Shown: positions 1-64,000 of the stretch, one piece after another
Numbering within the stretch: the first letter of the stretch is position 1
Layout of the letters: every line of letters starts with the position of its first letter
From: Octopus sinensis
Lineage: Eukaryota
Reading direction: 5' to 3'
Assembly (NCBI RefSeq): GCF_006345805.1
Contig: NC_043014.1
Span: forward strand, 7,006,001-7,070,000
Length of the DNA stretch: 64,000 nucleotides
Translations under genes and position numbers: made by a program
Notes under the pieces: model-generated
Seen by the model: only the letters and a program-made list of their open reading frames with translations
Told to the model about the DNA's origin: nothing
The model's database searches: none

Positions 1-408
1 GGTCGAATTGGATTAGCTGAACTGGACATAATTAATGAGATGTGGGGAGGGGGGAACTGTGTGTGTCAGTGTGTGTGTGTGCCAGCGTGTGTGTGTGTCA
101 GTGTGTGTGTGTCAGTGTATGTGTGTGTCAGTGTGTGTGTGTGTGTGTGGCAGTGTGTGTGTGTGTGTGTGTTCTCTCCTTGCATTTGTATTTCTGTACA
201 CGCGTGTATGTTTCTCCCTTTCACCTCTTATTACTCTGTACGTGTGTGTGTGTGTATGTATATGTGAGTGTGTGTATCTTTGTATGTATGTATGTATGTA
301 TGTATGTATGTACCTATGTATTTACATTATGTATGTATGCATGTATGTATGTATGCGTGTGTACATATGTATATGTGAATGTATGTATGTACCTATATAT
401 GTATATAT

Positions 409-822
409 ACTCTTTACTCTTTTACTTGTTTCAGTCATGTGACTGTGGCCATGCTGGAGCACCCTCTTTAATCGATCAAATCGACCCCAGAACTTATTCT
501 TTGTAAGCCTAGTACTAATTCTATCGGTTTCTTTTTTGCCGAACCGCTAAGTTACGGGGGACGTAAACACACCAGCTTCGGTTGTCAAGCGATGTTGGGG
601 GGACAAACACAGACACACAAACATGCACATATATATATATATATATATACATATATACGACGGGCTTCATTCAGTTTCCGTCTACCAAATCCATTCACGT
701 GGCTATGGTCGGCCCGAGGCTATAGTAGAAGACACTTACCCAAGGTGCCACACCGTGGGACTGAACCCAGAACCATGTGGTTCGTAAGCAAGCTACTTAC
801 CATACACCCACTCCTACGCCTA
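409..822 (-). mobile_element. tRNA-derived SINE family A (probably the octopus OK-type SINE). Other copies at about 2230-2872(-), 4045-4420(+), 4603-5020(+), 10370-10790(+), 15500-15890(+), 16288-16705(-), 18960-19330(-), 29195-29590(-), 36315-36717(-), 37070-37405(-), 37435-37810(-), 38810-39240(-), 39295-39690(+), 47632-48030(+), 49998-50405(+)
   Basis: About 400-bp dispersed repeat; head ggcgcaggagtggctgtgtggt (A-box-like) ... ggttccgggttcagtccc (B-box-like); central microsatellite; tail gtcaaatgactgaaacaagtaaaaga. Confidence 0.85.
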
Positions 823-1774
823 TATGTATGTATGTATGCATGGTTGGGTCGTCGGCGACTAAACCGGCAACCCCACCAAGCTTGCTTGGTGAGGAGGGTG
901 TTTATTGGACACCCTGCCGGATGAAAAAAAAAACCCGTCAAAGACCGGAGGAACTCTTGAGAGTCAACGGCCATCCAATAAATGTCTTAAGGCTGTATCT
1001 TGCGCGGGGACATAGAAATAATTGGACTGAATACCCGATCGTGCGGTTAAACCATTGGGAGTGAAGGACTCCTAGCCTTTGTTAGGGCATCCTTCTAGGA
1101 GAAGGTAACTCAGGTAACTGGGATAACTCCAACATAAAACCTGTGGCTCAGTGGTTACCGATGATGTTGACTTGGTTCTTCTTTTCGGATTATGGCTGCT
1201 GTTGCTTATTGCTGCTGTTGCTCAGCACAAACCATACCCGCTATAATAACATACATCAGCACTAACACCGTCAAACTTTCAGATACCCAGGGTAGATGTG
1301 GCTCTTTAGCAGCTCATCAAAGAGAAGGTAACTCCCTACAAATCCTGCATTCTTGTAAATACTGGGCCCAGTGGGACTGACTCTTCGCAAATCATAATAC
1401 AATAATAATATCTACCATGAAGGTTGTTCAGGAAACTGCATTCTTCTGCAGATGGACCTTTCTGTCTGAAATATATAATGCTTTTGCAACTCTATTCTCA
1501 GCATTTTTAGAAGCTTTCCTCATTTCGGTTTTCATTTATTTTTCTACTTCTATACTACAATGCTTCTAGCAAATTATGATACTCTTCTTTCTCTAGTATT
1601 TTCTTTGGTATTTCCCAAACCCAGAACTCCTGGTATGCAGTATGTTATTATTAAACGAGTTTGTTCATCTTTACATTATCATTCTGTATTTATGGTGTTT
1701 ATATTCTTTCAATTCTGTTCTCTTTTTTTTTTTCCAGAATTGGTTTTAAGTAAGATTGGTCTCAGGAATCTAAA

Positions 1775-1794
1775 ATGTTCAGATACTACTATGT
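1775..1794 (+). CDS. Coding exon 1 of a single-pass PPxY membrane protein (MFRYYY + split codon); the exon starts at 1738 with 5' UTR
   Basis: Pyrimidine tract and ttccag acceptor ending at 1737; in-frame TAA at 1751 upstream of aaaATG at 1775; donor gtgagt at 1795; its phase 2 matches the next exon. Confidence 0.7.
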
Positions 1795-2469
1795 GTGAGT
1801 ATCATTATTATTATTGTTATTATTACCTCCGCCTTAGCGAAGGCAGAGGTATTGTTTTCAGTCACATTTGTTTGTCCATGGACAAAATATCTCATGAACC
1901 ACTGGATGGATTCAGATGAAACTTTCAGGGGTGTTTCGCCTGGTGACTGGCACGAACTGATTAGATTTTGGGATCAATCTGGTACCAGACAAGGATTCTG
2001 GATTATTTTTCCGTTTTTATTTTTTTTACTTAATTTTTGAGAGTGGTTGGGTTCTTGCCGATAGATTAAGGATCTGGCTTAAAAATTTAGTTCTGGGGTT
2101 GATGGGTTCTGCTAAAATTCTTTGAGGCAGTGCCCCAGGATGGCCACGATCTAACGACCGAAACGTGTAAAAGATTAAAGGCAAGAAAATAGAGGGAGAG
2201 AGAAAGAAAGAAAATAAAAATTAATTCTGATAGCTTTTATTCTTTTCATTTGTTTCAGTCACTTGAATGTGGTCATGCTGGAGCAATGCCTTGAATTTTT
2301 TTTTTTTGTTGAATGAATCAACCCTATTACTTATTTTTAAAGCTTGATGCTTGTTCTGTCGGTCTCCTTTGCCAAGCTGCTAAGTTACGGGGGTGTGAGC
2401 CCAACAACACCGGTTGTCAAGCAGTGATGTGGGGCAGGGGGTTGGGTGGGAGGTCAAACACAGACAGAA

Positions 2470-2500
<31 letters not shown>

Positions 2501-3620
2501 TACATACATACATACATATATATGTATATATATATATATATATATGCACGTACACATACAGCAGGCTTCTTTCAGTTTCCATCTACCAAATCTGCTCACA
2601 AGCCTTTGTTTGGCCCAAGGCTATAGAAGACCCTTGCCCAAGGTGCCACACAGTGGGACTGAACCTGGAGCCATGTGGTTGGAAAGCAAGCTTCTTACCA
2701 CACCACCACACCTATATAATGGGCTTCTTTCAGTTTCCATCTATCAAATCCACTCACAAGGCTTTGGTCAGCCCGAGGCTGTAGTAGAAGACACTTGCCC
2801 AAGGTGCCACACAGTGGGACTGAACCCTGAACCATGGGGTTGGAAAGCAAGCTTCTTACCACACAGCCACATGTAAAAAAATAAGTTTTCAATTCCTTTA
2901 AAATAGACCAGTTTATGAATATTCATTTCTATTTTGGGGGCTGACACAGAATTAATTAAGCAGGCACTAAAATATTTGATTAGTCAAGTTTGATAATCTA
3001 AGTTTATCTACAAGAAATGAGAACGCCCGGCAATGCTGAAATCTCTGTTCTTTCTTGACCTGCCTGAAATAGCAGTCAAACTCCCCCAAATTATTGTCCT
3101 TAATCTTTTTACATTCAGATAGCGCTATCTGAATCGTGGCCGATGCCAGCGTTGCCTCGACTGGCTTCCATGCCGGTGGCACATAAAAAGCACCATCCAA
3201 ATCGTGGCCGATGCCAGTGCCGCCTCGACTGGCTTCCATGCCGGTGGCACATAAAAAGCACCATCTAAATCGTGGCCGATACCAGTGCCGCCTCGACTGG
3301 CTTCCATGCCGGTGGCACATAGAATGCACCAATCCGACCGTGGCCGTTGCCAGCCTCACCTGGCACCTGTGCCGGTGGCACGTAAAAAAGCACCCACTAC
3401 ACTCACGGAGTGGTTGGCGTTAGGAAGGGCATCCAGCTGTAGAAACACTGCCAGATCAGACTGGAGCCTGGTGCAGCCTTCTGGCTTCCCAGATCCCTGG
3501 TCGAACCGTCCAACCCATGCTAAGATGGAAAACGGACGTTAAACGATGATGATGATGATGATTAATCTGTTCAGTGAAATGCTTGTTTATTCACATCGTT
3601 GTGAATTAATCGGAGATTCC

Positions 3621-4777
3621 ACAGTTCTATATTTAAGAGATGAGGAATTATGTACATTGTTTACATTTGACGGATATTTGTCCTCATCTTGTTTGTTGTT
3701 AACACAACATTTCGGCTGATATACCCTCCAGCCTTCATCAGGTGTCTTGGGGAAAATTTCGAACCTGGGTTCTCATTCCTAAGTTATCTTTCAATGTTAT
3801 TGTCACCCACCCGTGAGAGCACACGCTGGGCGAAATGCGCAGCCGTATTTCGTCTGCCGTTATGTTCTGAGTTCAAATTCTGCCGAGGTCAACTTTGCCA
3901 TTCATCCTTTCGGGGTCAATTAAATAAGTACCAGTTACACACTGGAGTCGATGTAATCGACTTAATACCTATGTCTGTCCTTGTTTGTCCCCTCTGTGTT
4001 TAGCCCCTTGTGGCTAGTAAAGAAATAAATGTAAAAAAAAAAAAAAGGCGCAGGAGTGGCTGTGTGGTAAGTAGCTTGCTAACCAACCACATGGTTCTGG
4101 GTTCAGTCCCACTGCGTGGCACTTTGGGCAAGTGTCTTCTACTATAGCCGCGGGCCGACCAAAGCCTTGTGAGTGGATTTGGTAGACGGAAACTGAAAGA
4201 AGCCCGTTGTATGTGTGTATATATGTTTGTGTGACTGTGTTTGTCCCCCCAACACTGCTTGACAACTGATGGTGGTGTGTTTATGTCCCTGTAACTTAGC
4301 GGTTTAACAAAAGATAGTGATAGAATAAGTACTGGGCTTACAAAGAATAAGTCCTGGGGTCGATTTGCTCGACTAAAGGCGGTGCTCCAGCATGGCCACA
4401 GTCAAATGACTGAAACAAGTAAAAGATTAAAAAAAAAGAGTAGGCAGTGATCTGAATAATAATAATAATAATAATAATAACAATAACAACAACAACACCG
4501 AAAAATACCTTTGGAATAAGAACCCAGGTTCGAAATTTCCCCATGACACCTGATGAATGCTGGAGTGTATATCAGCTGAAATGTTGTGTTAACAACAAAC
4601 AAGGCGCAGGAGTGGCTGTGTGGTAAGTAGCTTGCTTACCATTCACATGGTTCCGGGTTCAGTCCCACTGCGTGGCACCTTGGGCAAGTGTCTTCTACTA
4701 TAGCCTCGATCCGACCAAAGCCTTGTGAGTGGATTTGGTAGACGGAAACTGAAAGAAGCCCGTCGTATATATGTATG

Positions 4778-4808
<31 letters not shown>

Positions 4809-5062
4809 ATGTGTATATGTTTGTGTGTCTGTGTTTGTCCCCCCAACATCGCTTGACAACCGATGCTGGTGTGTTTACGTCCTCGTAACTTAGCAGTTTG
4901 GCAAAAGAGACCGAAAGAATAAGTACTAGGCTTACAAAGAATAAGTCCCGGGGTCGATTTGCTCGACTAACGGCGGTGCTCCAGCATGGCCACAGTCACA
5001 TGACTGGAACAAGTAAAAGAGTATGAGGACAAATATCCGTCAAATGTAAATAAAGTACATAA
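3621..5062. mobile_element. Foldback element with inverted arms carrying hammerhead-like motifs (Penelope/retrozyme-like), interrupted by SINEs
   Basis: Arm 3621-3790 is the reverse complement of 4500-4602 plus 5022-5062; each arm has ctgatga...gaaa. Confidence 0.7.
3701..3746 (-). ncRNA. Minimal type I hammerhead ribozyme-like motif; further copies on the + strand at 4545-4590 and 25091-25136
   Basis: gacac-CUGAUGA-a-ggcug-10 nt loop-cagcc-GAAAUGUU-guguu; perfect 5-bp stem II; a C>T change in stem III. Confidence 0.55.
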
Positions 5063-5530
5063 AGTAATCAGAGATTGTGTTGTGGTTTACCTTAGAGTTT
5101 CAAGACTTCAGTGATGGGATTGTTTCATTTTAGAATGACATTGTGTGATAGGTAGGAGAGGTCAGATCTGGTCAGTTTGAATGTAAAACATGCAGAATAT
5201 TTGAGCCAGCTGTGGCTGGTTTATATGCTAAATGGTCAGCGAAAAGGAAAGAGTGTCTCAAACAAAATGGGAAGGTCAAATCTGGATTGCCTTTGATCAA
5301 GTGGTTTTTTTCACCAGGATTGACCCAGGTCTAAATAACCCTAATTATCTAAGTACCGGGCTTGAAAAAAAAAAAAAGAAGTTCTGGGGCCGATTCATTC
5401 AACTAAGATCTTTCAAAGCAGTGCCCCAGAATGGGCCATAGTCTAATGACTGAAAGAAGAAAAAATTTAAAACAAAAAATTTTTTCACAGAAATTCATTT
5501 AATTTTGACATTTCTTCTTGTTTTCCACAG

Positions 5531-5669
5531 AGTGATTGTCTTCATTTTTTTGAAAATTTTGTTTTGGACATTTTTCTTTTACCTCCGTTCCCGGAGATTA
5601 CGACTGCTACAACGACGAGGCGTACTTATAATTGACCGGAGTGGACATTTGACCACAAGTAACCACACG
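5531..5669 (+). CDS. Coding exon 2: transmembrane helix and basic stop-transfer segment (VIVFIFLKILFWTFFFYLRSRRLRLLQRRGVLIIDRSGHLTTSNHT)
   Basis: ttttccacag acceptor ending at 5530; open frame; donor gtaatt at 5670; phase 2 in and phase 0 out match both neighbours. Confidence 0.8.
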
Positions 5670-6899
5670 GTAATTTGACAACCTTTCTTCTAATTTAATT
5701 TTTCGCTTTTTGTTTTAATTAAACATTTATCTAACCTGGCGCTTCTCATTTGGAGTCCATATTGCTCCTGAAGGTCCATATAAGATTTTTGGGGGTTCAC
5801 GCAACAAAAGAGTAAAGTGGGGATCCACAATACAATCCTAAGGGCACCTGAGACAATTTTACTTTAGATCGGTGGCACATAAAAAGCACCATCCAATCGT
5901 GGCCGTTGCCAGCCTCACCTGGCCCCTGTGCCGGTGGCACGTAAAAAACACCATCCGTCCTGGCCGTTTGCCAGCTCCGTCTGGCACCTGTGAGGGTGGC
6001 ACGTAAAAAGCACCCACTACACTCATGGAGTGGTTGGCGTTAGGAAGGGCATCCAGCCGTAGAAACACTGCCAGATCTGACTGGGCCTGATGCAGCCGTC
6101 TGGCTTCACAGACCCCAGTTGAACCGTCCAACCCATGCTAGCATGGAAAGTGGACGCTAAATGATGATGATGATGATGATAATCTGTGGCCTCCACCTGG
6201 GATGTAGCCAGTCCTCTTATACATACCTTTCCTTCTTGGGACACAAAACTCTGCTTGCGAAGACCTGTTGAGGCAAATGAAATCGAATTCGATCAAAAAT
6301 CAATGGAAATTGTAGTTGTGATACAGTGCCGGTGGCACGTAAAAGAACCATCCAAACGTGGCCGTTGCCAGCGCCGCCTTGACGAGCCTCTGTGCCGGTG
6401 GCATGTAAAAAGCACCAACCGATCGTGACCGTTGCCAGCCTCCCCTGGCACCTGTGCCGGTGGTATGCTGGTTGGCATTAGGAAGGGCATCCAGCTGTAG
6501 AAACGCTGCCAGATCAGACTGGAGCCTTGTGCAGCCTCCTGGCTTCCCAGACCCCAGTTGAACTGTCTAACCCATGCTAGCATGGAAAGCGGACGTTAAA
6601 CGATGATGATGATGATGTTTGGTTATGTATTGCAAGAAACAACCAGGTTCCTTTCTCTACCGTTTTACATAATTCAACCTACACAAATTAATGTGTGAAA
6701 GACAAAATAAGAAATTTGAAAGAAGTTTTTAAACATTGAATAGCTCCGGAGTTCGACCAGAATAAAACAGTAATCAAAGGTGTCTACAGGTAAATCAAAA
6801 TCAAATAGAAATCGTAGTTGCGATCCCTGTGCCGGTGGCATGTAAAAAGCACCATCCGAACGTGGCTGATGCCAGTGCTTCCTTGACTGGCTTCTGTGC

Positions 6900-7500
6900 T
6901 GGTGGCGAGCTGGCAGAACCGTTAGCTCGCCGGGCAAAATGCTTAGCGGTAGTTCGTATGCCATTACGTTCTGAGTTCAAATTCTGCCGAGGTCGACTTT
7001 GCCTTTCATCCTTTCGGGGTCGATTAAATAAGTACCAGTTACGCACTGTGGTCGATGTAATCGACTTAATCCGTTTGTCTGTCCTTGTTTGTCCCCTCTA
7101 TGTTTAGCCCCTTGTGGGCCGTAAAGAAGTAGGTATTTTGTCTGCCGTTACGTTCTGAGTTCAAATTCCGCCGAGGTCGACTTTGCCTTTCATTCTTTCG
7201 GGGTCGATAAATTAAGTACCAAGTTATGCACTGGGGTCGATATAATCGACTTAATCCGTTTGTCTGTCATTGTTTGTCCTCTCTGTGTTTAGCCCCTTGT
7301 GGGTAGTAAAGAAATAGGTATTTCGTCTGCCGTTACGTACTGAGTTCAAATTCCACCAAGGTCGACTTTGCTTTTCATCCCTTCGAGGTCGATTAAATAA
7401 GTACCAGTTACGCACTGGGGTCGATATAATCGACTTAATCCATTTGTCTGTCCTTCTTTGTCCGCTCTGTGTTTAGCCCCTTGTGGGTAGTAAAGAAAGG
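6900..7500 (+). mobile_element. tRNA-derived SINE family B, here with its body trimerised. Other copies at 3810-4030(+), 25181-25393(-), 33350-33590(-), 37820-38030(-), 50900-51133(-), 55220-55600(-), 62640-62872(-), 63036-63455(+)
   Basis: Head ggcggcgagctggcagaa...gagttcaaattcc; central gtcgactttgcctttcatcctttcggggtcgattaaataagtacc resembles a conserved SINE central domain (Meta-like, from memory); the 25181 copy has a 16-bp target-site duplication ctgtcaaatgtaaata. Confidence 0.8.
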
Positions 7501-7698
7501 GTGGGATCTGGTGTAGCTTTCCTGCTTGCCAGCTCAGGTCAAACAGTCCAACCCATACCAACATGGAAAGCGGACTTTAAAGGATGATGATGATGATGTT
7601 GATGGTGATGATGATTTATATGTATTTTATTTTTTTTATTTTCTTTGATTTCAATCGTTAAAGATGAATTACAGACTGTGTTGTGTTTCTTTTTTCAG

Positions 7699-8130
7699 GA
7701 TTTGGCGACCATAATTGAATACGAGGACCAGCAGAGGCAGCATTTCCATAACTTGTCCCATCCCCAAATGGCCGACAGCCCTCCGCCTTACTCCGAGGTC
7801 GTGCAAACGCCGCCGCCCCTGTACATTAACCCGATGATCGACCCCCAGAACCCTTCTTCCTTCATGGACACCTGCAAGCCGCCCACCTACGAGCAGGCTG
7901 TGCAGCAAGAGCAGCACACGACTGCACCGCACCAAACGCTGCAAGACCAACAACTGCAACAACAACAACTACAAGATCAATCACAACAACAGCCACACCA
8001 ACAACAACAACAACAACAACAACAGCCACAGCAGGATAATGGAACGAATCCAGAGAGGGAATACCCGTTATTGAATTCTTCGCCGCACCAGCATTTGCCG
8101 CCGCCGCCACCGTACAGTTCCAACGAGTAG
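7699..8130 (+). CDS. Last coding exon: Pro/Gln-rich cytoplasmic tail with four PPxY motifs (WBP1/VOPP1/PMEPA1-like architecture)
   Basis: tttttcag acceptor ending at 7698; GC-richer open frame to TAG at 8128-8130; PPPY, PPLY, PPTY and PPPY motifs; total CDS 591 nt = 196 aa. Confidence 0.85.
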   Translation, partial: DLATIIEYEDQQRQHFHNLSHPQMADSPPPYSEVVQTPPPLYINPMIDPQNPSSFMDTCKPPTYEQAVQQEQHTTAPHQTLQDQQLQQQQLQDQSQQQPHQQQQQQQQQPQQDNGTNPEREYPLLNSSPHQHLPPPPPYSSNE

Positions 8131-8355
8131 GGGTGGAACGGATCGTCTCAGACCAAGAAAACTCTTTGCGGAATCTAACAGAATCTCATTTTAATCAAGT
8201 GACCCTTTTGTTGATCGATAACCGATGTAGTCGGGTGCTGGTGACAGACATGGAAACCAACATTTGCGATTAATTAATTGATTAACTGCTGCTAATTGAT
8301 CTGATTGTGCGTGCACACACACACACATAGACAATATATATATATATATATATAT

Positions 8356-8401
<46 letters not shown>

Positions 8402-8521
8402 CACACACACAGACATATATATATATATATATCATCATCATCATCATTTAACGTCCGCTTTCCATTAAATGATGATGATATATATATAATATATATATAT
8501 ATACACATACACATACATACA

Positions 8522-8575
<54 letters not shown>

Positions 8576-8742
8576 ACACACACACACAGACATATATATA
8601 CACACACACAGACATATATATATATACCGGAGTAAACACATAAATGTGAAACAAGGTGAAAAAAAGAGTACTCAAATACCAGTGGTAGAGTAATATATAT
8701 GTATATACACATATACATATATATATATATATATACACACAC

Positions 8743-8774
<32 letters not shown>

Positions 8775-9011
8775 CACACACACATATATATACATACATA
8801 TATACATACATATATATATATATATATTATATATATATATATATATATATCTATGATAAATTGTGATTAGAAGCTATGTTTGTGTGTTTCGAGCGCGTTG
8901 ACATTTGCACAGTTGCATGACCATAAACACATATGCAATATGATGGCTTTCACGTCTGACTGTATGTATGTATGTTTAGGTAGTGAGAAACAGACTCACA
9001 TACGCACACTC

Positions 9012-9043
<32 letters not shown>

Positions 9044-11144
9044 GCATGTACACATATACATATATGCACAAACACACACACATATTACCATAAATGCATA
9101 TGTACTCTAAAACCCACAGCTTTCTGATCTGATTGCTTGTCTGTATGTATGAATGTATGTATGTATGTATATATGTGTGTTTGTGCATGTATATGTGTGT
9201 GTGTGTATGTATCTGTGTGTTTGATGGCAAAGAACAGACATTGCACACGCGTATGCATACATGCGTGCGTGCGTGTGCACATGGATGTAATTGCAGATTT
9301 CTGAACGCGAAATGCAAGAAACGCACACAGACACACACACACACACACATGCAGTTACAGCCTTCTGATTTCAGGTGTATATGTTGTGTGTTTATGCATG
9401 TATGAATATACATACATACATATATATATACACACACACATGTATATATATATATGTATGTATGTATATTCATACATGCATAAACACACAACAACGCGAG
9501 GATGTGGAAAAAAAAAGAGTATTATTGGACGCTCAGGAAAGAAGGGAAGAAGGAGGGTTTAACGTTTTGAGCAGAGCTCTTCGTCAGAAACATAGGAGAA
9601 GGAAAGATCCCGAGATGGGAAGACAAAGGAAACAAATCGCCAACGGTACTCACGAGGTCACGTGTGTGTGTGTGTGTATGCACTTGTGTTTATGCATGTC
9701 TATATGCATATGTGTGTACATAATTATTACAACAGTATATGTGTGTGTGTGTGTGTTGTGTATGCAAGAATGTATTGTTGTTCAGTTCCAGGGTCATTTT
9801 GTCGAGCTTCGAAGTATACTGCGTTTTTTAACACTATACATTTTTAAAGGAACCTCCTTCAGACAAATTACCCCAGCTCCTACTATTTAACAACACACAT
9901 GCATTATGTGATATTCATAATATATCTATATCTACATACCTATATATATATCTATATATATATATATATATATATATAACGGGAAGGTTTACGAAAATAA
10001 ACAAAAGACGAAGGCAGGTGGAGTACAAACAAACAGTTGTATTAGTATGGCGCTCAGGAATAGAAATAGAACAAGTCCTTTACGTTTCGAGCCTACGCTC
10101 TTCGACAGAAAGATACACAGAAAAAAACAAGGAGAGAAAAAAAATGTGTGTAGGAGCTAACGATCTATCATATATATATTTATTTTATTAATATTTAGCA
10201 GAAATAACAGAGTGACTCGAGGGATGAGAGCTTCGTGTATTGCCAATTATCAAACTAGTTTGTAAAATGCCAATGCATGAAATCTTTGATTGTGAATCAC
10301 TTTGTTACTTTTGCTAAATATTAATAAAAATATATTCATATTTTGCATTCTGGTTTTTCTGTTTGCGCCAATGCATATGTGGCTGTGTGGTAAGATGCCT
10401 GCTTCTCAGCCACAGGGTTCCGGGTTCAGTCCCACTGCATGGCACCTTGGGCAAGTGTCCTCTACTATAGACTCGGGCCGACCAAATCCTTGTGAGTGGA
10501 TTTGGTAGACGGAAACTGAAAGACGCCTGTCGTATATATGTACATGTGTGTATATATAAATATATATATATATATGTGTGTGTGTGTATCTCTGTGTTTG
10601 TCCACCCACCATTGTTTGACATCTGATGTTGGTGTTTTTATGTCCCCCGTAACGTAGCGGTTCAGCAAAAAGAGACGGATAGAATAAGTCCTAGGCTTAC
10701 AAAGAATAATTCCTGGGGTCTGATTTGTTCGACTAAAGGTGGTGCTCCAGCATGGCCGCAGTCAAATGACTGAAACAAGTAAAAAAAAATGTATACATAT
10801 ATATACATGTGAAGATGTATAGCCTAGTGGTTTGTGTATTCGGCTCAATCATAAAGCCATGAGTTCAAATCCCAGTCAAGTGTTTTGTCCTTGAGCAAGA
10901 CACTTTATTTCACGTTGCTTCAATTCCAACTCAGCTAGACAAAAATTGAGTTGGACCTTGTAATTCAAAGGGGCCACTCGTCGCGTTCTGCATCATGCTG
11001 AATCTCCCGAAAAGCTACGTTAAGGGTATGTGTGTCTGTGGAGCACTCAGTCACTTGCATGTTAATTTCACAAGCAAACCATTTCATTGAGCAAATCTAC
11101 TGTATATAGATACATATATATATATATATATACATTTATTTATG

Positions 11145-11175
<31 letters not shown>

Positions 11176-11315
11176 ATATATATATATGTGTGTATGTATG
11201 TATACACATGTGTATGTATGTATATACACATTTATATATATGTATACACATGTATATTTATGTATATACATATATGTATATATATATATATATTATATAT
11301 ATGTGTGTGTACACA

Positions 11316-11790
11316 CGATGGCTGCCCCCTCGTTATCGAGTATGGCCATTGCACGAAGCTTAACTGTTATTGGTGCTGTGATCAAATGTGACTTTTTAGC
11401 CCAGCTAAAGATCTACAATGTCTTGTACAAAATTGGCAGCCAAAGCCTTTACCGGTAATAGCCGGCTGTAGTTGTAACTGGGCTTCATGTACCTTTGCAT
11501 GTCGTTTAAGTCCTCCTGCCGAATTACACTCTCTTCCACATGCCCGACAGATATGATTAGTATGGTGTGTAGCACCACCACCAGTGGCCAGGTTGTCACT
11601 CATCTGTCTCGTTTTATGACTACGAAGATGACTCATGAGTCCAGCTTTACTGAGGCAGGGTCTTGCGCGGACACTGCATGTCAGCATCATAGGAAGACCC
11701 TTCCCATCTGGAAGTGCAACAGCGATGCCCTTCCTGACATCCCTCCTTACTTTCTCATGCGCAACTCTAGATTTATCAAAAGTAGCTGTT
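11316..11790 (-). mobile_element. 3' end of an RTE-clade LINE with three C2H2-like zinc fingers
   Basis: RGTATFDKSRVAHEKVRRDVRKG followed by C..R.C.S.AGL.SH-type repeats, typical of the RTE ORF C-terminus; 5'-truncated within a microsatellite. Confidence 0.65.
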
Positions 11791-11932
11791 CCCCTTGTAT
11801 ATATACATACATACATATATATACACATTAGCTGCAGCAAAGTATATATGCACGTTTTACACTCATTCAATTCAAATATCTGAATCTCAGTGCCTGCCAG
11901 TATGTAAATGCTTGCTTGTCTATATGTATATA

Positions 11933-11977
<45 letters not shown>

Positions 11978-11980
<3 letters not shown>

Positions 11981-12204
11981 AAAGTAAACACATAAATGTG
12001 AAACGAGGTGGAAAAAAGAGTACTCAAATACCAGGGGTAGAGTAATATGCTTTATTTAAAAGCAGCAGAAATTCAACAAAACCTGTTACTCGGAGTTTCA
12101 CGTTCCCGTTCGTCGGACAGTTTACAAAAACTGTCCGACGAACGGGAACATAAAACTCAGAGTAACAGGTTTTGTTGAACTTCTGCTGCTTTTAAACAAA
12201 GTAT
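11978..12204. mobile_element. Foldback element family F (truncated copies at 8626-8697 and 18277-18465) with a hammerhead-like fold in the arm
   Basis: Shared leader ggagtaaacacataaatgtgaaacaaggtgg; palindrome of about 78-bp arms at 12046-12204. Confidence 0.65.
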
Positions 12205-12282
12205 ATATATATAGTTTTTGTATTTGGTTTACAAGATTCTTTGTGAATTCGTGTGTTGAAGCATATTTTATTGTGTCTGGGG

Positions 12283-12525
12283 AGAGTCATTCTGTTTCAA
12301 TGCCTTATTAATTAACACACGCACAGGTTCGATTTCCACTCATTGACTTGTTTATTTTTTCTAAAATTTTCGTTGCTTCTTGCAACCTCTTCAATAAGAG
12401 AATCAACGACTATTGAAAAGGTTTCAAGAAGGAACGAAAATTTTGGAAAAAAATAAACAAGTAAATGAGTGGAAATCGAACCCGTGCGTGTGTTAATTAA
12501 TAAGGCATTGAAACAGAATGACTCT
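12283..12525. repeat. Foldback element; a related copy lies at 47372-47610
   Basis: agagtcattctgtttcaatgcc... is mirrored by ...ggcattgaaacagaatgactct; arms are about 110 bp. Confidence 0.75.
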
Positions 12526-12828
12526 TCACGGGCACTATAAAATAATATATATATGTGTGTGTGTGTGTGTATGTATACGTACTTTGACCTCGGCTAGTTT
12601 GAGACCAAAAGCAGTGGCCATGCTATTAAACCTGCGCGTACAAATATACGTTTGTCAGTGGGTGGGTAGGTGCGCGCACGCTCGTTCGCGTGCGTGTGTG
12701 CTCTCTTGCACATGCGCATTCGTGCATTGTGTGTGACTTTATAATCAAGGACTAAAAAATACTCGATCCATAAATTTTGCACGTTTATTGACACCTACCG
12801 GTTTCCATGACCAAACACGCATATATAC

Positions 12829-12873
<45 letters not shown>

Positions 12874-13574
12874 CATACAAGCACACACACATATACATAG
12901 ATATGTGCATATATATATATACATATATACATACATAATTCGCATATATATATATGTATACGTGATTCCAAAACAGCATTGAGTGCTGGATCAAATCCTC
13001 AAGTAATATCGACGAATTTTTAAAAACGATTATCGAATAAAATCGATTTTTTTTTCTTCAGAATGAAAAAAAAAAATAATAAAGACAGAAAATATAATTA
13101 TGGTGGAGGGGAACTAACTCTGATATTGCAAATATTTATTATAGGTTATTATCTGCCCCTTAATCGTTGGCAAAACGGATATATTTTTATCAAAAGAAAT
13201 TTTTTAACTTTTCTGAAAAGAAAATGAGTTTTTTTATTATTTAATTTTATTATAAATATTTGACATTTTTTTCTCCTGTAAGCAAAAAGAAGTTTTATTT
13301 TTCATGTATTATAAACGACAAATTTTTAACTTTTTTTAAAGCCGTTTTTTCTTTTCAGTATAAATTTCATTATTATAATTTAAATATAATTTATCTTATT
13401 TTAATTTAACTGTAGTTGAGTGCCTTAATAGCAGAGATTATGCAGAAGGCTAATAAAAGACTAATGAATTTTTAAAAGAAATATCTCCCCCGTCCCTGAG
13501 ATTTTTGTTCTGTTTTCTCAACCTTCTGTCACCAAACTTCTTCCTTTGGTTCTTGGTTTAAACCATTCCACTTA

Positions 13575-15000
13575 GTATCATTGTTCGACCGTGGTCGAGA
13601 CAATGGAATTTACCATGCTACGCCAGACTTCACAGTCCATCATGGCATTACGGAGGTCTTGTTGCTGGATGCCTGTATCCCTGGAGATTACATCAGGGTA
13701 GGAGAGTGTGCGCCCTCTGGTATTGCGGGTAGATGGCTTCCAGAGGAGAAGAGTAGAAATTACCTATTTTTCAGCTCTACAACAATGTCCAGCAAACTGG
13801 ACTCTTCTGGTCGAGACAATGGAATTTACCATGCTACGCCAGACTTCACAGTCCATCATAGCATTACGGAGGTCCTGTTTCTGGATGCCTGTATCCCTGG
13901 AGATTACATCAGGGTAGGAGAGTGTGTGCCCTCTGGTATTGCGGGTAGATGGCTTCCAGAGGAGAAGAGTAGAAATTACCTATTTTTCAGCTCTACAACA
14001 ATGTCCAGCAAACTGGACTCTTCTGGTCGAGACAATGGAATTTACCATGCTACGCCAGACTTCACAGTCCATCATAGCATTACGGAGGTCCTGTTTCTGG
14101 ATGCCTGTATCCCTGGAGATTACATCAGGGTAGGAGAGTGTGTGCCCTCTGGTATTGCGGGTAGATGGCTTCCAGAGGAGAAGAGTAGAAATTACCTATT
14201 TTCAGCTCTACAACAATGTCCAGCAAACTGGACTCTTCTGGTCGAGACAATGGAATTTACCATGCTATGCCAGACTTCACGGTTCATCATGGCATTACGG
14301 AAGTCCTGTTGCTGGATGCCTGTATTCCTGGAGATTACATCAGTGTAGGAGAGTGTGCACCCTCTGGTATTGTGAGTAGATGGCTTCCAGAGGAGAAGAG
14401 TAGAAATTACCTATTTTTCAGCTCTATAACAATGTCCAGCAAACTGGAGTCTCCTACCTTTCACAAGAGATGACACAGGTGGTAGTTTCCCATATATTTG
14501 CATTTTTGTTGGATGGCGCTTCCACGAGAGATTTTGAGCTCTCATAAGGAGGCGAGTGTAGGTTCCATCCAACTGCCTCTCAATGCGCTCCAAGTTTTAA
14601 CGTTCTAGTTCACTTCCGCTGTATACAGCAGTGCTTGGTAGGAAGGTGTGTAGCATATGACTGTTGCATTGACCATGACATAGAAATTTGTCATGGCGAT
14701 ACTAACTCAGAGGCCTCTGCAAAGTTGCAGAAAGAGTATGGAGAAGAGTGTATGAGCCGCACACAAGTGTACGAGCGGTTCAGATGTTTCCCATATATTT
14801 GTACTTTGGTTGGATGGCGCTTCCACAAGAGATTTTGAGCTCTCATAAGGAGGCGAGTGTAGGTTCCATCCAACCGCCTCTCAAGCTTCTTTGATAACGT
14901 CCAGGTTTCTGAGCCATAGAGTAGAATTGGTTCGACTGTGGCTTTGAAGATTTCAAGTTTGAAATCTCTACTTAGATTTGATGACCAGATCTGATGCATG
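13575..15000 (-). mobile_element. RTE-like LINE reverse-transcriptase C-terminal relic with its last 216 bp amplified 4x
   Basis: ILLYGSETWTL...LDGTYTRLLMRAQNLSW...RRLQFAGHC; 216-bp tandem units at about 13589-14450. Confidence 0.85.
14600..14786 (+). mobile_element. mariner transposase N-terminal (HTH) fragment nested in the LINE
   Basis: SAKLQKEYGEECMSRTQVYERFRCF; the same family occurs at 18506-18876. Confidence 0.7.
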
Positions 15001-15669
15001 TCATGTCATATACACAGGTAGTTGGATTCTGCATGCTGTTGATTTGTTCATTCCATTGGAAAGGATGAACGCCACTCAATCTTCTCACTCCTTCTACTCT
15101 GAAACAGAGTCTTAACAATTTGTGCCTAAGGGGTAAATATTTTATATTTCCACTCTGTGATATAATTTATGTATTATTTATAATAATAAACTCATGATAG
15201 TACGTGTTGTAGTAGTAGTAGTAGTAGCGGTAGCAGTAGAGCTGTAGCAGCAGTAGTGGCGGTAGTACCAGTAGTGGCGATAGCAGCAGTAGTATCGGTA
15301 GTAGAGCAGTAGTAGTAGTAGCGGTAGTAGTACCAGTAGTGGCGATAGCAGTAGTAGTAGTGGCAGCAGCAGCAGTAGTAGTGGTTGTAGTAGCAGTAGT
15401 AGTAGTTCTTGACTTCAAAGAAATATTCACTAAGGTTATATTATATGTTTAAACATGCACTGAGCTTATGATATATTATATATATATATATATATTTATA
15501 GGCGCAGGAGTGGCTGTGTGGTAAGTAGCTTCCTTACCAACTACATGGTTCTGGGTTCATTCCCACTGTGTGGCACCTTCGGCAAGTGTCTTCTCCTATA
15601 GCTTGGGGCCGACCAAAGCCTTGTGCGTGGATATGGTAGACGGAAACTGAAAGAAGCCGGTCATATATA

Positions 15670-15700
<31 letters not shown>

Positions 15701-16483
15701 GTATATGTTTGTTTGTCTGTGTTTGTCCCCCCAACATCGCTTGACAACCGATGCTGGTGTGTTTGCGTCCCTGTAACTCAGCAGTTCAGAAAAAGATACC
15801 GATAGAATAAGTACTAGGCTTGCAAAGAATAAGTCCTGGGGTTGATTCGCTCAACTAAAGGTGGTGCTCCAGCATGGCCACAGTCAAAAGAGTAGATTAT
15901 ATAAGGTATTCAGAGTTCTGGATGGTTGTACATATACAAATATTTATTAACAAGTCATGTTTTTACAAATTCCATATTTTCATCTTCTCTAATAGAATCT
16001 TCAGATTCAAATTGTGTGAAGGGATTTGTCTCATTTTATAGTATTAGTGAATGGGTTTTGGTGGAGAGAGAGAAGGGGAAAAGAAGAGTAATGTGGAGTG
16101 TAAAGTATAGGAAAAGAGGGAGAGGAATGGAGAGATAGTGGAAGGAGAAAGTGAGATAGTGTGTATACGAACATATACCTACATATATATATACAGGTAT
16201 GCATCATGACCAGTTTAAAATGCCCGCTTCTTAATTCCATGTACGATATGGTTAAAACATCACCGCAGTAAATACAATACTCTTTCCTCTTTACACTTTT
16301 ACTTGTTTCAGTCATTTGACTGCGGCCATGCTGGAGCACCACCTTTAGTCGAGCAAATCGACCCCGGAACTTATTCTTTGTAAGCCCAGTACTTCTATCG
16401 GTCTCTTTTGCCGAACCGCTAAGTGACAAGGACGTAAACACACCAGCATCGGTTGTCAAGCTAGGGGGACAAACACAGACACA

Positions 16484-16522
<39 letters not shown>

Positions 16523-16984
16523 CACACACACACACACACACAAATATATATACATATATACGACGGGCTTCTTTCAGTTTCCGTCTACCAAATCCACTCA
16601 CAAGGCTTCGATCGACCCGGGGCTATAGTAGAAGACACTTGCCCAAGGTGCCACGCAATGGGACTGAGCCCGGAACCAAGTGGTTGAAAAGCAAGCTACT
16701 TACCACACAGCAACTCCTGCGCCTGACGAAATAAATTTAAATTTATATAAATAAGGATAAGATTGTTAATTTAAATTAAATAACGATCTTATCAAGGGGC
16801 CAGCATAGGAATAAAAGCCTTCAAAGGTAATAATAATTATTAAAATTATAACTTAGGGTGTCTACGAAATACTGCAATGCTGAAAATAGCAGCCATGATC
16901 TGACTCTAAAACCACCTGAAGTGTTCATACAGCACATTTAATTTAAATTAACGCTCTTATCCTTATTTATATAAATTTATAAAT

Positions 16985-17727
16985 ATCAATGGAAATAGAA
17001 GTTGTGATACCTGTGCCGGTGGCACATCAAAAGCACCATCCGAATGTGGCCGATGCCAGCGCTGCCTTGACTGGCTTCTGTGCCGGTGGCACATAAAAAG
17101 CACCATCCGAACGTGGCCGATGCCAGCGCCGCCTCGACTGGCTTCCATGTCGGTGGCACATAAAAAGCACCATCCGAATGTGGCCGATGCCAGCGCCGCC
17201 TTGACTGGCTTCCATGCCGGTGGCATGTAAAAAGCACCATCTGAACGTGGTCGATGCCAGCGCCGCCTCGACTGGCTTCCATGTCGGTGGCACATAAAAA
17301 GCACCATCCGAATGTGGTCGATGCCAGCGCCGCCTTCACTGGCTTCCATGCCGGTGGCATGTAAAAAGCACCATCTGAACGTGGCCGATGCCAGCGCCGC
17401 CTCGACTGGCTTCCATGTCGGTGGCACATAAAAAGCACCATCCGAATGTGGCCGATGCCAGCGCCGCCTTGACTGGCTTCCATGCCGGTGGCATGTAAAA
17501 AGCACCATCCGAACGTGGCCGATGCCAGCGCCGCCTCGACTGGCTTCCATGTCGGTGGCATGTAAAAAGCACCCACTACACTCATGGAGTGGTTGACGTC
17601 AGGAAGGCATCCAGCTGTAGAAACACTGCCAGATCAGACTGGAGCCTGGTGCAGCCTTCTAGCTTCACAGACCCCAGTTGAACCGTCCAACCCATGCTAG
17701 CATGGAAAGCAGACGTTAAACGATGAT
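16985..17727 (+). mobile_element. SINE-like family C with an internal 67-bp VNTR and a (GAT)n tail. Other copies at about 3125-3560, 5870-6620, 19810-20170, 20640-21125, 25680-25910, 30785-31200, 41640-42550, 45290-46340, 47090-47370, 52225-52800, 54590-55040
   Basis: Conserved 3' block ggagtggttggcgttaggaagggcatccagctgtagaaac...ggacgttaaacgatgatgat (RTE-like tail); eight full 67-bp units plus a partial one at 17018-17570. Confidence 0.8.
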
Positions 17728-18505
17728 ATATGAAGAGAGAGAGAGAGAAAACAAGTATCTGGTTTTATGTATATAATAGAGAAATGACACACACACACAC
17801 ACACACACAGTTGTCTAGTATTGTCGTGACTAAGCACACAAAATTGTTTTTCTTTTTTTCCGTTGGAAATCTACGCTTTATTTAAAATGAATCTAATTGA
17901 GGCCATAACCTGAAACACAAAATTTTATCAATACTCACTTATGTATCTACGTACACACATACGTGTATATAAAGTGTATGCATGGGTATGTACAAGTACA
18001 TGCACACACACACACATGTAAATGAACAGATGTGTGTATGTGTATATATATATATATATATACATACATACATACATACACACACAGACATTATATATAT
18101 ATATATATATATTCGTAAAAATGAGTAGAGATGACTTTTTTTGAGGATAATTTTTATTTTGATAATGTTTACAAAGAGTGTCCCAAAAAGGCCATCCTTA
18201 CTCATTTTTCAAATATATAATACTATACCAAGAACTTACTTTTTCTTATTCTACTATATATATATATATATATATAGACCGGAGTAAACACATAAATGTG
18301 AAACAAGGTGGAAAAAAGAGTACTCAAATACCAGGGGTAGAGTAATATACTTTATATAAAAGCAGCAGAAATTCAACAAAACCTGTTGCTCGGAGTTTCA
18401 CGTTCCCATCGTGAAACTCAGAGTAACAGGTTTTGTTGAATTTCTGCTGTTTTTAAATAAAGGATATATATATATATATATATACATGCACACACACACA
18501 CATAT

Positions 18506-18876
18506 ATGAGGTCTGAGCATAAGTATCTGGACTGTTGCTATAGTAACGAAGCTAAGGCACTCAGAGTGAAGCTGCTTGACACAGATTGACCTTGAACTCC
18601 ATTGTTCACGTGCACTAAGTGTTAACGTTCTAGCTCTCTCCCGCTGTTCACGGCAGTGCTTGGAAGAAAGGTGTGTAGCATGTGATCGTTGCATTGACCA
18701 CGAGAGAGAAAGTTGTCATAGTAATACCTCCGCAGAGATCTACGCAAAAGTTGTAGAAAGTGTATGAGACACACCCAAGGGTACGAATGGTTCAGAGGTT
18801 TCCAAGGTTGCCAAAAATATATCGATATTGACGAATGTTCTGGGAGACCTGCAACCAGCAGAACTGAGAAAACATC
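18506..18876 (+). mobile_element. Degenerate mariner 5' end
   Basis: TIR-like start tatgaggtctg; degenerate YEWF..F..G..DIDECSGRPATSRTE motif. Confidence 0.7.
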
Positions 18877-21265
18877 ACAGATATTACTTTCTCATCTGTA
18901 TCACATGATACACACTCAACTCATCCAAAAACAAAAAAAGAAAGTTTGTTTACACATGTTACTCTTTTACTTGTTTCAGTCATTTGACTGCGGCCATACT
19001 GGAGCACCGCCTTTTTTTAGTCGAGCAAATCGACCCCAGGACTTATTCTTTGTAAGCCCAGTACTTATTCTATCGGTCTCTTTTGCCGAACCGCTAAGTG
19101 ACGGGGACGTAAACACACCAGCATCGGTTGTCAAGCAATGCTAGAGGGACAAACACAAACACACATATATATAACAGGCTTCTTTCAGTTTCCGTCTACC
19201 AAATCCACTCACAAGGCATTGGTCGGCCCGGGGCTATAGCAGAAGACACTTGCCCAAGGTACCACGCAGTGGGACTGAACCCGGAACCATGTGGTTGGTT
19301 AGCAAGCTACTTACCACACAGCCACACCTGCATATGTTGTATATATCTCTTATATAAAATCTGTTCTGTCTGTCTGTGTGTGTGTGTCTTCTAGGATCTC
19401 GGGCATCCTCCATCCGATTGCGCTCAAATTTGATATGTAGATACCGACGGTATCAGGGCATGTATAAGTCTTGAAAAAATTACAAAAATCGATTCCAGGT
19501 GAGAATGAGATCGATAAAGCCGTGGGAACGTGCATTTGTAAAATCGTTTTTCTTGGAATAGAAAAAAAAGTCTATTTTTATTTCTTCTTTTGCTGGTGTC
19601 TCAAATTTAGGTTAAATCAGTGTTTCTCAAAGTGGAGGCCTATGGGACGGTCGGACAAGTTGTTTTGGGGAAATTTGGTTTAAATGTTTGACAACTCAGC
19701 ACCGTCCATTGGACGGGGGGGACATTTTGCTTGTATATATATATATATATATATATTTATTTATGCATGTGTTCATGTGTGTGTATATATGTATGTAGTA
19801 GTGGAATTGTAGTCATGGCCAGTGCCATCTGACTGGCACCTGTGCCATGTAAGAGGCACCACTCAAGTGTTGGGCCTCATGGAAGCAGTGAAAAGAACCA
19901 AGACCTTTGGCCAATATATTGTCCTTGTGCAGACCTGTCAAACCAAGTGAGACCTTAGTCGTGGACGACGCTGGTGTCAGGTCATTGGCACCTGTGCTGG
20001 TAGGCATGTAAAAAGCACCCACTATACTCTCGAAGTGGTTGGCATCAGGAAGGGCATCCAGTCATAGAAACCATGCCAAATCAGATTGGGACCTAGTACA
20101 GTTCTCCAGCTTACCAGTTCTCAGTCAAACCGTCCAACCCATACCAGCAAGAAAAGTGTACCTGATGATGATATATACATCACTATCATCAACATTTAAT
20201 GTCTGTTTTCCATGCTGGCATGGTTGGATGTTTCGACAGAAACACACAGGGCCAGGGGCTGCACAAGGTCCCATAGTCTGTTTTGGCTTGGTTTCTACAG
20301 CTGAACGCCCTTCCTGATGCCAACCACTCTAGAGTGTAGTAGGTGCTTTTCACGTGGCATCAGCGTTAGAGACGATGAGGTGCCCCTTATACTAGTCCCT
20401 CATAACCATTAATAACATTGCTATTAGAATTCTAAACAGCACCCTTTTTTCTACCTTACCTCAGTTGACCCTTTCAGGCTGTTGTAGCTGTTTAGCCCTT
20501 AATGGAAAGAACTCTGGCGCCATAACCATCCTGTCGTATATTCTGGCATTGTACAATAATACCTCATTTTATGAAGAGGACCTGCTTCATGAGACCCTGG
20601 GTTTATGAGTGTTCTGGAATTAATCAACACGTATCATCATCATCATCGTTTAACGTCCGTTCTCCATGCTAGCATGGGTTGGACGGTTTGACCGGGGTCT
20701 GGGAAGCCAGAGGCTGCACCAGGCTCCAGTCTGATCTGGCAGTGTTTCTACAACTGGATGCCCTTCCTAACGCCAACCACTCCGCGAGTGTAGTGGGTAC
20801 TTTTTATGTGCCACTGGCACAGGTGCCAGGCAAGACTGGCAACGGCACGATCGGATTGGTGCATTTTACATGCCACCAGCACGGAAGCCAGTCAAGGTGG
20901 CGCTGGCATTAGCCACGTTCAGATGGTGCTTTTTACATGCCACCGGCACAGAAGCCAGTCAAGGCGGCGCTGGCATTAGCCACGTTCGGATGGTGCTTTT
21001 TACGTGCCACCGGCACGGAAGCCAGTCGAGGTGGCGCTGGCATCAGCCACGTTCGGATGGTGCCTTTTACGTGCCACCGGCACAGGGATCACAACTGCTG
21101 TTTCCATTGATTTTGATGTTGGTGTACTTCACTCAATAGGTCTCCTCAAGTACAAGGTCGAAATGGTGTTTCTTCACTTGCCATCTGCACAGGAGTCAGT
21201 TCAGCGGTCCTGGCAACTGCCGGGTGCCAGTCATAGGATTGGTTCAAGGTATAACTGTATATAAC

Positions 21266-23727
21266 GCAGGAGTGGCTGTGTGGTAAGTAGCTTGCTAACC
21301 AACCACATGGTTCCGGGTTCAGTCCCACTGCGTGGCATCTTGGGCAAGTGTCTTCTGCTATAGCCGCGGGCCGACCAATGCCTTGTGAGTGGATTTGGTA
21401 GACGGAAACTGAAAGAAGCCTGTCATATATATTATAGGTGTAGGAGTGGCTGTGTGGTAAGTAGCTTGCTAACCAACCACATGGTTCCGGGTTCAGTCCC
21501 ACTGCGTGGCATCTTGGGCAAGTGTCTTCTGCTATAGCCGCGGGCCGACCAATGCCTTGTGAGTGGATTTGGTAGACGGAAACTGAAAGAAGCCTGTCAT
21601 ATATATTATAGGTGTAGGAGTGGCTGTGTGGTAAGTAGCTTGCTAACCAACCACATGGTTCCGGGTTCAGTCCCACTGCGTGGCATCTTGGGCAAGTGTC
21701 TTCTGCTATAGCCGCGGGCCGACCAATGCCTTGTGAGTGGATTTGGTAGACGGAAACTGAAAGAAGCCTGTCATATATATTATAGGTGTAGGAGTGGCTG
21801 TGTGGTAAGTAGCTTGCTAACCAACCACATGGTTCCGGGTTCAGTCCCACTGCGTGGCATCTTGGGCAAGTGTCTTCTGCTATAGCCGCGGGCCGACCAA
21901 TGCCTTGTGAGTGGATTTGGTAGACGGAAACTGAAAGAAGCCTGTCATATATATTATAGGTGTAGGAGTGGCTGTGTGGTAAGTAGCTTGCTAACCAACC
22001 ACATGGTTCCGGGTTCAGTCCCACTGCGTGGCATCTTGGGCAAGTGTCTTCTGCTATAGCCGCGGGCCGACCAATGCCTTGTGAGTGGATTTGGTAGACG
22101 GAAACTGAAAGAAGCCTGTCATATATATTATAGGTGTAGGAGTGGCTGTGTGGTAAGTAGCTTGCTAACCAACCACATGGTTCCGGGTTCAGTCCCACTG
22201 CGTGGCATCTTGGGCAAGTGTCTTCTGCTATAGCCGCGGGCCGACCAATGCCTTGTGAGTGGATTTGGTAGACGGAAACTGAAAGAAGCCTGTCATATAT
22301 ATTATAGGTGTAGGAGTGGCTGTGTGGTAAGTAGCTTGCTAACCAACCACATGGTTCCGGGTTCAGTCCCACTGCGTGGCATCTTGGGCAAGTGTCTTCT
22401 GCTATAGCCGCGGGCCGACCAATGCCTTGTGAGTGGATTTGGTAGACGGAAACTGAAAGAAGCCTGTCATATATATTATAGGTGTAGGAGTGGCTGTGTG
22501 GTAAGTAGCTTGCTAACCAACCACATGGTTCCGGGTTCAGTCCCACTGCGTGGCATCTTGGGCAAGTGTCTTCTGCTATAGCCGCGGGCCGACAATGCCT
22601 TGTGAGTGGATTTGGTAGACGGAAACTGAAAGAAGCCTGTCATAATATTATAGGTGTAGGAGTGGCTGTGTGGTAAGTAGCTTGCTAACCAACCACATGG
22701 TTCCGGGTTCAGTCCCACTGCGTGGCATCTTGGGCAAGTGTCTTCTGCTATAGCCGCGGGCCGACCAATGCCTTGTGAGTGGATTTGGTAGACGGAAACT
22801 GAAAGAAGCCTGTCATATATATTATAGGTGTAGGAGTGGCTGTGTGGTAAGTAGCTTGCTAACCAACCACATGGTCCGGGTTCAGTCCCACTGTGTGGCA
22901 TCTTGGGCAAGTGTCTTCTGCTATAGCCTCGGGCCGACCAATGCCTTGTGAGTGGATTTGGTAGACGGAAACTGAAAGAAGCCTGTCATATATATTATAG
23001 GTGTAGGAGTGGCTGTGTGGTGTAAGTAGTTGCTAACCAACCACATGGTTCCGGTTCAGTCCCACTGTGTGGCATCTTGGGCAAGTGTCTTCTGCTATAG
23101 CCTCGGGCCGACCAATGCCTTGTGAGTGGATTTGGTAGACGGAAACTGAAAGAAGCCTGTCATATATATTATAGGTGTAGGAGTGGCTGTGTGGTAAGTA
23201 GCTTGCTAACCAACCACATGGTTCCGGGTTCAGTCCCACTGCGTGGCACCTTGGGCAAGTGTCTTCTACTATAGCCTCGGGCCGACCAATGCCTTGTGAG
23301 TGGATTTGGTAGACGGAAACTGAAAGAAGCCTGTCATATATATTATAGGTGTAGGAGTGGCTGTGTGGTAAGTAGCTTGCTAACCAACCACATGGTTCCG
23401 GGTTCAGTCCCACTGCGTGGCATCTTGGGCAAGTGTCTTCTGCTATAGCCTCGGGCCGACCAATGCCTTGTGAGTGGATTTGGTAGACGGAAACTGAAAG
23501 AAGCCTGTCATATATATATATATATGCATGTGTGTGTTTGTCCCCCTAGCATTGGTTGACAACTGATGCTGGTGTGTTTATGTCCCTGTTACTTAGCTGT
23601 TCGGCAAAAGAGACTGATAGAATAAGTACTGGGCTTACAAAAAGAATAAGTCCCGGGGTCAAGTTGCTCGATGAGAGGCGGTGCTCCAGCATGGCCGCAG
23701 TCAAATGACTGAAACAAGTAAAAGTAT
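21266..23727 (+). repeat. Tandem array of 13 x 174-bp SINE-A 5' halves ending in one complete SINE tail
   Basis: Unit starts at 21267, 21441, 21615, 21789, 21963, 22137, 22311, 22485, about 22658, 22831, 23004, 23178 and 23352; units are near-identical. Confidence 0.95.
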
Positions 23728-24185
23728 ATCTAGGATGACATTGTCTAATGTACAGTTTTTTTTAAAGAAAAAAAGAAAACATAAAAATAAGGGCTTCAGT
23801 GTGATTTGAGGAAGATTTGGCTGCTATTTTCAGTGTATTGGGTTACCATGTAACAGTCCACCTATAACTTTGTTTTCTTTTTGCGTGTGTTGCCATTATG
23901 GTATTCCTGTGATTGTTAACGATATGTATGCACAAGGTGAGCCGAGAAGTTCACAGGTTGATTATGAAGGATTGATGCTAGACCTGTGAAGTCTTCCATG
24001 CGTTGATTTCAACTCTTCTAATTAACAACTGCATTGTTTCTTTCCAGGTAAACAACTGACACCTGGCTGTTCAAAGAAGACTTCGAAAGTAACTAGTAGC
24101 GACCTCTCTTGAAAAATCAAGAAAATCTGGCATCACACTGTCTATTGAGTACCTGCAGAAAAAGGGATTAGTCCCACCCACCTGT

Positions 24186-24570
24186 GGAGGCGCAATGGCC
24201 CAGTGGTTAGGGCAGCGGACTCGCGGTCGTAGGATCGCGGTTTCGATTCCCAGACCTGGCGTTGTGAGTGTTTATTGAGCGAAAACACCTAAAGCTCCAC
24301 GAGGCTCCGGCAGGGGATGGTGGTGAACCCTGCTGTACTCTTTCACCACAACTTTCTCTCACTCTTACTTCCTGTTTTTGTTGTACCTGTATTTCAAAGG
24401 GCAGGCCTTGTCACTCCCTGTGTCACGCTGAATATCCCCGAGAACTGCGTTAAGGGTACACGTGTCTGTGGAGTGCTCAGCCACTTACACGTTAATTTCA
24501 CGAGCAGGCTGTTCCGTTGATCGGATCAACTGGAACCCTCGTCGTCGTAACCGACGGAGTGCTTCCAATA
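24186..24570 (+). mobile_element. tRNA-derived SINE (OR-type-like head) with a tail shared by other SINEs
   Basis: Head ggaggcgcaatggcccagtggttagggcagcggactcgcggtcgtaggatcgcggtttcgattccc; the same head occurs on the - strand at 38121-38429 with a different tail. Confidence 0.75.
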
Positions 24571-24843
24571 CAAGTCCCACCCCCCACCAAGACAGTCACG
24601 CTGACATGGTTGCTACATCAGGGGATGATACTCCAGCTTTATCAACCATGCAAAAGAGGGCTGCTGAATTTAGGAGGGGAACGGAGACTCTTGGAGTGTC
24701 TGGGTATCCTGCAAGTGTCACTACCAAGGAAAACATTGTCTGTGTTCGCCACATGGATGTCATGTGATTGACTATAAATCAAATACTCAATACCCTTAGC
24801 ATACCCCATGAGAGAGTTGAGAATATTCTGCACTGTGAATTTC

Positions 24844-25447
24844 TACATTATTTATGTTGTTTACATTCAACGGATATTTGTCCTCATCTTGTTTATTGTT
24901 AACACAACGTTTCGGCTGATATACCCTCCAACATTCATCAGGTGTCTTGGGGAAATTTCGAACCTGGGTTCTCATTCCTAAGGTATTTTTTGATGTTATT
25001 ATTATTATTATTCAAGTCACAGCCTGGAACCAAACTCGGAATCTTGCTCTTAACCACTACGCCATATGCCCAGGTTTGAAATTTCCCTAAGACACCTGAT
25101 GAAGGCTGGAGGGTATATCAGCTGAAATGTTTTGTTAACAACAAACAAAATGAGGACAAATATCTGTCAAATGTAAATATATTTCTTTACTACCCACAAG
25201 GGGCTAAACATAGAGGGGACAAACGGATTAAGTCGATTAGATCGACCCCAGTGAGTTACAAGTACTTTATTTATCGACCCCGAAAGGATGAAAGGCAAAG
25301 TCGACGTCGGCGGAATTTGAACTTAGAACGTAACGACAGACGAAATACCGATAAGCAGTTCGCCCGGTGCGTTAACGTTTCTGCCAGCTCGCCCTGTCAA
25401 ATGTAAATAATGTACATAATTCCTCATCTCTTAAATATAGAACTGTA
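24844..25447. mobile_element. Second copy of the same hammerhead-bearing foldback element
   Basis: Inverted arms 24844-24995 and about 25070-25180 plus 25394-25447, the right arm split by a SINE-B. Confidence 0.75.
24901..24946 (-). ncRNA. Minimal type I hammerhead ribozyme-like motif
   Basis: Minus strand reads gacac-CUGAUGA-a-uguug-gagggUAUAU-cagcc-GAAACGUU-guguu: stem I, core, stem II, palindromic ACGU stem III and a GUU cleavage triplet. Confidence 0.6.
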
Positions 25448-26154
25448 CTATGAATTTGGTATGACAAAAGTTTCTACCCGGTGTTGCCATGTCATTTGAT
25501 ATCTGATCAACAGTGCACCAGGCTGATTACACCACAGGAAAATCTGACAGTGTTTGAGACATATCCAGCAGGTTCCCTTGAATGTTTCTTAAACCAAGAG
25601 GAGCTGTCAAGCCAGAAAGAGATGATCCATGCAATGAAGGCCAGGGTTGTTTGGGATGCAAAAATTATTGTTTAAGCACCATCCGATCGTGGCCATTGGC
25701 AGCCTCCCCTGGCACCTGTGTCGGTGGCACATAAAAAGCACCCACTACACTCTTGGAGTGGTTGGCGTTAGGAAGGGCATCCAGCCGTAGAAGCGTTGCC
25801 AGATCAGACTGGGCCTGGTGCAGCCTTCTGGCTTCCCAGACCCCAGTTGAACCGTCAAACCCATGCCAGCATGGAAAGTGGACGCTATTTTATGATGATG
25901 ATGATGATTGACCATCTTCAAAAGGGCCACACCATAAATGGAGGGTACTATACCAGTTTGTTGAAGCAGTTAATAAAAGGTGATCAAGACCAAACGCCCA
26001 AGAAAACTGACAAAAGGGATCTTGTTCCATTAGGACAATGTTCCAGCACACAAGTCCTTGCTTTCAATGGTTGCTGTCTGTGATTGTGGCTTTCAACTGG
26101 TTGGTTACCCTGCCGGTTCTCCTGATTTGGCCCCATCAGATTATTATGATCTCA

Positions 26155-26493
26155 TTCTTGCTCACATCATAAGCGGAAAGTGTAACCTCTCGAAAGAGCT
26201 GTTCTTCACTCCTGCTCCAGAGCGTCGGCTGCGGAGTCACTTTGAAAAGCTCTATTTGCGACGATTTCATCTCAATCGAAGGAGAGGGGCTTTCTCCGTC
26301 CGGGTTGTGGATCCGTGGAATAAGCTGCTGGACGAGATAGTGAAGATGCCGACGACTGCTCGGTTCAAAGTCTCTCTTGACCAGAAATGGCCTGAACTCT
26401 TTATATGAACACCACCCTGTACATAACTCCATGTCCCCCTACATGGCTTTGCTTTTTGCTTTTTGAGCCAAAAAATTAACTAACTAACTAACT
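26155..26493 (+). mobile_element. 3' end of a CR1/L2-like LINE
   Basis: LRSHFEKLYLRRFHLNRRRGAFSVRVVDPWNKL...FKVSLD, followed by a short 3' UTR and a (TAAC)n tail. Confidence 0.75.
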
Positions 26494-27486
26494 AATCTGT
26501 TTCCCCAACATGAAAAATTACTTGACTGGAAACTAATATCACAATGATGGTGATATCATGTCTGCTGTTGATGGCTTTTTTGGCCAACAAGATGAAAGCT
26601 TCTGCACCAATAGGGTCCAAGCACTGCAACACCAATGGAAGAAATGGAAGTTGTGCACTGGGTGGGGTGGTGGTGTTCAGTGTAATCGACTTATCTACCC
26701 ACCCCATGCCAAAATTGCAGACTTTGTGCCAAAATTTAAAAACAGTACTTACATGGTATCATTTATAGCTTTGATGTGCTTCAAGATTCACTGTTCCAAA
26801 AAAAGAAATATTTCCTGTTCTTTTAAAATTTATAAATTCTCCCGATCCCAACAACAAATTTTTTTTTTTTGAAATTTTCCATTTTTTTTTATATTCATTT
26901 TTCTCCAATCAAAAAGGCAAGTAAATAAGTCATACATGTTACACACACACACACACACACACATATTTGCCAGATCTTTGATGTGAATTTGTGTTGAAAC
27001 AAATCTCGTGTCTTTGGAGGGTCATTATGCCAATAGCAACAACAGCAATAATAATAATAAAAATAATAATAATAATATAGATGTTTTCAATCTAATTTGG
27101 ATTCTTTGCTATCAAATTTGAAGTTTTCAATTGGTGCTCAAGCCTTGAAAAAAAAAAGGGAGTTAAACTACATCAGCCGTAAGGGAATACATGTCTGTCT
27201 TATCTAACTCGTCCAGTAGAGTCCACCAATTGATATCTGAAAAGTTCGATGAAATAACTCAGGAACACTGCCATAGCTTCTACCAAAGGATGCTCTGTTA
27301 CGTCGACCGGTCTGGACAAGGGGAGATAATAAACGAAGGATTCTTTTTTCTATTATCTCCCCTTGTCCAGACTAGTGGACGACGTGAATATGTTGAAGCA
27401 TAGCTGAAAAGAACTGATAGCTTCATTTTGCAGGTAGCAAGCACACTATAGATGTAAGGCTCTAGGAGTTACAACTGGAGTTTTAA

Positions 27487-27817
27487 AGAGTACTCAGAGA
27501 GTGCAGACCTCTGCCAAGGCAACACCAACGTCCTCTCAATGATTAGCCACAGATGATTTTTAAAATGAGATATCTGAAATAAACCCGACCGTTCTCAAAA
27601 ATTAAGTAAAAAAAAATTTTTTTTAATGGAAAAATAATCCAGAATCCTTGTCCAGTACCGGATCGATCCCAAAATCTAATCAGTTCATGCCAGCCATGAG
27701 GCCAAATATCCCTGGAAGTTTCATCAGAATCCATCCAGTGGTTCTTGAGATATCTTGTCCACGGACAAACAAATGCGACTGAAAACAATACCTCTGCCTT
27801 CGCTAAGATGGAGGTAA
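27487..27817 (+). mobile_element. HINE/Helentron-like non-autonomous element; other copies at 1823-2045(-) and 49808-50585(+, split by a SINE-A)
   Basis: Subterminal cagacctccgccaaggc and a 3' hairpin cctccgccttcgctaaggcggaggtaa. Confidence 0.55.
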
Positions 27818-28355
27818 TAATAACAATAATAATAATAATAATGATGATCTCACATTTTGGCACAAGGTCAATAATTTAAGGGGAAGCGTGTAAGTTGATT
27901 ACCTCAACCCCAGTGTGTCACTGGTACCCATTTCATCAACCCTGAAAGGATGAAAGGCAAGGTCGACCTTGGCGGATTTTGAACTCAGAACATAAAGACA
28001 GATGAAATACCACTAAAATACATCATTTTTGTATTTGGCACATCACTGATGTGGATGTGAGTATCAACGAAAGAACTCTGACGGAGAAACTAATAACTAA
28101 TTAATTGTCCAATCACCACATTAAACAAACAACTGAATAAATTAAGTGGTAAAAGATAGAAGTGGTATCAAACCAGTGTGTGTGTACTTTAGTTTTTATT
28201 GGCATATTGACCCACCCAAGACACAAGTATTAGAAATATAGTACTCATTGGTTTATTTAAACATTCTTTATTTTTATTCTTTCAAAAATATAAATATACA
28301 TATTCGGGTGTATAATACATATCAGCGTATCTATATTACAATAATACAAATGGTT

Positions 28356-28581
28356 TTATTTTGAGATTGGTTTTGGTTTTGGTGGTTTTAATATGCCCTT
28401 AAGTCGAAGGTACTTCACTATAAGTGGGGTTGCACTCAATGTAATGCCTATACGAACTGGAGCGAATACTTTGTGAACGGCATATGCAACGACAAACGTG
28501 CTGGCCCCTGTGGCAAGCCTTGATTTCAAAATGTTTTCACCGATGCCAAGTTTCATCATAAGGCCGACCAGGTCTATTCCA
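28356..28581 (-). CDS. FAM210B: FAM210B-like last exon (C-terminal half of DUF1279)
   Basis: GIDLVGLMMKLGIGENILKSRLATGASTFVVAYAVHKVFAPVRIGITLSATPLIVKYLR closely matches the FAM210B C-terminus as I recall it; tttcag acceptor; TAA at 28356; AATAAA signals on the - strand around 28195-28280. Confidence 0.92.
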
Positions 28582-28632
28582 CTGAAATGGCGAAAGAACG
28601 ACAATAAATATTACATTGACAAAAAATACATA

Positions 28633-28986
28633 TCTCTCTCTATATAAACGGCAGTTTGTCTGTGTGTCTGTTAGCTTGTACCCTCACCCTGACCACGGCT
28701 TTCAACCGATTCTGATGAAACTTGACACACACACATAGCCCAATGTCATAATTCAAAACTAACGTAGAGAAAATTTTGAAAAGTTCCCCCAGTTCTGAAA
28801 AAAATCGATAAATTCGACATAGGGTCGAGAATCAGAAACACAAACCACAGACTGTCTAGGGGACGCAACTCGACCGTTTTAACTCTCAAAAAAAAATTTA
28901 CCATAATTTTTTTTCCATTTTTTTGGCTATAACTCTCTAAAAATGCTTTATAGTTATTTCCCTTACTGCCAGGGCGATACTGCTAG
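28633..28986 (+). mobile_element. Non-autonomous Helitron-like element; related copy at 55808-56207 and a partial one at about 19355-19520
   Basis: 5' TC start; 3' GC-rich hairpin (cccgagcaacgccggg in the 55808 copy) and CTAG-T end; shared internal block. Confidence 0.65.
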
Positions 28987-31672
28987 TTTAATATAATTAT
29001 ACAAACTAAAGGCGGTGCCCCAGCATGGCCGCAGTCAAATGACTGAAACAAGTAAAAAAAAAAAAAAATGAATAACATTTTATATACACACACACACACG
29101 TGTTCACTCTCTCTCTCTCTCTCTCTGGTTGGGTAACCACGTACCTCCTTTTTAGCAAGATACCTGTTTCTGCCTCTCTGTCTCTTACTCTTTACTCTTT
29201 TACTTGTTTCAGTCAGTTGACTGCGGCCATGCTGGAGCACCGCCTTTAGTCGAGCAAATCGACCCCGAGACTTATTCTTTGTAAGCCCAGTACTTATTCT
29301 TTCGGTCTCTTTTGCCGAACCGCTAAGTTACGGGGACGTAAACACACCAGCATCGGTTGTCAAGCAATGCTAGGGGGACAAACACAGACACAGAAACACA
29401 CACACATACATATATATATATACATATATATACGACAGGCTTCTTTCAGTTTCCGTCTACCAGATCCACTCACAAGGCATTGGTCGGCCTGGGGCTATAG
29501 CAGAAGACACTTGCCCAAGATGCCACGCAGTGGGACTGAACCCGGAACCATGTGGTTGGTTAGCAAGCTACTTACCACACAGCCACCTTTCATTATCTGA
29601 CACAAGATCCCCCCCCCCCCCCTTCAAAGCCCACTTCTCTATAGCAAACCGGCAGACATGAGCGGTTGCAGCTTCGGTCAAGCGATGTCTTCAAAGTCTA
29701 ACTAACATTACCAACAAGATGCAAAAACAAATATTATTGTTAGTAGTCATCATGCATAAATGAAGAAGCCTTCCTCTTCTGTTACCTGTTATCGTCTCTC
29801 TCTCTTCCTCCCTTCCTCTCTCTACCCACCTCTCACTCTTTATTTATATAGTATTTCAGTCAGCATATTTTCCAGCCATCTTCAGGTGTTGCATTTTGAT
29901 TTGTTTGAATATCTTGATGCACGCACATAAATACGTACTAAGTCTTGCATGCACACACACACAGATGTATAAATACATACATACACAAATATACACATAT
30001 AGACACACAAATATATATATATATATATATACATACATACACATATACACATATATATACACACACATATATACATATGCACATATACATATATATATGT
30101 ATTCATACATTCATACATATGCATACACACACATATACACCCATATTTATATATTCCCACATGCACATAAATATATATATATACACACACATTCACGCAT
30201 GCATACACATATAAATATACATTCAAACATACAAACATACAGGCATAAATATATATACATTCACAGACACACACACACATATCTGCGTAAGATGTTTCGT
30301 CTGGAGGACAGCACAGTTTATCCAGAATCACCAGAGAATAGCTACATCCTACAACCTGATAATTCTGGACAGATGCAGTTATGCCGTCCAGCAGGTGAAA
30401 CTTTCTGTAAGTAGTAAGCAATGCCTGAAACACAAAATAAAACATCTTGTCTTCAAAGATATAGAATAGTTTTTCAGTTTACAAATAACTTAGCTGAATG
30501 ACTAAGAATATCCAAACAACTTTATTCAAGAGGACAATGACAAATTTTAATGAACAGAAATGACATATAAGAAAATAATCAATTTCAACGAGCAAAAAAC
30601 CACAATTACATTGTTGAACCCAGTGTTTAACTAGTTCCTTATTTCATTGTCCCCACCCACTTAAGGTTGAAAGACTAAGTGAGCCTTGATGGGAGAGAAA
30701 TCAGATTATATAGAGTGACACGACTATCACAAAGTATTTTGGCTGATGTGCTATCAATTCTGCCAATCCATAATGTGATCAAATATCATCATCATCATCA
30801 TTTAACATCTGCTTTCCATGCTAGCATGGGTTGGACGATTTGACTGAGGTCTGGCAAACCTGATGGCTGCACCAGGCTCCAATCTGATCTGGCAGAGTTC
30901 CTACACCTGGATACCTTTCCTAAAGCCAACCACTCCAAGATTGTAGTGGGTGCTTTTACGTGCTACTGGCACGAGGGCCAGTCAGGCAGTACTGGAAATG
31001 GCCATGCTCAAATGGTGCTTTTTACATGCCACCTGCACAGGAGCCAGTCCAGCATCACCGGCAACGACCTTGCTCAAATGTTTTTTCCCGTGCCATGAGC
31101 ACAAGTGCCAGTAAGGTGATGCAGGTAACAATCATGCTCGAATGGTGCTTTTTTACGTGCCACCGGCATGGAAGCCAGTTTGTTGCTCTGGCAACAATGT
31201 GATCAAATAATAACAGTAAAATCGTACAAGGAATTCAAACCATGCATCTGTTTTATACTTGACTGATAACTACACCAATCCTCAGGTATTAGTATGGGGG
31301 TAAATGACTCTGTAGAAGTTAGTGATCTCATAGGACCCTGCACTTTACACAAGTTGAGGACCCATGTCATGAGTACAGGTGGAGGGTTATACCATGATGA
31401 TGGACGACATATTGCACGTCAACCCACACATTATTCACGGATTAAAAAGAATGTGCATTCATTCTTGAAAAATTTGGATTTATAAATCACCAAGCAAATT
31501 TCACAGCCAATTTCCTTCATGTTACCAGGACATAATTAGCTGTTTCTACCAAACCCTAATCTACCCCCACTCACCTACTACTTTTAAGATCTAGGTCAAC
31601 TTCAACTACCGCACCCCCAATCCTTCATTAACCCTTTTGATACGAAACTGCCTGAAACTTTTGAGATATATA

Positions 31673-33215
31673 TTAACCCTTTCGTTACCATATTTCTGTT
31701 GAGATGCTCTGTGTTTCTCTATTATATATATTTTAACCCTTTCGTTACTGAATTTATTTGGAGATGCTCTGTGTTTCTTTCAATTATTTTAAATATAACA
31801 AAGAATTTAGTAAAATAACTTAGTTATCATTAAGCTAGTGATAGGAACATAAATTGTGACTAAGGTTTGGTGGAAGATTTTAATTCAGAACTTTTGAAAA
31901 CAAGACATTTGTACTCAGAGCCAGACCCAGTTTCAGCCAGGTTGGTATCAAAAGGATTAAGAATTGTTTCTCTATTATATATTTTAACCTTTTTGTTACC
32001 ATATTTCTCTTAAGATACTCTGTGTTTCTTTCAATTACTTTAAATATAACAAAGAATTTAGTAAAATAACTTAGTTACCATTAAGCTAGTGTTAGGAACA
32101 TAAATTGTGACTAAGGTTTGGTGGAAGATTTTAATTCAAAACTTTTGAAAACAAGACATTTGTACTCAGAGCCAGACCCAGTTTCAGCCAGGTTGGTATC
32201 AAAAGGATTAAGAATTGTTTCTCTATATATATTTTAACCTTTTTGTTACCATATCTCTTAAGATACTCTGTGTTTCTTCAATTACTTTAAATATAACAAA
32301 GAATTTAGTAAAATAACTTAGTTACCATTAAGCTAGTGTTAGGAACATAAATTGTGACTAAGGTTTGGTGGAAGATTTTAATTCAAAACTTTTGAAAACA
32401 AGACATTTGTACTCAGAGCCAGACCCAGTTTCAGCCAGGTTGGTATCAAAAGGATTAAGAATTGTTTCTCTATTATATATTTTAACCTTTTTGTTACCAT
32501 ATTTCTCTTAAGATACTCTGTGTTTCTTTCAATTACTTTAAATATAACAAAGAATTTAGTAAAATAACTTAGTTACCATTAAGCTAGTGTTAGGAACATA
32601 AATTGTGACTAAGGTTTGGTGGAAGATTTTAATTCAGAACTTTTGAAAACAAGACATTTGTACTCAGAGCCAGACCCAGTTTCAGCCAGGTTGGTATCAA
32701 AAGGATTAAGAATTGTTTCTCTATTATATATATTTTAACCCTTTCGTTACTGAATTTATTTGGAGATGCTCTGTGTTTCTTTCAATTATTTTAAATATAA
32801 CAAAGAATTTAGTAAAATAACTTAGTTATCATTAAGCTAGTGATAGGAACATAAATTGTGACCAACGTTTGGGGAAAGATTTTAATTCAGAACTTTTGAA
32901 AACAAGACATTTGTACTCAGAGCCAGACCCAGTTTCAGCCAGGTTGGTATCAAAAGGATTAAGAATTGTTTCTCTATTATATATATTTTAACCCTTTCGT
33001 TACTGAATTTATTTGGAGATGCTCCGTGTTTCTTTCAATTATTTTTAAATACAACAAAGAATTTAGTAAAATAACTTAGTTACCATTAAGCTAGTGTTAG
33101 GAACATAAATTGTGACTAAGGTTTGGTGGAAGATTTTAATTCAGAACTTATGAAATCAAGTCATTTGAACTCAGAGCTAGAGATGGTTTCAGCCGGATTG
33201 GTAACGAAGGGTTAA
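31673..33215 (+). repeat. Tandem array of about 6 x 250 bp of a piggyBac-like MITE plus linker
   Basis: Units start ttaaccctttcgttac and end ggtaacgaa(a)gggttaa or ggtatcaaaaggattaa; starts at 31733, 31984, 32234, 32482, 32735 and 32988. Confidence 0.9.
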
Positions 33216-33799
33216 TATCTTGCATCAAAGTTTCATATCAGTTTATGTTCTAAACTTCAGCTTAATTAATAATGATGAAGTTATCTTAATTAAATTCTTC
33301 GTTATTTTCAAACGATGGAAACAGAAGCAGTGTAAGTGACTTGTATCACAAATACCTATTTCTTTACTACCCACAAGGGGATAAACACAGAGGGGACAAA
33401 CAAGGACAGACAAACGGATTAAGTCGATTACATCGACTCCAGTGCGTAACTGGTACTTATTTAATCGACCCCCGAAAGGATGAAAGGCAAAGTCGACCTC
33501 GGCGAAATTTGAACTCAGAACGTAACAGCAGACGAAATACCGGTAAGCATTTCGCCTGGCGTGCTAACGATTCTACCAGCTCGCTACCGTGTATCACAAA
33601 CACAACGAGGTGAAGAGATGCAAACTGTCAACCTCTTTGAGTGGTGGACCAGCAGCCGGACAAATTTGAAAACTGAGCTGCATCCGAACTTCATGTAGGG
33701 AACATAAAGAAAAATAAGAAGATGAAAGAAAAGATGAAAAGAGGAAGAGGTACAACAACAACAGCAACAACAACAACGAGAAGGAACAAATAGGGATAC

Positions 33800-34343
33800 C
33801 TGGAGACTGCAAGGTAAAAGCCGCCAAGAGACATGAGGGAGATCGTGATATGGAAAACCATGACAGTGGAACCATACTCTTTGACAGCTCTTTGTAGTTG
33901 TTGTCTGCGGGTTAGTTCGAGAGGGGCTTCGCTGGTACCACGGGCAGTATCTGGGGCTGGAGTTGTGGTTGATGTTTGATGCGTTTCTGTTTTGTTTTCT
34001 GGGGTGATGGGCCCTTTGGAATTTGAGAACCAGTTTGATGTCGAGAATGTCCTCTGTTGTTGTTGTTGCTGCTGCTGATGGTGATGATGATGATGATAAT
34101 GAAGGTGATACTGCAGTTGTTGCGGCCGCAAAGAGACTGTCCTGATTCGGTTTAGCGCCGTCTGCACCTGGCCCTTCAACGCTGGTTCCACTGCTTTCTG
34201 CTCGTCTTTGAAATCTTGGTGATGCTTCTGGTAATTATCTGAAACCGACCGATGCTTGTTCAAAAGGTGCTCTTCAATATCTGAGTGCAGTGCGACAGAC
34301 GTGACAATCTGAGCGATGGCGGCAGAGGTGGTGGTCGTCGTGG
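33800..34343 (-). CDS. FAM210B: FAM210B-like middle exon (His/Gln-rich linker plus the start of DUF1279, RRQQLQRAVKEYGSTVMVFHITISLMSLGGFYLAVS)
   Basis: Acceptor ccgtccctacag (plus-strand ct at 34344-34345); donor AG|gtatcc at 33799; phase 2 joins the last exon as Ser (AG|T). Confidence 0.88.
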
Positions 34344-34889
34344 CTGTAGGGACGGAGATGGACAAAGATGAAGAAGATGATGATGATGATGATGAGGAGG
34401 AGACGAAAGAGACAGACATGGATAGGGGCAGGTGGTGTGATCGTGTGATGAGAACTGTAGTTCAATGATGACAAACTTAAGGTGGGAGATGAGACCTATG
34501 CAAACGACATGTCTGAAGAGGAAGGTGCAGTGAAGAGAAAACGATAAAGTGAGAATGGTAGAAATAAATATTTAAAACTAGTGATTTAGAAATAAGAATT
34601 TCAAAAGTTCTTTTTCCAATCAGGAATATTGATTTTAAATAATAATTTTGTATATATTGATTCTGATTACAGAACCCTAATTGCAAAAATGATAAAAACT
34701 GATAAAAAGATGAATATACATTAAAAATCTTGTCATATTGAAGTTAGCAACTACTTTCTTCTTCTTCTTCTTATTATTATTATTATTATAACCAATGTGG
34801 GTCAGAAGTTGGCTTCCCAAGAACATAGTTTTGGGTGCAAAGTGGACAAGTGATGGAATTTGGTAAATAAAAACTGAAACACACCCACG

Positions 34890-34960
<71 letters not shown>

Positions 34961-34966
<6 letters not shown>

Positions 34967-35488
34967 GTTGTATACTGTCAATCTAACATGAACGTGACAG
35001 TAAGGGGTTACACCACCGCTGTTTGGCCCTAGGAAGCATCAACGCTTCCTGCTGGCTTCGACACATTATTCCTGTGTCCTTATATATTTACGAAGGAGAG
35101 ACAAACACCCCCAGCAGCCAGGCCTGCATCTAGAGACACGCATGTTTCAGGATCTTTGTCCATCACAGGAAAAATGTGTTGAAGCCATCAGGAAGCGTCG
35201 ATGCTTCCTAGGGCTAAACAGCAGTGGTGTAACCCCCTACTGTCATGTTAAGTTGACAGTATACAACCATTCTATCGCCCCACCACCGTACATATCTCTA
35301 TGAGAGATTTAGAAATTTAATATTTCTGATATATATATATATCATCATCATCATCATATATATATATATATATCAGAAATATTAAATAACAAAGGGTTAA
35401 AGTAGAAGGAATAGCTAAGATTTTTTGATTGCTATTTCTAAACTTCGGTATGTGGTGAAGCAAATCTATGCTGAACCCTAATTATAAA

Positions 35489-35546
<58 letters not shown>

Positions 35547-35904
35547 AATATTAAATTTCTAAATATCTCATAGAGATATGTATGGTGGTGGGGCGATAGA
35601 ATGGTTGTATACTGTCAACTTAATGTGACAGTAGGGGATTACACCACCGCTGTTTAGCCCTAGGAAGCATCAACGCTTCCTGCTGGCTTCGACACATTAT
35701 TCCTGTGTCCTTATATATTTACGAAGGAGAGACAAACACCCCCAGCAGCCAGGCCTGCATCTAGAGACACGCATGTTTCAGGGTCTTCGTATATATACAA
35801 GGATACAGAAAATGTGTCGAAGCCGACAGGAAGCGTCGATGCTTCCTAGGGCTAAACAGCAGTGGTGTAATTCCCTACTGTCACGTTAGATTGACAGTAT
35901 ACAA

Positions 35905-35910
<6 letters not shown>
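34961..35910. repeat. Two adjacent copies of a foldback element (34961-35335 and 35538-35910)
   Basis: Each copy has about 110-bp inverted arms (agaatggttgtatactgtcaa...) around the same spacer. Confidence 0.8.
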
Positions 35911-35955
<45 letters not shown>

Positions 35956-35956
<1 letters not shown>

Positions 35957-36292
35957 ACAAAATAGAATGAAAAAGCTACAGAAGATTTGTATTTTATGGT
36001 TAAAAAAATTATATTAATATCATCATGTGAGGAAAATGATATAAAATTTTGTGTATAGTGACATTGTTTTGGGGAGAAATAACTGGTTTTGTACATTCTT
36101 TTCAAATTTCTCCAATTTTCTTTCAGTAAAGATATTCAAGAAATTTGAAAAGAATGTACAAAACCGGTTATTTCTCCCCAAAACAATGTCACTATACACA
36201 AAATTTTATATCATTTTCCTCACATGATGATATTAATATAATTTTTAACCATAAAATACAAATCCTCTGTAGCTTTTTCATTCTATTTTGTT
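35956..36292. repeat. Near-perfect AT-rich palindrome with about 155-bp arms and a 27-bp spacer
   Basis: 35956-36111 is the reverse complement of 36139-36292. Confidence 0.9.
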
Positions 36293-36729
36293 AAAATATA
36301 TATATATCTTTCTCTTTTACTCTTTTACTTGTTTCAGTCATTTGACTGCGGCCATGCTGGAGCACTGCCTTTAATCGAGCAACTCAACCCTGGGACTTAT
36401 TCTTTGTAAGCCCAGTACTTATTCTATCGGTCTGTTTTGCCAAACCGCTAAGTGACGGGGACATAAACACACCAGCATCGGTTGTCAAGCAATGCTAGGG
36501 GGACAAACACAGACACACAAACATACACGCACATACATATATATACATATATACAAAGGGCTTCTTTCAGTTTCCGTCTACCAAATCCACTCACAAGGCT
36601 TTGGTCGGCCCGAGGCTATAGTAGAAGACACTTGCCCAAGGTGCCACGCAGTGGGACTGAACCCGGAACCATGTGGTTGGCAAACAAGCTACTTACCACA
36701 CAGCCACTCCTGCGCCTTTATATATATAT

Positions 36730-37048
36730 ATAAAGGGTAAAGACTCCCTTCGGTTATGAATGACCATGGGATTGCACCTAGAAAGTTCCCCTCGAAGGCA
36801 CAAGTCTGAGTGGGGTTATTTTAGGGAAGTCTCCATGCCACCAGTGTTATCCAAGGGAAAAGCAAAGGGGCCGATACAGCTTGGCACCAGTGATGTCGCA
36901 ACTCATTTCTACAGTTGAGTTAACTGGAGCAACGTGAAATAAAGTGTCTTGCTCAAGAACACAACACGCTGCCCGGTCCGGGAATCGAACTCACAACCTT
37001 GTGATTGTGAGCCCGACGCTCTAACCACTGAACCATGCAGCTTCACTC
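36730..37048 (-). mobile_element. tRNA-derived SINE (additional family; second copy at 43213-43500)
   Basis: Reverse-strand tRNA-like head (gagttcgattccc) followed by cttgagcaagacactttatttcacgttgctccag; conserved tail ending gaagggggtctttacccttt. Confidence 0.65.
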
Positions 37049-38120
37049 TCTCTCTATATATACACTTTTAATTGTCTCGGTCATTTGAATGTGGCCATGC
37101 TGGAGCACCAGGACTTATTCTTTGCAAGCCTAGTACTTATTCTATTGGTCTTTTTTGCTGAACTGCTAGGTTACGGGGATGTAAACACACCAGCATCGAT
37201 TGTCAAGCGATGTTGGGGGGACAAACACAGACACACAAACGCACGCATACATATATACGACGGGCTTCTTTCAGTTTCCGTCTACCAAATCTACTCACAA
37301 GGCTTTGGTCAACTCGAGGCTATAGTAGGTGTCACGCAGTGGGACTGAACCCAGAACCATGTGGTTGGTAAGCAAGCTACTTACCACACAGCCACTCTTG
37401 CACCTATATATATATATATATACTCTCTCTTTTTTTTTACTCTTTTTACTAGTTTCAGTCATTTAGTAGAGGAAATCGACCCCGGGACTTATTCTTTGTA
37501 AGCCCAGTACTTATTCTATCGGTCTCTTTTGCCAAACCGCTAAGTGACAGGGATGTAAACACACCAGCATCGGTTGTCAAGCAATACTAGGGAGACAAAC
37601 ACAGACATACAAACACACATACATATATATATATATACATATATACGACAGGCTTCTTTCAGTTTCCGTCTACCAAATCCACTCACAAGGCATTGGTCGG
37701 CCCGGGGCTATAGCAGAAGACACTTGCCCAAGATGCCACGCAGTGGGACTGAACCCGGAACCATGTGGTTGGTTAGCAAGCTACTTACCACACAGCCACT
37801 CCTGCGCCTATATATATATATAATTCTTTATTGCCCACAGAGGGGACAAACAAGGATAGACAAAGGAATTAAGTCGATTACATTGCCCCAGTGCATAACT
37901 GGTACTTATTTAATCAACCCTGAAAGGATGAAAGGCAAAGTCGACCTCGGCGGAATTTGAACTCAGAATGTAACGGCAGACGAAATACCTCTAAGCATTT
38001 CACTTGGCATGCTAATAGTTCTGCCATGTTAGGGGGGACTACAGACAGTGCTCCAGCATGGCCGCAGCCAAATGTCTGAAACAAGTAAAAGAATAAAAGA
38101 ATATATATATATATATATAT

Positions 38121-38429
38121 CACAGTGATCACCGTGACCGACCAGGCTATCAGATGTTGTTACACATCGCTGGTCACAATGCACTTCGCATTGCTTTAGC
38201 CTTGAAATGACACCACCCCGCTGGCTAAGTGAGCAGGCCAACAGAAGAAAGAGTGAGAGAAAGTTGTGGCGAAAGAGTACAGCAGGGACTGCGAACAACC
38301 CCTGCTGGAGCCTCGTGGAGCTTTAGGTGTTTTCGCTCAATAAACACTCACAACGCCCGGTCTGGGAATCGAAACCGCGATCCTACGACCGCGAGTCCGC
38401 TGCCTTAACCACTAGGCCATTGCGCCTCC
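38121..38429 (-). mobile_element. tRNA-derived SINE with the same head as 24186 and a different 3' tail
   Basis: About 190-bp 5' region nearly identical to 24186-24375, followed by an unrelated tail. Confidence 0.75.
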
Positions 38430-40759
38430 ACTGCAATATATATATATATATACATATATTCATTCGAGGCCACCTATTACAGAGTAGGCGTCAGATCAGA
38501 AAAATACTGACCTACAAAGTTTATCTTTAAAACTGTGCTGGACTCTTTTTTTCCATCAGACACAAGAGGATTTAAGAAAAAAAAAAAATAAATGAAATGA
38601 AAGAAGAAAAATACACAAACAAAAATGTAAAAAATGACAAAGAAAATCAGAAGATGGAAAAAAACAGAGTTAAGAGAAAAAAGATAACAAGAGAGGTGGT
38701 GGGAGTGGGGAAAATTTCCCAAGACAGGTTTAAGATTAACAACGTGATTATTAAGCTGTTTGGAAATAAATTCTTCTCTATCAGTCTTAAGAATTCTTCA
38801 AGAAAGATTATACTCTTTACTCATTTACTTGTTTCAGTCATTTGACTGTGGCCATGCTGGAGCACCGCCTTTTAGTCGAGCAACTCGAACCCCAGGACTT
38901 ATTCTTTGTAAGCCTAGTACTTATTCTATTGGTCTCTTTAGCCGAACTGCTAAGTCACAGGGACGCAAACACACCAACATCGGTTGTCAAGTGTAGTTGG
39001 GTGGACAGACACACAAACACACACACATATATATATATACACACACACATACATATATACACATACATATATACGACAGGCTTCTTTCAGTTTCCGTCTA
39101 CCAAATCCACTCACAAGTCTGTGGTCGGCCAGAGGCTAAAGTAGAAGACACTTGCCCAAGATGCCACGCAGTGGGACTGAACCTGGAACCATGTGGTTGG
39201 TAAACAAGCTACTTACCACGCGGTGCTCCAGCATGGCCACAGCCAAATGACTGAAACAAGTAATAGAGTGAAAGAGTATGTATCTACATGCGTATAGGTG
39301 CAGGAGTGGCTGTGTGGTAAGTAGCTTGCTTACCAACCACATGGTTCCGGGTTCATTCCCACTGCGTGGCACCTTGGGCAAGTGTCTTCTGCTATAGCCT
39401 TGGGCCAACCAAAGCCTTGTGAGTGGATTTGGTAGATGGAAACTGAAAGAAGCCCGTCGTATATATGTATATATATGTATGTGTGTATATCTTTGTGTGT
39501 CTGTGTTTGTCTCCCACCACCATCGCTCGACAACCGATGCTTGTGTGTTTACGTCCCCATAACTTAACGGTTCGGCAAAAGAGACCGATAGAATAAGTAT
39601 CCAAAGAATAAGTCCTGGGGTCGATTGTTCGACTAAAGGTGGTGCTCCAGCATGGCCACAGTCAAATGACTGAAACAAGTAAAAAAAAAAATATATATAT
39701 ATATATATTCTTTTATTCTTTTACTTGTTTCAGACATTTAGCTGCGGCCATGCTGGAGCACAGTCTTTAGTTTCCCCCCCAACATCGCTTGACAACCGAT
39801 GGTGGTGTGTTTACGTCCCCGTCACTTAGCGGTTCGGCAAAAAAGACCGATAGAATAAGTACTAGGTATCCAAAGAATAAGTCCTGGGGTCGATTTGTTC
39901 AACTAAAGGCGGTGCTCCAGCATGGCCACAGTCAAATGACTGAAACAAGTAAAAAATAAATATATATATATATATATATTCTTTTATTCTTTTACTTGTT
40001 TCAGACATTTAGCTGCGGCCATGCTGGAGCACTGTCTTTAGCCCCCCCCCCCAACATCGCTTGACAACCGATGCTGGTGTGTTTACGTCCCCGTCACTTA
40101 GCGGTTCGGCAAAAGAGACCGATAGAATAAGTACTGGGCTTACAAAGAATAAGTCCTGGGAGTCGATTTGCTCGACTAAAGGCGGTGCTCCAGCATGGCC
40201 GCAGTCAAAATGACTGAAACAAGTAAAAGAGAGAAAGAGTAAAGAGAGGAGTGTGCATGTGTATGCGAGTGTCACTACTTGCCTGGACATCATGGAACAG
40301 TTGTAAACGAGTGCCACTGTCATACAAGCAGTGTGTGATTCCATTCATTTCCAATCATTCACGAAGACATGTCTGTCAGGGGGTGGGGTGGGGGTGAATG
40401 TTGGCTTGCTTGGGAACAGATGAGGGTTAGTGACAGGAGAGGCATCCAGCTGTGGAAAATCTGCTGGAACGGACTTCTGCCCAACATCATGCAAGCGTGG
40501 AAAAGTGGACATTAAATGATGATGATGATAAGCAGTGGTAGGGGCGAGGGGGAACGCTAATAAGAGGGGCGAGGGGGAACGTAAGATGTGAGGATGTGCG
40601 TGTGTGCAGGATTGGCAGCGGTGGGAGTAGTGGTAGAAGTGATGGTGGTTGTAGTGGAAGGAGGCTGAACTCATAAAAATGATGAAGTGTTCATGAGGAG
40701 CGGGATGAGGTGAGAGTTTGCCATAAAGGGGAGGGGAACGAAGCAGAGAGAGAAAGGAG

Positions 40760-40766
40760 TAGAAAG

Positions 40767-40803
<37 letters not shown>

Positions 40804-40852
40804 CAGAGAAAGAGGAAAAGAGAGATAAAGAGAGAGAGAGAGAAAGGCAGAG

Positions 40853-40888
<36 letters not shown>

Positions 40889-41068
40889 GAGAGAAGCAGA
40901 GAAAGAGGAAAAGAGAGAGATAGAGAGAGAGAGGGGAGAGGAACAGAGAAAGAGGAAAAGAGAGATAGAGAGAGAGAGAGAGAGAGGAGTAGAGAGAAAA
41001 ATAGAGAGGGAAATAGAATAGAGGAGCAGAGAGAGAGGAGAGGAGCAGAGAAAGAGGAAAAGAGAGAT

Positions 41069-41116
<48 letters not shown>

Positions 41117-41260
41117 AAGACAGAGAGAGAGAAAGAAAGAGAAAGATAGGAGCAGAGAAAGAGGAAAAGAGAGATAGAGAGAGAGAAGTAGAGAAAGACA
41201 GAGAGGGAAATAGAATAGAGGAGCAGAGAGAGAGGAGAGGAGCAGAAAGACAGTCAGAGA

Positions 41261-41324
<64 letters not shown>

Positions 41325-41335
41325 AAGCAGAGTGA
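40760..41335 (+). repeat. Polypurine (GA)n-type composite microsatellite
   Basis: About 570 bp of almost only A and G, with recurring gagcagagaaagaggaaaagagagatag units. Confidence 0.9.
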
Positions 41336-41366
41336 ATGGAAGACAGAGAATCCGAATAGAGAGAAG

Positions 41367-43656
41367 TGCAGTGTTATTCAAAAAGAATAAACTGATTTCA
41401 TTATGCAATATTTTAATAAGGAAAAGCAATCGAAAAAAACTCCAGCTAATTCCCAAGTATTTACTCACAAACAACTTTTATTTCCTGTCTTACAGGTGTT
41501 CAACGTGGCCACCACCTGCAGCACAGGTAATATCAATGCGATAAAAAAACTCCTCCCAGGTGTGTATCAGCATGCCACGATCCACTGAGTTGATCACTGT
41601 TGTTATTCGATGAGTGTGGGTTTTTTTTTCTTGTGGGGATCATCATCATCATCATCATCATCATCGTTTAACGTCCGTTCTCCATGCTAGCATGGGTTGG
41701 ATGGTTCAACTGGGGTCTAGGCAGCCCGAAGGCTGCACCAGGCTCCAGTCAGATCTGGCAGTGTTTCTACAGCTGGGTGCTCTTCCAAATGCCAACCACT
41801 CCAAGAATGTAATGGGTGCATTTTATGTGCCACCGGTACAGGTGTCACTTATGTGACACTGGCACCGGCCACAGCTATGCTCTTACCTGGCTTGACACAG
41901 CATATCATTAAAGGTTTCAGCCACTTGTCACCTCCATTATGCCCCCATCATCATCATCATCGTTTAACGTCCACTTTCCATGCTAGCATGGGCTGGATGG
42001 TTCAACTGGGGTCTGGGAAGCCCAAAGGCTGCACCAGGCTCCAGCCAGATCTGGCAGTGTTTCTACAGCTGGATGCCCTTCCTAACGCGAACCACTCCGT
42101 GAGTGTAGTGGGTGCTTTTTATGTGCCACCGACACAGGTGCCAGACGAGGCTGGCGAATGTCCACGCTCGGATAGTGTTTTTTATGTGCCACCGAAACAG
42201 GTACCAGACGAGGCTGGCAGACGGCCACGCTCGGATGGTGCTTTTTACGTGCCACCGACACAGGTGCCAGACGAGGCTGGCGAACGGCCATGCTCGGATG
42301 GTGCTTTTTACGTGCCACCGGCACAGAGGCCGGGCGAGGCTGGCGAACGGCCACGATCAGATGGTGTTTGTTACGTGCCACTGTCACAGAGGTCAGGTGA
42401 GGCTGGCGAACGGTCACGACCGGATGGTGTTTGTTACGTGCCACCAGCACGGAGGCCAGTCGATGCGGTGCTGGCTACGGCCATGTTCGGATGGTTCTCT
42501 TATGTGTCACCGGCACTGGTACCACAAAACTACAAATTCCATTGATGTTCATCGATTTCGATTTTTATTTTATGTAAAAGATCGTGTTTATGTTCCACCC
42601 CACCCACTAACTTGGATGACCGTAAACATTGAATATCAACAGCAATCAACTCAGTGGATCATGATATCCTGATACGCGTCCGGGAGGAATTCTCTTACCG
42701 CATCGACATTACCTGTGCTGCAGGTGGTGGTCACATTGAACACTTGTGAGACAGTAAATAAAAGTTTTATTAAATCTCAGAATGAGATGTAGACAGTAAT
42801 CGCCATCTCAATATGGCTAACCACTAAGGGTGGGTGTTACTGTAGCTTTTAGCCCCAGGAGATCATCGTCTTCAGCTGGCTTTAGGCACACTTTCTGTGC
42901 CCTTATGGTATTTCATAAGGGCACAGATAGTGTGCCTAAAGCCAGCTGGAGACGATGATCTCCTGGGGCTAAAAAGCTACAGTAACACCCACCCTTAGGG
43001 GTTAGCCATATTGAGATGAGTATTATGCTTTACATTAAATTTATCGACTCCGAAAGGATGAAAGGCAAAATCGACCTCTGGGTTCAAATTCCGCCAAGGT
43101 CGACTTTGCCTTTCATCCTTTCGGGGTCGATAAATTAAGTACCAGTGCAGCACTGGAGTCGATATAATCGACTTAATCCCTTTGTTTGTCCCCTCTATGT
43201 TTAGCCCCTTGTAAAGGGTAAAGACCCCCTTCGGTCATGAATGACCATGGGATTGCACCTAGAAAGTTACCCTCCTAGACACAAGTCCGGGCGAGGTTGT
43301 TTATGGAAGACCAGCAGTCGCCCATGCATACCAGCCTCCCCTCTCCACGCCACCAGTGTTATCCAAGGGAAAGACAAAGGTCGATACAGCTTGGCACCTG
43401 TGACGTCGCAACTCATTTCTACAGCTGAGTGAACTGGAGCAACGTGAAATAAAGTGCCTTGCTCGAGAACACAACACGCAGCCCGGTCCGGGATTCGAGC
43501 CCCTTGTGGGTAGTAAAGAAATATATACTTTACATTAAATAAAAGTTTATTGTGAGTAAATACTTGGGACTTAGCTGGAGTTTCCTTTGATTGCTTTTCC
43601 TTATTAAAATATTGCATAATTAAACTGGTTCATTAAAAAAAAAAATAGTCCTGTAT
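41367..43656. mobile_element. Tc1/mariner-superfamily relic made of two inverted 3' ends with nested repeats
   Basis: 42648-42749 encodes NSVDHDILIRVREEFSYRIDITCAAGGGHIEHL*; its reverse complement lies at about 41490-41600; the terminal segments are also mirrored. Confidence 0.6.
42804..43018. repeat. Near-perfect palindrome with about 104-bp arms and a 6-bp loop
   Basis: catctcaatatggctaacc...ccttatg gtattt cataagg...ggttagccatattgagatg. Confidence 0.9.
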
Positions 43657-46600
43657 TAAGATATAAATACAGTAAAATGTAAAATTAAAAAAAAATAACC
43701 CAAAACAAACAGAAAAGAGAAAACAAGGAAAGATAACTCATATATATCAAAATAGTTCAAATGAGCAATTTTTACTGTTTCAACTGCAACCGTTAAATGC
43801 ACCTTGAATGCACTCCAAATGCATTTATAAGATAGATCAGTGATTATAAGGATGATGTAGGTGCACTGAAGTTAGTTAAAATTAGAAAACTGAAGACATA
43901 CGCACACATACAATTAATTCTAAAGCAATCATGGGTTAATTAACAAAATAAATAAATTAAAAAAAAGCAATACAGCAACAACAAGAATAAAAGCCAGACA
44001 GGCAACAACAACAACAATAACAACAACAACAACAGCGGCAAAAGCAGAAGTGAAACCAACAACATCAAATAGAGGAAAACCCCTATGTGGTTATTCAACA
44101 TGCTAGAAATAGCAATCAAACGACACGTTAGTGTTTTTTTTATGAAAACTACTTTAGATAATGTAAACAAACTAAGTCTGAACAAAAAATAAAATAAAAT
44201 AAAATAAAAAAAAAGGAACAGGCAGGATGGTCACGGTTGGAACATATGCAGTGAAAGCCAATGATAACAAGGATTCTTTCTAATTTTGGCACAAGGCCAG
44301 CAATTTTAAAGGGAAGGAGCTTGTGCGTTACATCGAATCCAGTATTTGACTGGTTCTTGCAGTGGACCTGACACAGTAGTGATTCTGCTAGCTTGTTGAC
44401 TACTACTACTACTACTACTACTACTATTGCTGCTGCTGCTACTACTATTACTACTACTACTGCTGCTGCTACTATTACTACTACTATAACTACTACTAAT
44501 GCTGCTAATATTACTACTACTACCACTACTATTGCTGCTGCAACAACAACAACAACTACTACTACTACTACTAATAATAATGGTTTCAAATTTATTTTGG
44601 GGGGATAGTCGATACATCGATTCCCCAGTGCGTAACTGGTACTTAATTTATCGACCCCGAAAGGATGAAAGGCAAAGTCGACCTCGGCGGAATTCGCAAT
44701 CTCTAACTTTCTTGGAATATATATATATATATATATAAAGCATGATTTATTTGCAATCAGAGTTGTTCAAAAACCGAGGCACTGCTGTAGTCTCTACACT
44801 GGGAATGGAGTAGGGATTGTCAAAAGCATTTCAGGGGCAGTAATATAGCTGAGGAGGGGACAGAAGCAAGAGCAGTCTGCCCAGAGCGATGCTTTTATTT
44901 GGGGCAACAGTTTGGGGTCTGCTGTATAAGCCTGTATAGAATTGGGGACCTGAGAGAGTTGGAGAGGGAAAACACAATCAGAGCTACATCAGTGCCCTAA
45001 AACCCTTTTTTATTTTTGCACTTGCGGTACACTTATATTCTTTGCAGAATTCAGCAGCAGACCTGGACTAAGAATTGGGCCAAAAATTATATTCAGGTTA
45101 CACCGCGACACACCTAACATTGTTTTGTGGCACATCTGTGTACTGAGGCATACTGGTTGCAGAGAACTGAACTACAGCACTTCAAAGGAGGGCAGGAGCG
45201 GGTGTTAAACCTGGAAATGGATTAGATCTGCTATTTAATCTGACACCACCCAAACAACTCGACCATACTCACACACAAAAGCACAACTATCATCATCATC
45301 ATCATCATCATCGTTTAACATCTGTTTTCCATGCTAGCATGGGTTGGACGGTTCAACTGGGGTCTGTAAAGCCAGAAGGCTGTACTAGGCTCCAGTCTGA
45401 TCTGGCAGTGTTTCTACAGCTGGATGCCCTTCCTAACGCCAACCACTCCGTGAGTGTAGTGGGTGCTTTTTACGTGCCACCCGCACAGGTGCCAGACGGA
45501 GCTGGCAAACGGCCATGGACGGATGGTGCTTTTTACGTGCCACCGGCATGGGGGCCAGGCGTGGCTGGAAACGGCCACGATCGGACAATGTTTTTTACGT
45601 GCCACTGGCACGGGGGCCAGGCGAGGCTGGCAACGGCCACGATTGGATGGTGCTTTTACGTGCCACCGGCACGGGGGCCAGGCAAGGCTGGCAACAGCAG
45701 TGTCTGAAAACAATGAGGCGAATACAAATATCAAATGTATTTTGTTATGTGGGTCTCTCTAGTGACAAGTATTGCATGGTATGGAATTGTTGTTTGTTTT
45801 CCTGATTGGCATGTGAAAAAACATTCGTGCGAGGTCGTTGCAAGTGCCGCTGGAGTGGCTCCTGTGCAGGTGACACATAAAAAGCACCATTTGAGCATGG
45901 CTGTTGCCGGTACCGCCTGACTGGCCCTCATGCCGGCGGGACGTAAAAGCACCCACTTCACTCTCGGAGTGGTTGTTGTTAAGCAACAAGACGAGTAAGG
46001 GTGATTAGGTGATGGTCTAGGGCTTAGGGGCGGGAGACCCCAGACCTTGGAAAGAAAGAAAGAAACTTTGGTCATCTTGTTGTAGTCGAGGGCTCTTCGT
46101 TGACGCCTGACACCACTGGGAGGTAGCCCTCGAAGTCGCTGGAAATGGAGATCTCCAGGTCCAAATTCTTGAATGGCCCCACTACACTCTTGGAGTGGTT
46201 GGCGTTAGGAAGGGCATCAAGCTGTAGACACTCTGCCAGATCAGATTGGAGTCTGGTGTAGCCATCTGGTTCGCCAGACCTCAGTCAAATTATCCAACTC
46301 ATGCTAGCATGGAAAGTGGACGTTAAACGATGATGATAATGATTGAGCAGATCTGTGACCAAATGCATTCCAACCATGGCGATCCTGACTTTTTGTAATC
46401 AAAGGTTGTTGTGTTCCCTGCACTACAGTATCTAAAGTGGTCCTCTTTTTTTAAAAAAGAGAGTAAGGTGTGATTTGAATGAGATTAAGCTGCTATTTAT
46501 AGCCAATTGCACAATCATGAAGAATGTGTTAACAAGAACAGGTTGGCCTTGATCTGGATATCTTGTCTCAAATTACAGTGGAAAATTTTGTTTTTGATAC

Positions 46601-47053
46601 CACATCACGTTTTTACCCCATGTTATACATTGCAAGATATATATATATTTACACAGGAAATTATGCATACATCACCATCATCCCTTAATGTCCATCTTCA
46701 ATACTAGCATGGGTTGGATGATTTTACAAGATCTAATGAGCTAGAGGTCTGTGTTGAGCTCCAGTGCCATCTTTGGCAGGGTTTCTATGGCTGGATGCCC
46801 TTTCTAAAGCCACCCGCTTTGCAGAGGGTATTGGGTGCTTTTTTCTGTGACACTAACACAAGTGATGGAGCCAAATTACTTACAAGACAAGGAAAAAGAC
46901 CCTTCGACTGATCTGAGTTGTAGTAGGGAGGGAGATGAAATTATGCCCCGTGTAGGGAGGCAAAAATATGATGGACAGAAATCTACGGGTACCTTGTATA
47001 GAGGAGACAGCTTTAGCTTGTTACTTAATTCCTCGTATTCCATATGGAACCAA

Positions 47054-47091
<38 letters not shown>

Positions 47092-48189
47092 GGCCGTTGC
47101 CAGCCTCGCCTGGCCCTCGTGCCGGTGGCACGTAAAAAGCACCATCCGACCGTGGCCGTTTGCCAGCCTCCTCTGGCCCCTGTGCCAGTGGCACGTAAAA
47201 AGCACCCACTACACTCACGGAGTGGTTGGCGTTAGGAAGGGCATCCAGCTGTAGAAACACTGCCAGATCAGATTGGAGCCTGATGCAGCCTCCTGGCTTC
47301 CCAGACCCTGGTCGAACTGTCCAACCCATGCTAGCATGGAAAATGGACGTTAAACGATGATGATGATGAGATATATTTTCTGTTGTGTCTGGGGAGAGTC
47401 ATTTTCTTGTTGTGCTTTCTAATTTTACACATTCACCGGTAAAATTTCCACTTACTCTTTATTTTTATTTTCCTAAAATTTTTGTTGGAAATTTTACCAG
47501 CGAGTGTGTTAAATTATAAGGCACAAAAAGAAAATGACTCTCCCCAGACACAACAGAATATGCTTCAACACACGTACTCACATAAAGAATCTTGTAAACC
47601 AAATCCCAAAATGAAATATATATATATGTACTGGCGCAGGAGTGGCTGTGTGGTAAGTAGCTTGTTTATCAACCACAAGGTTCCGGGTTCAGTCCCACTG
47701 CGTGGCACCTTAGGCAAGTGTCTTCTACTATAGCCTCGGGCCGACCAAAGCCTTGTGAGTGGATTTGGTAGACGGAAACTGAAAGAAGCCCGTCGTATAT
47801 ATGTATATATATATATATATGTGTGTGTGTGTTTGTCCCCCTAGCATTGCTTGACAACCGATGCTGTTGTGTTTATGTCCCCGTCACGTAGCGGTTCGGC
47901 AAAAGAGACCGATAGAATAAGTACTGGGCTTACAAAAGAATAAGTCCCGGGGTCGAGTTGCTCGATTAAAGGCGGTGCTCCAGCATGGCCGCAGTCAAAT
48001 GACTGAAACAAGTAAAAGAAAGAGAAAGATATATATATATATATATATCAGTAATATTAATTCTAAATTTTAGCACAAGACTTGAGGTTTGGTGGAAGGT
48101 GGGGGTAGTCGATTGCATTGCCCCCCCCCTGCTCAACTGGTATTTATTTTTTCAACTCTGAAAGAATGAAAGGCAAAATCAACCCCAGA

Positions 48190-48500
48190 GTGGAATTTGA
48201 ACTCAGAACTGCAGGAGGTCAGGCCTCTTCCCAGCTCAACTCCTCAGCATTTAGATCCTTCAGAACTGCCCTTATTAATAGGTGTCCACGTTTCCTTTAT
48301 CCATCTCCTGGCTTCCAATTGAGGGAGAGCTGTGTGTGTCTTTGTTGATTGCATTCTAAAGACATGTCCAAGAGACCTCAGACAATGATCTTTCTTGGCC
48401 AGGTAAGGTGTGAGTTGAGGGAGACTTGGCTGATTATTTCTAGCAAACTGAGCTACCACATAGAAGTTCCATCTCTGCTTAGCAATTGGTGAAGAGTTAG
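48190..48500 (-). mobile_element. Highly degenerate LINE C-terminal relic
   Basis: LRSLGHVFRM...TW resembles the RTE/CR1 motif LRWLGHV.RM. Confidence 0.4.
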
Positions 48501-48789
48501 AGAGAAGAAATAGTATGTTTGTAAGCCAATGGTTTTATGTTTGTGTCGGTGAGTAAGTGCTTACGAAATCAACAAAATGGTCTTTGTTTTCTTAAGGTCA
48601 AGGATGTGCGTGCATATGCACATGTGTTGTATAACTCCTGCAACGCTGACCTAGATACATGAGGAGGGCTTTTAATGTGGCGCATTTCAAGTTTTATATC
48701 TGATTGGTCGGTTAGTAATTGACCTCAGCTAAAGCATTTCTAAGTGCTGAGGACGACAACCTAGGCATAAAATGAAGCCTATTGCTTGT

Positions 48790-49482
48790 GCAGGAGTTTG
48801 TGTGTGTGCGAGTGTGTGTGTGTATGTGTGTGAGTGAGTGTGTGTATGAGTGAGTGTGTGTGTATGTGAGTATAAGTGTGTTAGTGTGTGTGTGAGTATA
48901 AGTGTGTTAGTGTGTGTGTGAGTGAGTGTGTGTGTGTGAGAGTGAGTGTGTGTGCGTGTATGAGTGAGTGTGTGTGTGAGTGTGAGTCTATGAGTGAGTG
49001 TGTGTGTATGAGTGAGTGTGTGTGAGTGAGTGTGTGAGTGTGCATGTATGAGTGAGTGTGTGTGTATGAGTGAGTGTGTGTGTGAGAGTGAGTGTGTGTG
49101 TGAGTGAGTGTGTATGTGTGAGTGTGTGTGTATGAGTGAGTGAGTGTGTGTGAGTGAGTGTGAGTGTGTGTATGAATGAGTGTGTGTGAGTATGAGTGAG
49201 TGAGTGTGTGTGTGTGAGTGAGTGTGTGTATGAATGAGTGTGTGTGAGTATGAGTGAGTGTGTGAGAGTGTGTGTGTGAACGAGTGTGTGTGTATGAGTG
49301 AGTGAGTGTGTGTGAGTGAGTGTGAGTGTGTGTATGAATGAGTGTGTGTGAGTATGAGTGAGTGAGTGTGTGTGTGAGTGAGTGTGTGTATGAATGAGTG
49401 TGTGTGAGTATGAGTGAGTGTGTGAGAGTGTGTGTGTGAACGAGTGTGTGTGTATGAGTGAGTGTGTGTGTGTGTGTGTGTG
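48790..49482 (+). repeat. (GT)n/(GTGA)n composite microsatellite
   Basis: Direct reading of the sequence. Confidence 0.95.
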
Positions 49483-50857
49483 TAGCAGCAACACTATATT
49501 CTTGATATGTAAGCTGTATTGTAATATGGGTCACAATTTTTTTTTTTTGTTATTTGGCTCCAAGTATGGCAGGCTGCATGCCTGGCCGTGAAATGGATGC
49601 AGCGTTTGCTAAGATTTATGGCTGAACTATTGCTTGACAAGATGTTAAAAGGCCCAAAAGTCAAGGTGAAGGGAGTCAGTGCACACAAACCATAGACATA
49701 GTTTTCCCCAATGTTCTGGGGGAAGAGAGAGAAAGAGAGGAAAAGAAGAAGAAAGGGTCACAGTCGGAATTTTTTTGATTATAGATTTTGTTGGATAACG
49801 AATAAAACAAGAACATCCGGAGAGCGCAGACCTCCGCCAAGGCAACACCAACATCCTTGCAATGATTAGTTGGAGATGGTTTTTTAAATGAGAATATCTG
49901 GAATAAACTTGACAGCTTTCACAAATGAGAATACTAAAAATGAACTTGGCCGCTCTCAGAAATTAAGTAAAAAAAAACACAAAAAAAATCCAGAATCCAG
50001 GCGCAGGAGTGGCTGTGTGGTAAGTAGCTTGCTTACCAACCACTCGGTTCCGGGTTCAGTCACACTGCGTGGCACCTTGAGCAAGTGTCTTCTACTATAG
50101 CCTCGGGCCGACCAAAGCCTTGTGAGTGGATTTGGTAGACGGAAACTGAAAGAAGCCTGTCATATATATGTATATATATATATATGCGTGTGTGTTTGTG
50201 TGTCTATGTTTGTCCCCCTAGCATTGCTTGACAACCGATGCTGGTGTGTTTATGTCCCCATTTCTTAGCGGTTCGGCAAAAGAGACCGATAGAATAAGTA
50301 CTGGGCTTACAAAAGAATAAGTCCTGGGGTCGATTTGCTTGATTAAAGGTGGTGCTCCAGCATGGCCACAGTCAACTGACTGAAACAAGTAAAAGAGTAA
50401 AGAGTAATCCTTGTCCGGCACCGGATCGATCCCAAAATCTAATCAGTTCGTGCCAGTCACGAGGCCAAACATCCCTGAAGGTTTCATCCAAATTCATCCA
50501 GAGATTCTGGAGATATTTTGTCCACGGACAAACAAACAAACACGAATGAAAACAATACCGCCGCCTTCGTTAACGTGGAAGTAATTAAAGTGAATAGAAA
50601 TTATTTTCAATGCCTTTGGTTTTCACCAACTTCTTAGCTCTTTGCGTCTTGGATGGTAGAAACCAGAATCGGTAGAATTCTGGACAAAAGGTCTTACATA
50701 AATAGTAACTGTCTAGTAAGAAGTCTGGTTCTCAACCACATGGTTCTGGGTTCAGTCCCACTGTGGAACACCTTGGGCAAGTGACTTCTGCTATAGTTTC
50801 GAGCCAACCAAAGCCTTGTGAGCGGATCTGATAAACAGAAACTGTGTCAAAGCCTGT

Positions 50858-50904
<47 letters not shown>

Positions 50905-51138
50905 CTTTATTACCCACAAGGGGTTAAACATAGAGGGGACAAACAAGGACAGACAAACGGATTAAGTTGATTACATCGACCCCAGTGCGTAACTGGTACT
51001 TAATTTATCGACCCTGAAAGGATGAAAGGCAAAGTCGACCTTGGCGGAATTTGAACTCAGAACGTAATGGCAGACGAAATATGACTACGCATTTCGCCCG
51101 GCGTGCTAACGTTTCTGCCAGCTCACCGCCTTAAGTAG

Positions 51139-51174
<36 letters not shown>

Positions 51175-52824
51175 TACTGTCCCCTTGCTTTGACATTGTG
51201 GGATAATTGTAAGCAAGTCTCACTGTTATACAAGGGGTAGCCTTTATTTCTGATATTCTGTGAAAAACCTGCCTGGTTACAGGGCAGTATTGCCTTATTT
51301 GGAAATTGGCGAAGGGCATCCAACAGTGGAAAATCTGCCTCTATGAATTCCATCTTTTGAATGCAAGCAAGAAAAACCAGACACTGAATGATGATGGTCA
51401 TGATATTCCTCATCATCATTCAGTGTTTTAAATTCTGGTTTTGTCCCCATTAATGGGGTCGGCTGGATCTACCTCAGTGACATAGCAACCGAGGTAGGCA
51501 GGTGCAGCCCACCCCAACCTTTGGGCTGGCTGGTGCTCATTCTCCGTTGCTACCATGAGGCTTTTTTGGAGCTGGATTTTCTACGGGGAGCATGCCCTTG
51601 CTTACCCCCAAGCTCAATTTCTAGACATGAGTGGTTCCAAGACCAAGGCCTCTAGTGCAATTTTTAAGAAATGTGGTGGAAAACTAAGTCAGGAAGGCAG
51701 GGATGCTACTCCCTGAGATCCCTTTCGGAGCCCCACTACCTATCCTAAACAGAAATTCTGACAGGGCCTTGTTTGTGGCTTTCATTTTGCCACTTCTGAC
51801 AGACGATAAAGAACCACTTATAATATTGCAGTCATTTTAATGGATTGTTTCATCCGATAAAATGTGTAGTGTGGTGGCAATGATGTGTAGAAACCTGAAT
51901 ACCAGCAAGTTCCAGTTTGGCTTTTGTCCTTCCGGAAAGAATAACATAAAGTACTAGTCAAGTACTTAACCGTGATATAGTTAACCGGTTCTTTACACTC
52001 CCATAAGATGAAAATATAAATGGTCATGTGCTTATTTTAGAAACGAAATTGTAATTGATTTCAAATTCTGACACAAGGCCAGCAATTTCGGGGTCTTGTT
52101 TTATTGACTCTGAAAGAACGAAAGGCAGAGTTAACCTCAGCAGAATCCAAACTTAGAATATAAAGATTGACAAAATGTTGCTAATTACTTTCCCAGGTGT
52201 GCTAACGATTCTGCCAGCTAGCTACATCATCATCATCATCATCATCATTTAACGTCCGTTGTCCATGCTGGCATGGGTTGGACGGTTTGATTGGGCTGGC
52301 AAGCTGGAAGGCTGCACTAAATTCCAGTCTGATTTGGCATGGTTTTCTATGGCTGGAGGCCTCTCCTAATGTCAACCACTCGGGGGGGGGGGGGGGTAAT
52401 GGGCGCTTTTATGTGCCACTAACACAGGTGCCATTTGTGTGGCACCGGTATCTGCCACGGTTTCGGTTTTGCTCGGTTTGATGGGTCTTCTTCTCAAGCA
52501 TGACATAATACCAAAGGTCTTGGTCATTGCCTCTGTGAGGCTCAACACTCGAAAGGAGCTTGACCACTTTGTCTCCACGAGGCCCAACGCTGTGAGGCCC
52601 GTTCAAAAGGAACTCAGCCACTCTGACTCCATGTGGCCCAGAAGCTCAGCCACTTTGCCTCCATGATGCCCAACGCTTGAAAGGAACTCAGCCTCCTCAT
52701 CTCTGTGAGGCCCAACACTGGAAAAGAATTTGGTCACCTTGCCTCTGTGAGGCCAAACACTCAAAAGGAACTCAACCACTTTATAATATTAATAATGGTT
52801 TCAAATTTTGGCACAAAATGTTGA

Positions 52825-53512
52825 GGTGCTCTGTGTTTCTTTCAATTAATTTTAAATATAACAAAGAATTTAGTAAAATAACTTGGTTATCATTAAGCTA
52901 GTGTTAGGAACATAAATTGTGATTTAGGTTTGGTGGAAGATTTTAATTCAAAACTTATGAAAATAAGACATTTGTACTACAGAACCAGAGGCAGTTTCAG
53001 CCAGGGTTAAGAATTGTTTCTCTATTATATATATTTTAACCCTTTCGTTATTGGATTTCTGTTGAGATGTTCTGTGTTTCTTCCAATTACTTTAAATATA
53101 ACAAAGAATTTAGTAAAATAACTTAGTTATCATTCAACTGGTGTTAGGAACATAAATTGTGACTAAAGTTTGGTGGAAGATTTCAATTCAGAACTTATGA
53201 AAACAAAACATTTGTACAACAGAGCCAGGGGTGGTTTCAACCAGGTTGGTATCAAGAGGGTTAAGAATTGTTTCTCTATTATATATATTTTAACCCTTTT
53301 GTTACCATATTTCTGTTGAGAGGCTCTGTGTTTCTTTCAATTAATTTTAAATATAACAAAGAATTTAGTAAAATAACTTTGTTATCATTAAGCTAGTGTT
53401 AGGAACATAAATTGTGACTAAAGTTTGGTGGAAGATTTTAATCCCAAACTTATGAAAACCAAACATTTGTACTCAGAGCCAGTTTCAGCCAGGTTGGTAA
53501 CGAAAGGGTTAA
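52825..53512 (+). repeat. Second array (about 3 units) of the same piggyBac-like MITE
   Basis: Same body, TTAA-CCC...GGG-TTAA ends and identical linker gaattgtttctctattatatatattt. Confidence 0.85.
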
Positions 53513-53960
53513 ATAATAAACGGCGATATGGCGAGGGATTACTGTACACACTTTTGTTATGGGTTCTAATTCTATCTCAGTTGACTTCATCTTTCATTGT
53601 TCTGGGGTCAATAAAAATATAGGACAAATCAAATAAAGGGGTCGATAAAATTCTCTCTACCATTTCCAACAATATGCTGGCATCCTTGTGCCTATGTTAA
53701 AAATCCTTATTGTGCACTGGTGCTTGTGTTAATGTGCATTCATGCAAAGGCTTGCATATATTTTGTGTGCTTGCGAACATGAGCATGCAGTGTCATTAGC
53801 CTGAGGAGATAGCAGGTGCTTGTCTATGTGTATAAATATTGCTGCAGTTTACATATATATACACATATATATATACATATATATACACACACACACATAT
53901 ATATATATATACACATATATATATACATATATATATACACACACACACATATATATATAT

Positions 53961-54001
<41 letters not shown>

Positions 54002-54076
54002 TATACTAGCGCAGAAAATGGACGTTAAACGATGATGATGATATATACATACATATATATATATATATACACAAAC

Positions 54077-54108
<32 letters not shown>

Positions 54109-54110
54109 GT

Positions 54111-54219
<109 letters not shown>

Positions 54220-56849
54220 GTTGGCATATATTACATGCATGTATACGGTATAAGGTATATCACGTGGTGGATTTTATACAAATGATATCATGTTATTCAT
54301 CCCATCATATTTTAACAACTTCCTTCTTTTATTTAATTAATTAAGGGCATAGAAAAAACAATTAATGAAAATATCATGCAGAGAAGAAAAAGGGTTAAAA
54401 AAAAAGGCATGGAAGAAATAAAAATGGTATTTACCCTAGTTTTTGTACACTTAAAACATATTTAGGGAGCATTTGCATTTACACTTGTGAGAACCAAATA
54501 CTTTTGCCAATGAATTACGTATTTCTTGGAATCTGTTACTTGTGTTTCAGTCACTAAAGTGTGGCCAGGCTGGGGCACCCCCTCATCCTGATTGGCTCCT
54601 GGCTCCTATGCCACCTGACTGGTTTCTGTGCCAGTAGCACGTAAAAAGCGCCCACTACACTCACGGAGTGGTTGGTGTTGTTAAGCAACAAGACGAGTAA
54701 GGGTGACTAGGTGATGGTCTAGGGCTAAGGGGCAGGAGACCCCCAAACCTTGGAAAAAAAAAGAACTTTGGTTGTCTTGTTGTAGTCAAGGGCTGTTCGT
54801 TGAGGCCCGACACCACTGGGAGGTGGCCCTCGAAGTCGCTGGAAATGGAGATCTCCAGGTCCAAATTCTTGAACGGCCCCACTACACTCTCGGAGTGGTT
54901 GGCGTTAGGAAGGGTGTCCAACTGTAGAAACCTTGCCAGATCAGATTGGAGCCTGGTGCAGCCTTCTGGCTTGCCAGTCCTCAGTCAAACCGCCCAACCC
55001 ATGCCAGCATGGAAAACGGACGTTAAACGATGATGATGATGTACTTATTGTATAGGGTCTCTCTTGTCGAACTGCTAAGTTATGGGGAGGTAAATACACC
55101 AACACCAGTTGGGAGACAAACACAGACATAACACACACATTGTGTATGTATATATATATATATATATCATCATCATCATCACCGTCATCATTTAAAGCCC
55201 ATTTTCCACACTGGCATCCTTTCTAGAGAGGACAAACGGATTAAGTCGATTATATCGACCCTAGTGCGTAACTGGTACTTATTTAATCGACCCTGAAAGG
55301 ATGAAAGGCAAAGTCGACTTCAGCGGAATTTGAACTCAGAACGTAAGAGCAGACGAAATACCTATTTCAATTTCTTTACTACCCACAAGGGGCTAAACAC
55401 AGAGAGGACAAACAAGGACAGACATAGGTATTAAGTCGATTATATCGACCCCCAGTGCGTAACTGGTACTTATTTAATCGACCCCGAAAGGATGAAAGGC
55501 AAAGTCGACCTCGGCGGAATTTGAACTCAGAACGTAACGGCAGACGAAATACCGCTGAGCATTTCGCCCGACGTGCTAACGTTTCTGCCAGCTCGCCGCC
55601 TTATAAGTAATTCTGTATAACAACACAAGCATGCCCATCCCTTCGACATTCCCCCCACCCCCACGCCTCCTCCTCATGATGAATTCGTAATGTTTATTTT
55701 TTAAATGAAAATTTCCAGAAATACATTTTCTCTGATGTTGGTTACGACTATGTCGGGGAAAAAAAAAAGTAAATAATATGACTCAAAACGAAGGATACCC
55801 AATAATATCTTTATATATAAAAGAGAAGTTGTGTGTCTGTCTCCTACGATTTAGATTCCTAACTACTCCCACATTTTGCGGTGCAGTTTAACCAAAACCG
55901 GGTATCTTATAGTCGTGATTCATATCCAGCTCTTCTGGGTATTAGCGCGCGTCTACGATGAGTCTACGATTTTAAAAATAATTTAACATCATTTTTTTCC
56001 CATTTTTAATGCATTTTATTCGCTATTATATAAGGGAAGCAACTCTCTAAAAATGTCTACGATGAGTGAACGATTTAAAAAAAAATTTACCATCATTTTT
56101 TCCCCATTTTTAATGCATTTTTTTGCTATTTTTTGGCTATAACTCTCTAAAAATGCTTTATAGTTATTTCCCTTACAAACCCGAGCAACGCCGGGCAACA
56201 CTGCTAGTTTATAATAAAAAGCTTCATATCTTTTTTAAAATTTCGTATAATTCCACCTTACAGTCCGATAGAGAACCACACAGACGGCGGTGGAGGGCGG
56301 GCACACATTTCTGTAATCATGCAAATAATTCGGTCAACTGTTATTGTGAAGTTTTCGAAACTTTGAATTTCCTTTCGATTTTGTTTACAGAAAAATAGAA
56401 GTTAAAGCAGTGAAGCACTGGATTCGTTTTAATTCGCCATTTCCAACCCGACCAAAATCCAGGCCTTGTTAATTGTTATTATAAGGCTAAAATTAATTAA
56501 TACATTAAAATAGGACATCGTACCAAATATTTTGCGATATTTTGGGCGGTTTTTAACGTTCTGAGTTCATATCCTACCGAGGTCGACTTTGCATTTCATT
56601 CTTTCGGGGTCGATAAAGTACCAGTCAAATATTGGGGTCGATGTAATTGACTTGTCCCTTCCGTTCAAAATTGCTGGCACTGTGCCAAAATTAAGAACAA
56701 TTATTATTTTTGCGTTCAGAGTTCAAATGTCACTGAAGTCACCGTTACCTTTCACCCCTTCTAGATCGATACAATAAGTACCATTTGAGTATTGGAATTG
56801 ATATAATGACTATTACCCGATTCCAAAATTTCACACAATGTACCTATTA

Positions 56850-57535
56850 GTACTACTTAAGAATAGTGGTCCGGGTGCGCGCACTCGCACATCCACGCTA
56901 GCTAGTCACGACTAGTCGATCCTTACTTTGTGTTTTATTTACTTCGTTTAAAAAATTAGGATCTTTTCGATTTGAACGGCAGTTTTTTCTAGCGGTGTCA
57001 TATGAAATTGTCACCCATAATTATGACCCTAGTATCGATCTATTGCATTTCAATCTGTTTTAGGGTTAGGGTTAGGGGTGGGGGGAAGGGTATCTTTTTT
57101 TCTTCAGAAATGTAAATAAACCCAATCTGTTTCTTAAACGAGGGACATATTCATATGGCACAGAATGTTCTTTTTTTACCTCAATGGACGTCATTGATTG
57201 GTTGAAATTTCAGAAATTGAAGAAAAACAACAACAAGTATCTTACAAACTATAGAATTTTCTCAATAAAGCCAAGAGAAAATGATGTTTTATAAACACAT
57301 TCTACCAGTATACGAAGTTTAAAAGTGTTTAGTTACCTAGAAATTATTTTTAAAAACTGCCGGTCAAACCGAAAAGATCCACTTTGTATTTTATTTACTT
57401 TGTTAAACAAAATTGATTTATTTTGTGTTTTATTTACTTTGCTAGGTAGACTAGTCGTTGTAGGATCGACTAGTCACGACTAGCTAGCGCGGATGCGCGA
57501 GTGCGCGCACCGGGACCACTGTTCTTAAGTAGTAC
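56850..57535. mobile_element. CpG-rich MITE with a nested second TIR element at about 56957-57380; further copies at 60311-60586 and 62359-62621
   Basis: TIRs gtactacttaagaa..gtggtccgggtgcgcgcactcgc at both ends; the inner element has ggatcttttcg..aacggcagtttt TIRs. Confidence 0.8.
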
Positions 57536-57901
57536 AGTACTTATTAGCAGTGTGACAAAGTTTCTGAAATCTTTTACGAGTTTCAGATCTTTCTACCCGA
57601 CCCCTAGTTTGCAGCAGACGGTTAGCACCCCTCGTTATTTCGTGCTATTTCGAAATCTAACAAGGACAACATTTAATTGTCAGCTCGACCTGTTAGAAAG
57701 AAGAGCCAAAGAGAGCCTCGACATGGTGGGTCGACCTACAAGAAACAGCAGTCAAATCTTTCACATATCACATACCATTCTGTCTTAAATAAAAAAAAAA
57801 GGGACACATTAGATTATGTAATCTTATTCAAATTCCCTAAAATACTAAGATATCTTTAATCATAAGTCTGCTCAATCAAAGCTGACCCGGGACGATGCTA
57901 G

Positions 57902-58286
57902 TAGAGCTTTCCGTCAATTTCCGTAAAAAATTAATTTTTTTTTACATATGGGCTTGCGGGAACTTTTGAAGTATTATACATACATATACACATACACCGA
58001 GTAAAAAACTTCAGTTATCTCTCTCTTTCACACATTACTCTGTCTCTTCACACACACTAACAGAAGCACTTCACTTACACAACATACTGTCTCCCACACC
58101 CCATCAAACACACACACACACACACATGTACATCAATGCTTCCCATGCACGGTAACTTCAAAAGAACTTCCCTCGTCATAAAATCGCTTTCTCTTAGTCT
58201 CTTTCGCTCTCATTACTTCAAAAGTTCCCGCAAGCCCATATGTAAAAAAAAAAGAAGTTTTTTACGGAAATCGACGGAAACGTCTA
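57902..58286. mobile_element. MITE with about 70-bp TIRs
   Basis: 57902-57973 is the reverse complement of 58214-58286. Confidence 0.75.
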
Positions 58287-58501
58287 CGAGAGACGAAAGA
58301 TTGCCAAGTGTTATTTTAGAATTAATTTTTGTTCGTTACATAATTAATCTTAACCGGAAACAAAACTGTGTGGACAATTCGTATATTTTAAAATCGTTCT
58401 ATGACACAAGTTTTAATTCTCGCAGTTAAAATACAAATATACCCGCAAAAAGTGAAGCATATAATTGCTATAAAGCAAAAAGGAAAATAGAATAAATTTA
58501 C

Positions 58502-59579
58502 CCCGGTTCAAAGATGTCTTGCTTTTGATATTTATAGCAGCTTCTTCAATAATTTTCTGTTGTTCATCAAGTACCTGCTGCAGAGTTTTCCGACCGGCCT
58601 TTAAATTCTCCAGCTGTTCTTCACAGTTGGTCAGGCCATACCTGAGGCAGCTCTCCATCCACTGTTGGAAGTAAACGCAATCGTTACCTTGAATTCCTTG
58701 AGGACACGGTGAAACATAGGTGACCTCTGGTTGTGTAGCCACCGAGCTACCGTGGCTAAAATACCTGGTAAAATTGGTATTCTGAAGACTATCTTGCTTA
58801 TTAATACTACTAGCATATACCTGGGAAGCGTTAGAGGGTGCCGAGGCACTGGCTTGAACATGAGACACACTCATATCACTTTCGTCTCCTTTTTCGTATA
58901 CGGTCTGATTTCGGTTGTTGGTATCGAACCCGCTTTGCTCCGTTTCCTGATACTCAATTGAAACTGGTTGGTTTTGTGTTTCCGCTTCGGTTGTTGCATG
59001 GACAGGGACGGCGAATTTAACCGGGTAGGTCTCTTCTCTCTTCTGGTTACTCGGGTGGGTGCTGTGCAAAGCGCCGTACAGAAACTTTTGCTGGCCGCTT
59101 ACTCCCCCACCAGGCATATTATTATGAGTTGGGAACGAAGATCTGTCATTAGGAAAGTAGGGTTTCGGCACGTTAGATTGCATAGCAGAGTGCAGGCTCA
59201 CAACCGGGCCCGAATAGGATGGAAAGCCCATGGTGGAGTCGTTGGCTTGCCCACGGTCGTGCAGTAAACCCTGCCATCTGTTATCGATGTCACGGTTAGC
59301 GAATGGACGTCCTAGCAAGTCGGCCCGATCGGGGGACCCGTGCTTGTTACGGTAGTCGTTCGACCTTTGCCCTCCTTCGACGGGGCCAGTTTTGCCATCG
59401 TTGTCATTCGGTTGGTCGGTCTTCGACGAGAACGATCGAGCTGAGGGCATGAGAGTCCCGAAACCACCCTGATGATGCCCGGACGAGGAAATCAGAGCGG
59501 CAGCAGACTTGGGTGTAATTCGAGACGAGTAATGGCAACAGTTCTGATACTGAAGCACCAAACGGTTCACCTGCAACAT
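58502..59579 (-). CDS. Large first coding exon (359 codons) with a mitochondrial presequence-like N-terminus; probably exon 1 of the FAM210B-like gene
   Basis: Long non-repetitive ORF; accATG at 59579; donor G|gtaaat at 58501; phase 1 matches the 34343 acceptor (G|CC = Ala); the link across the 24-kb intron is inferred. Confidence 0.7.
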
Positions 59580-59699
59580 GGTCTGTTTCGGGTTAGATCC
59601 ACAAAATCAGGATATAAAATAGGGGCGAGACTATTAGTGAATCAATGTGGAAGGCTAAAATCAATTGCGGTTTAGGCTGGGTTTGATCAGATTCGTTCA

Positions 59700-59845
59700 G
59701 AGTTGAGGGTGGAGCGAAATGTCCATTGCACTAGGGCGAGGCCACAACAAAGTTGTTTACGTTTAGAAGGTGACGCATGCGCAGTTCACTGCTTGCTAAC
59801 CCCCGCCGCACGTTGTTATCACGTGATGGACCCGACTTCCGAGTT
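59700..59845 (-). promoter_or_regulatory. Putative core promoter of the - strand gene
   Basis: CpG-rich patch about 120-260 bp upstream of the ATG with an NRF1-like acgcatgcgca (59773-59783), a palindromic E-box atcacgtgat (59818-59827) and an ETS-like acttccga (59835-59842). Confidence 0.5.
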
Positions 59846-60866
59846 TTTCTATAAATAAATAAATAAATGAAAAATAAATAAATAAATAAAAAACATTTCC
59901 GAAGTTTTTTTGAGGTTAATGTTTTGAGGAATTAAATATTTGCACGTGATTCTGGGTGGGAAGAAGGATCGGGTGCGAACGCACTTGCTTTTTGAGAATT
60001 ATTTATACATACATACATATAGACATACATAGATATACATACATACATATATATATACATAGTAAATACATAGATATACATACATACATACATACATACA
60101 TACATACATACATACATAAATGCATACATATATATATATACATATATACATACATACATACATACATACATACATACATACATAAATGCATACATACACA
60201 TATATATATATATATACATATATACATACATACATACATACATACATACATGCGTACATACATACATGCACACACACACATAAATTCAAGCATAGATACA
60301 CATTCATCGGGTACTATTTAAGAAGAGTGATCCCGGTGCGCGCACTCGCGTAGTCGTGACTAGTCGATCCTTTGTGTTTTTTGTTTTATTTACTTTGTTT
60401 AAAGAAATTATTTACTCTGTGTTTTATTTACTGTATTTAAAAAATATTAATTATTAATTATTTTAAAAATATTAATTACTTTGTGTAAAAAAATTATTTT
60501 GCGTTTTATTTTGCTAGGTAGTCGTTTTAGGATCGACTAGTCACGACTAGCTAGCGCGCGCCGGGACCACTCTTCTTAAATAGTACCCATTCCTCGTGGG
60601 TTAGGGGCGCATCGAGTCATTGCTCAAGCTACTTTATTTCCCGTTCCTGCAGCCCACCCAGTTAGCAAAAACTAGTTCTACCCGTAATTCAAAAGGCCAA
60701 CCTTGTCACTTCCTGTGTCACATTGAATCTCCCCGGGTAGTATACTAAGGGTATGCGTGTGTGTGGATTACTCGTCCCTTGTACGTTAATTTACTAATTT
60801 CACGCGGGCGCTATTCGATTGAGAGGGTGCTGGAACCTTCGTCGTTACCGACGGGGTAACATTTTT

Positions 60867-61062
60867 GGCGGAGGTAAAAAATACGCACACCACCCGTTTT
60901 CGGCGTAACCTTAACCCCAACCCTAACCTTAACCCTAATCCTAACCCTAAACACTAACTCTAACCCTAAACTCTAATCCTAACCCTAAACCCTAACTCTA
61001 ACCCTAAACCTTAACCATAACCCTAACCCTAAACGCGGGTGTGCGTATTCTTTACCTTCGCC
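60867..61062. mobile_element. Small TIR element filled with degenerate (TAACCC)n telomere-like repeats
   Basis: About 25-bp TIRs ggcggaggtaaaaaatacgcacacc / ggtgtgcgtattctttaccttcgcc around about 125 bp of taaccc variants. Confidence 0.75.
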
Positions 61063-61994
61063 CCATTTTTTAATTACATAATTATTACATTATTTTTACG
61101 TATGTACACACATACATACATGCAAGCCAGACATATACATAAGCTTTTAGATAATATATACTTACACATATCCATACATAGAGGTACACGCATACATGCA
61201 TGCACACATATACAAACACACACAAACATACACACAGATAAATACACGCAGATTCATACATACATACGCATTACAGCCATCCAGTCATATATATAGGCAT
61301 ACCTGCACAATCGTGCCCCATCAAATTTGCTTCATGGATATTCTTTAATGGATGTTTTTTTTCCAGATAATGTAGATTCTGATTAGATCGGATTTTGTTA
61401 TGAAACCATTTGTTCCAATAGTGGGGAAGAAGTTTCTGAAAGTTCACGAATTTTAGAAAAGTTGGGTATTTTTGTAATGAAATTTTCAGTTATATCGGAA
61501 TTAAATATGAACAAAAAAACTGGTAGGCTCGTAAACATACATACTGACTCATGTCACAATTTTTTTTTTGAAATTTCATGTTCCATTTTATCATGTGTGT
61601 CAGTATGTCTATGTGCTTGTCCACCAATTTCTTTTTCATATCAAATTCCGATAGAATCATAATATACACCATCTCGAAGGTATGTATACAAAATTTCATT
61701 AAAAAAATATCCATTTTTCTGAAAGTTATACGGGGAAAAAATAATCTAGCTCGCGTGAATTTTCCGAAACCCCTCTTCTTAGACTCGGAAAATATGTTTT
61801 TACAACGAATTTCGATATAATGGGAATCTATATCATTTGAAGCAAAATTGTCGGAAATTTCATTAAAAAATATTCATTTTTCTGGAAGTTATGAAGAAGC
61901 GAAATCAGGCGGGGCACAATTCTGTAGGTATGCCCATACATACATACATACATATACATACATACATACATACATATATACATACATACATACG

Positions 61995-62026
<32 letters not shown>

Positions 62027-64000
62027 CAACACACACACACACACACACACACACTCTCTCTCTCTCTCTCTCTCTCACAGGCAAACACTTAATAGCTAAT
62101 TAATAGCCGCTAAGTTAATTAGTTTGGGTCTCGTGACACGTTTGTTTACATTTTAACCAGCTGCTTTCCTTTCCGCTTGTATCACCAATATTCCTTGGAG
62201 GACTTAGCCATTGGCGGGGAAGGCGCGTGGCTGGGTTGCCAGGGTATTCGGGTCCGCGATCGCAAGGTCGTGGGTTCGATTGTTGGGGGCGTATTGTGAC
62301 CTAGTTCAAAACACTTTATTTCACGTTGTTCCAGTCCGCCCAGCAGGGCGAAAATGAGGTCCTACTTAAGAAGAGTGGTTCCGGTGCGCGCACTCGCGTA
62401 GTCGCGCATCCGCGCTAGCTAGTCGTGACTGGTCGATCCTTACTTTGTGTTTTATTTATTTTGCTTAAAAAAATTATTTACTTTGTGTAAAAAATTTATA
62501 TATTTTGTGTTTTATTTACTTTGCTAAGGTAGTCGTTGTAGGATCGACTAGTCATCACTAGCTAGTGCGGATGCGCGACTACGCGAGTGCACGCACCGGG
62601 ACCGCTCTTTTTAAGTAGTACCCCAAAACGAATTGTACCTATTTCTTTACTACCCACAAGGGGCTAAACACAGAGAGGACAAACAAGGACAGACAAAGGG
62701 ATTAAGTCGATTATATCGACCCCAGTGTGTAACTGGTACTTAGTTTATCGACCCCGAAAGGATGAAAGGCAAAGTCGACCTCGGCGAAATTTGAACTCAG
62801 AACGTAGCGGCGGACGAAATACCGCTAAGCATTTCGCTCGGTGTGCTAACGGTTCTGCCAGCTCGACGCCTTAATTCCTATTACACGTGACATTCTGTAT
62901 CTCACTGAATCACTCTGAGAACTACGTTAAGGCTATGCGTGTCTGTGGTGTACTCAGCCACTTGCACGATAATTTCACGAGCAGGCTGTTCCGTTGGTCA
63001 GAACAGCTAGAACACTTACATATATCTAACTGGAAAAGGCGGCGAGAGCTGGCAGAATGGTTAGCATGCCGGGCGAAATGCTTAGTGGTATTTCGTCTGC
63101 CGTTACATTCTGAGTTCAAATTCTGCCGAGGTCGACTTTGCCTGTCATCCTTTCGGGGTCGATTAAACAAGTACCAGTTACGCACTGGGGTCGATATAAT
63201 CGACTTAATCCGTTTGTCTGTCCTTGTTTGTCCCCTCTGTGTTTAGCCCCTTGTGGGCAGTAAGGAAATAGGTATTTCGTCTGTCTTTATGTTCTGAGTT
63301 CAAATTCCGCCATGGTCGACTTTGCCTTTCATCCTTTCGGGGTCGATAAATTAAGTACCAGTTACGCACTGAGGTCGATGTAATCGACTTAATCCTTTTG
63401 TCTGTCCTTGTTTGTCCCCTCTATGTTTACCCCCTTGTGGGTAATAAAGAAATATATATCTAATTGGAATACTCATTGTCGTAACCGACTGAGTTCCGGC
63501 CATTATCAATTGGAATACAACTGACCGTGGCCCCTTTTCGATCTTTTATTCAAACTCGTAGCTTCAAAGACCCTTACGAGACTTTTTTGCTGCAGGACTA
63601 GGTCAGGGAGACCTTAGTGTTTTTTTCTTTTTTAATTACGCAACCCGGGACAGGACAGGATCTGAATACATAATCAACACACACGCGAACTTGCGCGAGC
63701 ACACACACACACATGCGCACACGTACGCGCTCACACACACACACACACACACATACACAAGCAAACACATACACACACAAACACTCACGCACGCATGCAC
63801 GCGCGTGCGAACACTTTCGGTACACTTGTACGCTGTGAACGTGAACGAGGTGCAAATGTACCGAACATCTGTAGATGTATGCGTATACAATTAGCGGCTG
63901 CGCGTGCCAATGTATGTCTGCTTACCCCTAATTACATGCATGTGTTGTGTGTGTGTGTGTGTGGTGTGTGTGTGTGTGTGTGGTGTGTGTGTGTGTGTGT

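What the first reader, a model, noticed from the sequence alone, without database searches (positions are those of the whole stretch)
28356..59579. FAM210B-like gene about three times normal length with two presequence-like segments: possible tandem mitochondrial precursor
Seen: exon phases join 59579-58502, 34343-33800 and 28581-28356 into 615 aa, with DUF1279 only in the last roughly 110 aa. The N-terminus is basic and Ser-rich and ends ...ARSF|SSK. An internal basic segment, ALNRIRTVSLRPQQ...QRTF|STSNWF, has the same R-x-F|S motif just before the FAM210B-like part. Known: human FAM210B is about 190 aa; R-3 motifs mark MPP/Icp55 processing; tandem precursors split by MPP exist in yeast (Arg5,6 and Atp25). 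Inference: an unknown mitochondrial protein is fused to FAM210B and may be cleaved into two products.
Basis: partly seen in the sequence, partly recalled or inferred. Interest (0 to 1): 0.7.

Follow-up and report, generated by a model that had tools for sequence, protein, structure and literature searches.

The report
Long invertebrate FAM210B gene, two products
This is an already annotated octopus gene for a mitochondrial FAM210B-type membrane protein whose long N-terminal extension is old and shared across protostomes (molluscs to insects), not a recent fusion; in other molluscs the extension is also made on its own by alternative splicing, while the proposed internal cleavage fits the sequence but is unproven.

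Summary
The three minus-strand exons join through GT/AG sites into 615 aa. That protein is identical to Octopus sinensis XP_029647513.1 (LOC115221468 isoform X1). The FAM210/DUF1279 domain covers only aa 507-594.

The length is not anomalous for invertebrates. Protostome relatives are 340-540 aa and share a conserved N-terminal architecture:
- a presequence;
- a mostly disordered stretch with "module A" (VSLHxxMQSNVP...NMPGGG);
- a small three-helix Cys module "B" (CPQGIQGxDC..W..C..C..GRKTL);
- an R-x-[F/Y]-S-T-S motif about 30-50 aa before the domain.

I found no stand-alone gene for the extension, so a fusion with an independent protein is not supported.

The octopus internal motif (R457-T-F-S) aligns with this conserved motif. 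It matches the R-2/Icp55 rule shown for the internal site of yeast Arg5,6. MPP cleavage is therefore plausible but untested, and the motif is not universal in the family.

New here: mRNA-like contigs from at least five divergent relatives join the extension directly to the last exon. This shifts the frame and gives a stop after 2-3 codons. The O. vulgaris gene model (exon 1 to exon 3, "...SLNRVE*") does the same. So an extension-only product is probably also made by splicing.

Verdict: a new variant of a known kind, of moderate interest.

The parts
58502..59579 (-). Coding exon 1 (aa 1-359 plus the first base of codon 360). The ATG at 59579 is the first start codon after an upstream in-frame stop.
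   Evidence: Identical to the RefSeq protein.
59430..59579 (-). N-terminal presequence-like segment (aa 1-50), with the R48-S-F-S-S motif at 59424-59438. Candidate MPP/Icp55 site RS|F|S.
   Evidence: Acid-free run aa 1-54 with 5 K/R. The motif is kept in O. bimaculoides, O. vulgaris and another octopus; Argonauta has K-H-S-F-S-S.
59040..59207 (-). Module A (about aa 125-180): VSLHSAMQSNVPKPY...THNNMPGGG..QKF...HPS. A conserved linear motif block, predicted disordered.
   Evidence: Conserved in molluscs, an annelid, a nemertean, insects and crustaceans. pLDDT below 50.
58506..58715 (-). Module B (about aa 289-358): CPQGIQGNDC-x9-C-x7-C...GRKTLQQVLDEQ. A small three-helix domain. Octopods have one copy; most other molluscs have two.
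   Evidence: Alignment A4 has invariant Q, G, Q, G, W, C, C, G, L columns. AF2 pLDDT 77-91 in the full-length model and 80 when folded alone. No PDB sequence or fold match. Only a weak partial Pfam match to UBA_N4BP1_C.
33800..34343 (-). Coding exon 2 (aa 360-541): degenerate His/Gln-rich region, internal presequence-like segment, linker, and the first half of the FAM210 domain including its hydrophobic helix.
34000..34185 (-). Internal presequence-like, acid-free segment (aa 413-474).
   Evidence: Only partly conserved in another octopod (P0234).
34036..34053 (-). R457-T-F-S-T-S motif, the candidate internal MPP (R-2) / Icp55 site.
   Evidence: Position read from the sequence. Aligns with R-x-[YF]-S-T-S of relatives. 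Enrichment statistics. Rule taken from PMC8734313.
33800..33903 (-). FAM210/DUF1279 domain, first part (aa 507-541).
   Evidence: Pfam PF06916. AF2 helix 505-540.
28356..28581 (-). Coding exon 3 (aa 541-615 plus stop); the FAM210 domain continues to aa 594 (28422-28581). It is also the acceptor exon of the exon-2-skipping isoform, which reads G|TG GAA TAG = V-E-stop.
59774..59782 (-). GCGCATGCG, an NRF-1-type palindrome about 195 nt upstream of the ATG. It is the only copy in the 64-kb window and a candidate promoter element.
   Evidence: That it is an NRF-1 site rests on the consensus as I remember it.

Best explanation
The locus is the Octopus sinensis gene LOC115221468. It is the octopod member of a protostome-wide long form of the FAM210B-type mitochondrial inner-membrane protein.

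Architecture, from the N-terminus:
- an N-terminal presequence;
- a long, mostly disordered extension carrying conserved module A and the three-helix, Cys-containing module B;
- a conserved R-x-[F/Y]-S-T-S motif;
- a linker of about 45 aa;
- the FAM210/DUF1279 membrane domain.

The extension is ancient and belongs to this gene. It is not a recently fused independent protein.

The gene most likely yields two products by two routes.
1. Seen in mRNA-like contigs of relatives; for octopus known only from an O. vulgaris gene model. Alternative splicing joins the extension directly to the last exon. The frame shifts and stops after 2-3 codons, giving a soluble extension-only protein. In octopus this is exon 1 joined to exon 3, a 361-aa protein ending SLNRVE.
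2. Inferred only. The full-length precursor is imported through its N-terminal presequence and cut by MPP, then trimmed by Icp55, both at R48-S|F|S and at the internal R457-T|F|S. This would release a FAM210B-like membrane protein of about 156 aa, similar in size to mature vertebrate FAM210B, plus a soluble extension fragment of about 400 aa.

Identity and architecture are close to certain. I put the splice isoform in octopus at about 0.6 and internal cleavage at about 0.35-0.4.
For: Identity:
- Exact match to XP_029647513.1.
- Pfam PF06916.

Ancient architecture:
- 89 homologues of 340-613 aa from molluscs, annelids, a nemertean, insects, crustaceans and amphioxus.
- Alignments A1 and A3 show modules A and B and the motif.
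- A profile of the extension finds 292 representatives.
- 74 of 141 listed hits carry the domain; the rest end at exon or isoform boundaries.
- Some relatives are encoded on contigs barely longer than the ORF, so these look like spliced mRNAs carrying extension and domain together: P0023, 413 aa on 1261 nt; P0013, 393 aa on 1356 nt.

Splice isoform:
- L002, L003, L006 and L008 carry the extension ORF followed directly, in a shifted frame, by the last-exon sequence (SGLDVVG.../SGIDLVG...VAYAVHKVFAPVRI). L001 shows the start of the same junction.
- Ten representatives at 50% identity or less end 8-22 aa after the motif.
- Mytilus genomic DNA has TCTGAG|GTTGGT (AG|GT) at exactly that point inside its first coding exon.
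- The corresponding [EQK]-V-[GS] tripeptide occurs in 19 of 52 linkers against 3.6 expected.
- The window's exon 1 plus exon 3 reproduces the C-terminus (SLNRVE, then stop) and the 361-aa length of the O. vulgaris model CAI9737132.

Cleavage:
- Motif enrichment and a constant distance to the domain, median 32 aa.
- In shorter relatives the same motif sits nearer the N-terminus, at about aa 54-112, but 25-45 aa before the domain. In the shortest (rodent, spider, tunicate) it lies at the end of the N-terminal region.
- Human FAM210A is described with an MTS cleaved at Val95, about 95 aa.
- The internal MPP site of Arg5,6 is R-S-Y with Icp55 trimming and needs a strong N-terminal presequence.
- Mature FAM210A has its N-terminus in the intermembrane space. 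Inference: exporting a short N-tail is easier to picture than exporting a 460-aa extension.

Promoter: the only GCGCATGCG in the window is 195 nt upstream of exon 1, and none lies near exon 2.
Against: - No octopus RNA data were available. The octopus exon-skipping isoform rests on one annotation model of unknown evidence type.
- The isoform contigs of relatives could be minor or aberrant transcripts, although a stop in the last exon would escape nonsense-mediated decay.
- The R-x-[FY]-[SCT]-[ST] motif is absent in 176 of 257 family members. These include most short forms (34 of 39) and several module-B proteins.
- In non-octopod molluscs the sequence just upstream of the motif is an acidic helix (EQDxxI...), which is not presequence-like.
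- In another octopod two Arg of the internal segment are Trp.
- No TargetP, MitoFates or iMLP prediction could be run.
- The four conserved Cys of module B would suit the intermembrane space better than the matrix, so the topology is unresolved.
Confidence: 0.5

Rival explanations
1. This is a true tandem (composite) precursor, formed when an independent mitochondrial protein fused to FAM210B. It is imported once and split by MPP into two separately functioning proteins, as with Arg5,6 or Atp25.
For: - Two presequence-like segments with R-x-F-S.
- The conserved internal motif obeys the R-2/Icp55 rule.
- Short FAM210B forms exist in other taxa that correspond to the C-terminal product.
- The extension is also expressed alone as a splice isoform, which suggests it can act on its own.
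Against: - No independent gene for the extension was found among 1.84 billion representatives.
- The extension is mostly disordered.
- The motif is not universal.
- There is no experimental evidence of cleavage.
- Any fusion would have to predate the protostome radiation.
Confidence: 0.25
2. A single uncleaved protein. The full-length 615-aa protein, minus only its N-terminal presequence, is the functional form. The extension is a disordered regulatory or interaction arm. The internal R-x-F-S-T-S motif is a relic of the ancestral presequence end, or an internal MTS-like element that only assists import. The extension-only transcripts are splicing noise.
For: - The motif is lost in many lineages without loss of the gene.
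- The sequence upstream of the motif in other molluscs is acidic and helical, unlike a presequence.
- Internal MTS-like segments that bind Tom70 without being cleaved are known (PMC5881500, seen only as a title and abstract).
- RefSeq lists only full-length isoforms X1 and X2 for O. sinensis.
Against: - The extension-to-last-exon junction recurs in at least five divergent species and in an octopus annotation.
- The embedded AG|GT site is conserved as [EQK]-V-[GS] within an otherwise variable linker.
- The motif's constant distance from the domain and its strong enrichment argue for a function at that boundary.
Confidence: 0.25
3. Annotation artefact. Exon 1 belongs to a separate gene, and the FAM210B part has its own promoter and start near 34.4 kb, for example the in-frame ATG at 34419.
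For: - An in-frame ATG lies 76 nt upstream of the exon 2 acceptor.
- The O. vulgaris annotation gives a 361-aa protein without the FAM210 domain.
Against: - Module B at the end of exon 1 is followed by the FAM210 domain in one polypeptide in dozens of species, including mRNA-sized contigs.
- The ATG at 34419 sits in the pyrimidine/Ser-codon tract before the acceptor. It would give a non-basic N-terminus (MSVSFVSSSS...) and has no counterpart in the ORF of another octopod (P0234).
- The O. vulgaris model still ends inside exon 3 of this same gene.
- The only NRF-1-like element lies upstream of exon 1.
Confidence: 0.04

Closest known systems
Vertebrate FAM210B (C20orf108), and more distantly FAM210A (C18orf19): mitochondrial inner-membrane DUF1279 proteins
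   Same: - The same Pfam domain (PF06916), at about 50-60% identity to fish and rodent FAM210B.
- The protein ends a few residues after the domain, as FAM210B does, with no C-terminal coiled coil.
- An R-x-Y motif lies 25-45 aa upstream of the domain in a rodent FAM210B.
   Different: - 615 aa against about 190 aa.
- A 450-aa N-terminal extension with modules A and B. A profile of these modules gave no significant match in the amphioxus, sea urchin or vertebrate proteins tested.
- An exon-skipping isoform that lacks the domain.
Composite mitochondrial precursors cut internally by MPP: yeast Arg5,6 and Atp25, S. pombe Rsm22-Cox11 and Etp1 (PMC8734313, PMC5063612)
   Same: An N-terminal presequence plus an internal presequence-like stretch ending in R-x-aromatic-S. 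The Arg5,6 internal site is R-S-Y with Icp55 trimming.
   Different: - In those cases both halves are recognisable proteins that exist as separate genes elsewhere, and cleavage has been shown experimentally.
- Here the N-terminal half has no stand-alone homologue and is mostly disordered, and cleavage is untested.
Long-form DUF1279 proteins of other protostomes, annotated only as 'uncharacterized' or 'F210B-like' (e.g. Mya arenaria, Mytilus, Haliotis, Anopheles)
   Same: The same architecture and modules, and the same domain-splitting intron position where checked, in Mytilus.
   Different: - Octopods have lost the second copy of module B and replaced it with a His/Gln-rich degenerate stretch.
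- They have a 24-kb intron after module B that Mytilus lacks.
- Octopod proteins are the longest members found (588-615 aa).

Membership tests
FAM210 / DUF1279 (Pfam PF06916) | Match to the family HMM above the curated cut-off | tested here: met
   85.3 bits against a cut-off of 26, aa 507-594, covering the whole profile 1-88.
FAM210 / DUF1279 (Pfam PF06916) | Helical domain with a hydrophobic membrane helix | tested here: met
   AF2 helices 505-540, 569-579 and 581-602 at pLDDT 78-89. The acid-free hydrophobic run 516-543 has no K/R.
FAM210B rather than FAM210A subgroup | No C-terminal coiled coil after the domain; closest named relatives are FAM210B | tested here: inconclusive
   The protein ends 21 aa after the domain. 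Named vertebrate hits are almost all FAM210B; a few FAM210B-like fish proteins carry FAM210A labels. No tree was built and no verified FAM210A sequence was in hand.
Composite mitochondrial precursor processed internally by MPP (Arg5,6 / Atp25 type) | N-terminal matrix-targeting presequence | tested here: inconclusive
   Composition and the R-S-F-S motif fit. No TargetP or MitoFates was available.
Composite mitochondrial precursor processed internally by MPP (Arg5,6 / Atp25 type) | Internal presequence-like segment with an R-2/R-3 cleavage motif at the junction | tested here: met
   At sequence level only. Acid-free basic run aa 413-474 ending R457-T-F-S. The motif is conserved and enriched.
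Composite mitochondrial precursor processed internally by MPP (Arg5,6 / Atp25 type) | Both halves correspond to proteins that exist as separate genes in other organisms | tested here: not met
   The C-terminal half does: short FAM210B forms exist. The N-terminal half does not: all profile hits belong to FAM210 genes or their fragments and isoforms.
Composite mitochondrial precursor processed internally by MPP (Arg5,6 / Atp25 type) | Demonstrated proteolytic separation inside mitochondria | not testable with these tools
   Needs import assays, westerns or N-terminomics.

The most novel reading that the evidence does not exclude
The N-terminal extension of protostome FAM210B is an undescribed mitochondrial protein module (module A plus a new three-helix Cys domain). 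It would be released from the membrane anchor in two conserved ways: an internal MPP/Icp55 cut at R-x-[F/Y]|S-T-S, and a conserved alternative 5' splice site or exon skip that frameshifts into the last exon. That would make this an animal example of a composite mitochondrial precursor in which splicing controls the ratio of soluble to anchored product.
Probability: 0.25. Interest if true: 0.65.

Novelty: new variant of a known kind. Interest (0 to 1): 0.45.

Why it matters
FAM210A and FAM210B are studied in mammals for roles in mitochondrial translation, cristae remodelling and erythroid iron and haem handling, but their mechanism is unclear.

This work suggests that the protostome version of the gene carries a large conserved extension. 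The extension has its own small folded domain, a conserved candidate processing site, and a recurrent isoform that expresses the extension alone. That points to a partner function that vertebrates have lost or moved elsewhere.

Internal MPP processing has been shown experimentally mainly in fungi (PMC8734313). If the internal cut is real, this family would be a widespread animal example. It could be tested in Drosophila, Anopheles, Mytilus or octopus.

If the cut is not real, this is simply a correctly annotated orthologue with a lineage-expanded disordered N-terminus.

Tried and rejected
- A word-index homology search with exon 1 alone found only octopod proteins. The profile search was needed to reach further.
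- Relic second module-B exon in the 24-kb intron: tblastn found none.
- Stand-alone homologues of the extension: the apparent N-only hits turned out to be intron read-throughs (...FYLAVSR) or the splice isoform.
- Fold and sequence searches for module B and for the whole model against the PDB gave no match. Foldseek E was at least 3 for the full model and gave zero hits for module B. hmmsearch E was at least 0.075.
- Pfam on the extension gave only weak partial hits to UBA_N4BP1_C over about 20 residues, in most of the eight lophotrochozoan relatives scanned, just at threshold in one of them. I did not take this as membership.
- Deuterostome homology of modules A and B was not significant: amphioxus E about 1-2, sea urchin and vertebrates nothing.
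- Isoform X2 of O. sinensis lacks TSAAIAQIVT. I looked for an alternative acceptor or a GT-AG mini-intron and found none, so it is probably an indel polymorphism or a non-canonical event.
- One heterobranch gene model (L005, P0111) also uses an AG|GT site before the domain but joins to an odd acceptor in the 3' end of the last exon. I left it as uncertain.
- A literature search found no paper on invertebrate FAM210.


Full report
**1. The observation**

There is GT immediately after exons 1 and 2 and AG immediately before exons 2 and 3. The ATG at 59579 is the first start codon after an upstream in-frame stop. Pfam finds the FAM210A/B domain (PF06916) only at aa 507-594 (E 4e-24, 85 bits against a cut-off of 26).

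The join is exactly XP_029647513.1, "uncharacterized protein LOC115221468 isoform X1" of Octopus sinensis. So the window is O. sinensis and the model is already in RefSeq. O. bimaculoides (613 aa, 86% identity) and Argonauta hians (588 aa) have the same architecture.

A tblastn of 14 relatives against the window hits these three exons and nothing else. No missed exon was detected in the 24-kb intron.

**2. The length is normal for this branch of the family**

A search with the whole protein returned 89 homologues. They come from gastropods, bivalves, an annelid, a nemertean, many insects, crustaceans and amphioxus, and are mostly 340-540 aa. All carry PF06916 at the C-terminal end except two truncated entries (P0003, P0046).

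The alignments show a conserved order:
- a basic N-terminus;
- short QG[IV]QG motifs;
- "module A" (VSLHxxMQSNVPxPY...HLNMPGGG...KY...HxS), present from molluscs to insects and crustaceans;
- "module B" (CPQG[IV]QGDDCxxFKLWxENCxRYGLxNCxxQL...GRKTLxxVFxEQ), two copies in most molluscs and one in octopods, at the end of exon 1;
- a motif Q-[KR]-R-x-[YF]-S-T-S;
- a variable linker of 20-50 aa;
- the FAM210 domain.

In octopods the second module-B copy is replaced by a degenerate His/Gln-rich stretch, but the motif (QRTFSTS) is kept and aligns with RSYSTS of the others.

AlphaFold2 with 76 homologues gives confident structure only for module B (three helices, aa 300-358, pLDDT 77-91) and for the FAM210 domain (aa 505-602). 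Everything else is below pLDDT 50, including module A and the internal basic segment. Module B folded alone gives pLDDT 80. It has no sequence or fold relative in the PDB. Its only Pfam signal is a weak 20-residue match to the N4BP1 UBA-like domain.

**3. Is the extension a fused independent protein?**

I built a profile of the extension only (alignment A2) and searched 1.84 billion cluster representatives. There were 292 hits at E of 0.001 or better.

Of the 141 newly listed hits, 74 contain the start of the FAM210 domain. Many of those break off at "...FYLAVSR", which is read-through into the intron that splits the domain. Most of the domain-less hits look like shorter fragments. Ten end 8-22 aa after the R-x-Y-S-T motif. 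None is a convincing separate gene.

The modules are significant in lophotrochozoans and arthropods. They are not significant in amphioxus, sea urchin or vertebrate proteins. So the extension is at least protostome-old and tied to this gene. A recent or octopus-specific fusion is excluded. An ancient fusion cannot be tested.

**4. The ten "short" hits are a splice isoform**

I fetched the contigs behind six of them; all are 1.0-1.9 kb.

In L002, L003, L006 and L008 the extension ORF ends "...QEWP*", "...PKWA*", "...KEWN*" and "...KERD*". The sequence then continues in another frame with SGLDVVGLLTK...VAYAVHKVFAPVRI... or its equivalent, which is the last exon of the gene. L001 shows the first 22 nt of the same junction (...SERD*, with SGIDMVSILKS in the shifted frame). 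L007 ends at its stop.

What is missing is the segment that encodes the linker and the first, membrane-spanning half of the domain.

In Mytilus galloprovincialis genomic DNA the whole extension, linker and first half of the domain form one coding exon (aa 1-403), followed by a 2.9-kb intron and the last exon. At the point where the short isoforms diverge, the exon reads TCT GAG|GTT GGT (S-E-V-G). This is an embedded AG|GT.

The tripeptide [EQK]-V-[GS] recurs at that point of the otherwise unconserved linker in 19 of 52 module-B proteins, against 3.6 expected from shuffles (maximum 9). That fits a conserved alternative 5' splice site.

Because the new stop lies in the last exon, such mRNAs should escape nonsense-mediated decay. 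This last point is established knowledge, not tested here.

The octopus analogue is exon-2 skipping. Joining the window's exon 1 to exon 3 gives "...SLNR-V-E-stop" and 361 aa. This reproduces the C-terminus and length of the O. vulgaris annotated protein CAI9737132 (P0091). I could not see what evidence that model rests on, and no octopus transcript contig was available.

**5. The internal R-x-F|S site**

In octopus the two longest acid-free stretches outside the domain are:
- aa 1-54 (5 K/R, contains R48-S-F-S-S);
- aa 413-474 (6 K/R, 8 His, contains R457-T-F-S-T-S).

Across 257 family members with at least 40 residues before the domain, the strict motif R-x-[FY]-[SCT]-[ST] lies 10-75 aa upstream of the domain in 81. 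The expected number is 2.6 (maximum 7 in 200 shuffles). A looser version occurs in 119 against 10 expected. The median distance to the domain is 32 aa.

In several shorter relatives the same motif sits nearer the N-terminus but at the same distance from the domain. In the three shortest it ends the N-terminal region:
- rodent FAM210B, RGYC at about aa 54;
- spider, RRYSS at aa 57;
- tunicate, KCYST at about aa 58;
- an oyster short form, RQFSS at about aa 99;
- Drosophila serrata, RSYST at about aa 112.

The literature describes human FAM210A as having a targeting signal cleaved at Val95, and a mouse construct lacking the signal starts at residue 96.

The yeast Arg5,6 study shows that MPP cuts internally at R-S-Y (R-2 with an aromatic at +1), that Icp55 then trims one residue, that the site lies in an internal presequence-like region, and that a strong N-terminal presequence is required. 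The octopus site fits all sequence-level requirements.

A topological argument is inference only. Mature FAM210A has its N-terminus in the intermembrane space and its C-terminus in the matrix. Exporting a short N-tail after matrix processing is easier to picture than exporting a 460-aa extension.

Evidence against cleavage:
- The motif is missing in most family members, including 34 of 39 short forms and several module-B proteins.
- In non-octopod molluscs the residues just upstream form the acidic last helix of module B.
- In another octopod two of the Arg in the internal segment are Trp (P0234).
- No predictor or experiment was available.

**6. Promoter and the "own start for exon 2" rival**

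The only GCGCATGCG in the 64-kb window lies about 195 nt upstream of the exon 1 ATG, and none lies near exon 2. I recognise this as an NRF-1-type palindrome, typical of nuclear genes for mitochondrial proteins, from the consensus as I remember it.

The in-frame ATG at 34419 lies in the pyrimidine-rich tract before the acceptor. It would give a non-basic N-terminus, and it is not matched in the ORF of another octopod. RefSeq isoforms X1 and X2 both start in exon 1.

**7. Conclusion**

The fusion story is not.

This is the octopod member of an old, undescribed long form of FAM210B. One route to a separate N-terminal product, alternative splicing into the last exon with a frameshift, is seen in mRNA-like contigs of several relatives and is mirrored by an octopus gene model. 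The other route, internal MPP/Icp55 cleavage at the conserved R-x-[F/Y]-S-T-S, is consistent with the sequence and conserved in many lineages, but it is neither universal nor tested.

Novelty: a new variant of a known kind. Interest is moderate.

Noticed in passing
window 59774-59782 (and CACGTG about 40 nt further upstream): A single NRF-1-type palindrome GCGCATGCG about 195 nt upstream of the exon 1 ATG. It is the only copy in the window. A CACGTG E-box lies nearby. This is probably the core promoter of the gene.
   Followed up: partly
window about 34303-34332 (inside exon 2): RefSeq isoform X2 (605 aa) and O. bimaculoides lack the 10 residues TSAAIAQIVT. The 30 nt have no GT-AG boundaries, so this looks like an indel polymorphism or a non-canonical event rather than ordinary alternative splicing.
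   Followed up: partly
window 34344-34419: The exon 2 reading frame stays open upstream of the acceptor to an ATG at 34419, through a TCn (Ser-codon) repeat. It has no counterpart in the ORF of another octopod and is not presequence-like.
   Followed up: partly
L004 (Mytilus galloprovincialis) about 4051-4062; L001-L003, L006, L008: A conserved AG|GT embedded in the coding exon (read as [EQK]-V-[GS]) marks an alternative donor. It joins the extension to the last exon with a frameshift, and the stop arises from the I/L-D codons of the conserved SGID motif.
   Followed up: yes
L005 (heterobranch genome GCA_021962125.1) 11173-11180 and about 12020: In this species the gene has at least six coding exons. 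An annotated model (P0111) uses ACAG|GTCAGC just before the domain and joins to an acceptor at the very end of the last exon, skipping the whole FAM210 domain. Its reliability is unknown.
   Followed up: partly
window 7645-8130 (+): A 161-aa ORF rich in PPxY-type motifs (PPPYSEV, PPTYEQA, PPPPPYSS) and poly-Q, with no Pfam hit. It may be an exon of a neighbouring gene.
   Followed up: partly
window 11382-11993 (-): An ORF with weak C2H2 zinc-finger-like matches, flanked by TA/CA-rich simple sequence. It may be a fragment of a mobile element or a pseudogene.
   Followed up: partly
window 21268-23522, 13592-14452, 31712-33203, 52819-53559, 40745-41325, 48799-49483: Large tandem arrays and microsatellites: 174 nt x 13, 216 nt x 4, (AG)n and (TG)n. 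A unit of about 251-255 nt occurs in both introns of the gene. SINE-like ORF fragments (…LPNPLTRHWSARGYSRRHLPK…) recur throughout.
   Followed up: no
P0246, P0239, P0255 (oysters): Oysters have a 245-268-aa DUF1279 protein without modules A or B but with R-Q-F-S-S or R-S-F-A-T before the domain. It is either a second paralogue or a secondarily shortened form. The pearl oyster Pinctada keeps the long form.
   Followed up: no
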